A stretch of 53,729 nucleotides of DNA, taken from IMG/VR virus record IMGVR_UViG_3300044266_000287, positions 1 to 53,729 of that record; one strand, given 5' to 3'. Position numbers and translations under genes: made by a program. The notes beneath the pieces were generated by a model, which had not been told where the DNA came from, made no database searches, and saw only the letters and a list, made by a program, of their open reading frames with translations. The DNA comes from a virus (Duplodnaviria; Caudoviricetes). Shown piece after piece: positions 1-53,729 of this stretch; within the stretch, counting starts at the first letter, position 1, and each line of letters begins with the position of its first letter.

Positions 1-354
1 AATGTCTAAAAGGTTTAAAGAACCTTTCATCTTACCACCACAAACTTTATCTTCTATCATGTTGTTGCAAATATATTCATTCTCAACAACTTCACCTACG
101 GAACGAGCACGAAGGTTTAAGAAATAGTATTCAACATCAATTACTGGTAACTTATCAATATCAATATTTTCAGTAATTGTACAGTTTGTTAGTACCTGAC
201 GGACATTTCTTTCAATCGTTTCTTTATCATCTGCTTCCATAGCCATTAACAGATTTTTCTGTTCTTTAACTAAGAATGGCCTAAAACGAATCTGTTTTTT
301 AGAAAGTGGTAATTGAATCTCATATACCGGCACATCAATTTTTGGCAAAGCCAT
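1..354 (-). CDS. gp26: Baseplate hub assembly protein, T4 gp26-like (N-terminal part; runs off window edge)
   Basis: Not in ORF track. Manual translation from ATG at 354: MALPKIDVPVYEIQLPLSKKQIRFRPFLVKEQKNLLMAMEADD...FLNLRARSVGE..C. The 'LP.I..P.Y', 'RPFLVKE.K.LL.A' and 'RA.SVGE' motifs are typical of gp26. AGGAGA SD at 361-366 (minus strand). Confidence 0.85.
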   Translation of the reverse strand, partial: MALPKIDVPVYEIQLPLSKKQIRFRPFLVKEQKNLLMAMEADDKETIERNVRQVLTNCTITENIDIDKLPVIDVEYYFLNLRARSVGEVVENEYICNNMIEDKVCGGKMKGSLNLLDI

Positions 355-374
355 TTCATATCTCCTATATCAAA

Positions 375-959
375 TCAAAATGAATTAATTGCTCCTGATA
401 TCAAATCAGTTATAATGTTATTTCTTAATACAGCAACAGAATTATTCTGCCATTGTTTATAAACAAAAACTACTGCTAACTTGTGGTACGAATCGGTTGA
501 CCAATCTAAATCCAATTGATTCACATCGATTGGAAATGCCTCTTGTAGTATACCGGCGTAAGTTGGTTGACCTTGTAAATTGTATTGAGTAACTGTAATG
601 TCTGTTGCATAGTTTGCTTTGTACTCAAAATTATATGTTGTGGTTGGATTGATTAATTCCATCCAAGCATCAAAGAATATCTTCTCGTTCATATCATCAG
701 AAACAATAAAAGTCATTGTTGCTTGTTGATAATTATTGTGATATGGAAAGTATTCGATAGGTGCAGAACCTAATTTCTTTGTTGCTGTTTCAAATGTTCT
801 GCCTGGTAATACAGCTGTTTCACAACGAAAGGTTAAATTCTTGGCACTTGTTTTTAAATTGGCCAAGGAAAGAGGCACAGGAATGGTAACATCAAATTTT
901 GATGGTCTTGCAACTTCTGCGTTAAAACTACTTCTAAAATCGTTTATTGTGCCTGCCAT
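375..959 (-). CDS. Tail tube-fold baseplate protein (gp54 tube initiator / gp19 family)
   Basis: Motifs 'ARP..F.V', 'CE...LPG', 'F..W...I.P' and 'Y..DI.V.Q...EAFP.....L.W' match the gp19/gp54 fold; position between gp26 and gp2. Confidence 0.7.
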   Translation of the reverse strand: MAGTINDFRSSFNAEVARPSKFDVTIPVPLSLANLKTSAKNLTFRCETAVLPGRTFETATKKLGSAPIEYFPYHNNYQQATMTFIVSDDMNEKIFFDAWMELINPTTTYNFEYKANYATDITVTQYNLQGQPTYAGILQEAFPIDVNQLDLDWSTDSYHKLAVVFVYKQWQNNSVAVLRNNIITDLISGAINSF

Positions 960-967
960 TTTTTTCC

Positions 968-1564
968 TTAACTATGTCTAATCTCATCTACCGATTCTCT
1001 CCAAACCTCAGTTGGTTTGGCACCCTTAAACAAATGGGTAGGTAAGAATACTGCCACTTCCCACTCTTTTGGCTGAATGGTAAGTATTTTTGACTTAATG
1101 TGACTATGTAAATATCTTTTGATACATGGTCTGAACTCTTTAAAGCGCTTGGACGCCTGCAAAATATCGTAGGTTACTCTCAACCTTCTAGGATCATTAT
1201 CAACGTCTAGGACTGCGTATTCCATCAGTTTATCCAAAAATGCCACTCGGTATTTAATAGGCAAATAGTGTAAGTTTAATCCAAGAAAGCCATCTGGATA
1301 TTTCTCTAATGCCAATACCAAAGGGAACCTATCATAATATGGTAAGTCATCTTTACCTTTTGGATCATAATAGAAATGGTATAGACCACCTAAAATGAAT
1401 CTTTTGTTTTTTCTAAAATCTTCCGCAGCGATTCCACGGGGAATCTGTGAAGGATTTCTCAATTCATTAATCTTAGTCAGCAACCATTTATATGATTCTC
1501 TTGACATGGATTGCATATCAGAAGCGGACTTCTGTGCAGTAATTTGTGTAAGTTTAGATGCCAT
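968..1564 (-). CDS. gp2: DNA end protector protein
   Basis: 'FYYDPKGKDDLPYYDRFPLV', 'FLGLNLHYLP' and 'CIKRYL..H..S' are gp2 signatures; adjacent to gp4. Confidence 0.9.
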   Translation of the reverse strand: MASKLTQITAQKSASDMQSMSRESYKWLLTKINELRNPSQIPRGIAAEDFRKNKRFILGGLYHFYYDPKGKDDLPYYDRFPLVLALEKYPDGFLGLNLHYLPIKYRVAFLDKLMEYAVLDVDNDPRRLRVTYDILQASKRFKEFRPCIKRYLHSHIKSKILTIQPKEWEVAVFLPTHLFKGAKPTEVWRESVDEIRHS

Positions 1565-1568
1565 GGTG

Positions 1569-1576
1569 TATTTAGT
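1569..1576 (-). promoter_or_regulatory. Putative T4-type late promoter (ACTAAATA) for gp2
   Basis: TAAATA core 4 nt upstream of the gp2 ATG, overlapping the gp4 stop codon. Confidence 0.45.
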
Positions 1577-2009
1577 TGAGGCCTAGGTGATCCTCTGTGA
1601 TTAAACGAAACTCCCAACCACGGTCAGAACAATATTCCGTTGCGGCTTTCCATTTAGCTTGATTTACTCCCCAAGTACTTACCTCATTAATATATTGTTT
1701 AGTGATACGTTTTCGTTGTTCTGGTTCTTGGGTTTGTTTTTTAGGTTTAACTTCAAGTATCATTGTTTTCAATTTACCTTCTCTGGTTCTCATTTTAACA
1801 AGAAAGTCAGGAAAGTAACGATGAACTCTACCGTCAACTGGTGATTTATATGGTATAATCAGTTCTTCTGAAGCCCAGCTTAGAATGTCTGGATTACGGT
1901 CAAGCCAATCCATTACCTTTACCTCCCAAGAGGAACGATAGATTATATTGGTTGGATCGCCAATATATTTTTGGGGGTGTTTAGGTTTAAATTGTCCGGA
2001 ATATGCCAT
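1572..2009 (-). CDS. gp4: Head completion protein (TnsA-like nuclease fold)
   Basis: 'KY.GDP..I.YRS.WE', 'W.SEE..IPY.SP.DG..HRYFPDF', 'EVKP.KQT' and 'VNQAKW.AA'. The likely start is MAYSG (ATG at 2009) rather than 2027. Confidence 0.92.
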   Translation of the reverse strand: MAYSGQFKPKHPQKYIGDPTNIIYRSSWEVKVMDWLDRNPDILSWASEELIIPYKSPVDGRVHRYFPDFLVKMRTREGKLKTMILEVKPKKQTQEPEQRKRITKQYINEVSTWGVNQAKWKAATEYCSDRGWEFRLITEDHLGLN

Positions 2010-2014
2010 AAATA
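2007..2014 (+). promoter_or_regulatory. Putative late promoter (CATAAATA) for gp48 onward
   Basis: One mismatch to T4 TATAAATA; 28 nt upstream of ATG 2043, at the divergent gp4/gp48 junction. Confidence 0.55.
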
Positions 2015-2042
2015 TATGTATATTCACATAAAAGAGAGTACC

Positions 2043-3278
2043 ATGGGTTTACAAATAATACCTAATAGTGTTGGTGGAATAAGCACCAGTTCGATTGCTT
2101 CTGGTCCTTTGGCCAGTCTATTCACCAATAACAATCAAGTTCAAAACCTTATATTTCCATCTGATTTGGCGTCAAACCCATCGATGGGACATGCGGTACT
2201 CATTCAAGCGTACGATTATACAACAACCGTAGGTAATACATTAGGAAATATTGGTGGTACAATTAGTAATTTAATAGAAAACCCCAGCGCAGAAGAATTT
2301 GCAAACGCAATAAAACCAATAACGGAATCTATTAGTGCAGCAGTAAACAATCCCAGCATAGAAAGTTTATCCAACGCTTTAAACTCAACTGGACTTGGTA
2401 CTGTGGCCACAGCCGCAAACTATTCTCCACAGAAAAAAGGTAGTCCTCTAGCAAGCGTTTCTTTATTTTTACCTGAAAATTTAACAGTAAACTATAATTC
2501 TACATATACTGATATTAGTATTACTGAAGAATTGGGTGTTGTTGGTTTTGCTGGAAATTTACTTAGTGATGCTTCTAAGATGGGTTTATCAAAAGCAATA
2601 ACTCCATATGTTACTACTGCAGCAGCTACAGGACTTAACAAAGTATCATCTTTATTAGGTGGTACAGGTCAAATTGGTTCACTTGCTGCACAAGGCGCAG
2701 GTGTATTTGTTAATCCACAAATGCAATTATTGTATAAAGGGGTTGGACTTAGAACATTTCAATTAGAATTTTTAATGACACCAAAAACAGCAGCAGAAGC
2801 CAAAACTGTTCAAAACATCTGTGATACACTAACATTCTATTCTCTGCCTGGTATTGCTGGTGCACAAAGAGGCGGATCAGGTCAGTTCTTAACACCACCA
2901 CAAATCTTCTCGGTACAATTTAAGTTTTTAGGACAAGATGGGGTTGTAGGTAGTATTTCTAATGTTATTAAATCTGCACTAAACAATTCTGGACTAGGTT
3001 TCTTGACACAAGGCACTACAAGTTCAATCAGTAATGCAAACGATGCAAAACTGTTTAAAGTTAATGATTGTGTGTTAGAAGATGTTACAGTTGATTATGC
3101 TCCAAACGGTTGGTCAGCATACAAAGATGGATATCCAGTACAGACTCGTTTAACATTACAATTCAAAGAGACAACGATGATTACCAAAGACCAATTTAGG
3201 GGAAGTCAAATTGAAGCTAATTATAATACTCAACAACAATTGAATTCTACATTATCTCCAAAAGAAAGTGTGGGTTAA
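2043..3278 (+). CDS. gp48: Baseplate tail tube cap
   Basis: 'LFLPENL...Y...Y', 'NPQMQLLYKGVGLRTFQLEF...PK...EA..V..I' and 'CVL..V.VDYAPNG...G.PV...LTL.FKE'. Start taken at ATG 2043. Confidence 0.85.
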   Translation: MGLQIIPNSVGGISTSSIASGPLASLFTNNNQVQNLIFPSDLASNPSMGHAVLIQAYDYTTTVGNTLGNIGGTISNLIENPSAEEFANAIKPITESISAAVNNPSIESLSNALNSTGLGTVATAANYSPQKKGSPLASVSLFLPENLTVNYNSTYTDISITEELGVVGFAGNLLSDASKMGLSKAITPYVTTAAATGLNKVSSLLGGTGQIGSLAAQGAGVFVNPQMQLLYKGVGLRTFQLEFLMTPKTAAEAKTVQNICDTLTFYSLPGIAGAQRGGSGQFLTPPQIFSVQFKFLGQDGVVGSISNVIKSALNNSGLGFLTQGTTSSISNANDAKLFKVNDCVLEDVTVDYAPNGWSAYKDGYPVQTRLTLQFKETTMITKDQFRGSQIEANYNTQQQLNSTLSPKESVG

Positions 3279-3281
3279 TCA

Positions 3282-3914
3282 ATGAAATACTTTGGTTCTT
3301 TACCTCTAATTAGGAATACCGACAAGTTCGGTAATGTCAATTTATTGACAAACATATTAATTCGCACACAATTAATTCCTAAGTTAGCCAATAATCCTTT
3401 AGTGTACTATTCTTATCCTGTACAAGAAGGTGACACACCAGAAAGTATTGCAAACAAATACTACGGAGATTCATATCGTTATTGGATTACTTTGTATGGC
3501 AATCCACAAATCATTGACCCACAAGGTGATTGGCCAATGACATCAAATCAATTTTTGTTATATTTGCAAGACAAGTATGCTGTTGCAGCAAATGGTGCAT
3601 CTAATGTTGTTTCATATGCTCAAGCAACACCTTATGAATATCAAAAGGTAGTGACCACAGTAGATAGTACCACACAAACAACAGTAGTCAAAACTGTGGT
3701 GATTGATTCTAATACCTACAATACTTTAATTGCGTCTACAAACAAACAGACATTTGCTGATGGCAGTTATGTAACTTATACAACATCAAAAAATATATTG
3801 TCAATATATGACTACGAACTGCAACAGAATGAAGCTAAAAGAAATATTAATTTGATTAATAGTAATTATGCTACTGATATAGAAATGCAATATAAAACTT
3901 TAGTGAGTACATAA
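3282..3914 (+). CDS. gp53: Baseplate wedge subunit with LysM-like region
   Basis: 'MKYF..LP.I', 'Y.VQEGDTPE.IA.KYYGD....W', 'WP', 'YDYE...NEAKRNI.LI'. Confidence 0.9.
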   Translation: MKYFGSLPLIRNTDKFGNVNLLTNILIRTQLIPKLANNPLVYYSYPVQEGDTPESIANKYYGDSYRYWITLYGNPQIIDPQGDWPMTSNQFLLYLQDKYAVAANGASNVVSYAQATPYEYQKVVTTVDSTTQTTVVKTVVIDSNTYNTLIASTNKQTFADGSYVTYTTSKNILSIYDYELQQNEAKRNINLINSNYATDIEMQYKTLVST

Positions 3915-5320
3915 TGCCATTAGATACAAAGTATCTTCGTTATCCTACCGATTACAACTTAATAACTTTAAACTTAATAACACCATTTACTAATGGTATT
4001 GTTAACTTAAAGCCTTTCATGCAGGAATTAAGTTTGTTTGAAGATATTTACAGTTCAACCATTTCAGGTGAAGTTGTTATCTCAGATGCCTTGGGTCTCG
4101 TTTCAAAGTATTTTCTGAACGGTACTGAGTTCATTCAAATTCAATTACAAAAAACAACACAAGATTCTCAGTTTATATCCAGAAATTATAGAGTATATAA
4201 AATGGGTAAGCGAGTGACCTCAGATAGCAACAACTATGAGGTATACATTCTACATTTCATTTCTGAAGAATTCCTTTTATCTGAACAGAACCGTCTGTCA
4301 AAAGGATATTATGGTAAACAAATTGATTATATCATTGAAGATATTTTGACCACATATTTAAAAACACAAAAGAATACTTACATTGATAAAACCTTAGGAC
4401 CTTACGATTTCATTCTACCAAACAAAAAGTTATTTGAAACAATTAACTGGTTATCAACATATGCAAGACCAGACGGTCAAGAAGGTGCAGACATGTTGTT
4501 CTATGAAAATACCAAAGGTTATTATTTCAAATCATTACAAAATCTTTTTGCACAAAGTTCGTATCAAACATTTAAATATGATCCAAAAAATACCAATGAA
4601 ACAGATATGAATCAAAAATTATCTAATGCTTTAGATTTTGAAGTATTGGACTTCTTTGATACTCTTGGTGGTACAACCAATGGTATATTCTCAAACAAAG
4701 TAATTACATTTGATCCTTTACAACGAAAACTGAATGTAAAAGATGGCCAATTTGATTACAGTAAATATATGGGTTCCACACTAAACAAAAATCCATTGAC
4801 AAATACAAGTAATGGTTACAAGAATCGTTTAGGTCAAAACATGTATTCTACTGACAGAACACAAGTGGCAGGTCTGGAAGTTGGTGCTTTAAGAATGGCA
4901 TCTGGTAATCAAATGCAAAAGAAAAATCCTTATGTTGCTCAAGGACCAGATGCAGTAGCCAACGATATTAACATTGAAAAGTATGTACCTAATCGTGTAG
5001 CACAATTAGGTTTAGCAAACTACATGAGAATTAAACTGACTGTACCTGGTGATCCTAATTTGTGTGCAGGTCAAGTGGTGAACTTTAATACTTACGCTAT
5101 CAATCCTGTATCATATACACAATCAGGATCAAACTCAACAAGAGAACCGGATCCGTTTTATTCTGGTAAATATTTGGTGTCTGCTGTTCGACATGTAGTT
5201 AAAAACAACGCATATATAACTATTATAGAATTAATCAAGGATAGTGTGAGCGCAAGTTATCCTGCGTTTAACAATGCAGACAGTTTACTGAATCAATTAG
5301 TTAATGGTGTACAAATATAA
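3914..5320 (+). CDS. Baseplate hub protein (gp27/VgrG-N-like)
   Basis: 'LFEDIYS..ISG.....D', 'FYE...GY.F.SL..L' and 'VPGD..L.AG...SGKYLV.AVRH'; position between gp53 and gp5. Confidence 0.75.
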   Translation: MPLDTKYLRYPTDYNLITLNLITPFTNGIVNLKPFMQELSLFEDIYSSTISGEVVISDALGLVSKYFLNGTEFIQIQLQKTTQDSQFISRNYRVYKMGKRVTSDSNNYEVYILHFISEEFLLSEQNRLSKGYYGKQIDYIIEDILTTYLKTQKNTYIDKTLGPYDFILPNKKLFETINWLSTYARPDGQEGADMLFYENTKGYYFKSLQNLFAQSSYQTFKYDPKNTNETDMNQKLSNALDFEVLDFFDTLGGTTNGIFSNKVITFDPLQRKLNVKDGQFDYSKYMGSTLNKNPLTNTSNGYKNRLGQNMYSTDRTQVAGLEVGALRMASGNQMQKKNPYVAQGPDAVANDINIEKYVPNRVAQLGLANYMRIKLTVPGDPNLCAGQVVNFNTYAINPVSYTQSGSNSTREPDPFYSGKYLVSAVRHVVKNNAYITIIELIKDSVSASYPAFNNADSLLNQLVNGVQI

Positions 5321-5619
5321 TGCGTAATAATTTTGTTGGCCTTAATGGTTTTATCTGGTGGGTAGGTGAAGTTGAAAATCGTGCCGGCGATGAGCTAGGC
5401 ATAGGTCGTTGTCAGATTCGTATATTTGGTTGGCACACATTAGATAAATCTGTATTACCTACAAAAGACTTGCCTTGGGCACATCCTATGTACCCAATTA
5501 ATAATTCAAAATCTTTTTCTCAACCTAAAGTGGGAGATTGGATAGTTGGTTTCTTCATGGATGGAGAATCAGGTCAATTTCCTATTATGATGGGTGTTTT
5601 ACCCGGAATTCAACAATGA
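5320..5619 (+). CDS. gp5: gp5 N-terminal OB-fold domain as a stand-alone protein
   Basis: 'F.WWVGEVE.R..D...GRC..RIFGWH...LP..DLPWA.P...G.W.VGFF.DG...Q.P.MMG.LPG' is the gp5 OB domain; TGA stop at 5617-5619. Confidence 0.85.
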   Translation: MRNNFVGLNGFIWWVGEVENRAGDELGIGRCQIRIFGWHTLDKSVLPTKDLPWAHPMYPINNSKSFSQPKVGDWIVGFFMDGESGQFPIMMGVLPGIQQ

Positions 5620-5626
5620 GGTTAAC

Positions 5627-6292
5627 ATGCCTATACCTTTACCCTTAATTACTGCTGTAGTTGCTGGTGTTGAAACAAATCCACCAAAGCCAAATTTTAG
5701 TGGCGATTCACCAACGGCTGGAGGTCCTACAAGTCCTTCTTTAGCCAGAGGAGAAATGGCTAACACATCTATTTCTTTTTCAAATAGTAATATTGAACAC
5801 GTTTGTGATATTTCTGGTGATATTAAATATGTAATCGCATCTGTTTCACTTGGCATTAAACAAGCTATTGAAGCAATTCGTCTCGCAGTTCAATCATTAT
5901 TTGAAAGTAGTTCAGGTTCACCTTTTGCTGATGGTGTTAGAGGAATCATAACTGCCATTCAAGCAAAAGTAAAATTGATACAAAAATTAATAGAAAAAGC
6001 AAAAGAAGTACAAGCTGATATTGCTGGTTATATTGCACAACTTCAACAACTAGTACAATACATTCAATCTTTACCTGCAAGAATTGCTGCAGTTTTGACA
6101 CAATGTATTAGTGATGCACTTTCAAGTATCTCTGGTGCAATTACTAATGCCAAAGAAATTGTAAATGCTCAAGAATCTGGTGGAAGTCTTGCAAGTGCTG
6201 CAACAAATGCCACTTTAGCATCAAATCAATTAACAACGGCACAAAATACTACTAGTGGGACTTCTAAAGGTCCACAATTACAATTAGGCTAA
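5627..6292 (+). CDS. Hypothetical alpha-helical protein at the position of the gp5 middle domain
   Basis: ATG 5627 has a GAGGT SD. Contains 'SLARG' (resembles the gp5 linker 'RLARG') followed by long amphipathic helices; no lysozyme motif recognised. Confidence 0.6.
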   Translation: MPIPLPLITAVVAGVETNPPKPNFSGDSPTAGGPTSPSLARGEMANTSISFSNSNIEHVCDISGDIKYVIASVSLGIKQAIEAIRLAVQSLFESSSGSPFADGVRGIITAIQAKVKLIQKLIEKAKEVQADIAGYIAQLQQLVQYIQSLPARIAAVLTQCISDALSSISGAITNAKEIVNAQESGGSLASAATNATLASNQLTTAQNTTSGTSKGPQLQLG

Positions 6293-6294
6293 AA

Positions 6295-7038
6295 ATGGCA
6301 GATTTATCTTGGACAGAACCGGAATCAGCAGCAAATACTGACTATCAACCGGTATATCCATATAATAATATAACGCAGACCGAATCTGGTCATGCACTGG
6401 AACTAGACGATACGCCTGGTCGTGAGCGTATTCGTTTGACTCACGGAAAAGCCAATACTTTTATTGAATTACATCCTAATGGTGATGAAGTACATAAGAT
6501 ATATGGCAACGGATATGAAATTGTTCTGCAGGATAAAAATGTTCTAATTAAAGGTGTTTGTAATATTACTGTACAAGGTGATTCTGTATTTCATGTTAAA
6601 GGTGATTCATATCAACAAGTAGACGGTACAGTATATCAAAATGTTAAGGGTAATGTTAAACAGTTAGTTAATGGTAATTGTGAACAAACTATTAATGGTG
6701 ATTATGATATTAATGCTTCAGGTGATGTGAATGTCTCAGCAAAACATTTACAAGTCAATGGTGATTTGGCAGTTCGTGGTGACATTACAACTACACAAAG
6801 TGTATCTGCTGAAGGTAATATTTCTGCCGCCATGTCGGTATCAGCGGTGAAAAGTGTTGAGACTCCTGGTTTTATGGCAGCAGCCGGCATAATCACAGCA
6901 GGCGTTTCTATATTTGGTCCAATAGTATCTGATATATTTGGTTCAATAGAAGCACTTAGATTGAAGATTGATAGACACGTTCATATTGGTAATAAAGGAT
7001 TTCCAACAAGTCCTCCATCAAACGGATTCATGGAATAA
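6295..7038 (+). CDS. gp5: gp5 C-terminal beta-helix central spike with HxH apex
   Basis: 'W.EP...Y.P.YPYN...TESGH..E.DDTPG.ERI...H...TF.E..P.G', ~8-residue V.G repeats, C-terminal 'HVH...G.PTSPP'. Confidence 0.85.
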   Translation: MADLSWTEPESAANTDYQPVYPYNNITQTESGHALELDDTPGRERIRLTHGKANTFIELHPNGDEVHKIYGNGYEIVLQDKNVLIKGVCNITVQGDSVFHVKGDSYQQVDGTVYQNVKGNVKQLVNGNCEQTINGDYDINASGDVNVSAKHLQVNGDLAVRGDITTTQSVSAEGNISAAMSVSAVKSVETPGFMAAAGIITAGVSIFGPIVSDIFGSIEALRLKIDRHVHIGNKGFPTSPPSNGFME

Positions 7039-7041
7039 TAA

Positions 7042-7848
7042 ATGGGTATTTTTGCAAGATTAGGTTACTCTGGTAATACGCAATTTAATGGTGCGGACCA
7101 ACTCACGCCTGGCGTTATAAACCTATTAAACAATCAACCACAAAATTTAAAACAATGGCAAATCAATGATATTGCCAATGCTTCTGCCACAGGATACTAT
7201 CAGAATCCACATAATAATAATTTAGGTGCTCTTGCTGTGTTTGTTACTGGAATTATAGGTCTATCAAACACTACAACCTATAATTATAATGTTAATTCAT
7301 CATCTGCAAATACAATGGGTTCTGCTGCGTCTAATGCACAATCAGCTTTGACCAGTTTTACAACTCATACAAACAATTTATCTGGAGTTACCAATTCTTC
7401 AGATAGTTCTTTATATCCTGATTTAAATTCTGCTCTAAACATCGGCCGTCAGGTTTTAAATATAACAAATCAATCTGATGGTATACAGAATAATATTCCT
7501 ATTATTGGTAACTTTAGTAGTCTGTATATTGGAAATACATTAACAACTCTCACCAATGCAATTGCAAACGATTTCATTACATTAAGTCAATCAATTGGTG
7601 TGGATATGTCTGGTAATTTAACCAGTAATATATCAAACTCTGCAATGAATACTATTACAACAGATTTGACCAATTTGCAGACCACACTCAGTACACAACA
7701 AAATGCTGATATTTCTTTTTACCAGAATTCGTATGGTGTAGCAAAAGATTATACAACAACAACACAATTTAATAACTTGGGTGCAACTCAGAATAATTTG
7801 ATTACTTTAATTGGTACAACTAAACTTAAAACGGATTTGGCGTCATGA
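7042..7848 (+). CDS. Hypothetical virion-associated protein (Asn/Ser/Thr-rich, helical)
   Basis: Long ORF tightly coupled to both neighbours; no family recognised. Confidence 0.6.
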   Translation: MGIFARLGYSGNTQFNGADQLTPGVINLLNNQPQNLKQWQINDIANASATGYYQNPHNNNLGALAVFVTGIIGLSNTTTYNYNVNSSSANTMGSAASNAQSALTSFTTHTNNLSGVTNSSDSSLYPDLNSALNIGRQVLNITNQSDGIQNNIPIIGNFSSLYIGNTLTTLTNAIANDFITLSQSIGVDMSGNLTSNISNSAMNTITTDLTNLQTTLSTQQNADISFYQNSYGVAKDYTTTTQFNNLGATQNNLITLIGTTKLKTDLAS

Positions 7849-9857
7849 ACTATTCAATTTCCGTACCATTTTCAGCAATACAATTAGTCACACAATATGG
7901 TGCCAATGTTATTGTCGTTGGTTCAAGTGTAGTTTTACCTGACGGATCTACTGTTACATCGTCTTATGGTACAACTTCATACCCTCCAGATTTTGCTTAC
8001 AACCAAGCCAATGCGGCAACTTCATTAGCACAGGCTGCATATTCATATGCAAACACAATTTCTGGTGGTTCCGCTATTGATAATGTGGCAAGAACGTCTG
8101 CACAAACTGCTTTTGTATTGGCTAATACAGCAATAAACTATATTAATTCTAATAATGCATATTTTCAAACTGGTTACAATACTGCAAATACAGGATATAA
8201 TAATACATTATATTTACAAGGTGTTGACAATACTCAAAACAATGCCATTAATATTATTCAAGGTGTTGATACTTATCAAAATAATCAAATAACCTCACTC
8301 ACTACTTTTACACAAGCAGCCTTTAATACTGCTAATGCAAGTTCGCCTGCTGCAATACAAGCATCCTTCAATACTGCTAATGCCGCTTTTATACAAGCAA
8401 ATAATGCTTCATCAAATACAATATATTTACAAGGTGCTTTGGCCTCAGAAAATGCCAATTCAACTTTATTATTCACATATATTAATCAAGCCAATGCTAA
8501 CATTGGATTACTTCAATCTTATGTCACTCAATCAAATGCTAACATAAGTTTATTACAAGCTTATTCAAGTCAGGCTAACGCCAATATAGCTTTACTTCAG
8601 GCTTATGTAAATCAAAGTAATGCTAATATCAGTTTGTTGCAATCTTATTCTAACCAAGCTAACGCCAATATCGCTTTATTACAAACATATGCAAATCAAT
8701 CTAATGCAAATGTTGGATTGTTACAAACATACGCCAATCAGTCAAATGCTAACATAAGCTTACTTCAGGCTTATTCCAATCAAGCCAATGCTAATATTGT
8801 TTCATTACAAACGTATTCTAATCAAGCTAATGCTAATATAAGTTTACTACAAGCATATGCGAATCAGTCCAATGCCAATATAAGTTTATTACAAGCTTAT
8901 TCAAGTCAGGCTAACGCCAATATAGCTTTATTACAATCATATTCAAACCAAGCCAATGCCAATATTGTTTCATTATATTCTTATTCTGGTGCAGCATTTG
9001 CCAAAGCAAACAGTTCGTTGCAATTAAGTGGAACAACACAAACTGTAAGTAGTAACGTCACCATTCAAGGCAACTTATCAGTAACAGGTAATGTTTCTTA
9101 TACTGGTAACGTAACTACAATTCAAATTACTGGAAATACCGGTCAATTCTTTGGTTATACGGCGAATGGTTTTAATGCACTCTATGCTGGTATTCCTACT
9201 GGTTATTTTATTGAACCACAGATGGTCTATCAAATCACCAGTAATTATAATGGTTATACTGGTGGCATTAACATGCAGAATATTAATTCTGGTGCCAATG
9301 CCTCGGCGGATTTATTCATTACAGCAGACAACGGAACAATTAATGATGGTTATCTCGACTTAGGACTTGGATCAAGTACATACAATTATCCTGGTTACAG
9401 TCTAATAGGAAAAAATGATGGTTATCTATTTGTGACTGGAAATACAACTACTGGTGGTGGTAATACAATTATTGGCACCGGATTAAATAATGATGTTATA
9501 TTTACTTTAGGTGGAATTAATACAATAAATGAAGTTGCTCGTTTTAAATATAATACTGGTTTAGTAGTAAAACAACCAATTACATTTGTAGATAATACTA
9601 CTCAAAACACAGCTGCATCACCTGCATCATATTCTCAAGCAGCTTTTGCACAGGCCAATACTGCGCCAAGATATGTAAGTAGTTCAACTGCACCAGTAAG
9701 TCCAAGAGTTAATGACATGTGGTATGATACTGACAATGATGTTCTGCTTCGTTATACTAATGATGGCACTTCAAACAATTGGATAGATATTACAGGTCCA
9801 ATTTTTAGGTCTACTTTCATTAGACCAACATATCAAGTAACTGCTAACGTATCATAA
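7845..9857 (+). CDS. Fibre/adaptor protein: coiled-coil stalk, beta domain and C-terminal 'AP.SP..NDMWYD' module
   Basis: 12 Q[AS]NANxxLLQxYxN repeats; ~180-aa domain shared with 37499..39817; C-terminus paralogous to 35345..36202. Confidence 0.7.
   Translation: MNYSISVPFSAIQLVTQYGANVIVVGSSVVLPDGSTVTSSYGTTSYPPDFAYNQANAATSLAQAAYSYANTISGGSAIDNVARTSAQTAFVLANTAINYINSNNAYFQTGYNTANTGYNNTLYLQGVDNTQNNAINIIQGVDTYQNNQITSLTTFTQAAFNTANASSPAAIQASFNTANAAFIQANNASSNTIYLQGALASENANSTLLFTYINQANANIGLLQSYVTQSNANISLLQAYSSQANANIALLQAYVNQSNANISLLQSYSNQANANIALLQTYANQSNANVGLLQTYANQSNANISLLQAYSNQANANIVSLQTYSNQANANISLLQAYANQSNANISLLQAYSSQANANIALLQSYSNQANANIVSLYSYSGAAFAKANSSLQLSGTTQTVSSNVTIQGNLSVTGNVSYTGNVTTIQITGNTGQFFGYTANGFNALYAGIPTGYFIEPQMVYQITSNYNGYTGGINMQNINSGANASADLFITADNGTINDGYLDLGLGSSTYNYPGYSLIGKNDGYLFVTGNTTTGGGNTIIGTGLNNDVIFTLGGINTINEVARFKYNTGLVVKQPITFVDNTTQNTAASPASYSQAAFAQANTAPRYVSSSTAPVSPRVNDMWYDTDNDVLLRYTNDGTSNNWIDITGPIFRSTFIRPTYQVTANVS
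8485..8985 (+). repeat. Coding tandem repeat, 42-bp unit x12 (QANANISLLQAYSN-like)
   Basis: 12 Q[AS]NAN units counted in the translation; boundaries approximate. Confidence 0.9.
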
Positions 9858-9866
9858 GGATTAAAA

Positions 9867-10979
9867 ATGTCAGTTAATGAAGGGAATACAATACAATACA
9901 CAGTAGCTACTACTAAAGTTACTGATGGTACAACTTTGTATTGGAGAACTACAGGTAATGTAAATTATGGTCTTTGTGGTGCTTCTCAAATTTCTGGAAG
10001 TAACAATGGTACTATTGTTGTTACAAACAACCAAGGTGTGTTTAATGTTAGTTTAAATTTAAATCATTTTACTGACAACACAAGAACTTTAGGTATTGGA
10101 TTATCATCTACTCAATGGGGACCAATTATTGGTGCAACAGCACAATCAATTACTATTAATGATACATCTAGAAGTTCATATTCTATAGCTTATGCAGTAA
10201 TTGGCGGAGGAGGATCTCCAGGAACAGGAAATATTTACGGTGGCGGTGGTGCTGGAGGTGTAGTTACGGGTACGGCAACAGTCAATAGTAATTTAACTTA
10301 TACAATTACTGTTGGTGGCGGTGGCGCAAGCGCAGGTTCTCCAGGAAATTCAAGTGTATTAACCGGTCCCACTCCTTCGCCATTCAGTCCTGTTACTGCT
10401 TATGGTGGTGGAGGAGGAGGTAATGGTAATCCAACTACCGCACCAGGTGCCACCGGTAAAACTACTTGTGCTAGTGGTGGTGGTGGAGGCTATTATGTTC
10501 CTTCTCCCGGTACCGTAACGGCTGAACCTGGAGGAACAGCAGGACCACAAGGACATGCAGGGGGATATGGTGCAGCTTATTATAGTGCGACACCACCTAT
10601 AAGTCCTGTACAAAATTTTGCCGGAGGCGGAGGAGGTGGTGCTGGCGCTGCAGGAACCTCTGCAAGTTCATTACCAACTGCAGTTGGCGGATCGGGTGGA
10701 GCAGGAATAACTTGGCCTTATACTGGAGGAACTTATTATGCCGGAGGAGCAGGAGGTTCAGCTAGTGGATTTCCTAGTCCCGCAACACAAGGTTCCGGTG
10801 GTTTAGGATATAATTATTATGGCGGAGGTAATTCTTATCAAGGCGCTGTACTTTTAGCTATTCCCACTTCAAATTATCCTGGAAATCCTGCATACGCTCC
10901 TTTCGCAAGCGTTAATCCGCCAGCAGCACCAGGTTATACAATATTACTTTATTCGAGTTCTGGTACATACACCGCTTAA
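9867..10979 (+). CDS. Gly-rich adhesin-like protein with N-terminal Ig/Calx-beta-like domain
   Basis: N-terminal 'SVNEG.T..YTV.T....DGT.LYW...I.INDTS'; one module 'VIGGGG...GGGGAGG...YTITVGGGG...YYAGG...LAIP...SSGTYTA'. Confidence 0.7.
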   Translation: MSVNEGNTIQYTVATTKVTDGTTLYWRTTGNVNYGLCGASQISGSNNGTIVVTNNQGVFNVSLNLNHFTDNTRTLGIGLSSTQWGPIIGATAQSITINDTSRSSYSIAYAVIGGGGSPGTGNIYGGGGAGGVVTGTATVNSNLTYTITVGGGGASAGSPGNSSVLTGPTPSPFSPVTAYGGGGGGNGNPTTAPGATGKTTCASGGGGGYYVPSPGTVTAEPGGTAGPQGHAGGYGAAYYSATPPISPVQNFAGGGGGGAGAAGTSASSLPTAVGGSGGAGITWPYTGGTYYAGGAGGSASGFPSPATQGSGGLGYNYYGGGNSYQGAVLLAIPTSNYPGNPAYAPFASVNPPAAPGYTILLYSSSGTYTA

Positions 10980-10990
10980 AGGTAAATTAA

Positions 10991-11731
10991 ATGGCATTTC
11001 CAACTTCACCTGCAAATAATCAATTTGCTATCGTCAACGGCATAGAGTATGTATGGAATGCTACCAAAGGTGCGTGGTACCGTTATGGCGATGCTACCGT
11101 TAATATAATTACAGCAAATACTTTTCAACCATTAAGTAATATTGTTTTTTCTGATTCTTCAATACAAACTTCTGCTTACAACACCAGTTTACAAATATAT
11201 TTCTCAAATACAACAGGATCATCATCATATACAACTGGTGCAATTACTATTAATGGTGGAGTTGGTATTTCTGGAAACATTTATTCCGGTGGAATTATTT
11301 CTTCTAGTGGAAATATTATTTCTAGTGGAAACATATATTCCAATGGAATATCTTCAAACACAATTGTGTCCGCATCAAATATAGCAAATAATTCTGTTGG
11401 TTATTTGGGATTACCACAAAATATAGTATCATTAAATTATACCTTAGTTATTACCGATTCAGGTAAACACATTTATATGACACAATCGGCCAACACAGGT
11501 AATTTGACTATTCCACAGAATTCATCAGTTCCATTTCCTGTTGGAACAATTATCACTTTAGTAAATTCACCATCTTATTCATCTAATATTGTTAATACAG
11601 GAACGGCAACTTTATATGTTGTTGCAAATTCTACTCCTAGAACAAGTATACAAATTGGAAGTTTTGGTATCGCATCTTTAATTAAAATTGCATCAGATAC
11701 TTGGTATGTGTCCGGTTCAGGAATAACTTAA
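10991..11731 (+). CDS. Short fibre/adaptor protein
   Basis: N-terminal 'MAFPTSP.N.Q..IVNG..Y.W' module; 'GG.GISGN' repeats; C-terminal 'YTL..TD.GK...TIP.N.SV.FP.GT...LIK...DTW...G' domain seen at phage fibre tips. Confidence 0.65.
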   Translation: MAFPTSPANNQFAIVNGIEYVWNATKGAWYRYGDATVNIITANTFQPLSNIVFSDSSIQTSAYNTSLQIYFSNTTGSSSYTTGAITINGGVGISGNIYSGGIISSSGNIISSGNIYSNGISSNTIVSASNIANNSVGYLGLPQNIVSLNYTLVITDSGKHIYMTQSANTGNLTIPQNSSVPFPVGTIITLVNSPSYSSNIVNTGTATLYVVANSTPRTSIQIGSFGIASLIKIASDTWYVSGSGIT

Positions 11732-12705
11732 TGGGTCATTTTTTTGTTTTTAATCCTTCTTCGAGCACAACTTCACCACCAGGTGCAACATATACGCTTA
11801 ATTATTTAATAGTGGCTGGTGGAGGCGCAGGAAATCCAACTTCCTTAGGAGGATTTTTTGGAGGTGGTGGAGGTGCTGGGGGATTTATTTGTTCTTGTCT
11901 AACGGTCACAACTGGAGTACCATATGTAATTACTGTTGGATCCGGAGGTAGTGTAAGTGCTTACCCAATTGCAAGTAGTTCAAATGGAACTTCTTCAAGT
12001 ATTTCTGCACCATCTGTACCAAGTTTTACTGTTAGATCCGCAGTAGGTGGTGGTCATGGAGCTACTGGGAGTGCTACTGGTGGTGCAGGTGCTACGGGTG
12101 GATCGGGCGGTGGCGGTACAGGTTATCAATGTAGTCCTCCTGCATGTAATTCACATTTAGGTTTAGCGGTAGGAAGTCCTGGCCAAGGGGTTGCAGGTAC
12201 ACAAGGATATCCTGGCGGATCAGGAAATCCAAGTAGTTCCGGTGGAGGAGGAGGAGCCGGAGGATCAGGAGGAACTGGTTGTTTTAGAGGCGGTAATGGT
12301 GGACTAGCAAAAATTTGGACATATACTGGACTTTATTATGCGGGTGGTGGTGGAGGAGGCGCATATTATCCTACTGCACCAATATCACCACAAAAATTTG
12401 GTTACGGTGGCGGACAACCTCCAGCCAGTCCTTCACTTAAAGGTGGTGGAGGTGACGGCAGTAGTCCTACATGTAGACCCGGCAAAGCGGGTACTCCTGG
12501 TACCGGGGGTGGAGGTGGTGGTGCAAATTACGGAACATCTCCAAGAAGTTGTGGAGGCAACGGCGGAAGTGGTGTAGTTATTTTAGCTGTGCCTACTGCA
12601 AATTATCCCGGATCGGCTCCTGGTGCTACAGTAACTTGTGCTCCTCCATCATATCCAGGATTTAAATTAATAACGTATACTTCTTCAGGCAATTATATTG
12701 CTTAA
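11731..12705 (+). CDS. Gly-rich adhesin-like protein (one module)
   Basis: Start at the TAATG overlap (ATG 11731) is more plausible than 11701; 'YLIVAGGG...GGGGAGG...YYAGGGGG...VILAVP...YPGSAPG...SSGNYIA'. Confidence 0.7.
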   Translation: MGHFFVFNPSSSTTSPPGATYTLNYLIVAGGGAGNPTSLGGFFGGGGGAGGFICSCLTVTTGVPYVITVGSGGSVSAYPIASSSNGTSSSISAPSVPSFTVRSAVGGGHGATGSATGGAGATGGSGGGGTGYQCSPPACNSHLGLAVGSPGQGVAGTQGYPGGSGNPSSSGGGGGAGGSGGTGCFRGGNGGLAKIWTYTGLYYAGGGGGGAYYPTAPISPQKFGYGGGQPPASPSLKGGGGDGSSPTCRPGKAGTPGTGGGGGGANYGTSPRSCGGNGGSGVVILAVPTANYPGSAPGATVTCAPPSYPGFKLITYTSSGNYIA

Positions 12706-12791
12706 TGGAAAATTTCGAATTTTTGCGTTCCGGCCCCAAATTTTTCCGGCGCATATACTAGGTTCCAAAAAGCGTTTTTACTCCGAGGCGT

Positions 12792-12799
12792 AATAAATA
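12792..12799 (+). promoter_or_regulatory. Putative late promoter (AATAAATA) for gp25
   Basis: One mismatch to TATAAATA, just upstream of the gp25 ATG. Confidence 0.6.
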
Positions 12800-12803
12800 A
12801 AGA

Positions 12804-13193
12804 ATGGCAATGAATTACATTTACTCAGACTTAGATTTAACCTTTCTCCCATCACCGGCGACAGGTGATGTGTCTTTGAAGTATAACGAACAAGCAGTCA
12901 TCAGGTCTATTCGTAACTTACTATCAACCAGTCTATACGAGAGACCATTTCAACCAGAGGTTGGAAGTACATTAAACGCATTACTATTTGAACCAATCAC
13001 ATCAATTACTGCCACTTTGATTGAAAATGAAATAGTTCGTATGATTAAAAACTACGAACCAAGAGCAACAGTAAGTCAACTCAATGTGACGGCTAATCCA
13101 GATGGTAACGCATTTAATGTAGCACTATATGTTTACATTGGTAATCAGACAACACCAACAGCAATTAATCTATTATTACAGAGGACCAGATAA
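12804..13193 (+). CDS. gp25: Baseplate wedge subunit / sheath initiator
   Basis: 'YSDLDL.F...P.TGD......AV.RSIRNL..T..YERPFQP..GS....LLFE...YEPR'. Confidence 0.93.
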   Translation: MAMNYIYSDLDLTFLPSPATGDVSLKYNEQAVIRSIRNLLSTSLYERPFQPEVGSTLNALLFEPITSITATLIENEIVRMIKNYEPRATVSQLNVTANPDGNAFNVALYVYIGNQTTPTAINLLLQRTR

Positions 13194-15280
13194 TGGCCGC
13201 AAATACAAATACGCAAGTAGTAAGCTTAGACTTTGATTCGTTAAAGAATAATTTTATTACCTATCTTCAAGGTCAAGATACATTCAAGGATTATAACTTT
13301 GAAGGTTCAGCATTGAATCAATTAGTTGATGTGTTGACATATAATACTCAATACAATGCCTACTATTTAAATATGGTAGCCAATGAAATGTTCTTAGATT
13401 CTGCTACACAAAGAAGTTCTGTTGTCTCTCAAGCAAAGGTATTAAACTATACACCACAATCAGCCATTGCACCTACTGCAACAGTTAATGTTACTTTCAC
13501 TAATGTTTCTACCAGTTCTTTGACATTACCTGCCTATCAGACATTCAGTTCTTCAGCAATCAACGGTGTAAACTATACTTTCGTTAATCCTAATTCTTAT
13601 ACAGTTAATGTTTCCAATAATACTGCTATATTCCCAAATGTACAGATTAAACAAGGTGTATATGCGACTTATCGTTTTACTGTAAGTTCTGCTACAAATC
13701 CAAATTACATTTTTGAGATTCCTGATAGTGCAATTGATACTACCAGTCTACAAGTGTTGGTACAAACATCATCTTCAAATAGTTCATATACAATTTACAA
13801 TCAAGCAATGCCTGCTGATTACTTAACATTGGATTCTACTTCACAAGTTTATTTCTTACAAGAAGCATTGAATGGTAATTATGAAATCTATTTTGGTGAC
13901 GGAGTTTTAGGACAACAATTGGTTGACGGTAATATTGTTGTTGTCAATTATGTTTCAACAGAAGGTACTGCGGCTGCAGGTGCCAATTCATTTGTATTGT
14001 TGAATACTGTCTCTGGATATTCTCCTTCTGCCGTATTATCTGTTACTCCAGCAACTGCCGGTTCAGATAAAGAAACAATTGATTCTATTAAATTTCAAGC
14101 ACCAAAAACATTTGCTGCTCAAGGTCGTGCTGTAAGTAAATCAGATTATATTTCAGCAATTCAGCAGAACAATCAAGGTTTCTCATTTGATGCCGTTAAT
14201 GTATGGGGTGGAGAAGAAAATAATCCACCAGTTTATGGTCAAGTATTCGTTTCTTTGAAACCTACAGGCGCATACAACTTAACTAATGCACAGAAACAAG
14301 CTATTATTACCAATATTATTCAACCTATTTCAGTATTAACTGTAACTCCTACTATTGTTGATCCCGATTATACTTACATCAAAATTAATGTTAATGCTTT
14401 GTATGATCCAACAAAAACAACATTGACTTCTGCTCAGTTAGAGACAGGTATTACATCATCAATTCAATCTTTTGCCACAAGTACATTAAATACTTTTAAT
14501 TCTACATTTAATGCTTATGATTTATTGAGTGCCGTTCAGACTTATGATGCTTCAATTATTACATCTGAATATTCAATACAATTACAGAAGAAATTCTTCC
14601 CCAATTTAACAACACCAACAACTTATACACTATCTTATAATACACCATTAGAACGTGGTGTGTTTTCAAGTGGTGTCACTAGTTCACCTGCTATGCAGTT
14701 TATTGATAAGTCAAATACTGCCAATATTATTGATGGTGTATACCTTGAAGAAGTTCCACAAGAAACTCATGGAATTGATAGTGTTTCCGTTATTAATCCT
14801 GGTTTCAACTATACGTCAGCACCTACTGTAACAATCAATGGTGATGGTACAGGCGCAACAGCAGAAGCAGTTATTGCTGGCGGTAGAATACAGAGTATTA
14901 TTGTTACAAATTCTGGCAACAACTATACATCAGCAATAGCAACTATTACTCCTGTTGAGGGTGATACTACTGGTCAAAATGCTGCAGCCGTTGTCAATTT
15001 AGAAGGTCGTTATGGTATAATTAGAAGTTACTATTACAGTACAAATAATAATGTTAAAACTGTTTTGAACACCAACGCAGGAACAATTGATTATGATGCT
15101 GGTGTGGTTACATTAACTTCATTTGGTCCACTCAATGTTGATAATGTTTTAGGTCAATTAGCGGTAACAGTAACACCAAAGACTTCAATCATTTCTTCTA
15201 CATACAATGGAATTATTACAGTAGATCCATTTGATATTAATGCAATTACTGTATCCGTTAATGCTAAAACAACAAGTTAA
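13193..15280 (+). CDS. gp6: Baseplate wedge subunit
   Basis: 'LDFD.LK.....L..Q..FKDYNFEGS.L..L.DVL.YNT.YNAYY.NM..NEMFLDSA..RSSVVS.AK', 'YFGDG..G', 'Q.RAV...DY', 'WGGE.N.PP.YG.V'. Confidence 0.95.
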   Translation: MAANTNTQVVSLDFDSLKNNFITYLQGQDTFKDYNFEGSALNQLVDVLTYNTQYNAYYLNMVANEMFLDSATQRSSVVSQAKVLNYTPQSAIAPTATVNVTFTNVSTSSLTLPAYQTFSSSAINGVNYTFVNPNSYTVNVSNNTAIFPNVQIKQGVYATYRFTVSSATNPNYIFEIPDSAIDTTSLQVLVQTSSSNSSYTIYNQAMPADYLTLDSTSQVYFLQEALNGNYEIYFGDGVLGQQLVDGNIVVVNYVSTEGTAAAGANSFVLLNTVSGYSPSAVLSVTPATAGSDKETIDSIKFQAPKTFAAQGRAVSKSDYISAIQQNNQGFSFDAVNVWGGEENNPPVYGQVFVSLKPTGAYNLTNAQKQAIITNIIQPISVLTVTPTIVDPDYTYIKINVNALYDPTKTTLTSAQLETGITSSIQSFATSTLNTFNSTFNAYDLLSAVQTYDASIITSEYSIQLQKKFFPNLTTPTTYTLSYNTPLERGVFSSGVTSSPAMQFIDKSNTANIIDGVYLEEVPQETHGIDSVSVINPGFNYTSAPTVTINGDGTGATAEAVIAGGRIQSIIVTNSGNNYTSAIATITPVEGDTTGQNAAAVVNLEGRYGIIRSYYYSTNNNVKTVLNTNAGTIDYDAGVVTLTSFGPLNVDNVLGQLAVTVTPKTSIISSTYNGIITVDPFDINAITVSVNAKTTS

Positions 15281-15284
15281 TTAA

Positions 15285-18131
15285 ATGTTACTAAGTAACC
15301 AAAAAACTTCTTTACAAGTACCTTTTCAACTTCCTGCGTACATTCGGGATGATCCCAACTATGCCAATTTTGTATTGTTTTTACAGGCATATTATGAATG
15401 GTTGGAACAACAAGATAATGTTACCGATGTTAGCAAGAATTTATTAAACTATAAAGATATTGATTCTTTAGAATCCGCCAATGTTGCATTGAGTGGTTCT
15501 AGTGCCGTTGTTGAACAGTTTATAGATTACTTTGAAAATGATTTTCTTTCTTACTTTCCAACCAATATTTTAGCAAATCAAACGGAAGTAATTAAGTTAG
15601 CAAAACAATTATATCAATCTAAAGGTACACCTGCTTCCTATAAATTTCTTTTTAGAATTCTTTATAATAGTGATGTTGACTTTTTCAACACCAAAGATGC
15701 AGTATTAAAGGCATCGTCAGGTACATGGTACATACCAAAGAATTTAAATGTTGGTTCAGTTGACGCAACTCAACTTCAATATTGGAGTAATCTTGCTGGT
15801 TTAAAAATTGTAGGTTTAACATCAAAAGCAATTGCTGTTATTGAAAATACAGTTATTACACCATCACAAGGAGTTGAAGTATTTCTTACTGAACTTGATA
15901 GAGATTTTGAATCAGGTGAGACTGTTAATATTATTGATAAAAATAATCAATTTGTTTATGATCCTAATAATAATCAATTTCAAGGACAAATTGTTGGTCA
16001 ATTAGGCCAAATTGCTATTAATCCTAATTACCGAGGACTGTATTATAAAGTAGGTGATCCAGTAGTTGTTTATGGTGGTTTATTTTTCTCTGGTTCTGCT
16101 CCTGCTACAGCTCAGGTATCTGGAATTTCTCAAGGTTCTATACAATCAATTAATGTGTTGCAAGGTGGTTACGGTTATACCGCAAACCCTAATACTACTA
16201 TCAATTTGACAAATGCACCTGGTGCTTCTGCTGCAGTTGCTTCATTGAATCCAGCAAATTCTGGCATTAGTGTTGTTGCATTATTACCAACAGATGCTCT
16301 ATTGTATGTAAATGCAGGTCAAGGACCTACGATTGGCAACACAACATATTCTTTCTTTGCAAACAATTCAACTGCAAATGCTAATACATCTTTAGCAAAT
16401 ACTTTTTCGTTTACTTCTTTTACCACTTACCCAATATCAGCAGTTGGATTAGTGGCGGCAGGTTCAGGTATTACTCAACAACCTACTGTTACTGCCACTT
16501 CAGGTTATCAAACAACCAATTCTGCTGTTGTTGCAGACTTATCTGATATGGGTATATTGGCACCAATTCAGATTATTAATCCTGGTTTAGGTTATCACGC
16601 CAATGATATTATTACAATTACGGGTGGTTCAGGTTATGGTGCACACGCCAATGTATTGAGTGTTAATGCTAATGGTGCTATTACAAGTGTAGGTTACACA
16701 TACTCTCCATTACACTATACACCTTTACATCATTCTTTGGGTGGAATGGGTTATCGACCAGACCAATTACCTACTGTAACAATTACTACATCAAATACCT
16801 CACCTGCCACATTATCTGTACCTGGAATATTAGGTACAGGAGCTACTTTCTATACTACAACAGACCGTGCGGGTGCTGTTTCTCAAATTCAAGTTACCTA
16901 TGGTGGCACCGAATACATTGCTACACCAAACGTATCGTTGACTGTACAAGACTTGTTGGTAACAGGAATTTCTGCTGCATCATTACCTAAATCTGGTGCA
17001 ACGATTTATCAGGGAACAAATTACTCAACTGCAACTTACAAAGCACAAGTATCTTCAGTTACAGCTTATACATTATCTTTGGATCCTTTAAAATCTGTAT
17101 ACACAATGCGAGTGTATAATTATAGTGCTCAACCAAGTACCACAACACAGGTAAAAGTATTGGGCACAAGTACAGTATTCAACATAGCAAGTTCTTTACC
17201 TAATAGTGTCACCACTTACGGTGATGGTACGGCACAGGCTACTGCAACATTCTTAAATGGTTTGAATGTTGGTAAAGGTCAATACTTAGATAATTCAGGT
17301 CAGTTAAGTTCTTATGATGTTCTACAAAGTACCGAATATAATAATTACACTTATGAAATTACATTAGAAAAAGAAATTTCTGCGTATAAGAAGATTCTAC
17401 TAAATTTATTGCATCCATCTGGTACTCAAGTATTAGGTCGTTACAAGATGACCTCAAGCAATACATTTAATAGTTTTGCTGCTGATGCGTTTGAAGGAGG
17501 ACATAACTTATCTTTCTATACTGGTACAACCAATACTTTGGCCAATGTTCAAGCCAATTTTGTCAATCAAAGTAACAATATTATTACATTCACCAATTTG
17601 TATGGTGCCAATTTAGCTTCATTTATAAACACTAATAGTAGTATACTATTAACAACATCCAATGGATTTACAATTGCTTCTTTGGTGGCCAATGTAAATT
17701 ACACCTCCAATACGGTTACTTTGGTGGACAATACTTGGTTGACCTTTGCAAATGTTGCTTATGTGACTGCCAATGCTGGTTCAAACGTAATAAATATAAA
17801 CACATTGACTGGTTCCTACGATATTATCAATAATGGTCAATATAGCAATACTGCTTATCCATTATATGACATCGTGTATGCTGGTGACAAAGTTCAAGTT
17901 AACAACCAAATTGCTGTAGTTTCTAGTATTGATTATCCTAATGGTAGGATTAAACTAGCGAACACATTGACATACGGAATTTCAAATGGATTCATGTCAG
18001 TCAATAGAACAGTCAGCACAGATAATGTAAAAATATATGGACCTTTAGGAACACAATATTTCCCTGAGATTTTAACAGAAGATGGAAGAATAATTTTAAC
18101 AGAAGATGGAAACATTCTCTTACTAGGATAA
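15285..18131 (+). CDS. gp7: Baseplate wedge initiator
   Basis: 'Q.P.YI......F..FL.AYYEW', 'Y.SKGT..S...LFR.LY', 'LQ...YN...Y...Y......LLHPSG'; position after gp6. Confidence 0.8.
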   Translation: MLLSNQKTSLQVPFQLPAYIRDDPNYANFVLFLQAYYEWLEQQDNVTDVSKNLLNYKDIDSLESANVALSGSSAVVEQFIDYFENDFLSYFPTNILANQTEVIKLAKQLYQSKGTPASYKFLFRILYNSDVDFFNTKDAVLKASSGTWYIPKNLNVGSVDATQLQYWSNLAGLKIVGLTSKAIAVIENTVITPSQGVEVFLTELDRDFESGETVNIIDKNNQFVYDPNNNQFQGQIVGQLGQIAINPNYRGLYYKVGDPVVVYGGLFFSGSAPATAQVSGISQGSIQSINVLQGGYGYTANPNTTINLTNAPGASAAVASLNPANSGISVVALLPTDALLYVNAGQGPTIGNTTYSFFANNSTANANTSLANTFSFTSFTTYPISAVGLVAAGSGITQQPTVTATSGYQTTNSAVVADLSDMGILAPIQIINPGLGYHANDIITITGGSGYGAHANVLSVNANGAITSVGYTYSPLHYTPLHHSLGGMGYRPDQLPTVTITTSNTSPATLSVPGILGTGATFYTTTDRAGAVSQIQVTYGGTEYIATPNVSLTVQDLLVTGISAASLPKSGATIYQGTNYSTATYKAQVSSVTAYTLSLDPLKSVYTMRVYNYSAQPSTTTQVKVLGTSTVFNIASSLPNSVTTYGDGTAQATATFLNGLNVGKGQYLDNSGQLSSYDVLQSTEYNNYTYEITLEKEISAYKKILLNLLHPSGTQVLGRYKMTSSNTFNSFAADAFEGGHNLSFYTGTTNTLANVQANFVNQSNNIITFTNLYGANLASFINTNSSILLTTSNGFTIASLVANVNYTSNTVTLVDNTWLTFANVAYVTANAGSNVININTLTGSYDIINNGQYSNTAYPLYDIVYAGDKVQVNNQIAVVSSIDYPNGRIKLANTLTYGISNGFMSVNRTVSTDNVKIYGPLGTQYFPEILTEDGRIILTEDGNILLLG

Positions 18132-18134
18132 AAA

Positions 18135-20090
18135 ATGAGTACCGTAAAAATATCGCAACTACCAATTTTTAGTATGATTAATGCTAATACTGCAAACACT
18201 TTGTTTGTTGGGGTAGACATACCAACCGATACAACTTTTCAGTTAACCGCTCACACTATTGCACAAGGTCTTTTTTCACATGAAATTTTAAATGTTGGTG
18301 CTAATCCTGTACTTTTTACTAATACCTCCGCACAATTTTCAGGTTCAGATCCATCATTCTTACAAATCAATAATCAAAACTTTAATGCCAATGGTTCAGC
18401 AGATTATATTGCAACTGCCGATATTGGTGGAAACGCCAATAATTTTATTGACTTAGGTATTAACAATTCACTATTTAACGGTGGTGTTGCTTTCTCATCA
18501 ATGAAAGCACTCGATGGGTATCTGTATGTACATGGTACAACTGATACATCTTCTGATGGTAATTTAATCATTGGTACCGCATCAACAGGAGCCAATGTAA
18601 TTTTTGTTGCTGGTAATACTACTGCACAAAATATTATTATGACTTTAACCAAGTCTGGTTTAGTATTGAATACACAATCAAGTCTAACCGTTTCTGCAAA
18701 CATTATTGCCAACACAATTACAACAACCTCAGGTAATTTGATATTGGATCCACAAGGTTTATATGACGTGGTTCTCCCATCGGGGACTGAACTTTATATA
18801 CAATCAGGAAATAACGCTACTTCAAATACAAATGGCGCACTCATTGTAACTGGTGGTGTTGGCATATCAGGAAATGTATATTCAGGCGGTATTAATATTA
18901 CTGGATCCGGTAACGGCGTAACATTTGTTGATGGCACCACACAAACAACAGCAGGATCTTCTGTAGCAAATACTGTATATCTTCAAGGTGCTTTGAATTC
19001 TGCTAATGCAAACATTGGTTTACTTCAAGCATATGCAAACCAAGCTAACGCCAATATTGCTTTGTTGTTTGGTATTGAGAATAGTCAAAATGCTAATATT
19101 ATATCATTACAATCAAATGTTTCTTCAATCAATACCTATGCCTATTCAGCATACAATAAGGCAAATACTCCATGGAGTTATTTGTCCAATGGTTCATATA
19201 CATTGTTGGTACAATCTGATGGTCAATTAGTATTACCACAAACAACTCTTGGTGGCGCAGCAACAGGATCATTTACATCAACATCAAATGTTTCAATTAA
19301 CGCAGCAGGAAATTTATGGAAATTTGATAACCTTGGTAATTTAAATGGTCCTTATGGTGTAAACCTAACGACTGCTGGTATTCGTTATAATGATGGCACA
19401 TATCAAAACACAGCTGCTTCGCCTGTATCGTACTCTCAAGCATCATTTGCTTTGGCAAATACAGCATTACAGAACACTACAACTGTTATTGTAAATGGAA
19501 TGAATGCTGCAACAATCAATACATCATCAGTTTATACTCCTAATACAATTCTCAATAATGGTTTGATAACTAGTGCAAACGTTCAGGCCAATTATGTGGT
19601 TGCTAATAACATTGGTAATTCAGTACAAGTTGGTATTCTAGTAGGTTCATCATATTGGAACTTTACTGCAAACAATGGTCTGTATGCAACAGGTAACGTT
19701 TGGGTAAACAATTCTTATAACACAGGTAATGTAACTGCAAACACAGTTGTATATGGTTCTTCTGCTGCAGCATCACCAGTAACACAAGGTACAAGTAGAA
19801 GTACATCAGTTACCGCCAACGGAACATCAGGTCAAATCATTTGTTATCCAACAGGCGCATGGCAACATCAAACTGGTTATGTGTTTACTGTAAATAACAG
19901 TTCAATTCTACACACATCTGACGTGGTCTTTGTTTCTATTCAAAGTACCACTTGTCCTGTACCGCAAGTTTCTGTTGCTAACACAAGAGTTGGTAGTTTT
20001 GACATTTGTATTTACAATGCTGGTGGTGCGGGTCAAGATGGTCCATACACAATGAACTTAAACTTTGGTGTCATCAGAGTTGGTTCTTAA
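18135..20090 (+). CDS. Fibre-like structural protein between gp7 and gp8
   Basis: N-terminal 'VKISQLP'; 'Q.NNQN...SAD...AD.G....F.DLG.N' domain; 'GALIVTGGVGISGN' repeat; three copies of the 14-aa stalk repeat. Confidence 0.65.
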   Translation: MSTVKISQLPIFSMINANTANTLFVGVDIPTDTTFQLTAHTIAQGLFSHEILNVGANPVLFTNTSAQFSGSDPSFLQINNQNFNANGSADYIATADIGGNANNFIDLGINNSLFNGGVAFSSMKALDGYLYVHGTTDTSSDGNLIIGTASTGANVIFVAGNTTAQNIIMTLTKSGLVLNTQSSLTVSANIIANTITTTSGNLILDPQGLYDVVLPSGTELYIQSGNNATSNTNGALIVTGGVGISGNVYSGGINITGSGNGVTFVDGTTQTTAGSSVANTVYLQGALNSANANIGLLQAYANQANANIALLFGIENSQNANIISLQSNVSSINTYAYSAYNKANTPWSYLSNGSYTLLVQSDGQLVLPQTTLGGAATGSFTSTSNVSINAAGNLWKFDNLGNLNGPYGVNLTTAGIRYNDGTYQNTAASPVSYSQASFALANTALQNTTTVIVNGMNAATINTSSVYTPNTILNNGLITSANVQANYVVANNIGNSVQVGILVGSSYWNFTANNGLYATGNVWVNNSYNTGNVTANTVVYGSSAAASPVTQGTSRSTSVTANGTSGQIICYPTGAWQHQTGYVFTVNNSSILHTSDVVFVSIQSTTCPVPQVSVANTRVGSFDICIYNAGGAGQDGPYTMNLNFGVIRVGS

Positions 20091-20092
20091 CG

Positions 20093-20100
20093 AATAAATA
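20093..20100 (+). promoter_or_regulatory. Putative late promoter (AATAAATA) for gp8
   Basis: Lies in the 14-nt intergenic gap before gp8. Confidence 0.55.
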
Positions 20101-20104
20101 AATC

Positions 20105-21505
20105 ATGGCTAATAAAAATATACTAACTTACGCAGCAAAAGTTTCTAACGTAGAACAAGTTTACTATGCTCCTGTGGCCGTGTTACCAATATCGGGCACC
20201 ACAATTAGTGCATTGTACGCTTTTATTGCTCGTGTTGATCCTTGGGCAGTTGATTCCAATCCAGATAAACCTGTTCAAACTCAAGCATATTTAAAATCTG
20301 TATACAAAAATATTTTTGCACTCAAACAGATTACTTCTAATAATGTTAGTCCTGTAGTTCCTCGTATTGATTGGACTACTGGTACTGTCTATGCTTATTA
20401 TCAAGATACAATTGATATGTTTTCACAGGATGCCTATGGTAATCCTTTATTGAACTTCTATATTAAAAACAGTTACGACCAAGTTTTCAAATGTTTATGG
20501 AATAATAATGGTCAAGCTTCTACTGTAATGCCTTTCTTCCAACCAGGAACATACGGCACAAACAATATTTTCCAAGGTGCAGACAATTACAAATGGAAGT
20601 ACATGTACACCATTAATTCTGGCACCAAAAGAACATTTATGGATTCTACATGGATGCCGGTACCTGTAGGTAACAATACAGAAGGACCAGTTTTTGCTAC
20701 GACTGCTTCTGGTGCAACAGATTTTACTAATCAGATTGGTGCTTTTGCTGGTGATATTGAGGTTATTAATGTGATAAGTGGTGGTAGTGGGTATTCAAAT
20801 ACCGTTTTACCAACAATTACCATTACTGGTGATGGTACTGGTGCTACTGCTCATGCAACCGTAAGTGCCAATGGTATTATTACCGATATTGTCGTGGACA
20901 CACCAGGTCAAAATTATACTTATGCGACAGTTACTATCACATCTACTGGTGGTTCAGGCGCATCCGTAGTAGCTCCAATCAGTCCAGTAGGCGGTCACGC
21001 ATTTGACCCTGTGGCCGAACTAGGTTGTAACCATGTAATGTTGACTTGTGAGTTCAATGGATCAGAAGGTGGAAATATTCCAACTGACATTCAATACCGA
21101 CAAGTAGGCTTTATTACCAATCCTACCGCCAAGAGTTCGTATCCATATCCAGCCAATAGTTCAATCTATAATGCCTCAACTCAAGTAATTGTGGCACCAG
21201 GTTTTGGTTCATACAATGTTGACGAAATTGTATATCAAGGAACTTCTACTAATCCATCATTTGTTGGTACAGTACTTGATTTTAGTTCAGCAAACAATGT
21301 TTTAAGCGTAATAAATACCACAGGAAGTTTAACTATTAACTCTCCAATATTTGGTCAAAGTAGTGGTACAACAAGAACAATATTAAACTATAGCACGCCA
21401 GACATTCTCCTACCATCAGGATATATTTCATATATAGAGAATCGTTCAGCAATTCAAAGAAGTCCAGACGGAATAGAACAAATTAAGTTTGTATTAGGAT
21501 ACTAA
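20105..21505 (+). CDS. gp8: Baseplate wedge subunit
   Basis: 'VVPRIDWTTG.VY..Y', 'FY..N....V.KCL.N', 'D.YKWKYMYTI', 'P.GGH', 'YIENR..I.RS....E.IK.VL'. Confidence 0.9.
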   Translation: MANKNILTYAAKVSNVEQVYYAPVAVLPISGTTISALYAFIARVDPWAVDSNPDKPVQTQAYLKSVYKNIFALKQITSNNVSPVVPRIDWTTGTVYAYYQDTIDMFSQDAYGNPLLNFYIKNSYDQVFKCLWNNNGQASTVMPFFQPGTYGTNNIFQGADNYKWKYMYTINSGTKRTFMDSTWMPVPVGNNTEGPVFATTASGATDFTNQIGAFAGDIEVINVISGGSGYSNTVLPTITITGDGTGATAHATVSANGIITDIVVDTPGQNYTYATVTITSTGGSGASVVAPISPVGGHAFDPVAELGCNHVMLTCEFNGSEGGNIPTDIQYRQVGFITNPTAKSSYPYPANSSIYNASTQVIVAPGFGSYNVDEIVYQGTSTNPSFVGTVLDFSSANNVLSVINTTGSLTINSPIFGQSSGTTRTILNYSTPDILLPSGYISYIENRSAIQRSPDGIEQIKFVLGY

Positions 21506-21514
21506 AGGTAAAAG

Positions 21515-24500
21515 ATGACAATCAATTTTAATGTAAGCCCTTATTTTGATGATTTTGATCCAACAAAGAATTTTCATCGTATTCTTTTTAAGCCTGGTTA
21601 TGCTGTTCAAGCTCGTGAATTAACTCAATCACAAACCATCCTACAGAATCAAATTTCAAATTTTGCTTCTGCTATCTACTCACAGAATACACCAATTTCT
21701 GGTGGTAAAGTAACAACCAATTTAAATTGCTATTACATTCGTTTGAACCCCACATTTGGTGGTGCAACCATTTCTGCTGGTAATTTTTTAAACAAGACCA
21801 TTACTGACGGAACTGGTACAGTATTAGCTAAAGTTATTGCTACTGCTGAAGGTGTAACTGGTGGAGATCCACCCACATTAATTGTTACCTACATTTCAGG
21901 TACACAATTTACAGACAATGCAACCATCACAGCAACTGATGGTTCAAACTTTCAAGCTCAAGTTGCTCCATCTGTAACAGGAACACCTTCTACAGGTTCT
22001 TCTTCAGTTGCTTCCATTTCTTCTGGTGTTTACTATATCGTAAATGGTTATTCACAATCATCTACAGCTAATGCTGACGGAACATATAACACTTATTCAA
22101 TTGGTAACTTTGTACAAGTAAATCCACAAACAGTTATTCTAAGTAAGTACAGCAATACACCAACATATCGTATTGGTTTAGAAATTAATGAGAGTATTGT
22201 TTCTTATGCTTCAGATTCTTCATTGTTGGATCCAGCAATTGGTGCATCTAACTATCAAGCACCAGGTGCAGACCGTTATCAAATCACTTTAACACTAACC
22301 ACATTCCCATTGACTGTTGGTGGGGATTCTTCATTCATTGAATTGGTCCGTATTGATAATGGTACAATTGTTAAACAATCCGACACAACAGTTTATTCTG
22401 CCATCGATGATTACTTTGCTAAGCGTGATTATGAAACCAATGGTGATTATGTTGTACAAGATTTTAAATTAACTCCTTCAGCAAATACTTCTAACTCAGC
22501 ACAATACAATTTAAGTATCTCTAAAGGTATTGCTTATGTTCGTGGTTATCGTGTAGAGAATCAATCTGCTCAAGTATTGACTAGTGACCGAGCAAGAACA
22601 ACTCAAACTGTACCATCAAACTCTATGTTTGTTGATTATGGAAATTATTTTGTTGTTGATACTGCTAATGGAGTATTTGATGTAACTACACAACCAACAG
22701 TTGATTTACATTGCGTACAAGCAGCAAACATTCTTTCTACTAATACAAACGTATATTCTTCTACATTAGTTGGTACTGGTGTAATCAGAGGATGGCAGTA
22801 TGTAAACTCCAATGGATCCAATACTGCTTCTTATGTTTTCAATGCTTATGTTTCTGACATTGTTACTAATACATTAAGTGGTAATACAAGTTCAGCTACA
22901 CCAACAACAATTACATTTAATGATATTAGTGGTACATTCTCACAATCAGCTAATGCTTATTATGGTGCCGTACTTACCATCAATTCAGGCACAGATGCTG
23001 GCGATTCTAGAACAATTGTTTCTTATAACGTATCAACTAAAACTGCTACTGTTAATCCTCCATTTACACAAACACCAGATTCAACTAGTAAATTTACTAT
23101 TTCGTTGAGTGTGTCTAATGTTAATGCTATCGTACAAAAGAATGCTTCTTATGGTTTAACTGCTAATGCTAATATTAGTATTGCTGGTGGTGGTAAATCA
23201 ACTCCATCAATAGTATCACCAACTGTTTTACAATTAGGTGGTTCACCAGAATTGATTTTCCCATTGGGTTATCCTTACGCCAATACTGTTTCAAATACAA
23301 CATATTATACAACACAAGTATTCCGCAATCAAGGTTTCAATGCCACAAGTAAAACATTAACACTTACTACAACTGCACCTTTGGCATTCCAAGGTCCTGT
23401 AGGTACTCCATTTAACGGTAATGTACTCAAACAATTATATACTTTAGTTAATAATAGTACAGGTCAAATCCTTGACTTTAGTGTTTCAGGTAATACAGCA
23501 AATATCACTTCAGCAACCTCTATTACATTTACTTCAAACACATACTCTACTGTTTCTAACGTAACAGTTATTGCTTCAATGTATGTTTCTAATGGTGATG
23601 GTTCTTCTAACATCCTTAAAACCAAAACATTAAATACTGGTAATACAACATACGGTAGTACAGGTCTTACCGCCATTACTGGTGTGTCAAATACAACTCT
23701 TGACCTTACTAATGGTCAGGCATATATTTTAAATTCTGCCATTAATGCCAATACTCCATTTTCTTTATATGTAACTGACGTTAAGAAAGTGGCCAAGATT
23801 ATTGACACAGGAAGTCCAAGTGTGTCTGCTGCTGGTGTGGCACTATCTACATTTACTGATGTAACAACTTCATTTGCTTTAGATAACGGACAACGTGATA
23901 GTCATTATGACTTTGCAACATTGAAGTTGTTACCTGGTGTACCAAAACCTAAAGGTAATCTGTTAGTTGTATTCAACTACTACTCTCACGGTGGTGGTGA
24001 TGGTTACTTTAGTATTAATTCTTATACTAATGATTCATACGCCAACATTCCATTCTACACAGCCAAAGATGGTATAACATATGCACTCAGAGATTGTTTG
24101 GATTGGAGACCATCAAAAGCTAATGGCACAACATCATACTATGGTGGTTGGGAATACAAATATCCAGGTAGTAGTCAAGGAATTTTAATTCCTAATAACT
24201 TCTCAAATGCACAAAACATTTATCAATACTATTTGGGAAGAAAAGACTTATTAGTTTTAACTAAAGACAGTCAGTTCCAAATTATTGAAGGTTCACCAGC
24301 AAGTGCACCTTTGCCACCTTCACAACCTAATGGTTCGTTGTTGTTAGCCAATCTCACATTAGATCCATATACAGCTTATGTACCTGGTCAAAATCCAGAT
24401 GGCGTTACATCAAACTTGTCAATTAATAAAGTTGTACATAAGCGTTGGGCTAAATCCGATATTACAGATTTACAAACTCAAGTAAACAATTTAGAATACT

Positions 24501-27500
24501 ACACAACATTGAACTCTTTGGAACAAGCGGCTTCTGGTCTATCTGTTTCAAATTCTAATGGTGTAACAAGACCTAATTATGGTATTCTTGTTGATGATTT
24601 TAATTCTTTTGCTGCAGCAGATACAACTAACCCAAATTATGCCGCTAATATTAATATTAGAAAAGGTCAAATGGGACCAGTAACTAGTGTTAATAACTTC
24701 CAGTTACAAAATCCTGTTGTAATGAATTCTTTGGGTAGTTTATATACTACAAACAATAATTATGCTATCAATAACATTGGTGGTACTGCAACAAACATCT
24801 TCACATTACCATACACTACTGCCAACTTAGTAGTTCAGCAATTAGCAAGTAATACAATTAGTGTAAATCCATTTAGTGTTGTTACCTATCAAGGTGTTGC
24901 AACGTTGAATCCTCCAATGGACAATTGGGTTAACACAACAGAAGTTCCTAGTGTTCTAATTACCGACCCAACATTACAAATTAATCAACAGGCTGGTGGT
25001 CTGAACTTGACTAACATGGGAGATTTTGCTTCCTTACCTGGAACAACTTCTGTTGTTGGTACAAATCAAAGTGGTGTTGCTACACTAAACGGAACAAATT
25101 CAACTTCTGCTCCATTACAACAAGGTGGTACGGGTTCAAGTACTTCTTTTGTGGCCGTACCAACACAGACTTATGTAAGTCAAATTACTGGTCTTAACAA
25201 TGCTCAAACATCTACTGCAACATCTACAGCATTAACATCTGCTGATGGTTATATTACAAACAATGCAGTACTACCAAATATCAGAGCACAAGAAGTAATC
25301 GTAAGAGCAAAAGGTATGTTGGTAAATACTCCAGTAGATTGCTGGTTTGATGGTCAAAAAGTAAATCAATGGATGACAATGCCAAACACCATCGAGTTAA
25401 CTGGTGTAGCAGGAACATTTAATCAAGATGATATCATTGGATTCTATGAATCTAATATTTCAACCTTCTTCCCTGTGGCTCGTGTTGTTTCAGTATATCA
25501 ATATCCAAATAGTACCGATGTTCGTTTGTATGTTGCAACAATGATTCAAGTACCACAGACTGTTACAACATCTACATTACAAAATGCTTTCTTTGATGTC
25601 AATGGTGTGTATCAAGGTTCATCTGCAACAGGTACAGTAACATTCACCAATAATTCGTTCCATTCATTACATACTTCAGGCACAGTTGCTGGTATCGGTG
25701 GTACATTTACTTCTGCCACAAATGCTACTGCAACAAACATTTTTGCTACTGAAGTAGTAAGTAACTGGTCTTCCTTCATGAACACTTATGGTGTATGGGG
25801 AGACCAAAATAATGGTTCATCTTATTCCGCTACATTCCCGTTCAAGCCATCATCTAACGGAACATACACAATTACTTGGGCTGGTGCCGATTCGGTCTCA
25901 GGATCAATTTCAGTTGGTGGCACAACAGTAGTATCTGGTACTTTAGTTGCCGAAACTAATTCTTCAACAACAGTTAATTTAACCGCTGGTGTTGCAGCAA
26001 ACGTTTCTTGGTCATTAAGCAATTCTGGTTCATATCAATGGTATGCGGGTCCAGGAGTTGCATTATCAATTACTGATCCTAGTGGAAACATTGTTTGGAA
26101 CTCTAGAACTCCAACTGGTTTAAATTATACCAATGGTTCTGAGTATCAAATGCCAGGCGGCGGTTCATTGTTTGTAGGTGCTACACAATTACAATTGGCG
26201 TCTAGTGCAAATACAAGTAATGGATTCTATACTGGTGCTTCTATTTCAGTTAAATCTACTTACACATATAATTATAACTATGGATCGATTTACTATCCTC
26301 CATACCCACCATTCTCCGGTGACTCTGATAGTGGTCGTGCAACTGCTTACAATACTGCTGTTTCACAATATAACGCCACAATATCTAATAATTTAGCACA
26401 GGCTAAGTCAGCTACCATTACGCTTTCAGCTACAGCTGTTATGACTGCTAACATTACATCATATAACGGTGTAACAAGAACAGCAACACTTGATACTCCA
26501 GTTAATGTATCATTTGGTACTAATAATGCCTATGGTAATCTAAATTCACAATACAACATTGATGGTACTAATGCTAGTGTGGCAGCCGCAATTCATAATG
26601 GTTCTGGTATACCACGTTTATCTACTGATGAACATGGACAATTTGTGGCCATCTTTAATATTCCTGGTTCTGAATTCTATACTGGACAAAGAATCTTCCG
26701 TATTGATAACCGTGTAATTCCTACACAACCTTCATCTGCTACAACATTTGCTGAAGCAACGTTCTATGCTACTGGTCTACAAACAATTAACCAGAATTTG
26801 AATTATGCTGCTTCTGTTGATGCTTCTGCCACAACAATAACACAAACCAATAATCAAGGTTACAATGTTGTTTCACAGACACCAAATATTGATCCTGTAG
26901 CACAAACATTCATTATCAGTAAACAGAATTATCCAAATGGTGTATTCTTAAATTCTGTCAATTTATTCTTTGCTCCGTTTACTAGTGGTGTAACACCTAG
27001 TTCTCCTGTTACAGTATCGATTGTTGGTACATTAAATGGATATCCAAATGGACAAACATTGCCACATTCAACTGTGACATTAAATGCAAATCAAATAAAC
27101 ACTTCAACAACACCAAATTATTTGAATAGTTCAACAGCAACAACATTTACATTTGATGCTCCTGTTTATGTTCAATCTGGTGTATTATATGCTATTGTTG
27201 TACAGTCAAGTTCTTCTGATTATCATTTGTATTATGGTGAACAAAATAAAGTAGCAATTGCTTCTACTGCAAATACAACTAGTTCTTCTATTGCTACTAA
27301 GATTGGTCAAGCACCTTACATTGGTGCTTTGTTTGAATCACAAAACTCTATTACATGGACAGCAGACCAAACCAAAGATTTGATGTTTGTTATTGACCAA
27401 TGTGTATTCAATACATCAGTTAATCCAAGTATTCCTTTTGTAGTACCATCAAATCTACCATCAAGAAAACTTGGTCGTCAAGATATTATGCAGAAGTTTA

Positions 27501-28591
27501 GTGCAAACTCTGTACCTAACGTGTATAGTTACTATGAACAAAACCAAGTAATGGATGCTTTCAATGTATCAACTACTGATTTTGTTCCTTCTTCAACGAA
27601 TATTAACTATCAATATCAGACAACATTATCAAAAGATGGTTCTTCAACATCATACAAACCGGTAACACCGGGTCGTTTTGGAACACCAACACAAGATAAC
27701 GTATATCTCAATGATGGTAATGGTGAACGTATATTGTTGAGAAGTTCAAACAATTCATTCTCAATGTTGGCCACTTTATCGTCAAATGATCCTAATGTAA
27801 GTCCAGTAATTTCTGATGATGGTGTTTCTTTGTATAGTATCATCTATCACGTTAATAATATGGGTATTGATACTAGCGCAATTACTTTGGCCAATACAGG
27901 TGCAAGTTATAACGCATGTACATTGTCTATTATTGTTACTTCTGGTCTAACTGGTTCTACTACAACTAATGACCTTGGTGTAGCAGACCTTCCAGTATTT
28001 GGTTACACAACCAATACATCTACAGGTTCTATCTCAAGTCTCTATATAACTTACCCTGGTTCTGGTTATATTGTAACTCCATCAATCAGCATCTACGATC
28101 CAACGACTCGTACTAGTGCTACTGCTAATGCTCAAATTGTTGTCTCTGGTGAAACTTCACCTACTGGTGGTAATGGATATGCTAAATATTTCACCAAGAA
28201 AGTTATCATGCCAGCTGGCAATGATTCTGGTGACATGAGAGTTTATGTTGATGCTTATCGACCAGTTGGTTCACAAATCTATGTTTACTATAAGATTTTG
28301 AGTTCAGCTGATACTTCAGTATTTGAAAATCAAAACTGGCAGTTGATGACTAATACAATGAACTACACAACCTATTCAACCGATAGAACCAATATTGTTG
28401 AGTATGAGTATGCTCCTGGTATTAGTAACTTGGCTAACAATAATATTTCTTATACAAGTACGAACGGCATTACATATAATAACTTTATTCAGTTTGCTAT
28501 CAAAGTTGTTATTGCTACACCAGATAGAACTAATGTTCCGTTCTTACAAGATATTCGTACCGTAGCATTACCATCTGGAACAGGAATCTAA
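21515..28591 (+). CDS. Giant virion structural protein, VrlC/DUF4815-like
   Basis: 2358 aa; 'NFNVSPYFDDFD..KNFHRILFKPG.AVQARELTQ.Q.ILQNQI', 'APGADR', 'LEYYT.L..LE', 'G..VD.F', 'DPVAQTF', C-terminal 'FAIKVV.....VP...D.R.VAL'. Confidence 0.85.
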   Translation: MTINFNVSPYFDDFDPTKNFHRILFKPGYAVQARELTQSQTILQNQISNFASAIYSQNTPISGGKVTTNLNCYYIRLNPTFGGATISAGNFLNKTITDGTGTVLAKVIATAEGVTGGDPPTLIVTYISGTQFTDNATITATDGSNFQAQVAPSVTGTPSTGSSSVASISSGVYYIVNGYSQSSTANADGTYNTYSIGNFVQVNPQTVILSKYSNTPTYRIGLEINESIVSYASDSSLLDPAIGASNYQAPGADRYQITLTLTTFPLTVGGDSSFIELVRIDNGTIVKQSDTTVYSAIDDYFAKRDYETNGDYVVQDFKLTPSANTSNSAQYNLSISKGIAYVRGYRVENQSAQVLTSDRARTTQTVPSNSMFVDYGNYFVVDTANGVFDVTTQPTVDLHCVQAANILSTNTNVYSSTLVGTGVIRGWQYVNSNGSNTASYVFNAYVSDIVTNTLSGNTSSATPTTITFNDISGTFSQSANAYYGAVLTINSGTDAGDSRTIVSYNVSTKTATVNPPFTQTPDSTSKFTISLSVSNVNAIVQKNASYGLTANANISIAGGGKSTPSIVSPTVLQLGGSPELIFPLGYPYANTVSNTTYYTTQVFRNQGFNATSKTLTLTTTAPLAFQGPVGTPFNGNVLKQLYTLVNNSTGQILDFSVSGNTANITSATSITFTSNTYSTVSNVTVIASMYVSNGDGSSNILKTKTLNTGNTTYGSTGLTAITGVSNTTLDLTNGQAYILNSAINANTPFSLYVTDVKKVAKIIDTGSPSVSAAGVALSTFTDVTTSFALDNGQRDSHYDFATLKLLPGVPKPKGNLLVVFNYYSHGGGDGYFSINSYTNDSYANIPFYTAKDGITYALRDCLDWRPSKANGTTSYYGGWEYKYPGSSQGILIPNNFSNAQNIYQYYLGRKDLLVLTKDSQFQIIEGSPASAPLPPSQPNGSLLLANLTLDPYTAYVPGQNPDGVTSNLSINKVVHKRWAKSDITDLQTQVNNLEYYTTLNSLEQAASGLSVSNSNGVTRPNYGILVDDFNSFAAADTTNPNYAANINIRKGQMGPVTSVNNFQLQNPVVMNSLGSLYTTNNNYAINNIGGTATNIFTLPYTTANLVVQQLASNTISVNPFSVVTYQGVATLNPPMDNWVNTTEVPSVLITDPTLQINQQAGGLNLTNMGDFASLPGTTSVVGTNQSGVATLNGTNSTSAPLQQGGTGSSTSFVAVPTQTYVSQITGLNNAQTSTATSTALTSADGYITNNAVLPNIRAQEVIVRAKGMLVNTPVDCWFDGQKVNQWMTMPNTIELTGVAGTFNQDDIIGFYESNISTFFPVARVVSVYQYPNSTDVRLYVATMIQVPQTVTTSTLQNAFFDVNGVYQGSSATGTVTFTNNSFHSLHTSGTVAGIGGTFTSATNATATNIFATEVVSNWSSFMNTYGVWGDQNNGSSYSATFPFKPSSNGTYTITWAGADSVSGSISVGGTTVVSGTLVAETNSSTTVNLTAGVAANVSWSLSNSGSYQWYAGPGVALSITDPSGNIVWNSRTPTGLNYTNGSEYQMPGGGSLFVGATQLQLASSANTSNGFYTGASISVKSTYTYNYNYGSIYYPPYPPFSGDSDSGRATAYNTAVSQYNATISNNLAQAKSATITLSATAVMTANITSYNGVTRTATLDTPVNVSFGTNNAYGNLNSQYNIDGTNASVAAAIHNGSGIPRLSTDEHGQFVAIFNIPGSEFYTGQRIFRIDNRVIPTQPSSATTFAEATFYATGLQTINQNLNYAASVDASATTITQTNNQGYNVVSQTPNIDPVAQTFIISKQNYPNGVFLNSVNLFFAPFTSGVTPSSPVTVSIVGTLNGYPNGQTLPHSTVTLNANQINTSTTPNYLNSSTATTFTFDAPVYVQSGVLYAIVVQSSSSDYHLYYGEQNKVAIASTANTTSSSIATKIGQAPYIGALFESQNSITWTADQTKDLMFVIDQCVFNTSVNPSIPFVVPSNLPSRKLGRQDIMQKFSANSVPNVYSYYEQNQVMDAFNVSTTDFVPSSTNINYQYQTTLSKDGSSTSYKPVTPGRFGTPTQDNVYLNDGNGERILLRSSNNSFSMLATLSSNDPNVSPVISDDGVSLYSIIYHVNNMGIDTSAITLANTGASYNACTLSIIVTSGLTGSTTTNDLGVADLPVFGYTTNTSTGSISSLYITYPGSGYIVTPSISIYDPTTRTSATANAQIVVSGETSPTGGNGYAKYFTKKVIMPAGNDSGDMRVYVDAYRPVGSQIYVYYKILSSADTSVFENQNWQLMTNTMNYTTYSTDRTNIVEYEYAPGISNLANNNISYTSTNGITYNNFIQFAIKVVIATPDRTNVPFLQDIRTVALPSGTGI

Positions 28592-28592
28592 T

Positions 28593-28820
28593 ATGTACGT
28601 TAAAGTAAAAGACGCCAACTTCGTTAGAGATACAAATTCTATGGCACTCATTAATACAGACCGTAAGGCAATTAATGAGTACCAAGAGAAGATGAGAATG
28701 GCAAAGGTCCAAAAAGACGAAATAAATAATATTAAATCTGAGATTGCTGATGTACGAGGTGATGTACAAGAAATCAAAATGATGTTAACACAATTACTGG
28801 ATAAAAATTTAAATGGCTAA
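28593..28820 (+). CDS. Small coiled-coil protein following the VrlC-like gene
   Basis: 'VRD..S.A.IN.D' then heptads 'EI..IK.EI.D...D..EIK.ML..L'; coupled to both neighbours. Confidence 0.7.
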   Translation: MYVKVKDANFVRDTNSMALINTDRKAINEYQEKMRMAKVQKDEINNIKSEIADVRGDVQEIKMMLTQLLDKNLNG

Positions 28821-30012
28821 TACAGTTTCTTTATTAAGTTATGCCAATACCTTTGGCGATTGGGTAGTTGCGACCAACTTTTTGATCCAGCAAAACAATA
28901 ACATTACAGCAAATAGTTATGTTAAATCTTCTGGTACACTATATCTTAATGATTCATCTTTAGGACTACAGGTTGCTAACGGTGCCGTATTTGCTGGTAC
29001 GTTACAGGTACAAGGTGCTGGTTCTTCTGCTTATGTACAAAACGGTCTTACAGTTAGTGGTTTAGGAACATTCTCAAATACTACTCAAAGTATTTTAACA
29101 TCTGGTCCTATAACATCAAACGGACAAATATCTGCTTCAGGTGCCAACACAGGTCTATATGTTGCCAACAATGCAACTGTAAACGGTACTTTAACTGTTA
29201 GTCAAAATAATAATACAACAGGCAACTTAACTGTTTTTGGTGGAACTACTTTAACTGGTGCAACAACTCTTTCTAGTACTTTAGGTGTTAGTGGTGCAGC
29301 AACTTTTGCTGGTACAGCATATGCTCAAGTATTCAATGCTTCATCTTCTATTACAGCACCGACAATTACAGCAACATCATTGACGGTTTCTGGTTCACCT
29401 GTACTCACCACAACAAATTATAATTCATATGCACCAACACTTACCGGTACTGGTGCTTCTGGTACATGGAATATTAATATTCTAGGTACAGCATCAAATC
29501 AAACCAATGCTAACTATGCTAATACAGCAAATAGTGTTTTAGCTACAAACATTGTAGGTAATATTCCAGGTAATGCTAACAACATTTCTGCATTTACAAT
29601 CAACCAAAGTGTTGGCACTGCAAACAACGTTCAATTTAGTTCTCTAGGTGTTGGTACAGCAGCATCAGGTACTACTGGTGAGATTCGTGCAACAAACAAT
29701 ATCACCGCTTACTACTCTGACGATAGATTAAAGACTCGTTTGGGTAATATTGAAAATGCTTTAGACAAACTGATGTCATTAAATGGTTTCAAATACGAAG
29801 CCAATGAGACAGCACAAGCATTAGGGTATTCAGTTAAACCAGAAGTTGGTCTTTCTGCACAAGAAGTACAAGCAGTATTACCTGAAGTGGTAGTACCTGC
29901 TCCTATTGATGAAAAATATTTGACAATTCATTATGAAAGGGTGATTCCATTATTGGTTGAGGCTATCAAAGAACTAAAAGCCGAAATCGATACTTTAAAA
30001 GGCGGTAAATAA
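28813..30012 (+). CDS. Tail fibre with C-terminal intramolecular chaperone (peptidase S74) domain
   Basis: N-terminal 'NTF.DW...TN'; C-terminal 'YSD.RLK....I.NAL.KL..L.G..Y...G..AQEV..VLPE.V...Y....PLLVEAIKEL'. Confidence 0.85.
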   Translation: MANTVSLLSYANTFGDWVVATNFLIQQNNNITANSYVKSSGTLYLNDSSLGLQVANGAVFAGTLQVQGAGSSAYVQNGLTVSGLGTFSNTTQSILTSGPITSNGQISASGANTGLYVANNATVNGTLTVSQNNNTTGNLTVFGGTTLTGATTLSSTLGVSGAATFAGTAYAQVFNASSSITAPTITATSLTVSGSPVLTTTNYNSYAPTLTGTGASGTWNINILGTASNQTNANYANTANSVLATNIVGNIPGNANNISAFTINQSVGTANNVQFSSLGVGTAASGTTGEIRATNNITAYYSDDRLKTRLGNIENALDKLMSLNGFKYEANETAQALGYSVKPEVGLSAQEVQAVLPEVVVPAPIDEKYLTIHYERVIPLLVEAIKELKAEIDTLKGGK

Positions 30013-30013
30013 T

Positions 30014-30358
30014 ATGCCAGGATATCAAGACCTTTTTATTAGTCAAGGTGATAACTTTCAAACTCAGATTACTTTAGCTGATGATTACGGAAGTGCCTAT
30101 AATTTAACTAATTTTTCTGTTGGTAGTCAAGCCAGAACCAGTTATTTTACTGCCAATGCAGCAGTAACTTTCAATACTTCTATTGTAGATGCAGCAAATG
30201 GTATTGTACAACTGGCGGCCAATTCGGCTACTACTGCCAATTTAACTAAAACTTTGGTATATGATGTTTTGTTGAGAGACCCATCAAATAATATATCTAA
30301 GATACTTGAAGGTCGTGTTTTTATAGATTTAACATCAACTAGTATTAATTCATTTTAA
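30014..30358 (+). CDS. Small virion beta-sandwich protein (BppU N-terminal-like)
   Basis: 'DL.I.QG..F...I.L......YNLT.....Q.R..Y...G...L......T..L....VYDV.....ILEG'. Confidence 0.6.
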   Translation: MPGYQDLFISQGDNFQTQITLADDYGSAYNLTNFSVGSQARTSYFTANAAVTFNTSIVDAANGIVQLAANSATTANLTKTLVYDVLLRDPSNNISKILEGRVFIDLTSTSINSF

Positions 30359-30367
30359 GGTGGTACA

Positions 30368-31009
30368 ATGACAAACGTAGTAATTAGTCCACCAAAATCG
30401 ATATCAGTCCGTGTAGGTACAGGAGTACTTACTGGAACTCAACAAGTTCAGATTAATCAAGCAACCAACTTATCCAATACTGCAATTACAGAGGCAAATA
30501 CTGCCTATATTCTGGCAAATAGTGTATCTGGTACTGCAAATACAGCTGAACTCATAGCAATTAATGCTGGAAATACAGCAAATTCTGCCTATATTTTGGC
30601 CAATAATGTATCTAGTACCGCCAATACTGCTGAAGTGATAGCAATTAATGCTGGAAACACAGCAAATTCAGCATATTCTTTGGCCAATTCGGTCTCAGGT
30701 ACCGCCAATGCTTCACAGGTAATTGCTATCTCGGCATACAATGCTGCCAATACAAAATTTAGTGCCAATGGAGGTATTATCAATGGTAATATCCTTCCAT
30801 CAAATGGAAATATCAGTCTAGGTTCGGCTGCAGCTCCATTCAAAGAAGTCTATGTGTCATCTGGAACAGTCTGGATTGATAATATAGCGTTAAGTAATAC
30901 AAATAATCAGTTTACTATCTCAAATGAAACTGCTATGAATGTGTCTGGAAATATCATTACCTCAGGTAAGTTTTTTGGTATCATAGACGCAGGTGACAAT
31001 TCTTTTTAA
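30368..31009 (+). CDS. Short coiled-coil adaptor protein
   Basis: Three 28-aa Ala/Asn repeats; 'I.GNILP......LGS...F..VY' knob; ends IDAGDNSF. Confidence 0.6.
   Translation: MTNVVISPPKSISVRVGTGVLTGTQQVQINQATNLSNTAITEANTAYILANSVSGTANTAELIAINAGNTANSAYILANNVSSTANTAEVIAINAGNTANSAYSLANSVSGTANASQVIAISAYNAANTKFSANGGIINGNILPSNGNISLGSAAAPFKEVYVSSGTVWIDNIALSNTNNQFTISNETAMNVSGNIITSGKFFGIIDAGDNSF
30494..30750 (+). repeat. Coding tandem repeat, 84-bp unit x~3
   Basis: ANTAYILANSVSGTANTAELIAINAGNT / ANSAYILANNVSSTANTAEVIAINAGNT / ANSAYSLANSVSGTANASQVIAISAYNA. Confidence 0.85.
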
Positions 31010-31016
31010 ATAAATA
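31009..31016 (+). promoter_or_regulatory. Putative late promoter (AATAAATA)
   Basis: Abuts the upstream stop; followed by an AAGGA SD and ATG 31059. Confidence 0.55.
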
Positions 31017-31058
31017 CAATAGTAATTTTGGTAATAATAATAATAAAAGGAAACTAAA

Positions 31059-33128
31059 ATGTCTGTTTCAAATACCAGTATTTTAATTAAACGTTCGACT
31101 ACGAACAGTACACCAAGTTCATTAAAAGCTGGTGAGATTGCTTACTCGTACCAATCAAATACATTCTTTATCGGTACTCCAGATAGTACTAGCGCACTTG
31201 CTTTAGGTGGTTATAATACCTATCAAGCAGTAAATAATGCGACCGCTGCAAATACAGCCAGTACATTGGTACAACGTGATGTAAACAATGCTTTTTATGG
31301 TCGTTTATATGGTGATGCAAACACAGCAACTACCTTATTGAACGGTAGAAACTTCTCTATTTCTGGTGGTGATATTACTGCTGGTACACAAGCATTTGAT
31401 GGTTCCGCTAGTGTAGTATTAAATGCTTCTCTGAACACTATCGCAGGTTTAACTGCTGGTACATACGGATCATCAACCTTAATACCTATTGTTACAGTTG
31501 CTGCTAACGGTCGTATTGTAGCAATTCAGAACTCATCTAGTTCACTATCAGCTACTTCTAACTTTACTGTTTCTGGTAATACAGGTTCTTCAACATTCTA
31601 TACAGGCAATACATTCCACGTTGTGGGTGGTACTGGTACTGGTATTACTACAACAGAAACAACTATTGGTAATGATGCTTATATCAATATCAATATTGAT
31701 ACTACTATTGCTCGTTCGAATACAACTGCTGTTGGTCCACAAACAATTAGTACAGACCTTACCGTTGCTGGTAACTTAGTAATTACTGGTACAGCGACAT
31801 ATGTTAATACTGCAACTGTACAGACAAACGATTCATTAATTAAATTAGCTGCTAACAATATAGTTAATGACGTAGTTGATATCGGTTTCTACGGATCATC
31901 TAATACAGGTTCTTCTGTCCAATATCACGGTTTGATTCGTGAAGGTTCTGGTGGAACTAACGCAGGTAACTTCTACCTGTTCAAGAATTTGTCCACAGAT
32001 CCAACAACCAATACAGTCAGTTATGCTGGTCTAGCAAAAGCTACTTTATATGCTGACTTAACAGGTTCAACTGGTCTTCCAGTCTCTACTGGTATCTCTG
32101 GTCTCGGTACAGGTATTGCAACAGCATTAAGTGTAAACACAGGTTCTACTGGTTCTGTTGTATTATACAACGGTGCATTAGGTACCCCAACTTCTGGTAC
32201 ATTGACAAATGCAACTGGTCTTCCAGTTTCTACTGGTATTTCTGGTCTAGGTACAGGTGTTGCAACTGCCTTAGCTGCAGGTGTTACTGGTACAGGCAAT
32301 ATTGTTCTAGCACAAAGTCCAACATTTACTGGTACAGCGACCTTTACAAACATTAATGCTGCTAGTATTAACGTAGGTACTACAACATATGTTGCAACTA
32401 ATGTTTTAGGTTCATTCCAAGGTAGTACAAACGGATATGAACAGTTCATTATTCAGAACTCAAACAATGGAAGTCAAGCATCCGTAGACTTTATTGTAAG
32501 TAATGATAAATCGGCCGACAATGGTTATTACGGCGACTATGGTATGAACAGTTCCGGATTTAGTGGTTCCGGTTCATTCAGTTTACCAAATGCTGTTTAT
32601 TTGGCATCAGCAAACACAGACTTGTCAATCGGAACATACAATGCTAATGCAATCCACTTTGTTGTAAATAGTGGTTCAACCGATGCAATGACTATCAGTT
32701 CATCTGGTGCAGTTACATTAGGTACAGCACTTGGTGTTGCTTCAGGCGGTACAGGCGCAACGTCATTTACAACTGGTGCAATCCTTGTTGGTTCTGGTAC
32801 AGGTGCTCTAACTACTTTAGCAAATTCATCATTTACTGCTACTGGTTCTGGCGCAGCAAACAACACAGTATCTTCACTTACTGTTGATTCTTATGGTCGT
32901 GCAACTGCTGTTACATACTCAGCAATCTCTGGTCTGACTGTAGGTCAAGGCGGTACTGGTCTCAGCACTATTACCACAAACGGTATCACCTACGGTAACG
33001 GAACAGGTGTTGTTGGAGTTACCGCAGCTGCTGGTAGTTCTGACCAAACTTGGTCTAATCAGATTCTTACAGTCACTAATGCCGGTGTTCCAGTTTGGTC
33101 ATCCGCTTTAGATGGAGGATCGTTCTAA
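31059..33128 (+). CDS. Tail fibre protein with Mtd_N/gp34-like N-terminal module
   Basis: 'ILIKRS....P..L..GEIAY.....F.IG'; 'AGTYGS...IP..TV...GR' and 'V..GGTG' fibre motifs; duplicated TGLPVSTGISGLGTG.ATAL; ends LDGGSF. Confidence 0.75.
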   Translation: MSVSNTSILIKRSTTNSTPSSLKAGEIAYSYQSNTFFIGTPDSTSALALGGYNTYQAVNNATAANTASTLVQRDVNNAFYGRLYGDANTATTLLNGRNFSISGGDITAGTQAFDGSASVVLNASLNTIAGLTAGTYGSSTLIPIVTVAANGRIVAIQNSSSSLSATSNFTVSGNTGSSTFYTGNTFHVVGGTGTGITTTETTIGNDAYININIDTTIARSNTTAVGPQTISTDLTVAGNLVITGTATYVNTATVQTNDSLIKLAANNIVNDVVDIGFYGSSNTGSSVQYHGLIREGSGGTNAGNFYLFKNLSTDPTTNTVSYAGLAKATLYADLTGSTGLPVSTGISGLGTGIATALSVNTGSTGSVVLYNGALGTPTSGTLTNATGLPVSTGISGLGTGVATALAAGVTGTGNIVLAQSPTFTGTATFTNINAASINVGTTTYVATNVLGSFQGSTNGYEQFIIQNSNNGSQASVDFIVSNDKSADNGYYGDYGMNSSGFSGSGSFSLPNAVYLASANTDLSIGTYNANAIHFVVNSGSTDAMTISSSGAVTLGTALGVASGGTGATSFTTGAILVGSGTGALTTLANSSFTATGSGAANNTVSSLTVDSYGRATAVTYSAISGLTVGQGGTGLSTITTNGITYGNGTGVVGVTAAAGSSDQTWSNQILTVTNAGVPVWSSALDGGSF

Positions 33129-33174
33129 ATATACTTTGTAATGGTTTTATAATTTTTTATATTAGGAGTTTGAA

Positions 33175-33810
33175 ATGAGTAATGAAAAGTATGTGAATGT
33201 TTATGTTGAGACTATGACTAACACCTTGACTGATGCTATTGTTAGGAATATATCTTTACAGGCTAACGCCAAGATTAATGAAGATATAATTAAAGACCAA
33301 TCCGAAAGGATTGGTCAACTAGAAAACCTAGTTAACCAAACAACAGAAGGACAAGGTGCTGAAATTGAAACTTTAAAAGGTATTATTGAAGAAATGACCA
33401 CAGTAGTTAATGATACCAATAAAATAAAAAGTGAAAATGAAAGTATCAAAAGCGTACTTAACGGCCATCTGGAAACAATTGGTCAGTTAAATAAAAAAGT
33501 TGCTGAATTTGAAACGTTAAAATCTGAGTATGAGAATGTTAAACATCAGGTAAATCATGTTGACACATTTAGAAATGAATTAGCTAAAGAACGTGATGCA
33601 CATGAAGCAACCCGCATTGAACTTTTAAACAGAATTAATGATTTAGAGAATGAACATAATGATGTCGTCAGTACATTGAACGACCAAATTGAATATTTAC
33701 AACTAACTCCTGCCAAACGAAAAAAAATTGATGAAATGAAATCAACTCTGGTTGATATTGATGATTCAAACAAATCGAATAAAGTTACAAAAGATGGCGG
33801 AAGTTTTTAA
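33175..33810 (+). CDS. Charged coiled-coil protein (possible fibre chaperone or linker)
   Basis: AGGAG SD; continuous E/K-rich heptads; ends KDGGSF. Confidence 0.6.
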   Translation: MSNEKYVNVYVETMTNTLTDAIVRNISLQANAKINEDIIKDQSERIGQLENLVNQTTEGQGAEIETLKGIIEEMTTVVNDTNKIKSENESIKSVLNGHLETIGQLNKKVAEFETLKSEYENVKHQVNHVDTFRNELAKERDAHEATRIELLNRINDLENEHNDVVSTLNDQIEYLQLTPAKRKKIDEMKSTLVDIDDSNKSNKVTKDGGSF

Positions 33811-33814
33811 GTAA

Positions 33815-35341
33815 ATGGCAATTGCAAACACAACACTAATACTACGAAAATCAGGTGTATCAGGCAACGTACCAGTAGCCCTTGCTAATGGTGAGCTTGC
33901 GCTTAACTACGCTGATGGAAAGTTGTATTATAAAAATGCTACAGGTACCATCACTTATATTTCTAGTGGTGCTTCTACCAATTCATTTGCAACAATCAAT
34001 GCAAATTCATCCTTAATTCTAGCATCATCTAATACTGATACACTATCAATTGCACCTGGTAATAATATTACCATTACTGCTTGTACAGTTACAAAAACAA
34101 TTACAATCAACTCTACTGCAACTGGCGGTGGTGGTTCAGGTTCAGGTGGTGCATTTAATTATTTCCAAAATACTGCACCATCGACAGCAAACTCACATGA
34201 TTATTGGACTAATAGTGATACAGGAGTTTTGTATGAGAATTTTGGAACTCCTTCTACACCAATATGGGCAGAAGTTGGTCCAACAGGAACATTAGCAAAC
34301 TCACAACCAGGTGCAATTGTTGGTACTACAATTACAGGAAACGTTATCACTGGTAATACATTAAGTATTGGTACCTTTACTGGAACTACAAACAACAATG
34401 CAGTAATAATAAACGCTACACCATCAAATCCTTACACCGTTGGTGCAAATGGATACGCATTGCTGATTAACGGTGGTTGGGGTGGCGGAATTCTGTTGCG
34501 TGATGGTACCCAAGACTGGGGTATATTTGATAATTCGGGTATACTGAATATTGCTAATGGTGTTTCAGGTGGTGCCCAAACAAGTCGCCTAACTCTCACC
34601 ACTGGAGGCGTACTAACTACAAATAGTATATCATCAAACAACATATCAATTCCTGCTGCGGCTGGTTATGTCAATAGTAACATGGCTAACAATAACTATG
34701 TTGGTGTGAATAATGGTCACGGTCAACTGTTTGATGATGGTAACTTACACTTACATGCAAACACAGGTGCAATTTGGATCAACACATTAGATAGTTCTCC
34801 TGTTCGTATTGGTAATCAATATAATTCTGGTAATGGTGGTGGTTTGATTGTTACTGGTAACACATATCTAAGTAATGTCATAATCTCTGGTACAATTACA
34901 AGTAATGCACCAATGATTATGGTGGCAGGTCTAACATCAAACAACACATCACCAGTCGGTTCAAACTGGACACTTCCTTTAGTGGCACAATACGACCCTA
35001 ACAGTTGGTGGAAACCTGCAAGCAACACAGCAATACCATCAATTGCTGGATGGTATGAAGTATATGGACAAGTTTGGTGGGGTGCTGGATCCGGTACAGG
35101 TCAAGTCAATGTACAAATACAAAAGAATGGTAATACAGCATCAATCAATCAAGCAAATGTGACTGCAACATTTAGTGGTCTGGTTCAAACAGTTTCTTGT
35201 CTAATGTATTGTAATGGCTCAACTGATACTGTCTCTCTTACATCATATGCAGGAGGGGCATCAAGTGAAACAGTTCAACCAGGTTCATTGAATTCTGGCA
35301 TAAGTTCTGGTACTTATTTAAATATTTCTTTGGTGAGATAA
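33815..35341 (+). CDS. Fibre protein with Mtd_N-like N-terminus and C1q/TNF-like C-terminal head
   Basis: 'LILRKSG..G.VP..LA.GELALNYADGKLYYKN'; internal 'AP......D.W..SD.G.L.......W' module; C-terminal 'P.IAGWYEV...V......IQKNG...S...Y.NG..D.V.L'. Confidence 0.65.
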   Translation: MAIANTTLILRKSGVSGNVPVALANGELALNYADGKLYYKNATGTITYISSGASTNSFATINANSSLILASSNTDTLSIAPGNNITITACTVTKTITINSTATGGGGSGSGGAFNYFQNTAPSTANSHDYWTNSDTGVLYENFGTPSTPIWAEVGPTGTLANSQPGAIVGTTITGNVITGNTLSIGTFTGTTNNNAVIINATPSNPYTVGANGYALLINGGWGGGILLRDGTQDWGIFDNSGILNIANGVSGGAQTSRLTLTTGGVLTTNSISSNNISIPAAAGYVNSNMANNNYVGVNNGHGQLFDDGNLHLHANTGAIWINTLDSSPVRIGNQYNSGNGGGLIVTGNTYLSNVIISGTITSNAPMIMVAGLTSNNTSPVGSNWTLPLVAQYDPNSWWKPASNTAIPSIAGWYEVYGQVWWGAGSGTGQVNVQIQKNGNTASINQANVTATFSGLVQTVSCLMYCNGSTDTVSLTSYAGGASSETVQPGSLNSGISSGTYLNISLVR

Positions 35342-35344
35342 TAA

Positions 35345-36202
35345 ATGTCACTTATTAATTTTCCTTCCTCACCTACACTATATCAAACATTCACAGTTGG
35401 TACAAAGACTTGGATTTGGAATGGTTACGCATGGGATTTACAAATTGCCAATACGGCATCAATAACTGCTTATGCAAATTTAGCTTTTACTCAAGCAAAT
35501 ACAGCAAGTGCTAATACTGTATACCTTCAAGGGGCATTAAATACTGCTAATGCCAATACGGTATACTTACAAGGTGGTTTAAACTCAGCTAATGCTAACA
35601 TAAGTTTACTACAAGCATATTCAAATCAAGCTAATGCAAATATTGGATTACTACAAGCCTACTCCAATCAGGCAAATGCCAATATAAGTCTATTACAATC
35701 TTATGTAAACCAATCAAATGCAAACATAAGTTTACTTCAAGCATATGCAAATCAAAGTAATGCTAACGTTACTTTATTGCAAGCCTACTCCAATCAAGCC
35801 AATGCTAATATAAGTCTATTACAATCTTATGTAAACCAAGCCAATGCTAATATTAGTTTGTTACAGGCTTATTCCAATCAAGCCAATGCTAACATAAGTT
35901 TACTCCAAAGTTATTCTAATCAGGCCAATGCCAATATTGCTTATAGTATTGGTGTTGATTTATCTCAGAATACAACAATTCAAGCCGCTTTTAATAAAGC
36001 AAATACAGCATTTAAATATACAACTAGTGCAACAAGACCTACAGGAAATACTGTAGGTGATTTATGGTATAGTACTGGAGATGACACAATTTACCAATAC
36101 ACATATGATGGAGTAAGTAATAATTGGATTGATATTACAGGTCCAATTTTAAGAACTTCTAATATTCTTGTTCAATATACAATTGCTGCTAACGTAAGTT
36201 AA
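35345..36202 (+). CDS. Adaptor/stalk protein
   Basis: N-terminal 'INFPSSPT..QT......W.WNG.AW'; ~10 14-aa repeats; C-terminal 'GDLWY..DD..Y.YT.DG.SNNWIDITGP...YTIAANVS'. Confidence 0.7.
   Translation: MSLINFPSSPTLYQTFTVGTKTWIWNGYAWDLQIANTASITAYANLAFTQANTASANTVYLQGALNTANANTVYLQGGLNSANANISLLQAYSNQANANIGLLQAYSNQANANISLLQSYVNQSNANISLLQAYANQSNANVTLLQAYSNQANANISLLQSYVNQANANISLLQAYSNQANANISLLQSYSNQANANIAYSIGVDLSQNTTIQAAFNKANTAFKYTTSATRPTGNTVGDLWYSTGDDTIYQYTYDGVSNNWIDITGPILRTSNILVQYTIAANVS
35540..35945 (+). repeat. Coding tandem repeat, 42-bp unit x~10
   Basis: xANANISLLQAYSN units counted in the translation; boundaries approximate. Confidence 0.9.
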
Positions 36203-36211
36203 GGATTAAGA

Positions 36212-37468
36212 ATGTCAATTAATGAAGGACAAACGATACAATACACAGTAACTACGACCAATACGGCCGATGGTACTGTATTATATTGGAAAACTACAGG
36301 AAATGTTCATTTAGACCAAATAGCAAATAGCAATGGTACAATGACTGTTGTAAATAACCGAGCAACTTTTAATGTAACAACACTTGTAAACCATATTACT
36401 GATGGAAATAATATTATAGGTATTAGTTTGTCTACAGGTTCTTTAACTGGACCTGCTGTCGTGAATACTGCAAATCCAATTTTAATCAATGATACTTCAT
36501 TATCACCTGCTCCATATAGTATAAATTATCTAGTAGTTGGTGGTGGTGGATCTGCCGGATTTGCTGGTTGTGTCTCATCTGCAGGCGGAGGTGGTGCGGG
36601 TGGTGTACTGTCCGGAAGTACAATACTATCCGGAGGAGTTTATTCAATTACCGTTGGAGCTGGTGCAGCAGGATCAACTGTGGGTGGAGATCCTAGTACT
36701 CCAGGTAATAATGGAACTAATAGCATAATTTATAATAACTGTACGAGTTCTAATGTGGCAGTTGCTTTTGGTGGTGGTTTTGGCGCTGGTGGTTCATACA
36801 ATAGAGGTCCGTGGATTAGCACTGGTAATCCTGGAGGATCCGGAGGAGGAGGAGGAGCCCAAGGCGCATCCGCCTGTACAGCAAATAATTCATCTTATGG
36901 ACCACTCTCTCCTCCAGCATATGTTGTCGGTGGAGCAGGATATAATTATCCAGGACCAACTCAACAAGGATATCCTGGTGGTAACGGAAAAGTTGTCAGA
37001 TACAACTGGTGTGTGCCAGGGCCTGGGATGGCTGCGTTTGCAGGTGGCGGCGGCGGTGCAGGTGCTGCAGGATATTCTTCAACACCAAGTCGTTCGGGTG
37101 CAGGCGGTAACGGTTATACTTGGCCATATACTGCAAACACCTATGGTGGTGGCGGTGCTGGTGGAGGCGGTTATTACTGTGGTGCTACTATTAGTGGAGG
37201 AACTGGCGGAGGTGGACCATCTGGACCATTCTCACCAACTTACTATACAAACACCGGATCTCCTGGTGTTCAAAATACAGGAGGTGGAAGTGGCGCTGGT
37301 TCAGCTGGTTGTAATCGTCCATCAGGTGGTTCAGGTATAGTAATCTTGGCCGTACCAGTTGCTGGATATCCAGGTTCTGCTCCTGGTGCTACTGTAACTT
37401 GTGCACCACCAAGTTATCCTGGAGTAAAGTTGATAACATACACCACATCAGGCACCTACACGGCTTAA
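36212..37468 (+). CDS. Gly-rich adhesin-like protein with N-terminal Ig/Calx-beta-like domain
   Basis: Paralogue of 9867..10979 (MSINEGQTIQYTV...DGTVLYW); one Gly-rich module ending TSGTYTA. Confidence 0.7.
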   Translation: MSINEGQTIQYTVTTTNTADGTVLYWKTTGNVHLDQIANSNGTMTVVNNRATFNVTTLVNHITDGNNIIGISLSTGSLTGPAVVNTANPILINDTSLSPAPYSINYLVVGGGGSAGFAGCVSSAGGGGAGGVLSGSTILSGGVYSITVGAGAAGSTVGGDPSTPGNNGTNSIIYNNCTSSNVAVAFGGGFGAGGSYNRGPWISTGNPGGSGGGGGAQGASACTANNSSYGPLSPPAYVVGGAGYNYPGPTQQGYPGGNGKVVRYNWCVPGPGMAAFAGGGGGAGAAGYSSTPSRSGAGGNGYTWPYTANTYGGGGAGGGGYYCGATISGGTGGGGPSGPFSPTYYTNTGSPGVQNTGGGSGAGSAGCNRPSGGSGIVILAVPVAGYPGSAPGATVTCAPPSYPGVKLITYTTSGTYTA

Positions 37469-37474
37469 TAAATA
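37467..37474 (+). promoter_or_regulatory. Putative late promoter (AATAAATA) overlapping stop codon
   Basis: ACGGCT-TAA-TAAATA, same context as 42279 and 45703. Confidence 0.6.
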
Positions 37475-37498
37475 TAAAATAATCTTAGGACCGTTTAC

Positions 37499-39817
37499 AT
37501 GGCATTTCCAACATCACCAGCAAATAATCAAACAGCTATAGTCAATGGCATTGTTTATCAATGGAATGCTACGCTTGGTGTTTGGAAAAGAAATGGTTCC
37601 GTAGATTCAATTTCTGTTGGGCAATATATTGCTTTTTCAGGAACATCATCATCATCAAACACATCAGGATCTTTAATTGTTTCCGGTGGTGCAGGTATTA
37701 CAGGTAATGTATATACAGGAAGTGTTGTACTTACTGGTTCAGGAAATGGCATCACCTTTGTTGATGGTACAACACAAACTTCTGCGGCAAATTTAGTACC
37801 ACTTAATGCTAACATAAGTTTACTCCAATCATATTCAAACCAAGCTAATGCTAATATAACATATTTACAAGGTGCTTTGGCCTCAGAAAATGCCAATTCA
37901 ACTTTATTATTTTCATATTCAAACCAAGCTAATGCCAATATTGCTCTATTGCAGGCTTATTCAAATCAAGCTAACGCCAACATAAGTTTACTTCAGGCAT
38001 ACTCTAATCAGGCAAATGCTAATATTGGACTGTTACAGGCTTATTCAAACCAAGCTAATGCTAATATTGTTTTGTTGTTTGGTATAGAAAATAGTCAAAA
38101 TGCTAATATTGGACTGTTACAGGCTTATTCAAACCAAGCCAATGCTAACATAAGTTTATTACAATCCTATGTAAACCAAGCAAACGCTAATATTGTTTCA
38201 CTACAAGCATTAGCAAATACAGATTATACAACACTAACGGCTACTGCTGGTGTTTATGGTAATTCATCATATGTTCCAGTAATTACTTTGGCGGCCAATG
38301 GTCGTATAACATCAATTACTAATACTGCAATTACTGGAGGAGGTTCTTCATCCGGTTATCAAGCAAATACAATTCTAGTTGCCAATTCTGCTGGTTATGT
38401 TAGTAACTCAAATTTATTCTTTACTGTATCCAATAATAATTTAATAGTAGCAAATAGTATTATAACTGGTGGTGGTACAGGCGGTAGTATTATTGGTGCC
38501 AATGTTATTTCTGCCAATACTATTGTACTTTCAGGTACAATCACAACAGGTAGTGGTGTAGGTGGTAATATTAGTGGTGCAAATATTATTTCAGCTAACA
38601 CAGTCAATGTTAGTACAGCTTTAATATTCCCTGACGGTACAATACAATATACAGCCAATGGTGGTGCAAACATTGTTTCAAATATTGCTTTGTTACAATC
38701 TTATTCTAATCAAGCTAATGCTAATATTGGTTTATTGCAAGCATATTCTAACCAAGCTAATGCTAACATAAGTTTATTACAATCTTATGTAAATACTTCA
38801 AATGCAAATGATGTTATGTTGTTTGCAAACGTTGCATCATTAAACACATATTCTCAAGCTGCTTTTGCTAAAGCAAATACATCATTACAGCTTTCAGGCA
38901 CAACACAAACTGTAAGTAGCAACGTCACTATTCAAGGTAATCTATCCGTAACAGGTAACGTAGTATATACTGGTAATGTAACCTCTGTACAGATTACAGG
39001 TAACACAGGACAATTCTTCGGTTACTCTGCAAACGGATTTAATGCTTTCTATTCTGGTATTCCTACTGGTTATCTACTTGAACCACAGATTGTAAACCAA
39101 ATCACCAGCAACTTTAATGGTTATGCTGGTGGCATTAACATGCAGAATATTAATTCTGGTTCTAATGCTTCTTCAGATTTGTTTATCTCTGCTGATAACG
39201 GAACAATCAATGACGGATTCTTAGACTTAGGTTTAGCATCTTCAACATACAATTATCCTGGTTATAATTTAATTGGGAAGAACGATGCATACTTCTTTGT
39301 AACCGGTAACACCACAACTGGTGGTGGTAACATGATTATCGGTACCGGTGCACCAAACGATATTATCTTTACTGCAAACGGAATTACTACAACAAATGAA
39401 GTGATGCGTGTCTCTGCTTCAGGTAATAATGTAACAATTAAAACAAACGTACCAAGTTCATCAAATACTACTGGTTCATTGAAAGTTGTTGGTGGTGTAG
39501 GTGTTACAGGTAACGTATATGCAAATAGAATATATACTAATGGTCTGTTTTGGGCTGCAAATGGTAATGTAATTTCAACTGGCGGTAGTTCTGGTCCGGT
39601 AAATACATCTGCAGCAACACCACCAGCAACAGGAAACAATGTTAATGATATCTGGTACAACACTACAAATGATGTAGCATATCGTTATACATATGATGGT
39701 ACTAATTATTATTGGGTTGACGTTATTGGACCAACAGTAACAGTACTAGCAAATGCAACTTATTCAACAATATCATCAAGTAGAGCAATTGCTTTCTCCT
39801 TGATTTTTGGAGGTTAA
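37499..39817 (+). CDS. Long fibre/adaptor protein
   Basis: N-terminal MAFPTSP module; two blocks of 14-aa repeats; ~180-aa domain shared with 7845..9857; 'NDIWYN' module; ends RAIAFSLIFGG. Confidence 0.7.
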   Translation: MAFPTSPANNQTAIVNGIVYQWNATLGVWKRNGSVDSISVGQYIAFSGTSSSSNTSGSLIVSGGAGITGNVYTGSVVLTGSGNGITFVDGTTQTSAANLVPLNANISLLQSYSNQANANITYLQGALASENANSTLLFSYSNQANANIALLQAYSNQANANISLLQAYSNQANANIGLLQAYSNQANANIVLLFGIENSQNANIGLLQAYSNQANANISLLQSYVNQANANIVSLQALANTDYTTLTATAGVYGNSSYVPVITLAANGRITSITNTAITGGGSSSGYQANTILVANSAGYVSNSNLFFTVSNNNLIVANSIITGGGTGGSIIGANVISANTIVLSGTITTGSGVGGNISGANIISANTVNVSTALIFPDGTIQYTANGGANIVSNIALLQSYSNQANANIGLLQAYSNQANANISLLQSYVNTSNANDVMLFANVASLNTYSQAAFAKANTSLQLSGTTQTVSSNVTIQGNLSVTGNVVYTGNVTSVQITGNTGQFFGYSANGFNAFYSGIPTGYLLEPQIVNQITSNFNGYAGGINMQNINSGSNASSDLFISADNGTINDGFLDLGLASSTYNYPGYNLIGKNDAYFFVTGNTTTGGGNMIIGTGAPNDIIFTANGITTTNEVMRVSASGNNVTIKTNVPSSSNTTGSLKVVGGVGVTGNVYANRIYTNGLFWAANGNVISTGGSSGPVNTSAATPPATGNNVNDIWYNTTNDVAYRYTYDGTNYYWVDVIGPTVTVLANATYSTISSSRAIAFSLIFGG
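37805..38210 (+). repeat. Coding tandem repeat, 42-bp unit x~10 (second shorter block near 38680-38830)
   Basis: xNANIxLLQAYSN units in the translation; boundaries approximate. Confidence 0.85.
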
Positions 39818-39818
39818 A

Positions 39819-40172
39819 ATGACAGCACCTAATATTGCTGCACTCGTTAACATTTACGGAAATACAGCCACATTTTTGGCCAATACTATCACATCAACAT
39901 TTCTTACAAATGCTACCAATAGTTCTACCGTGATTAAGGTTAACTCCATTGTGGCAGCAAACTATTCATCAAATACAGTCAATACATATATTGATTTATA
40001 TCGTGGTGGTGTTGGTTATCCTATGGCAAACACTCAAGTACCTCCTAACTCAACAATGGTCATATCAGGTAAAGATATGGTATTCTATATGGTTGAAGGA
40101 GATTCTCTGAGAGCATCTGCTAATGCTAACACTGCACTTTCAATTACCAGTTCTTATGAGACTATCAGTTAA
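39819..40172 (+). CDS. Small beta-sandwich linker protein
   Basis: ATG 39819 follows a GGAGGT SD formed by the upstream Gly-Gly codons; 'APNI.......G.T...KVNSI..AN...VP..ST.....K....Y..EGD.LR...SYE.IS'. Confidence 0.65.
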   Translation: MTAPNIAALVNIYGNTATFLANTITSTFLTNATNSSTVIKVNSIVAANYSSNTVNTYIDLYRGGVGYPMANTQVPPNSTMVISGKDMVFYMVEGDSLRASANANTALSITSSYETIS

Positions 40173-42280
40173 TGCGTACAAGAGGTAATGGCGGCATCAT
40201 TGGTAAAGCAATCATACCAGGTAAAGCTGGTGGGGGAATGGTTACGTCTCAGGATGCTACTGAAGCTTCTTTAGCAGGTTCATGGCCAGGTTCTGTAAAC
40301 TCCAACATTTATGGAATTAATCTTTCTGTTGCTACAGTATCTAATGTTGTAGTTACCAGTTCTAGTTATAGCAATACCTATGGAGCTATTTCTTCAGGTT
40401 CCTATATCAAATTATATGGTACTAATTTCACAACTAATACTATTGTTACAGTTAATTCCAATATAGTACCATTAGCAAATATTACCTATTTTAGTTCTAA
40501 TCAGTTAAATATTGCTTTACCAACAATTGCAAACACAGTTAATATAGCTTTTGCAGTCTCCAATTATGTTGCTTCATCAGCAACACCAGCATCTTTTGCA
40601 GGAGCGGCAATACCAGGACAATACTTGGTTGTGTCTGGTGGTGGCGGTGGCGGAGGAGGTACTGGTGGTGGTGGAGGTGGTGGAGGAGTATTAACCGGTC
40701 CAATATATTTTCCAGTAGGTACAACATATACAATTACTGTTGGTGCTGGAGGATCGAATGGTACAGGACCAACTAGAGGAGGTTCTGGTTTTAGTTCAAA
40801 TATTATTAGTAGTGGAACTACAGTCGTTTCATCTTCTGGTGGCGGCGGAGGCGGTACAGGAGGAAATAACTGTTTAACTAATGCATCAGGAAATTCAGGA
40901 GGTTCGGGAGGTGGAGGCGGAGGTAATAACGTTTATCTCGGAATACACCCAGGTGGTGCCGGTACACCAGGACAAGGATACGCAGGCGGAACAGGAGATT
41001 ATACTTCACCCTATTATGCTGGCGCAGGAGGTGGTGGCGCAGGCGGTGCAGGAACTTCCGTACCTGCAGGTACATCATTAGCTGGACCTGGAGGTTCAGG
41101 CGTCACATGGTCATATACAGCAAACACATATGCTGGAGGTGGAGGCGGATCAACTAATGCTGGAGGTACCGCAGGAACTGGCGGATCTGGCGGTGGAGGA
41201 AATGGTAAAGTTGGAAGTTTTGTTGGATGTGCTGGAGTAAATAATTCAGGTGGCGGAGGTGGTTCTGGTGGAGGAATAACATCAACACTTGGTGCAGCAG
41301 GCGGTTCAGGCATTGTTGCTTTAGCAATACCCACATCATGTGTTCCGGCAGTTCAATATCCAGGTGCTGTAGCGACAACACCTCCTGCAGCACCAGGTAT
41401 GACAGTATTGACCTGGAATTCAAGTGGATCATTTATTACAAAACCACCAGTAGTATTGTACTATCTTGTTGTTGCTGGTGGTGGTGCAGGTGGTGGTGCA
41501 CCAGGTGGTAGTCCCGGAACTTCACTTGGTGGTGGCGGCGGAGCTGGAGGATTATTACAAGGTTCAACACCTATTGTACCAGGAACCACATACACAATTA
41601 CAGTAGGTGGTGGCGCATCATCATTAACGATTAACGGAAGTCCAAGTTCATTGGCTGCACCCACAATGTCAACTGTATCGACTACAGGTGGCGGTATTGG
41701 TGGAGGACAATCTTCTACTCCTACCACAAGTGACAACGGTTCTCCAGGAGGTTCGGGTGGTGGAGGTGGTATCAATAGTGGACCTGTCACAATAGGATTA
41801 GCTACTGGTAGTCCGGCTGTTGGTGTTGCTGGCACTCAAGGATATCCAGGGGGTACAAACTCTACACCAGCAAACTACGGTACTGGTGGTGGCGGTGGTG
41901 CCACAGCAGCTGGCGGAGCAGGAACGGGAAGTCAATCTGGTGCCGGTGGTACCGGATATACTTGGACATACACAGGTAGTACATACGCAGGTGGAGGCGG
42001 CGGTAGTATATCCGGTTATGGTGCTACTGCAAATTCTGGCGGATCAGGAGGAGGTGGAAATGGTGGAACATCACCAACTACTGGTGGAAGTGCTGGATCA
42101 CCCGGTACAGGAGGCGGTGGTGGTGGTAACGCATATGCTGGTGGTAGCGGTGTAGTCATCTTAGCAGTTCCAACTCCAGCTTATCCAGGTTCGGCTCCAG
42201 GTGCCACAGTTACAACACCACCTGCAGCACCAGGAATGACCGTGTTAACATACACATCATCCGGTACATACACGGCTTAA
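40172..42280 (+). CDS. Gly-rich adhesin-like protein: IPT/TIG-like domain plus two Gly-rich modules
   Basis: N-terminal 'NGGIIG...W.G'; 'YIKLYGTNF...VTVN...YFSS.QL...LP'; two 'YLVV.GGG...LA.P..YPG' modules. Confidence 0.7.
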   Translation: MRTRGNGGIIGKAIIPGKAGGGMVTSQDATEASLAGSWPGSVNSNIYGINLSVATVSNVVVTSSSYSNTYGAISSGSYIKLYGTNFTTNTIVTVNSNIVPLANITYFSSNQLNIALPTIANTVNIAFAVSNYVASSATPASFAGAAIPGQYLVVSGGGGGGGGTGGGGGGGGVLTGPIYFPVGTTYTITVGAGGSNGTGPTRGGSGFSSNIISSGTTVVSSSGGGGGGTGGNNCLTNASGNSGGSGGGGGGNNVYLGIHPGGAGTPGQGYAGGTGDYTSPYYAGAGGGGAGGAGTSVPAGTSLAGPGGSGVTWSYTANTYAGGGGGSTNAGGTAGTGGSGGGGNGKVGSFVGCAGVNNSGGGGGSGGGITSTLGAAGGSGIVALAIPTSCVPAVQYPGAVATTPPAAPGMTVLTWNSSGSFITKPPVVLYYLVVAGGGAGGGAPGGSPGTSLGGGGGAGGLLQGSTPIVPGTTYTITVGGGASSLTINGSPSSLAAPTMSTVSTTGGGIGGGQSSTPTTSDNGSPGGSGGGGGINSGPVTIGLATGSPAVGVAGTQGYPGGTNSTPANYGTGGGGGATAAGGAGTGSQSGAGGTGYTWTYTGSTYAGGGGGSISGYGATANSGGSGGGGNGGTSPTTGGSAGSPGTGGGGGGNAYAGGSGVVILAVPTPAYPGSAPGATVTTPPAAPGMTVLTYTSSGTYTA
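41348..41435 (+). repeat. 88-bp exact direct repeat, copy 1 (copy 2 at 44760-44847)
   Basis: gcagttcaatatccaggtgct...caagtggatcattta identical in both; a further 34-bp identity just upstream (41298-41331 = 44710-44743). Confidence 0.9.
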
Positions 42281-42286
42281 TAAATA
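42279..42286 (+). promoter_or_regulatory. Putative late promoter (AATAAATA) overlapping stop codon
   Basis: ACGGCT-TAA-TAAATA upstream of the 50-aa ORF. Confidence 0.6.
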
Positions 42287-42306
42287 GTCTATAAACGGAG
42301 AAAAAA

Positions 42307-42459
42307 GTGGCCTTTCCAACAACACCAACCAACGGACAAGTAGCAGTAATAGACGGCATTAGTTATGTCTATTCCACCACAACCAATAGTTGGACAAGAA
42401 ATGTCACTATACTATCTGTTACACCAACACTCAGTCCCTTTTTATTAATGGGTGCTTAA
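42307..42459 (+). CDS. 50-aa minimal adaptor protein (below ORF-track cutoff)
   Basis: GGAG SD plus GTG start; MAFPTTPTNGQVAVIDGISYVYSTTTNSWTRNVTTISVTPTLSPFLLMGA; N-terminal 31 aa homologous to the N-termini of 10991 and 37499; fills the gap. Confidence 0.85.
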   Translation: MAFPTTPTNGQVAVIDGISYVYSTTTNSWTRNVTILSVTPTLSPFLLMGA

Positions 42460-42468
42460 GGAAATTAT

Positions 42469-42798
42469 ATGGGAATTGCATACAAAGTCTTAGGACAAGC
42501 CAATCCAACTGCCAACACAAATACAACCTTGTATACGGTACCTTCACTTACTAATACTGTAGTTAGTACCATTACTATTTGTAATCAAGCAAATACTCCT
42601 GCTTGGTTTAATATTGCTGTTCAACCTGCTGGCGCTTCATTAGTTTCTAAAAATTATATCAATTATAATACTCCTGTTCCAGGAAATGATACAATCTCTT
42701 TAACACTTGGTATTACTTTAGGAAACACCGATATTGTTTCTTGTAATGCCAATACCAGCACAGTAAGTTTCAACGTATTTGGTAGTGAGATTAGTTAA
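42469..42798 (+). CDS. Small beta-sandwich linker protein
   Basis: TAAGGA SD; 'YKVLGQ..P.A.T.T.LYTVP.....VVSTI.ICN...YI.Y......D......GITL..TD......SF..FG.EIS'; same size, slot and C-terminal E.IS-like ending as 39819..40172. Confidence 0.7.
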   Translation: MGIAYKVLGQANPTANTNTTLYTVPSLTNTVVSTITICNQANTPAWFNIAVQPAGASLVSKNYINYNTPVPGNDTISLTLGITLGNTDIVSCNANTSTVSFNVFGSEIS

Positions 42799-45704
42799 TG
42801 TCTACTAAAACTTTGAGCCAAAATAAGGCAAGTAAAGCTAGTGTATTATTTGGAGAAACCATTACTCTTGGTGGTACTGGTGGCACAACAAATCTTCCTG
42901 CTATATCAAATGTTGTAGTTGCAAATTCAAGTTACGCTAATATTTCTTCCGGCATAAGTTCTACAGGAAGTTATGTTAAAGTGTATGGTACCAATTTTCA
43001 AGCAAATACTGTTGTTACAGTTAACGCTAATACCGTACCATCATTAAATGTTACTTACTTCAGTTCAACACAATTAAATGTTGCTTTACCTACTATTGCT
43101 AATACTAATTATGTAACTTTTGGTGTAGCTAATCCTATATCGAGTGCAACAATAGTATCTACTGGAATTACTGTACAATATCTTGTAATTGCTGCTGGTG
43201 GAGGTGGTGGTACTTTTGGTGGCGGTGGCGGTGGCGCAGGAGGAGTTACAACAGGAAATTTCGTTACGGTTGCAAATACAACCTACACAATTCAAATAGG
43301 ATCAGGTGGAACTGGATCCACATCATATAATCCAGCTGCTTCCGGAACAAGTGGTTTTAGTAGTAACGTTACTAGTAGTTCACCAACCTTTTCTACTATC
43401 ACAACAATTGGCGGTGGCGGAGGAGGTTCTGGAGATGCTGCTGCCAGTCCAAACGCTACTGTTGGTAGTCCTGGAGGTTCTGGAGGTGGAGGCGGTGGCC
43501 GTTTAATTAAATCGGGAGGCACAGGAACACCAGGACAAGGAAATAGTGGTGGCAATTCGATGCCAGGAGATACGGCAGGGTATTACGCTGGAGGAGGCGG
43601 TGGTGGTGCAAAATGTGCCGGAACATCAGGCGTACAAGGACAAGCTGGTTCTGGTGGTGCAGGTTATACTTGGTCCTACACCGCAAACACTTATGCTGGA
43701 GGTGGTGGAGGGGGCGCATATCAAGGTACCGCAGGCACCGGTGGATCTGGTGGTGGAGGACCAGGAGGTTCTACTGCATTAATAACTGGAACAGCAGGAA
43801 CATCAGGAACAGGTAGTGGTGGTGGTTCTGGAGGTGGAGGACCACCATCAACACCAGGAACAGCTTCTGGTGGTGGAGGAGGATCAGGAGTTGTTGCTTT
43901 TGCAATTCCCACTGCATGTGTTCCCTCAGTTTCATATAGTGGTGCAATTGCTACTACTCCACCAGCAGCACCCGGTATGACTGTGTTAACTTGGAACTCA
44001 AGTGGATCATTTATCACAAAACCCCCTGTTGTTGCACAATACCTTATAGTTTCTGGTGGTGGTGGAGGAGGAATGGCTATTGGTGGCGGAGGTGGTGCTG
44101 GAGGATTATTAACGGGCACATCAAACTTTGCAAGATGTTCTAATTATACTATTAGTGTTGGTGCGGGCGGAGCTGGAGCAACCGTTCGTTCAGTAGCTGG
44201 AACAAATGGATTTAGTAGTAATATTTCTGGAATTTCAGTATCATCAGGACTTGGTGGTGGCGGTGGCGGAAGTAATAATAGCGGCGCTGGTCCAGGTAAT
44301 GCTGGTGCATCCGGAGGTGGTGGAGCAGGATCATTTCCAACAATCAGTACAGGAGGTCCAGCAACAAATTATCCAGGTCCATTAGCACAAGGTTATCCTG
44401 GTGGTTCAGCTTCCGGTTTTGCAGGTGGTGGCGGTGGAGGTTCGGCCGGAGCTGGAGTTGCCTCACCATCTGTTCAATCTTCCGGAACACCATCTGGTTC
44501 TGGTGGTGCAGGTTATACTTGGTCCTACACCGCAAACACTTATGCAAGTGGTGGGACAGGTGGTGCTGGTCCTGGTGGCACCACTACGGCTACACCCGGT
44601 GGCGGAGGTGCAGGTAGTAGTAGCGATTCAACTGCTAGTGCAGGCACAACAAATACTGGTGGTGGAGGTGGTGGTGGAGGATATGTTAGTAATGGAGGAC
44701 AAGGCGGTCCAGGCGGTTCAGGCATTGTTGCTTTAGCAATACCAACCGCATGTGTACCAGCAGTTCAATATCCAGGTGCTGTAGCGACAACACCTCCTGC
44801 AGCACCAGGTATGACAGTATTGACCTGGAATTCAAGTGGATCATTTAAAACATATGCTGCAGTACCATATTCAATACAATACTTAGTGGTTGCTGGAGGT
44901 GGTGGTGGTGCAGGTTTTGGTGATGGCGGTGGTGGCGGTGGTGGCGGTTTATTACATGGATGCACACCGTTGACAGCTGGTTCAGTATATACTATTACTA
45001 TTGGTAGTGGTGGTGTTGGAGGAGGTAATCCTCCTGGAAATCCATGTAATAGCGGACTTCGTGGATCGGTATCCAGTATTATGTTAGGTCCAACAAATAT
45101 AGTTACTACAGTTGGCGGTGGCGGCGGAATTTCTTCAACTACAACCTATGGTCCAGGTGGATCAGGCGGCGGTGGTGGACGTAATACTCCAACTCGTGCG
45201 GGCGGCACAGGAACACCCGGTCAAGGCAACACCGGCGGAACTGGCGGCGGTTCTGGTGCTGGCGGAGGTGGCGGAGGTGGCGCCGGTGGAGCTGGTGGAT
45301 CACCTGGAACTTGCGCTGGACCTGGTGGCGCAGGATACGCTTGGCCTTATTTAAGTGCGGCTCAACCAACCGGCATTGGTGCTTTTGCTGGAGGCGGAGG
45401 TGCCGGTGGAGATCCTGCAGCTCCTGGCGGACATGCAGGAACAGGAGGTCCACTCGGTCCAAGTGGAGCGGGACCAGGGAGTTATAGAATATGTGGAAGT
45501 GTTGCTATAGTTAATAGTGGTTCTGGTGGTGGCGGTGGCGGTAGTTGTGGAAATGGTGGTGCTGGTGGATCCGGTATAATTATTCTAGCAGTTCCAACTC
45601 CATCTTATCCGGGTTCGGCTCCAGGTGCCACAGTAACTACACCACCTGCTGCGCCAGGCATGACAGTATTAACATATACTTCATCTGGCACCTACACGGC
45701 TTAA
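42798..45704 (+). CDS. Gly-rich adhesin-like protein: IPT/TIG-like domain plus three Gly-rich modules
   Basis: N-terminal domain paralogous to 40172; three 'QYL...GGG...A.PT...PPAAPGMTVLT' modules. Confidence 0.7.
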   Translation: MSTKTLSQNKASKASVLFGETITLGGTGGTTNLPAISNVVVANSSYANISSGISSTGSYVKVYGTNFQANTVVTVNANTVPSLNVTYFSSTQLNVALPTIANTNYVTFGVANPISSATIVSTGITVQYLVIAAGGGGGTFGGGGGGAGGVTTGNFVTVANTTYTIQIGSGGTGSTSYNPAASGTSGFSSNVTSSSPTFSTITTIGGGGGGSGDAAASPNATVGSPGGSGGGGGGRLIKSGGTGTPGQGNSGGNSMPGDTAGYYAGGGGGGAKCAGTSGVQGQAGSGGAGYTWSYTANTYAGGGGGGAYQGTAGTGGSGGGGPGGSTALITGTAGTSGTGSGGGSGGGGPPSTPGTASGGGGGSGVVAFAIPTACVPSVSYSGAIATTPPAAPGMTVLTWNSSGSFITKPPVVAQYLIVSGGGGGGMAIGGGGGAGGLLTGTSNFARCSNYTISVGAGGAGATVRSVAGTNGFSSNISGISVSSGLGGGGGGSNNSGAGPGNAGASGGGGAGSFPTISTGGPATNYPGPLAQGYPGGSASGFAGGGGGGSAGAGVASPSVQSSGTPSGSGGAGYTWSYTANTYASGGTGGAGPGGTTTATPGGGGAGSSSDSTASAGTTNTGGGGGGGGYVSNGGQGGPGGSGIVALAIPTACVPAVQYPGAVATTPPAAPGMTVLTWNSSGSFKTYAAVPYSIQYLVVAGGGGGAGFGDGGGGGGGGLLHGCTPLTAGSVYTITIGSGGVGGGNPPGNPCNSGLRGSVSSIMLGPTNIVTTVGGGGGISSTTTYGPGGSGGGGGRNTPTRAGGTGTPGQGNTGGTGGGSGAGGGGGGGAGGAGGSPGTCAGPGGAGYAWPYLSAAQPTGIGAFAGGGGAGGDPAAPGGHAGTGGPLGPSGAGPGSYRICGSVAIVNSGSGGGGGGSCGNGGAGGSGIIILAVPTPSYPGSAPGATVTTPPAAPGMTVLTYTSSGTYTA
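43645..43696 (+). repeat. 52-bp exact direct repeat (second copy at 44494-44545)
   Basis: ctggttctggtggtgcaggttatacttggtcctacaccgcaaacacttatgc in modules 1 and 2 of 42798..45704. Confidence 0.9.
44760..44847 (+). repeat. 88-bp exact direct repeat, copy 2
   Basis: Identical to 41348-41435. Confidence 0.9.
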
Positions 45705-45710
45705 TAAATA
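45703..45710 (+). promoter_or_regulatory. Putative late promoter (AATAAATA) overlapping stop codon
   Basis: ACGGCT-TAA-TAAATA, then TAAGGAG SD and GTG 45733. Confidence 0.6.
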
Positions 45711-45732
45711 CTTTCATTTAAGGAGAAATAAA

Positions 45733-46110
45733 GTGAGTCATTTTGCAAAAGTTGAAAATGGAATTGTAACACAAGTGATTGTTGCAGAACAAGAATTCAT
45801 TAATGGTGGTCATGTTGGTAATCCTAGTTTATGGATTCAAACATCTTACAATACTCGTGGAAATGTACACTACGCACCAAATAGTGCAAATACTGATGGT
45901 GGTGTGGCACTACGTGGTAATTATGCTGGAATTGGTTACATTTATGATTCAGGTCATGATGTATTCTATGCGCCAAAACCATTTAATTCTTGGACAATTT
46001 CTTCCAATACTTGGACATGGCAAGCACCAGTAGCAATGCCTACGGATGGTAAACCATATAGATGGGATGAAGCCAATACTAAATGGGATTTAGTTACAAT
46101 CCCAGCATAA
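45733..46110 (+). CDS. Trp-rich small phage protein accompanying Gly-rich genes (possible fibre assembly/attachment factor)
   Basis: Strong SD; 'HFA......V.QVIV', 'W.QTSYN', 'R.NYAGIG..YD...D.F..PKP..SW', 'W.APV..P.DG..Y.WDE'. Confidence 0.7.
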   Translation: MSHFAKVENGIVTQVIVAEQEFINGGHVGNPSLWIQTSYNTRGNVHYAPNSANTDGGVALRGNYAGIGYIYDSGHDVFYAPKPFNSWTISSNTWTWQAPVAMPTDGKPYRWDEANTKWDLVTIPA

Positions 46111-46115
46111 TTTAA

Positions 46116-46961
46116 TTATTTAAATCTTGGTCCTTGAACCCAAGCAACTAAACTATAACGTTTTCCTTTAGTCACGGGTGTTACTTCATGTAACATCCAA
46201 GACGGAAAGAATGTTGCGGTACCTTGATTACGGAAAGCAACATCAGGATTATTTTTGTAGTGTAACAATAAATCTCCACCTTCATAATCAGAACTGTCAC
46301 TCAATTGTACAGAAAGACTTAGTTTTCTTGTGCCTGTACCTTTATACATCATATCAACATGTTTTTGGTAGAAACCTTTTTCTTTGGCATCATAACTTGT
46401 AAACTGTAAACTTTGAATATCAGTCAAATCATAATTAAAAAATTGGTCATTGATAGTTTTAATCTGGTGTACGAGACGTTCAAAAATCCAACGATTATCT
46501 AGAACATCAGAACGAATCCAAGCAATAGGACTACGGCGTACTTTAGCAAGTTCTTTAAGTTGTTCTGGTGAACCAGTCATGTCACCTACATTACCATAAG
46601 TTAAAGGTGAAGCATCTGTTCCTGAAGTACCGATTTCAATAATCTTTTTACATTCTTCTGGTGTGAATAGATTGTGTGCATAAGCCCAATTTTCATTTGT
46701 TGTTACATCTAACCACCAGTTAAATGCAGAAGCATAATCAGAGGTTGGTTTTGGTAAAGAAGAAGGATCTAAAGTTGGAGCATCACTCTCTTTAATATTA
46801 ACATCACCAACAATAATTGTTTGGCCAGTTTTCTTAGACTTTGCTCGTGCTTTAGTTGCTGGTGATTCAACCAATTTCAATGATGGTTTTTTGTTCGCCT
46901 TAATTTTAACGGGAGCTTTAACTGGAGTTTTTGATTTCTTACTTGTAGTCAATTGGGTCAT
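46116..46961 (-). CDS. 2OG-Fe(II) oxygenase, prolyl 4-hydroxylase/PKHD-like, with Lys-rich N-terminal extension
   Basis: Facial triad 'KHVD...HEVTPV', 2OG-binding 'GKRYSLVAW', 'RKLSLSVQLS....YEGGDL', 'FPSW.LH'. Confidence 0.9.
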   Translation of the reverse strand: MTQLTTSKKSKTPVKAPVKIKANKKPSLKLVESPATKARAKSKKTGQTIIVGDVNIKESDAPTLDPSSLPKPTSDYASAFNWWLDVTTNENWAYAHNLFTPEECKKIIEIGTSGTDASPLTYGNVGDMTGSPEQLKELAKVRRSPIAWIRSDVLDNRWIFERLVHQIKTINDQFFNYDLTDIQSLQFTSYDAKEKGFYQKHVDMMYKGTGTRKLSLSVQLSDSSDYEGGDLLLHYKNNPDVAFRNQGTATFFPSWMLHEVTPVTKGKRYSLVAWVQGPRFK

Positions 46962-47518
46962 TTTTTAATTCCTAAAATAGGTCGTTTGTCAAATTTAAAA
47001 TCTTTGTAGATACCATTAGCATCCACATAATGCAAAAACAATTGAATTTGTTGGTTGCCTTCATAAGGATCCCGCCAATGTTCAACATCACATCCTTTAT
47101 ATATTGCCATGTCTCCGGCGTTCAATAGGATTTTTTTACCTTCCATGTAGATAGGCCATGGTTTTGGATCATTATCGATACATAGTGTAGCACTATATTG
47201 GCAACTTGGTCGGTCTTTGTGTGGTGATAATGTAGAACCTTTCCAGTAGATTCGACCATAGGTATATGTTGGGAAAAGTTCTAGACCAGTTTCTTGTTCC
47301 ATCAAAGGTAACAAGGTAACGGCAAGAGAATCACAGATGGTGGCACCGTAGAATGGGTAACCGATTGGACTTTGTTCATCACCGAAATGAGTTTTATTGT
47401 CCATGGATACACCTTTTTGATAATGGTCAACCGTTCTGGTCAACAATAATGTATTTTTGAGTAAGTCCAAGGTGTCAGGACTTAATACGTTTCGTACTAC
47501 TTTATAAGGTTGTTTCAT
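46958..47518 (-). CDS. 2OG-Fe(II) oxygenase-like protein
   Basis: 'L.PTY.Y.RIY..G..L..HKDRPSC..SATL', 'WPIY', 'GD..IY.GC...HWR', 'Q.FLHYV' (HxD...H triad). Confidence 0.8.
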   Translation of the reverse strand: MKQPYKVVRNVLSPDTLDLLKNTLLLTRTVDHYQKGVSMDNKTHFGDEQSPIGYPFYGATICDSLAVTLLPLMEQETGLELFPTYTYGRIYWKGSTLSPHKDRPSCQYSATLCIDNDPKPWPIYMEGKKILLNAGDMAIYKGCDVEHWRDPYEGNQQIQLFLHYVDANGIYKDFKFDKRPILGIKK

Positions 47519-47544
47519 AGTATTTTCAATTAAAAATAATGTTT

Positions 47545-47573
47545 ATGATATATTATATATTGTCGATTGGCAA
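47545..47573 (-). promoter_or_regulatory. Sigma70-type promoter for the oxygenase pair
   Basis: Minus strand TTGCCA-17 nt-TATCAT, 26 nt upstream of ATG 47518; a TTGACA also lies at 47600-47605. Confidence 0.65.
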
Positions 47574-47638
47574 GCCAGTTTTAATTTGACCTTGATCCAT
47601 GTCAACAGTATTATGTATATATGCTGAATCCGATGGCA

Positions 47639-47646
47639 GATAAATA
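47639..47646 (+). promoter_or_regulatory. Putative late promoter (GATAAATA) for gp13
   Basis: One mismatch to TATAAATA, followed by AGGAG SD and ATG 47668. Confidence 0.6.
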
Positions 47647-47667
47647 CCTCTATATTAGGAGAGTTTA

Positions 47668-48669
47668 ATGGCAACCATTACCACAAGACAAGATTTTACA
47701 AGTTATTGCCTGCGTAGACTAGGTGCTCCGGTTATTGATATCAACGTGGATGATGACCAGGTGAATGACCGTATCGATGATGCACTACAATATTGGCAAG
47801 ATTACCATTTCGATGGTCTACAAAAAGTCTATTATATCAAATATGTAACTGGATCAACCTTGGTTGCGACTGCCAATGTTAGTTCATTCAGTAGCAACGC
47901 TGTTACTCTTATCGGAACAACATCAGGAGCCACAGCATCACTAACATCCGTAGCACCAGATAATGTTACCATGAGTGTTCAATGTGGCCAAGTGCCTTTT
48001 ATTGCAGGTGAAGGTATCAACTATATTGACAGAAGTGGTAATACTCATACTGGCGGTGTTGGTGTACAAAGCTTTGACTTTGGTGACGTAGATAAACGAT
48101 ATTTGGATTTAAGTGGTGCCACAGATGCACAAGGAAATCCAATGGAGATTGTTGGTATTTCTCGTATATTCCCAATCTCAGATTCTCAGGCAACTGTCAA
48201 TATGTTTGACCTTAGATATCAACTTCGTCTAAACGAACTCTACGACTTTACCTCCGCATCGTACATCAACTACACCTTAACACAACAACACTTACGTTCT
48301 CTGGAGATTATGTTTACTGGAGAAGTTCCTATTCGATTCCAAAGACATATGCAAAGATTGTATATTGACTGGAATTGGGGTAACTCAGAAGCACCAATTG
48401 GTACAGTTGTAGTTGCCGAATGTTATGCGGCAATTAATCCAGATGTTTACAATTTGGTATGGAATGACCGTTGGTTAAAAGAGTATGCTACTGCTCTCAT
48501 TAAGAGAACATGGGGAAATAACTTATCTAAATTTGCCGGTCTACAATTACCAGGTGGTGTAACACTTGATGGCAAAACAATTCAACAAGAAGCCGTTACT
48601 GAAATTGAAAGACTTGAAAAAGAAATGGAAATGAATTACGGTGCGCCGCTTGAATGGTTTCTCAATTAA
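47668..48669 (+). CDS. gp13: Neck protein
   Basis: 'YCLRRLGAPVIDINVDDDQ..DRIDDALQY...YHFDG', 'WLKEYATALIK..WG.NL.KF.G.QLPGGVT.DG'. Confidence 0.95.
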   Translation: MATITTRQDFTSYCLRRLGAPVIDINVDDDQVNDRIDDALQYWQDYHFDGLQKVYYIKYVTGSTLVATANVSSFSSNAVTLIGTTSGATASLTSVAPDNVTMSVQCGQVPFIAGEGINYIDRSGNTHTGGVGVQSFDFGDVDKRYLDLSGATDAQGNPMEIVGISRIFPISDSQATVNMFDLRYQLRLNELYDFTSASYINYTLTQQHLRSLEIMFTGEVPIRFQRHMQRLYIDWNWGNSEAPIGTVVVAECYAAINPDVYNLVWNDRWLKEYATALIKRTWGNNLSKFAGLQLPGGVTLDGKTIQQEAVTEIERLEKEMEMNYGAPLEWFLN

Positions 48670-48670
48670 A

Positions 48671-49213
48671 ATGTATCATAATCACCACATAATACCTAAA
48701 CATATGGGTGGGTCAAATGATCCATCAAATTTGATAAAATTAACAATAGAAGAACATGCAGAAGCACATCGTGTATTGTGGGAAAAGTATAAAAAAATTG
48801 AAGATTATTATGCTTGGCAGGGGCTTTTAGGTAATATGACTGGTTATGAAATATTAAAAGGTATAATGTGTTCGGAAAAAATGAGAAAACATCTTTCTGT
48901 TAAAAGCAAAGAATATTGGAATAATTTATCAGAAGAAGAAAAAAAAATAAGATTAGAAAAATTTAATTCATATAAAATTGGAAATAAACATACATTAGGT
49001 AAAACTTGGAAATTATCTGAAGAATCTAAAAAAAATGTTTCGGATTCTAAAAGTCAATATTGGTTGATAACATTTCCAGATGGGCATAAAGAAAAAATAA
49101 AAAATATGTTAGAATTTTGCAGACAAAATAAATTGGACCAAGGAGCCATGTCTAATGTTGCAAAAAAGAAAAACAAACATCACAAAAATTTTGTTTGTGA
49201 GAAAGTAAAATAA
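48671..49213 (+). CDS. Free-standing HNH homing endonuclease
   Basis: 'HHIIPKHMGGSNDPSNL..LT.EEH..AH..L' HNH core; basic NUMOD-like C-terminus; start ATG 48671; very A-rich relative to neighbours. Confidence 0.88.
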   Translation: MYHNHHIIPKHMGGSNDPSNLIKLTIEEHAEAHRVLWEKYKKIEDYYAWQGLLGNMTGYEILKGIMCSEKMRKHLSVKSKEYWNNLSEEEKKIRLEKFNSYKIGNKHTLGKTWKLSEESKKNVSDSKSQYWLITFPDGHKEKIKNMLEFCRQNKLDQGAMSNVAKKKNKHHKNFVCEKVK

Positions 49214-49214
49214 T

Positions 49215-50093
49215 ATGGCAGTTTCACAATACTTCAACAATTACGGATCACTCAACGAACAAAGAGTGATTGAGGATATTATTGTAGAATCCATTAAGAT
49301 AATGGGTTTTGATTCCTATTACATTCCCAATAACAATGCGGTTGCTCGTGACTTGTTATATGGTGAAGATCCAGTTAAAAAATTTGGTACTGCTTATCCA
49401 TTAGAAATGTATCTTTCTAGTTCAATGGAATATTCAGGTGAAAGAGAATTCTTTTCTAAATTTGGTCTTGAAATTAAAAATAATGTTCAAGTTATTTTAT
49501 CTAAGCGTTCTTTCAGTCAACGAGTACCTAATACTATTTCAAGACCACAAGAAGGTGATTTAGTTTATATTCCGTTTTTAAATGGAACAGGTGAATTATT
49601 TGAAATTAAATTTACCAACCAAACAAAAGATTTCTTTATGTTGGGAAGAAAAGTTCCTTATTTCTATGAATTAGAAATGGAGAAATTCAAATTCTCAGAA
49701 GAAATTATTTCTACTGGTATTCCTAATATTGATGCTGTTGTTAGTGATTCAGCATATACATTACATTTGAATACTGGTTCAGGAGCAGGAGTATATGCAA
49801 CAAACGAACTTGTGTACCAATCAACAGACGGATCATATGCGAATGCTCATACTGTTGCTGTTGTTCAGTCCTGGATTCCTGCTACTAACATGTTGTCTGT
49901 GTCCAATATTGCCGGCGAGTTTATTGATGGTCAACAACTTATTGGCCAAACCAGCAACGCACAATACACATTAGTATCATTTGATCCATTATCAAATCCT
50001 GCAAACAAAGAAAATTATGATAATGAATATATTGCTAACAATGCAAGTTCTATTATTGATTTCTCTGAAACAAATCCTTTTGGTAACATATAA
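49215..50093 (+). CDS. gp14: Neck protein
   Basis: 'EQ..IED...ESIK..G.D..Y.P', 'GED...KF..AY..E.Y', 'FSKFGLEI', 'RP.EGDL.Y.P', 'DFSE.NPFG'. Confidence 0.95.
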   Translation: MAVSQYFNNYGSLNEQRVIEDIIVESIKIMGFDSYYIPNNNAVARDLLYGEDPVKKFGTAYPLEMYLSSSMEYSGEREFFSKFGLEIKNNVQVILSKRSFSQRVPNTISRPQEGDLVYIPFLNGTGELFEIKFTNQTKDFFMLGRKVPYFYELEMEKFKFSEEIISTGIPNIDAVVSDSAYTLHLNTGSGAGVYATNELVYQSTDGSYANAHTVAVVQSWIPATNMLSVSNIAGEFIDGQQLIGQTSNAQYTLVSFDPLSNPANKENYDNEYIANNASSIIDFSETNPFGNI

Positions 50094-51100
50094 TGGCCAA
50101 TACAACTTATAATCGTATCATTCGTAAACTTGTTATAGGTTTTGGTAACCTATTTGATGACATTACATTGGTTCGTTACAATCCAGATAATACTGAAGCA
50201 CAAAGATTTATTGTACCTATTGCTTATGCTGCCAAAGAATTATATGTACAACGCCTTGAAGGTGATCCCAATTTAGATAAAAAAGTTCAAATGACTTTAC
50301 CTCGTATGTCGTTTGAAATGAATGGACTAACATATGATGCCACAAGAAAACAAAACACCAACATTAAGCAATTTGCTTCAACTACTGGCGGTGTATTGGC
50401 TCAGTATAATCCTGTGCCTTATAATTTTGACTTTAATCTTTACATATATGTCCGTAATATTGAAGATGGAACCCAAATTATTGAACACATTCTTCCTTAC
50501 TTTACGCCAGACTATACAATCAAATTAAATTTGGTACCTGAAATGGGTATCGTTAAAGAAGTACCTATTATATTAAATTCAACTTCTTCTGAAGTAACAT
50601 ATGAAGGACCAAGAGATTCTGATCCTCGTATGATTATTTGGACTTTAAATTTTACCGTTAAAGGTTTTATATTTGGTCAAACATCAACAGCAGGATTAAT
50701 TAAAACATCTATTACAAATATTTTAAATGATATTGGTCCAAATGATACTGTTCAATTTAATATGGGTGCCACAGGTGTAGGTAAATATCAAATTGGTGAA
50801 AAAGTTTATCAAGGTTATACTATTGGTACTTCTATTGCAACTGCTACAGTAGTAAATTGGAATAGTAACAACTCATTATACTTGACAAACATTAATGGTA
50901 ATTTTGTTTCATCACAACCAATCATTGGTGCAACAACTAACGCAAATTATACTTTCAATTCATATCAAATACAACCATATAACTTTGCACAGATTGTTGT
51001 TACTCCTAATCCAGCAAACGCAAATGCGAACTCAATATATACATATAATACTTCTATAAAAGAAACTGCTAATATAGGAAATACTTACCCAACATCATGA
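50093..51100 (+). CDS. gp15: Tail sheath stabiliser / tail terminator
   Basis: 'IRK.VI.FG.LF.DI', 'VPIAY..K', 'LPRMSFE.....YD..RK', 'PVPYN..F.L', 'QIIE.ILPYFTP', 'WTL.FT.K'. Confidence 0.95.
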   Translation: MANTTYNRIIRKLVIGFGNLFDDITLVRYNPDNTEAQRFIVPIAYAAKELYVQRLEGDPNLDKKVQMTLPRMSFEMNGLTYDATRKQNTNIKQFASTTGGVLAQYNPVPYNFDFNLYIYVRNIEDGTQIIEHILPYFTPDYTIKLNLVPEMGIVKEVPIILNSTSSEVTYEGPRDSDPRMIIWTLNFTVKGFIFGQTSTAGLIKTSITNILNDIGPNDTVQFNMGATGVGKYQIGEKVYQGYTIGTSIATATVVNWNSNNSLYLTNINGNFVSSQPIIGATTNANYTFNSYQIQPYNFAQIVVTPNPANANANSIYTYNTSIKETANIGNTYPTS

Positions 51101-52059
51101 TAATTAATAATTTAACTATATCTGGATTGACTATAATTCCACCCCCACCACCTCCAATTGTAATACAATACTTGGTGGTTGCTGGTGGTGGCGGAGGTGA
51201 TGCTGCTGGTGGCGGAGGCGGAGGTGCAGGAGGATTATTAAATGGGTCGACAACACTTACTTCTGGTGTTAGTTATACAATTACTATTGGTGCTGGCGGA
51301 ACAGGACTTTGTGGTAAAAGTCGACAACCCTACTGTGTGGCAAGTCCCACATTTCCATCTGGTGGACAAAATGGCGCAAACACTAGTTTTTCTGGATCCG
51401 GTTTAACAACACTTACAGCTGTAGGTGGAGGAGGCGGCCTTGGAAATCCTTTATCATCGAGTATGCACGGCAATAATGGTGGTTCTGGTGGAGGTGGGCC
51501 TTTAGTATACGGCGGCGGTGCTGGATATAATTATCCAGGTCCAACACAACAAGGATATCCTGGAGGCAAATCATTTGTGTGTGCCGGTGGCGGAGGCGGA
51601 GGCGGTTATAGTTCAAGCGGCGGTTGTTATCGATCCAATGTTGGTGGTGGTAATGGTGGTAATGGATATACATGGCCATATACAACAAATACCTACGCTG
51701 GTGGCGGAGGCGGCGGTGGTATAACCAATGGGTCACATTCGTGTTTAGTTGGAGGAACAGGAGGACCTGGTGGTGGTGGAGCAGGCGCTCCGTCTACTTC
51801 TGCTGCAGCTAATCCAGGAACTCCAGGAACCTCAGGTACAGGTGGTGGTGGAGGAGGAGGAAATAATTATAATACTCCTGGAGCATTTGCTTGTGGATAT
51901 CGAGGTAATGGCGGAAATGGTGGAAGCGGCACATTTATTTTAGCAATACCAACTCCACAATATCCAGGTTCTGCTCCAGGGGCTACAGTAACAACACCAC
52001 CTGCAGCACCAGGTATGACAGTATTAACATACACATCATCTGGTACATATATAGCGTAA
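51097..52059 (+). CDS. Gly-rich adhesin-like protein (one module) between gp15 and gp16
   Basis: ATGA overlap with gp15; short N-terminal 'MIINNLTISGLTII' plus Pro6 linker; same module and C-terminus as the other Gly-rich genes. Confidence 0.7.
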   Translation: MIINNLTISGLTIIPPPPPPIVIQYLVVAGGGGGDAAGGGGGGAGGLLNGSTTLTSGVSYTITIGAGGTGLCGKSRQPYCVASPTFPSGGQNGANTSFSGSGLTTLTAVGGGGGLGNPLSSSMHGNNGGSGGGGPLVYGGGAGYNYPGPTQQGYPGGKSFVCAGGGGGGGYSSSGGCYRSNVGGGNGGNGYTWPYTTNTYAGGGGGGGITNGSHSCLVGGTGGPGGGGAGAPSTSAAANPGTPGTSGTGGGGGGGNNYNTPGAFACGYRGNGGNGGSGTFILAIPTPQYPGSAPGATVTTPPAAPGMTVLTYTSSGTYIA

Positions 52060-52074
52060 ACAAATAAAAAAATT

Positions 52075-52500
52075 ATGAATGAACTGAATAAAAATTTATC
52101 TGATATATTTGATGTGACACCAATACCAGAAGTTAAAAAAGAAAAACTTCCTACTGTGTCTGCAAAATATAATAAACCGGATATTGAAGAAGATTTGATT
52201 GATGCGTACCAACAATCAAAAGAAAATCTTCAAGGTTTAATAGACCAAGGCCAAGAAGCAATGGAAGAAATATTGAATATTGCCAAAGCAGGTCAACATC
52301 CAAGAGCATTTGAAGTTTACGGAACACTACTAAAAAATGTGGTAGATGCCAATAAAGAATTGTTGGCAATACAAAAACAAATGCGTGATATGGATAAAGA
52401 CAATAAAAAAGGCAAAGGTGATACCAATATTGATAAAGCAATCTTTGTTGGGTCTACAGCTGAATTAGGTAAATTACTAAAAGACAATGGCCACAAGTAA
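52075..52500 (+). CDS. gp16: Terminase small subunit
   Basis: 'Y.....NL..LI..G..A...I...A....HPRA.EV...L.K...D....L', 'FVGSTAEL.KLL'. Confidence 0.92.
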   Translation: MNELNKNLSDIFDVTPIPEVKKEKLPTVSAKYNKPDIEEDLIDAYQQSKENLQGLIDQGQEAMEEILNIAKAGQHPRAFEVYGTLLKNVVDANKELLAIQKQMRDMDKDNKKGKGDTNIDKAIFVGSTAELGKLLKDNGHK

Positions 52501-53729
52501 ACAATCCTACCGTGATAATCCTCTACTCAAAAGAGTAGGCGTACAACAGCAATACACACAAGACCAGTTTGATGAGTATGTCAAGTGTGCTAGAGATCCC
52601 ATTTATTTTACCAAATACATTAAGATTATTACACTAGATGAAGGTCTGGTGCCTTTTGATATGTACGATTTTCAAAAAGATATGATTCGTACATTCCATG
52701 ATAATCGTTTTAGTATTGTTAAATGCCCTCGCCAGGTTGGTAAAACAACCACTACTGTAGCGTATCTTCTTTGGACCGTTCTGTTTAAAGATTCTCAATC
52801 TGTTGCTGTTCTTGCTAACCGTGGTGGTACTGCTCGTGGTATTCTCAGTAAGTTACAATTAGCTTATGAGAATCTGCCTATGTGGTTACAACAAGGTGTG
52901 GTCGAATGGAACAAAGGCCGTATTGAACTAGAAAACGGTTCTGTGATTGTTGCTGATTCAACATCTAGTTCAGCATCACGTTCCGGTTCTTTTAATATTG
53001 TGTTCCTTGATGAGTTTGCTTTCGTACCATCTAATATTGCCTACGACTTTATCACTTCAGTTTATCCTGTGATTACTGCTGGTACTAAAACAAAAATCAT
53101 TATTGTATCAACGCCAAATGGTATGAATTTATTCTACAAAATTTGGAACGATGCAATCAATAAAAAGAATAATTATACTCCGTTTGAAATTCATTGGTCT
53201 ATGGTACCAGGTCGTGATGAAGAATGGAAAGAAGAAACAATTAAAAATACTTCTGAACACCAGTTCCGTCAGGAGTTTGAAACTGAATTCTTAGGTTCTA
53301 CCAACACATTAATTTCTTCCACCAAATTGCAGCAATTATCATATCAACAACCGATTGCTGAACATGACATGATGAGGATTTATAAAAATCCGGTCAAGAG
53401 TGATGGTGAAGGACAAAAAGAACACATGTATGCTATTTGGGTTGACGTATCAGAAGGTAAAGGATTGGACTCATCTGCCTTCTCTGTAGTTGATATTTCT
53501 ACCATGCCGTATGAACAGGTAGCCACATACAAGAGTTCATCTATTTCTACTTTATTATTTCCAACGGTCATCTACAATGCAGCCAGACTGTATAACGATG
53601 CCTATGTTTTAGTAGAAATTAATAATACTCCACAGATTGCTGATATTCTTCACCAAGATTTGGAGTATGAAAACTTATTTAAAGTATTTACTGGTAATAA
53701 AAAACCACAACAATTATCGGCCGGTTTTG
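52487..53729 (+). CDS. gp17: Terminase large subunit (runs off window edge)
   Basis: Not in ORF track. Manual translation from ATG 52487: MATSKQSYRDNPLLK...KCARDPIYF...Walker A 'PRQVGKTT', Walker B 'IVFLDEFAF', 'STPNG.N.FY', nuclease 'VDVSEG.G.D.SAF'. Confidence 0.95.
   Translation, partial: MATSKQSYRDNPLLKRVGVQQQYTQDQFDEYVKCARDPIYFTKYIKIITLDEGLVPFDMYDFQKDMIRTFHDNRFSIVKCPRQVGKTTTTVAYLLWTVLFKDSQSVAVLANRGGTARGILSKLQLAYENLPMWLQQGVVEWNKGRIELENGSVIVADSTSSSASRSGSFNIVFLDEFAFVPSNIAYDFITSVYPVITAGTKTKIIIVSTPNGMNLFYKIWNDAINKKNNYTPFEIHWSMVPGRDEEWKEETIKNTSEHQFRQEFETEFLGSTNTLISSTKLQQLSYQQPIAEHDMMRIYKNPVKSDGEGQKEHMYAIWVDVSEGKGLDSSAFSVVDISTMPYEQVATYKSSSISTLLFPTVIYNAARLYNDAYVLVEINNTPQIADILHQDLEYENLFKVFTGNKKPQQLSAGF

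Follow-up and report, generated by a model that had tools for sequence, protein, structure and literature searches.

We analysed the whole of a 53,729-nt viral sequence (IMGVR_UViG_3300044266_000287; hereafter the window), which its gene content identifies as a genome fragment from a distant T4-like myovirus. Pfam searches recovered gp15 (PF16724; 6.7e-65), a neck protein (PF11649) and both terminase subunits (PF03237 and PF11053), while PHROGs matches added baseplate wedge, hub and tube cap proteins. Genes of T4 type are present for the neck, the sheath stabiliser, the baseplate wedge and hub, and the terminase, and the window also encodes a gp37-like distal fibre with its own fibre chaperone (30014-30358, phrog_3304). 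Beside the baseplate and neck genes lies what appears to be an array of tail-fibre cassettes, a part of which (35000-46000) gave no megablast match to phage records. The following features, all on the + strand, were distinguished:

7845..9857, +: fibre shaft (670 aa) with ~12 copies of a 14-aa (42-nt) repeat and the C-terminus ...TYQVTANVS
9867..10979, +: predicted tip (370 aa) with an N-terminal ~100-aa Calx-beta/AGS_C-like domain from SVNEG and one Gly_rich_2 module (residues 103-326)
10991..11731, +: adaptor (246 aa) with an N-terminal FPxxP...W motif; its C-terminal part matches phrog_8780 (minor tail protein)
11731..12705, +: Gly_rich_2 protein, bare (324 aa when started at ATG 11731), no docking domain recognised
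35345..36202, +: adaptor or shaft (285 aa) with an N-terminal FPxxP motif, ~8 14-aa repeats and the C-terminus ...QYTIAANVS
36212..37468, +: predicted tip (418 aa) with a split Calx-beta/AGS_C-like N-domain from SINEG and one Gly_rich_2 module
37499..39817, +: long shaft (772 aa) with an N-terminal FPxxP motif, 14-aa repeats and the hydrophobic tail ...AFSLIFGG
39819..40172, +: small protein from a divergent jelly-roll subfamily (117 aa counted from ATG; 121 aa if started at TTG 39807)
40172..42280, +: predicted tip (702 aa) with an IPT/TIG-like domain (sub-threshold) and two Gly_rich_2 modules
42307..42459, +: minimal adaptor (50 aa; GTG-initiated, preceded by GGAG) consisting only of the FPxxP motif and the tail ...SPFLLMGA
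42469..42798, +: jelly-roll 'linker' (109 aa; eight strands, AlphaFold pLDDT 93.8) of a very large uncharacterised phage family
42798..45704, +: predicted tip (968 aa) with an IPT/TIG-like domain (sub-threshold) and three Gly_rich_2 modules
45733..46110, +: 125-aa protein, phrog_7759 (function unknown)
51097..52059, +: Gly_rich_2 protein standing alone (320 aa), flanked by the gp15 homologue and the small terminase; module modelled (pLDDT 89.1)

The IPT/TIG matches of 40172 and 42798 reached 19.3 and 18.8 bits against a Pfam cut-off of 20.9. In several related loci the 125-aa phrog_7759 protein is found downstream of tip genes. Its matches in the ESM Atlas are unnamed viral clusters only, and it may be a fourth cassette member.

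A preliminary description of this DNA had counted nine paralogous Gly-rich modules in six genes, and the profile searches agree. Gly_rich_2 (PF21722) exceeded its gathering cut-off of 24.3 bits in all six genes (31.1-119.4 bits), with one stretch each in 9867, 11731, 36212 and 51097, two in 40172 and three in 42798; a six-frame search of the record likewise placed Gly_rich_2 in six places. In an all-against-all BLASTP comparison, the modules shared 34-52% identity. The AlphaFold model of 51097 (pLDDT 89.1, pTM 0.89) best matched the Bxb1 tail tip (9d93_Qa; Z 14.3, 189 residues aligned, 30% identity) and the Pam3 fibre (7ypx_A; Z 12.1, 173 residues aligned, 30% identity), followed by the ALK glycine-rich domain (Z 5.3-5.8) and further rows at Z <=3.6. 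Foldseek was concordant, with the Bxb1 match at E 5.9e-5. In the predicted model, the strands of a beta-sandwich run into a stacked glycine-rich lattice, as in the TNF-like/polyglycine 'brush' fold. As modelled, the module is of an already known kind, the Pam3/Bxb1 brush class, and these fold matches uphold the view of the Gly-rich genes as fibre-tip domains of receptor-binding type and polyglycine class. The distal parts would then be 'brush' receptor-binding domains, single or two or three in series, in which a TNF-like sandwich extends into a polyglycine lattice; a distal location on the virion fibre and binding to a host receptor are putative. By sequence, the module had no match in the PDB, and a tblastn search with the Gly-rich protein found nothing, for which the low-complexity filter is probably responsible. 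Locus searches returned one locus with the Gly-rich protein and none with a three-sequence alignment (A6).

The tips sit in repeated adaptor-tip cassettes, and the proposed order of adaptor, optional linker and tip holds for five of the six Gly-rich genes. BLASTP comparison groups the cassettes into paralogous blocks, 7845/9867 with 35345/36212 and 37499/40172 with the block of 42798. Searching all + strand ORFs of at least 40 aa with a loose regular expression, we found the shared N-terminal motif in exactly the four ORFs proposed to carry it (10991, 35345, 37499 and 42307), starting at residue 4-7. Across the window and the loci described below, the FPxxP...W motif was N-terminal in 24 distinct plausible ORFs, which carried every C-terminal end type. 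This ~30-aa motif would start the first gene of each cassette and is probably its virion- or fibre-proximal attachment end; the 'one common socket' suggested earlier might be its partner.

Three types of pairing had been proposed, in each of which the C-terminus of an adaptor predicts the next gene. The first, a hydrophobic tail followed by a ~110-aa linker and an IPT-like Gly-rich protein, was indeed seen twice. The two linkers had no BLASTP similarity (E 0.51) and were related at the profile level (hhalign probability 84%, E 7.5e-6, 77 columns). Linker homologues occurred in 49 viral loci, and the adjacency of the motifs extended across phage contigs: a tail-ending ORF lay upstream of 38 of the 41 distinct linker homologues, against 45 of 2270 distinct six-frame ORFs (most of the 45 being those same upstream ORFs), although such locus counts overstate independent events because the loci share descent, and both the expression for the tail and the classes of variant tails were set up post hoc, after data inspection. 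The upstream ORFs ranged from 50 to 1193 aa with unrelated N-termini, and the downstream position in the 41 loci was taken by Gly-rich proteins (19), proteins that are not Gly-rich (18) or none (4). A profile search gathered 63 distinct jelly-roll ORFs. The strict tail preceded 43 of them; variant hydrophobic tails (AF[AS]IALG, YILALE[GS], ALAIALG, AFSLIFGG and ...MGA+1-2; assigned by eye) preceded 14 and were paired with jelly-roll subfamilies; in six, neither a strict nor a variant tail was present upstream. Distinct tail variants accompanying distinct jelly-roll subfamilies are consistent with the idea of 'orthogonal plugs'.

Single loci illustrate how the surroundings of this pair change. 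In locus L001, a jelly roll with 80% identity follows the same tail, but the shaft differs and the tip lacks the Gly-rich character. The order tail, jelly roll, Gly-rich ORF is found in phiPsal1, a cultured Pontimonas siphophage, and in pelagiphage HTVC010P the tail-bearing gp23 precedes gp24, which is annotated 'virion structural protein' and resembled by the protein at 39819..40172. The jelly roll also occurs fused to Gly_rich_2, to IPT and RCC1, or to LRR; it was N-terminal in 15 of 15 fused sequences read and at a shaft end in none, and no clear fusion of shaft and jelly roll was seen among these 15 and 8 longer proteins. In one protein, P0277, the jelly roll comes after a hydrophobic stretch and a run of glycines. 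At E <= 0.001, the family comprises 5169 representative clusters.

The model of the 109-aa protein is an eight-stranded jelly roll within the size range of small viral jelly rolls (about 100-115 residues). Its VIA matches (Z 10.1-8.8 over 90-102 residues) barely exceed the typical best for unrelated models and therefore indicate a fold class, not homology; to this class belong the KHP40 cement protein, the HFTV1 turret protein, YomS, Ena subunits and nucleoplasmin cores. Neither the jelly-roll profile against the PDB nor Foldseek on the PDB (E <= 0.001) gave a match, and the window's own jelly rolls had none in Pfam; in PHROGs, the matches were phrog_1276 (function unknown) and N-terminal parts of 'tail fiber protein' families. 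A complex prediction for the 50-aa adaptor and the jelly roll, with one copy of each and without controls, scored 0.00 against a mark of 0.32 and gave no answer.

We propose that the short hydrophobic tail of a shaft or adaptor (type PFLLMGA, variant AFSLIFGG) docks on the ~110-aa jelly-roll protein. In other phages, the tip carries this jelly roll as its own N-terminal domain; here a gene of its own encodes it, in translational coupling with the tip gene. Should this split fall in a flexible linker, the bond between jelly roll and tip would not be obvious. In the tips, we noticed only a loosely conserved N-terminal peptide. Annotations given by others to distant homologues suggest that the jelly-roll protein is present in the virion. 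It could instead be a fibre assembly chaperone that is left out of the virion, with the tail as its recognition signal on the fibre: like known fibre chaperones, it is encoded by a small gene adjoining fibre genes, the phrog_3304 protein provides an example elsewhere in the window, and the best fold matches, nucleoplasmin-type jelly rolls, include chaperones. Yet the fused forms place the jelly roll as N-terminal domain on proteins of receptor-binding type, and the distant homologues annotated as virion structural proteins argue in the same direction. Since the gene also precedes the tip gene instead of following it, and the protein matches no chaperone family in Pfam or PHROGs, we regard a chaperone role as quite improbable.

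The second pairing, ANVS followed by S[VI]NEG, was likewise seen twice as described, and both junctions read TAA GGA TTA A(A/G)A ATG. As far as sequence tells, ...ANVS and SVNEG... are the two parts of a single Calx-beta/AGS_C-like domain, which a stop codon interrupts. In a survey covering 57 of 69 loci, the same split was found in seven others, as TAA + 9 nt + ATG after ...Y.I[TS][AS]NV[SA], with tips that are Gly-rich or RCC1 propellers. The remaining 50 loci were unsplit; in ~47 of them, the domain was contiguous at this point, its NEG motif being preceded at a distance of 4-10 residues by an aromatic-x-aliphatic strand (by eye). L051 8390-10132 is a fused paralogue. Unsplit relatives obtained with tblastn scored 46.9 and 30.8 bits against AGS_C (PF18134; cut-off 26.7) and 25.8 bits against Calx-beta, under its cut-off of 27. 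The N-domains of 9867 and 36212 (100 aa) had no Pfam match at E <= 0.1, and as only the unsplit relatives reach AGS_C, their membership holds by transitive similarity only.

The two genes at each junction are in frame and nine bases apart, and stop-codon readthrough was considered. It was rejected as the simplest reading in view of the TAA stop, a Shine-Dalgarno-like AAGGA within the spacer and a separate ATG for the downstream gene. All seven split loci probably go back to a single fission, whose inheritance would account for the in-frame spacing kept in all of them. We suggest that ...TYxVTANVS, the final strand of the shaft protein, is at the same time the first strand of the domain, and that the tip protein begins with the remainder (S[VI]NEG...LYW); the Calx-beta/AGS_C-like beta-sandwich would be completed in trans by strand complementation between shaft and tip. 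The C-terminus of 7845 (...TYQVTANVS) may accordingly be read as the donated first strand of the 9867 domain. The third pairing, a DTW...G domain followed by a bare Gly-rich module, is present as described in a single case only.

Within the window, the pairing of motifs results from cassette duplication, as the paralogous blocks indicate. One could hold that this is all there is, i.e. tandem duplication of one fibre-plus-tip pair or triplet, with terminal motifs that reflect shared ancestry without docking specificity; pairs that are paralogous as blocks and near-identical junction DNA in the two ANVS/NEG pairs fit this account. It is at odds with other contigs, where unrelated shafts and tips flank the same junction modules, and with the shafts 7845 and 37499, which share 47% identity over about 680 aa but differ in their C-terminal ends, each matching its own downstream partner. 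Plain duplication thus seems unlikely to us. Two of the three joints recur in many other phage contigs as conserved junction modules between exchanged shafts and tips.

Exchange of tips and shafts exactly at the junctions, together with the conserved 15-nt DNA sequence of the split junction, would also be expected if the junctions acted mainly as DNA homology patches for tip swapping by recombination and not as protein docking surfaces; for T4-type adhesin genes, there is the idea that recombination takes place at glycine-rich motifs. The tail and the jelly roll, however, are conserved as protein in an actinobacterium phage and a pelagiphage, in which DNA similarity to the window is undetectable. 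Such patches are moreover compatible with docking, and both can hold; as the main role of the junctions, we consider recombination very unlikely.

Our preferred reading, to which we assign a probability of roughly 0.6, is that this distant T4-like myovirus encodes an array of fibre cassettes in which two conserved joints hold the separate tips on their shafts non-covalently. It builds on observed domains and families, predicted folds and an adjacency conserved across genomes. The observations of the preliminary description were confirmed, and its interpretation is supported in part. Physical docking, stoichiometry and the fibre position on the virion we infer, and branched, serial and interchangeable arrangements look alike on the present evidence.

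T-even gp38 had been named as the nearest analogue; the closest known relatives turned out to be Pam3 gp24 and a Bxb1 tail-tip chain. Pam3 gp24 is described as a TNF-like and glycine-rich, receptor-recognising tip (PMC9608196). Like the modules here, Pam3 gp24 (PDB 7YPX/7YFW) has a TNF-like sandwich leading into a glycine-rich lattice, located in Pam3 at the distal fibre end. It is, however, one protein with an N-terminal helical shaft docking on the baseplate and a dedicated trimeric chaperone, whereas the modules here belong to separate tip proteins, up to three per chain, with Ig-like or jelly-roll elements in front of them. The best structural match was in the Bxb1 tail tip (PDB 9D93, chains Qa/Qb), putatively its 'brush'. 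The Bxb1 brush protein, gp33, is reported to be a polypeptide of its own that the wing arm (gp31) holds on the wing base (gp30) (PMC12646305). This is an adaptor-to-tip chain of the sort proposed here. Bxb1 is a siphovirus of an actinobacterium, in contrast to the T4-like myovirus studied here. We know of no jelly-roll or split-domain joint in Bxb1.

In T-even phages and S16, gp38 is described as a separate polyglycine-rich adhesin sitting non-covalently on the gp37 fibre tip (PMC9608196, PMC13243192), and as monomeric (PMC12032242). Its attachment via a small helical N-domain is unlike the joints here, and gp38 (e.g. PDB 6F45) was absent from the 39 Foldseek and 50 VIA matches listed, an absence that is compatible with a relationship. 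Separate proteins joined serially or laterally through conserved terminal docking domains, with varying distal specificity domains, are also familiar from the T4 long fibre (gp34-35-36-37) and the branched tailspikes of phages such as CBA120 and G7C. Their docking modules differ from the joints here. A literature search of a limited collection found neither the hydrophobic-tail/jelly-roll joint nor the split Calx-beta-like joint described.

A wider generalisation is tentative: aquatic phages, whichever of the three tail morphologies they have, might share a plug-and-socket system. In it, the short hydrophobic C-terminal tails of shafts or mini-adaptors might dock on matching subfamilies of the N-terminal jelly roll of receptor-binding proteins, and several orthogonal pairs together with the split beta-sandwich joint might set the order of segments and tips, giving serial or branched multi-tip fibres whose tips are swapped as cassettes. 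Phage host range is set by receptor-binding tips and their mounting. Here, a group of 'hypothetical' glycine-rich proteins is reassigned to the Pam3/Bxb1 brush class. If the joints are real docking devices, they would provide a simple sequence rule for recognising co-assembling products in genomes of uncultured aquatic phages, would explain the many-fibre-gene arrays of cyanophage- and pelagiphage-like myoviruses, and would supply laboratory phage work with small, portable connectors through which receptor-binding domains can be swapped.

All elements listed in the preliminary description were found in the window. According to Pfam, nine Gly_rich_2 stretches are distributed over six tip genes, named here by start position (one each in 9867, 11731, 36212 and 51097, two in 40172 and three in 42798), with a mutual identity of 34–52%. 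An upstream fibre-like gene precedes five of the six, and in two cases a gene of ~110 aa intervenes (the linkers 39819 and 42469), resulting in the series 37499 → 39819 → 40172 → 42307 → 42469 → 42798. Four upstream genes open with a common ~30-aa N-terminal motif, a loose expression of which matches only these four among the + strand ORFs. Two upstream genes end in ...ANVS, followed by TAAGGATTAA(A/G)AATG and genes starting with MS[VI]NEG; two others end in hydrophobic tails, with a small gene next downstream. The shafts of the fibre genes are built of 42-nt (14-aa) tandem repeats.

Tandem repeat arrays in the window
8484–8986: 42-nt repeat, 12 copies
35587–35931: 42-nt repeat, 8 copies
37916–38195: 42-nt repeat, 6.7 copies
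38681–38782: 42-nt repeat, 2.4 copies
30494–30709: related 42/84-nt array in the 30368 gene

Because the cassettes are paralogous blocks, the pairings within the window are not independent and cannot by themselves support the earlier claim that a terminal motif predicts the next gene. The pairing was therefore tested in other genomes, where two of the joints recur.

The first joint combines a hydrophobic C-terminal tail with a jelly-roll linker. Homologues of the 109-aa linker (42469) were located at 49 loci in viral contigs, 41 of them distinct. The adjacency holds in 38 of these 41, where the upstream ORF (gap −1 to 46 nt) has a hydrophobic C-terminus fitting [FL][LM]L[MSG]G[AMG], compared to a background of only 45 fits among 2270 distinct six-frame ORFs in the linker loci, most of which are those same upstream ORFs. 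The tail-bearing ORFs vary in length from 50 to 1193 aa and have unrelated N-termini, and the protein downstream of the linker homologue is Gly-rich in 19 distinct loci and of another kind in 18; the remaining 4 lack one. The closest relative (locus L001) has the same tail and an 80%-identical jelly roll, together with another adaptor, of 220 aa, and a tip that is not Gly-rich. The cassette is also carried by the Pontimonas phage phiPsal1, a cultured siphophage of an actinobacterium, as an 86-aa protein ending in ...LMLMGG, a 111-aa ‘putative virion structural protein’ and a 298-aa Gly-rich ORF. In the pelagiphage HTVC010P, gp23, with ...LAIALG at its end, precedes gp24, whose annotation is ‘virion structural protein’. 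The phiPsal1 GenBank record lists two ‘hypothetical proteins’, 022 and 023 (‘no BlastP matches’), at 15857–16753 (7349–8245 of locus L052), which look like wrong-frame calls over the single 298-aa Gly-rich ORF directly after the jelly-roll gene. In our reading, the hydrophobic tail would dock on the jelly roll, to which we assign a probability of about 0.5.

The linker was modelled as an eight-stranded jelly roll (pLDDT 93.8), and the solved structures closest to it are small jelly rolls that form oligomers.

Structural neighbours of the linker model
Nucleoplasmin-like HDT1: Z 10.1
KHP40 trimeric cement protein: Z 9.7
HFTV1 turret protein: Z 9.4
YomS and Ena: Z 8.8

A profile search found no sequence relative of the jelly roll in the PDB. 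In BFVD, the model matches many ~110-aa phage proteins and also, in their N-terminal domain, ‘tail fiber-like’ proteins of P-SSM2 and S-CAM1. The jelly roll was N-terminal in all 15 longer homologues examined, with Gly_rich_2, IPT plus RCC1 or leucine-rich repeats as fusion partners; tandem duplication also occurs. With a cut-off of E ≤ 0.001, 5169 representative clusters belong to the family, and with E ≤ 1e-10, 2151. Linker 39819 also belongs to it but has diverged (hhalign probability 84%, E 7.5e-6 against 42469); BLASTP found no similarity between the two. Variants of the fold were seen in the proteins P0126, P0130, P0149, P0160, P0137, P0143, P0152, P0157 and P0277, including tandem double jelly rolls (about 215–240 aa), forms with a 170–240-aa domain inserted after the first strand, and one 141-aa form whose jelly roll is immediately preceded by a hydrophobic stretch and a run of glycines.

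A profile scan of the collected loci yielded 63 distinct jelly-roll ORFs, 43 of which have the strict tail upstream and six no upstream tail. The other 14 follow variant tails, classed by eye, which go with jelly-roll subfamilies.

Variant tails upstream of jelly-roll ORFs
AF[AS]IALG: three ORFs
YILALE[GS]: six ORFs
ALAIALG: HTVC010P
AFSLIFGG: the window
...MGA plus one or two residues: three ORFs

Joint types also occur in series: L013, L016 and L026 contain a variant-tail cassette and then a strict-tail cassette, and L051 a jelly-roll joint and then a split-domain joint; the window has its own series, from 37499 to 42798. As a pattern of co-occurrence rather than of binding, this fits the orthogonal plugs of the preliminary description.

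The second joint appears to lie within a single domain. For the ~100-aa N-domain of 9867 and 36212, 69 related loci were found, 57 of which were surveyed after dropping 12 near-duplicates. In seven of the 57, the domain stands at the beginning of a gene, in precisely the arrangement of the window: TAA plus three codons precede it in frame, after an ORF of 313–662 aa ending in ...Y.I[TS][AS]NV[SA]. The tips of these split loci are Gly-rich in two (L054 and L057) and RCC1 propellers in five (L053, L055, L056, L058 and L059). In the remaining 50 loci the domain is internal, and about 47 of these (by-eye count) have an aromatic-x-aliphatic strand 4–10 residues before the NEG motif, which is the sequence that ends the shaft genes of the window. 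L051 encodes a fused paralogue (8390–10132) with the two halves contiguous. Unsplit relatives match Pfam AGS_C above and Calx-beta just below the cut-off; for the window's own truncated N-domains, no Pfam match was obtained. We conclude that one beta-sandwich was cut after its first strand; the seven split loci probably go back to a single fission. Shaft and tip may, at roughly even odds, be held together by completing the split sandwich in trans.

The third proposed pairing, a DTW...G domain followed by a bare Gly-rich module, is present once in the window (10991 → 11731), but no replicate was found in the other loci, among which L091 has one loosely similar C-terminus. The shared N-terminal motif, FPxxP...W, is found at the start of 24 plausible ORFs from the window and the loci, combined with tails, ANVS ends, a peptidase-S74-like end or directly with Gly-rich tips. 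Since these genes usually come after a tip gene or after a 120-aa gene behind a tip, the motif marks where a cassette begins. In fibre proteins, the virion-proximal end can usually be recognised by an N-terminus that is conserved while the distal parts vary. The motif could dock either on the baseplate, giving parallel fibres, or on the tip before it, giving a chain. Directly behind tip genes there is a recurrent ~120–125-aa protein, phrog_7759 (function unknown); in L045–L048 it comes after the jelly roll instead.

Occurrences of the phrog_7759 protein
Window: 45733–46110
L051: 6438–6800
L052 (phiPsal1): 8245–8625
L045–L048: 6338–6706

This protein is a possible fourth component of the cassettes, for example an assembly factor; its only relatives in the ESM Atlas are unnamed viral clusters.

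Turning to the tips, the AlphaFold model of the 51097 protein (73 aligned sequences; pLDDT 89.1, pTM 0.89) gave the following matches, with which Foldseek agrees.

Structural matches to the 51097 model
9D93 chain Qa, Bxb1 tail tip: Z 14.3, 189 aligned residues, 30% identity
7YPX, Pam3 fibre: Z 12.1, 173 aligned residues, 30% identity
ALK glycine-rich domains: Z 5.3–5.8, 130–135 aligned residues, 16–19% identity
Next rows: Z 3.6 or less

In passages of PMC9608196, Pam3 gp24 is presented as a TNF-like domain that continues into a receptor-recognising glycine-rich lattice of four layers, and it is likened to S16 gp38 and ALK. Mycobacteriophage counterparts are termed ‘brush’ or polyglycine-rich domains in sections of PMC13243192 and PMC13243795, and a section of PMC12646305 places the Bxb1 brush protein gp33 on a wing arm, which in turn is mounted on a wing base. 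Given these fold matches and descriptions, the window tips are new members of the known brush/polyglycine class. The earlier analogy to gp38 was right in kind, although gp38 is not the closest relative among the matches listed, the best fold matches being the Bxb1 tail tip and the Pam3 fibre. Among 8000 scored metagenomic candidates, 244 Gly-rich homologues were found at E ≤ 1e-5, in which Ig-like (He_PIG, TIG) or laminin-G domains often precede the Gly-rich part. The tips probably bind host surface structures. In HTVC010P, three paralogous proteins of ~205–217 aa (gp30–gp32; L122 21026–22984) end in ...KLYG[IV].. and resemble the non-Gly-rich tips that several loci (e.g. L008 and L017) encode after the jelly roll, a likeness that suggests a second widespread tip family.

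The window is an entire IMG/VR virus record of 53,729 bases with an estimated completeness of 32%, and it represents a distant T4-like myovirus. Pfam identified the gp15 sheath stabiliser (6.7e-65), a T4 neck protein and both terminase subunits, and PHROGs the tube cap, hub and wedge proteins as well as a gp37-like distal fibre end with an adjoining fibre-assembly protein. Its gp15 shares no more than about 46% identity with homologues from cyanophages and pelagiphages, and Megablast found no close relative among deposited phages. The GC content is 33–37%, and 44–49% across the glycine-rich genes. Gene 51097 sits between the gp15 and small terminase genes, and a neck- or collar-mounted brush is conceivable for its product. 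Within 50093–52059, the gp15 homologue extends ~120 aa C-terminally past the Pfam domain (residues 5–215 matched), and the stop codon of its gene overlaps with the first bases of gene 51097, which stands alone. Between the baseplate wedge and fibre genes, 21515–28591 encodes a 2358-aa protein (phrog_358, E 1.2e-303, function unknown), a candidate hub with fibre sockets. A 190-aa ORF (48641–49213), flanked by the 47668 gene and the neck-protein gene, is on visual inspection a candidate HNH homing endonuclease, with a His-rich motif near the N-terminus.

Together, the data document domain families, predicted folds, conserved gene adjacency and the exchange of flanking modules. Modular and branched receptor-binding assemblies are already known, as are polyglycine tips as separate proteins, and a literature search of a limited set of papers found no published description of either joint.

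What the first reader, a model, noticed from the sequence alone, without database searches (positions are those of the whole stretch)
9790..9960. Ig-like domain apparently split across an in-frame stop codon (junction 1)
Seen: 7845..9857 ends PTYQVTANVS-TAA, then GGA TTA AAA, then ATG SVNEGNTIQYTV in the same frame (9-nt spacer). Recalled pattern: Calx-beta/Ig-like domains in phage proteins usually read continuously as 'TYsV.....SVNEG..V.FTV'. Inference: the first beta-strand is on the upstream protein and the rest on the downstream one. This suggests donor-strand complementation between two gene products, or stop-codon readthrough giving a fused minor form. The spacer is also a TAAGGA SD, so independent translation is likely.
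Basis: partly seen in the sequence, partly recalled or inferred. Interest (0 to 1): 0.75.

Follow-up and report, generated by a model that had tools for sequence, protein, structure and literature searches.

The report
Ig domain split between fibre genes
In a T4-like freshwater phage, the first beta-strand of an Ig-like domain sits at the end of a tail-fibre gene and the rest of the domain starts the next gene (a receptor-binding tip protein), a conserved split that probably lets the two proteins snap together.

Summary
ORF 7845..9857 ends ...PTYQVTANVS-TAA, followed by GGATTAAAA and the ATG of ORF 9867..10979 (MSVNEG...), all in one frame.

The same-frame layout is not special here: 9 of 30 gene junctions in the window share a frame and 4 of 30 have a 9-nt gap.

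The domain split is real and conserved:
- A paralogous junction lies at 36200/36212.
- In all, 31 junctions (22 distinct sequences) carry TAA + 9 nt + ATG.
- More distant relatives carry the same strand in cis.
- Some cis forms (L119: TYNITANVS-SLNEG) equal the window minus exactly 15 nt (TAA GGA TTA AAA ATG).
- Fully fused fibre-Ig-Gly-rich proteins exist (P0103, P0170). One lies on the same contig as two split pairs.
- The 23 split domains form one clade.

The downstream protein carries a Pam3-gp24-like glycine-rich receptor-binding domain.

Best reading: one ancient gene fission inside the A-A' loop. The fibre's C-terminal strand then completes the tip protein's Ig domain in trans and docks it. 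The docking is inferred, not shown.

Readthrough is unlikely. The stop is TAA in 22 of 22 junctions, the spacer evolves like a ribosome-binding site rather than like codons, and no RNA structure was found.

The parts
7845..9857 (+). Fibre protein gene (670 aa), the donor. It has NANI(S/A)LLQ-type repeats, a middle domain and a C-terminal 'W..D' module, and its last residues form strand A.
   Evidence: no Pfam family; C-terminal 70 aa conserved in alignment A3.
9714..9800 (+). 'DMWYDT...NNWIDITGP' module that precedes the donor strand. It is a widespread fibre repeat module.
   Evidence: the A3 profile gave 3467 library hits at E<=0.001, with up to 22 stretches per protein.
9828..9854 (+). Donor strand TYQVTANVS. 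It is homologous to strand A of the Ig-like domain in cis and fused relatives.
   Evidence: Alignment A2. The AF2 fused model has a strand at residues 62-68, with pLDDT about 90 for that block. Y is invariant (TAT/TAC), N invariant (AAC/AAT) and the last Ser uses TCN/AGT codons.
9855..9857 (+). TAA stop of the fibre gene; it overlaps the Shine-Dalgarno sequence (TAAGGA).
   Evidence: TAA in 22 of 22 distinct junctions.
9858..9866 (+). 9-nt spacer GGATTAAAA, a ribosome-binding site. With the stop and the ATG it makes the 15 nt that cis relatives lack.
   Evidence: GGA in 22 of 22; variants TTA/CTA/ATA and AAA/AGA/GAA; third positions invariant. L119 lacks exactly these 15 nt.
9867..10166 (+). 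Acceptor: an Ig-like beta-sandwich (residues 1-100) that lacks its first strand.
   Evidence: In the AF2 model of the protein alone, the domain aligns to solved Ig-like domains 5-13 residues later than the fused model does.
10173..10979 (+). Glycine-rich (TNF-like + Gly-rich) tip domain, the presumed receptor-binding part.
   Evidence: Pfam PF21722, 31.1 bits against a cutoff of 24.3. VIA-align: Bxb1 tail tip 9d93_Qa Z 9.8 and Pam3 fibre 7ypx_A Z 9.1.
35345..36202 (+). Second donor fibre gene (285 aa), ending VQYTIAANVS-TAA (donor strand 36173..36199).
36203..36211 (+). Second 9-nt spacer, GGATTAAGA.
36212..37468 (+). Second acceptor (418 aa): a strand-less Ig-like domain followed by Gly_rich_2.
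   Evidence: Pfam PF21722, 48.6 bits.

Best explanation
A fibre-plus-tip gene that once encoded one polypeptide was split once. The order in that polypeptide was fibre shaft, 'W..D' module, Ig-like domain, distal receptor-binding domain. Fifteen nucleotides (TAA GGA TTA AAA ATG = stop, Shine-Dalgarno site, start) now sit in the loop between strand A and strand A' of the Ig-like domain. The two genes are translated separately. The fibre protein (7845..9857) ends with strand A. The tip protein (9867..10979) begins with an Ig-like sandwich that lacks that strand.

Inferred step: in the virion, the fibre's C-terminal strand inserts into the tip protein's incomplete sandwich. This is strand complementation in trans, in the same geometry as the unsplit relatives, and it attaches the tip to the fibre. 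The same arrangement works at the second pair, 35345..36202 and 36212..37468.

Shown: the split, its conservation, its single origin, the cis and fused relatives, and protein-level selection on the strand. Inferred: physical complementation, and its role as the docking mechanism.
For: 1. Cis relatives. In the other 49 of 58 IMG/VR loci and 59 of 79 metagenome loci, the frame stays open upstream of the NEG motif. Most have a TY.[IV] strand 10-12 residues before it. L119 reads TYNITANVS-SLNEG, which is the window minus 15 nt.
2. Fused relatives. P0103, P0104, P0112, P0043, P0123, P0013 and P0170 carry the same W..D module, strand, Ig domain and Gly_rich_2 in one protein. P0103 matches the read-through translation at 42% identity over 185 residues, with a 5-residue gap exactly at *GLKM. 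P0170 lies on the same contig as two split pairs.
3. Single origin. The 23 split domains form one clade (SH-aLRT 95, one change). They sit beside the 9 fused forms in a group of 37 (support 84) among 102 domains.
4. Selection on the strand. In 22 distinct junctions Y, N and the hydrophobic I/V are kept through synonymous changes, and the final Ser switches between TCN and AGT. Of the best 150 library representatives, 26 end exactly with this strand.
5. Models. In the AF2 read-through model (pLDDT 86.2, pTM 0.70) the upstream strand falls in the block with pLDDT about 90. Solved Ig-like domains align from model residue 58-65, so the alignments take in all or part of that strand (3gin 370-501). 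The acceptor alone aligns from 381.
6. Complex prediction: weak support. The score was 0.36 and the best of 3 controls 0.15. That mark was reached by 58 of 80 solved complexes and 2 of 110 mismatched pairs, but at 0.60 or under by only 7 of the 80 and by both mismatches that passed. The runs agree in at least 68% of contacts and the partner's pLDDT is at least 62. My own alignments were used.
7. No other docking element. Split-clade tip proteins start directly at strand A' (15 of the 16 nearest homologues fetched start M[PSA][VIL]NE).
8. Coupling. Donor strand type (RPTY.. or ..QYTI..) matches the acceptor's B-C loop type ([RK][VI].DG or NTADG) in 23 of 23 junctions. Meanwhile the rest of the domain and the tip type are shuffled: 6 changes each, and the AU test rejects type-I monophyly at p 0.008.
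Against: - No binding was measured, and the complex prediction is only a weak pass.
- AF2 still models the acceptor alone as a sandwich (pLDDT blocks 62-89), so it may be stable without the strand. The higher pLDDT in the fused model is confounded by a different alignment.
- The cis model inherits the strand position from cis homologues in its alignment, so it shows homology rather than trans binding.
- The 23 of 23 coupling can be explained by tight linkage (about 100 nt).
- I named the strand types after I had seen the first tree.
- The stoichiometry and geometry on a presumably trimeric shaft are untested.
- I could not inspect the contacts in the models.
Confidence: 0.62

Rival explanations
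1. Relic of a fission without complementation. The two proteins no longer share a domain. The acceptor sandwich is stable without strand A, the fibre's tail has another role or none, and the tip attaches some other way.
For: AF2 folds the acceptor alone as a sandwich with pLDDT blocks of 62-89. Complex prediction gave only weak support. The strand and B-C loop coupling can be explained by linkage.
Against: The C-terminal strand is kept at protein level through synonymous change in 22 distinct junctions and ends 26 of the best 150 representatives. A useless tail would be expected to decay or be trimmed. The tip proteins have no other N-terminal element.
Confidence: 0.2
2. Recoding. A fraction of ribosomes reads through the TAA, or hops from the last sense codon to a matching codon after the ATG. 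This makes a fused fibre-tip protein, and that product is what selection maintains.
For: Same frame with no further stop in the 9-nt spacer at both window junctions and in all 22 distinct junctions. At 9852-9872 the codon before the stop and the codon after the ATG are both TCA. The fused product would resemble natural fused proteins.
Against: - The stop is TAA in 22 of 22, and TAA ends 28 of 30 genes in the window. From recall, TAA is the least leaky stop.
- In the spacer, the third positions of GGA, TTA and AAA never vary, while first and second positions do. That is the reverse of a coding pattern.
- The same frame follows automatically from a 15-nt insertion, and the 9-nt length fits Shine-Dalgarno spacing.
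- Matching take-off and landing codons occur in 1 of 22 junctions.
- Four junction RNAs fold no better than shuffles (z -1.5 to +0.97).
- The window has no tRNA gene, though the record is only about 32% complete.
Confidence: 0.05
3. Cassette boundary. The junction is conserved mainly because it is a recombination linker that lets phages exchange distal tips between fibres. The split exists to make tips separately exchangeable genes. This does not exclude complementation.
For: Nucleotide identity between the two window junctions peaks at 0.85 over -13..+46, against about 0.45-0.6 in the flanks. Split acceptors carry either Gly_rich_2 (L001, L005, both window copies) or RCC1-like propellers (L002, L003, L004, L010). 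All four combinations of strand type and tip type occur. The distal Ig part has a history different from the strand type (AU p 0.008).
Against: The inferred exchanges lie downstream of the B-C loop, not at the gene boundary. Strand type and B-C loop type are never separated (23 of 23). Tip classes for 15 of the 23 rows rest on a crude motif count, not on Pfam; 1 further row was left unclassified.
Confidence: 0.1

Closest known systems
Unsplit homologues: fibre-Ig-Gly-rich proteins P0103, P0104, P0112, P0043, P0123, P0013 and P0170 (L140:6001-7380)
   Same: Same order of W..D module, strand A, Ig-like domain and Gly_rich_2. P0103 is 42% identical across the junction. P0170 lies in the same kind of fibre gene cluster, on one contig with two split pairs.
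   Different: One polypeptide, with an A-A' loop 5 residues shorter and no stop, Shine-Dalgarno site or start inside the domain.
Donor-strand complementation of chaperone-usher pilins (recalled knowledge; PMC10104325 was seen only as a search listing)
   Same: An Ig-like subunit that lacks one strand is completed by a strand from a neighbouring polypeptide.
   Different: In pilins the missing strand is the C-terminal G strand, supplied by an N-terminal extension, with a chaperone and an usher. Here the missing strand is the N-terminal A strand, supplied by a C-terminal tail, and no chaperone is identified. Complementation is inferred here, not shown.
Salmonella phage S16 / T-even gp37-gp38 fibre-adhesin pair (as described in passages of PMC9608196; PMC6957217 seen only as a listing)
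   Same: A separate adhesin gene next to the fibre gene; the adhesin has a glycine-rich receptor-binding domain and sits at the fibre tip.
   Different: gp38 attaches by three short alpha-helices on a hydrophobic platform. Here the attachment module is a strand-deficient Ig-like domain whose missing strand is on the fibre.
Cyanophage Pam3 fibre gp24 (7ypx) and a Bxb1 tail-tip chain (9d93_Qa)
   Same: The Gly-rich part of the 9867 product (residues 103-341) matches them at Z 9.1 (28% identity, 153 aligned, rmsd 4.0) and Z 9.8 (29%, 160 aligned, rmsd 3.8). In Pam3 this TNF-like plus Gly-rich unit is proposed to recognise the host receptor.
   Different: Pam3 gp24 joins the unit to an alpha-helical shaft in one chain, with no Ig-like adaptor and no split.
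Calx-beta / CBD1 and other Ig-like sandwiches (3ead, 3gin, TEP1r MG domain 2pn5, intimin 6tqd)
   Same: The fold of the reconstituted domain: Z 8.1-9.2, 87-103 residues aligned, rmsd 2.3-3.1, 8-18% identity.
   Different: No Pfam Calx-beta match for the window's domain. Z values around 8 are common for Ig-like folds.
Programmed recoding: Q-beta A1 readthrough and T4 gene 60 bypass (recalled)
   Same: An in-frame stop between two coding segments whose fusion would make sense.
   Different: A TAA stop, a spacer that evolves like a ribosome-binding site, no conserved take-off and landing pair (1 of 22) and no RNA structure.

Membership tests
Pfam Gly_rich_2 (PF21722) | Score above the curated cutoff. 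| tested here: met
   9867 product: 31.1 bits against 24.3, residues 103-326. 36212 product: 48.6 bits.
Pam3 gp24-like TNF-like + Gly-rich receptor-binding unit | Structural match over most of the unit. | tested here: met
   7ypx_A: Z 9.1, 153 aligned, rmsd 4.0, 28% identity, model residues 103..341. It and 9d93_Qa are the two rows above the Ig-like background. The receptor-binding function was not tested.
Pfam Calx-beta (PF03160) | HMM match of the Ig-like domain. | tested here: not met
   No family for the window's read-through segment at E<=0.01, and none but Gly_rich_2 for the whole protein at E<=0.1. Only 4 of 49 alignment members hit Calx-beta (best 1.2e-07) and 5 of 49 hit Ig_3.
Calx-beta-like / Ig-like beta-sandwich fold | Structural similarity that includes the first strand. 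| tested here: inconclusive
   3ead Z 8.4, 3gin Z 8.1 and 2pn5 Z 9.2 over model residues 59/61..173/176. Z near 8 is the usual background for such folds.
Donor-strand complementation systems | An acceptor domain that lacks one strand of its sandwich. | tested here: met
   The acceptor alone aligns to solved domains 5-13 residues later than the fused model: 3gin 381 against 370, 3ead 451 against 442, 2pn5 109 against 99, 6tqd 568 against 555, 1row 8 against 3. Cis relatives carry the strand. This rests on models and alignments.
Donor-strand complementation systems | The missing strand is present on a partner polypeptide. | tested here: met
   The fibre's C-terminus TYQVTANVS aligns with strand A of cis and fused forms.
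Donor-strand complementation systems | Physical insertion of the donor strand in trans. | tested here: inconclusive
   Complex prediction: weak support, 0.36 against a best control of 0.15 (counts as given in the For line). No experiment.
Donor-strand complementation systems | A dedicated chaperone or usher. | not tested
   No candidate was sought. This may not apply to phage assembly.
Gene fission (Rosetta-stone) pair | A fused homologue with the same order of parts, and adjacent split genes. | tested here: met
   The split forms are one clade.
Programmed stop-codon readthrough | A leaky stop, a coding-type conservation pattern downstream of it, and a stimulatory context. | tested here: not met
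   TAA in 22 of 22. Spacer third positions are invariant while first and second positions vary. Fold z-scores of -1.5 to +0.97. Translation itself was not measured.
Translational bypass (gene 60 type) | Matching take-off and landing codons flanking the gap. | tested here: not met
   A match (TCA/TCA) in 1 of 22 distinct junctions, the window's own.

The most novel reading that the evidence does not exclude
The split Ig-like domain is a natural two-piece docking system with a specificity code. Two orthogonal pairs exist: type I, RPTY.. strand with a [RK][VI].DG loop, and type II, ..QYTI.. strand with an NTADG loop. They would direct different tip proteins (Gly-rich or RCC1-like) to two different fibres of one virion. 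Tips are shuffled by recombination just beyond the interface. If so, phage fibre tips could be exchanged simply by keeping a 9-residue tag and its roughly 25-residue partner.
Probability: 0.25. Interest if true: 0.8.

Novelty: new variant of a known kind. Interest (0 to 1): 0.6.

Why it matters
How separately encoded receptor-binding tips attach to phage fibres is known for few systems. Here the sequence itself names the interface: a 9-residue strand on the fibre and a strand-deficient Ig-like domain on the tip, with natural fused versions as a built-in control. That makes the docking mechanism directly testable with two small constructs. It could also explain how tips of different kinds (Gly-rich, RCC1-like) are carried by the same adaptor in a large group of uncultured freshwater T4-like phages. 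If confirmed, it would be a case of donor-strand-type assembly outside bacterial pili. I found no such report for phage fibres.

Tried and rejected
- tblastn and blastn of the region against the GenBank phage collection gave no match. The Gly-rich query may have been masked.
- Sequence search of solved structures with the Ig-domain profile gave only cadherins, at E 0.07-0.98.
- Suppressor tRNA: there is no tRNA gene in the window, but the record is about 32% complete, so this is not informative.
- RNA structure at the junction: four junctions gave z -1.5, 0.97, 0.57 and 0.66.
- Hop between matching codons: 1 of 22 junctions.
- Sequencing runs: 3 DNA holders kept as contigs and no RNA holder listed. 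I did not lay them.
- Literature: five searches for strand complementation or gene fission in phage fibres found nothing on point. The library lacks most subscription journals, and supplements are closed.
- One search contained one mis-located row (L076, my coordinate slip). I repeated it correctly as and used only that result.
- The pLDDT comparison between the acceptor alone and the fused model is confounded by different alignments, and I had no third fold job.
- I could not read residue contacts from either model.
Full report
**Observation**

One search shows ...ACA TAT CAA GTA ACT GCT AAC GTA TCA TAA GGA TTA AAA ATG TCA GTT AAT GAA GGG..., with the stop at 9855-9857 and the ATG at 9867. 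ORF 7845..9857 (670 aa) ends RPTYQVTANVS. ORF 9867..10979 (370 aa) starts MSVNEGNTIQYTV, in the same frame.

The frame relation alone means little. Of 30 consecutive + strand junctions in the window, 9 share a frame, 4 have a 9-nt gap and 28 end in TAA. The spacer holds AAGGA six bases before the ATG, which is an ordinary ribosome-binding site.

**Setting**

The window is a whole IMG/VR virus record of 53.7 kb, estimated to be about 32% complete. It carries a T4-type baseplate module: a gp5-like gene at 6295, gp25 at 12804 and gp6 at 13193.

The upstream protein has long NANI(S/A)LLQ-type repeats and no Pfam family. The downstream protein has a roughly 100-residue N-terminal domain followed by Pfam Gly_rich_2 (31.1 bits, cutoff 24.3).

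A model of the whole downstream protein (pLDDT 80.9) matches two solved chains over residues 103-341. These are a Bxb1 tail-tip chain (9d93_Qa, Z 9.8, 29% identity) and the Pam3 fibre gp24 (7ypx_A, Z 9.1, 28% identity). In Pam3 the TNF-like plus glycine-rich unit is proposed to recognise the host receptor, and it is likened to adhesin gp38 of phage S16 (passages of PMC9608196). The downstream gene therefore most likely encodes a distal, receptor-binding tip protein.

**The split is real and conserved**

- A paralogous junction lies in the same window. ORF 35345..36202 ends VQYTIAANVS-TAA, followed by GGATTAAGA and ATG(36212)-SINEGQTIQYTV.
- Of 16 nearest homologues fetched, 15 start at M[PSA][VIL]NE.
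- In IMG/VR, 9 of 58 related loci have the same junction. In metagenome contigs, 20 of 79 do.
- With the window's two, that makes 31 junctions and 22 distinct 135-nt sequences. All have TAA, a 9-nt spacer and ATG.
- In every other locus (49 and 59) the frame stays open upstream. Most have a TY.[IV] strand 10-12 residues before the NEG motif.
- Some cis forms are almost letter for letter the window without the insert. L119 reads ACT TAC AAT ATA ACT GCT AAT GTA AGC | AGT TTA AAT GAA GGT (TYNITANVS-SLNEG). The window has TAA GGA TTA AAA ATG at the bar.

**Fused homologues exist**

I searched longer proteins with the read-through translation. This found P0103, P0104, P0112, P0043, P0123 and P0013, which carry the same W..D fibre module, the strand, the Ig-like domain and Gly_rich_2 in one chain. 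P0102 and P0146 have an RCC1 part instead of Gly_rich_2.

BLASTP of the read-through translation against P0103 gives 42% identity over 185 residues, with a 5-residue gap exactly at *GLKM. A further fused gene, P0170 (L140:6001-7380, 459 aa), lies on the same contig as two split pairs.

On a tree of 102 Ig-like domains, the 23 split ones form one clade (SH-aLRT 95, one change). They lie with the 9 fused forms and 5 cis forms in a group of 37 (support 84). The tree is unrooted and has few columns. Because the cis state is found all around the split clade, I read this as one fission event.

**Selection**

In the 22 distinct junctions, the upstream strand keeps its residues through synonymous change:
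- Y in 22 of 22 (TAT/TAC)
- I/V in 22 of 22
- N in 22 of 22 (AAC/AAT)
- a final S or A, with Ser encoded by both TCN and AGT

The spacer behaves the opposite way. GGA is invariant, and the third positions of all three 'codons' never vary. First and second positions do vary (TTA/CTA/ATA and AAA/AGA/GAA). That is the pattern of a ribosome-binding site, not of translated codons.

A profile of the last 70 residues finds 3467 library proteins, because the W..D module is a common fibre repeat. Among the best 150, 26 (including the window's own) end exactly with ..[TQ]Y.[IV][TS]AN.. as their C-terminus.

**Structure**

The read-through segment (184 residues, 49-row alignment) folds with pLDDT 86.2 and pTM 0.70. 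Residues 62-68 (TYQVTAN) form a strand in the block with pLDDT about 90, and the linker block scores 79.

Solved Ig-like domains align from model residue 58-65, so they take in all or part of the upstream strand:
- TEP1r MG domain, Z 9.2
- intimin D00, Z 8.5
- CALX CBD1, Z 8.4
- NCX1 CBD1, Z 8.1, 18% identity

The acceptor alone aligns to the same chains 5-13 residues later: 3gin 381 against 370, 3ead 451 against 442, 2pn5 109 against 99, 6tqd 568 against 555, 1row 8 against 3. So the fibre's tail corresponds to the first strand of the fold.

Three limits apply. These Z values are ordinary for Ig-like folds. The cis model takes its strand position from cis homologues in its alignment. I could not inspect contacts.

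Complex prediction of the N-domain with the last 70 fibre residues gave weak support. The score was 0.36 against a best control of 0.15. The tool's calibration is quoted in full under the evidence for the best explanation.

**Against recoding**

- TAA in 22 of 22 junctions.
- Spacer pattern as described above.
- The same frame follows automatically from a 15-nt insertion.
- Matching codons for a hop occur in 1 of 22 junctions, the window's own TCA/TCA.
- Four junction RNAs fold no better than shuffles.
- No tRNA gene in the window, though the record is incomplete.

**Modularity**

Split acceptors carry either Gly_rich_2 (L001, L005, both window copies) or RCC1-like propellers (L002, L003, L004, L010). 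A cruder motif count over all 23 rows left one row unclassified. It shows all four combinations of strand type and tip type.

There are two donor types, RPTY.. and ..QYTI... They pair with two B-C loop types of the acceptor, [RK][VI].DG and NTADG, in 23 of 23 junctions. Each of the three contigs with two junctions has one pair of each type.

The part of the Ig-like domain after LYW does not follow these types. It needs 6 changes on the tree, and the AU test rejects type-I monophyly (p 0.008). The groups came from sequence motifs, but I named them after I had seen the first tree.

So exchange happens just beyond the presumed interface, while the strand and its presumed neighbour stay together. 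This fits co-adaptation, but linkage over about 100 nt can also explain it. Identity between the window's two junctions peaks at 0.85 over -13..+46, against about 0.5 in the flanks.

**Verdict**

The most likely account is a single gene fission inside the A-A' loop of an Ig-like adaptor domain between fibre and tip. The fibre's C-terminal strand then completes the tip protein's domain in trans and attaches it.

The fission, its conservation and the fused relatives are shown. The trans complementation is inferred (confidence 0.62).

I found no report of such a mechanism for phage fibres in five searches of the held library.

Noticed in passing
window 36173..36214 (ORFs 35345..36202 and 36212..37468): A second, paralogous split junction in the same window: VQYTIAANVS-TAA-GGATTAAGA-ATG-SINEG. 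It is the type II strand and loop pair, whereas the finding's junction is type I.
   Followed up: yes
window 37499..39817: A third fibre protein (772 aa) has the same W..D module near its end but finishes ...ATYSTISSSRAIAFSLIFGG. A similar ..LIALNMFFGG ending occurs in library protein P0227. This may be a different kind of C-terminal docking tail.
   Followed up: no
window 11731..12705, 40172..42280, 42798..45704: Further glycine-rich-domain proteins without the Ig-like adaptor. One has a single unit. By eye, the other two have two and three tandem units, each ending ..SSG.[FY].. . The two large ones are each preceded by a small ORF of 109-121 aa (39807..40172 and 42469..42798).
   Followed up: no
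L002, L003, L004, L010 (IMG/VR loci), downstream ORFs from the junction ATG: The same strand-less Ig-like adaptor is followed by RCC1-like beta-propellers instead of a glycine-rich domain (Pfam RCC1 at 1e-29 to 1e-45). The adaptor therefore carries at least two kinds of tips.
   Followed up: partly
window 9714..9800 and library hits: The 'GD.W.DT...Y......W.DI.GP' module before the donor strand is a very common repeat in large fibre-like proteins. There were 3467 hits at E<=0.001, with up to 22 stretches in one protein.
   Followed up: partly
L097, L098, L109, L119, L090 (metagenome loci): These relatives have a complete Ig-like domain near the N-terminus, preceded by a 30-40-residue leader (for example MPFVTRIPFAFGSFSRRKFG.. 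and MGIKSTKTGSPFSNIFSRTKSEG..). The leader may be an alternative way of attaching the same kind of tip.
   Followed up: no
P0122 (library protein, a donor-type fibre): It carries Pfam Mtd_N (the major tropism determinant N-terminal domain, E 6.8e-13) at its N-terminus. The window's donor proteins did not reach this model.
   Followed up: no
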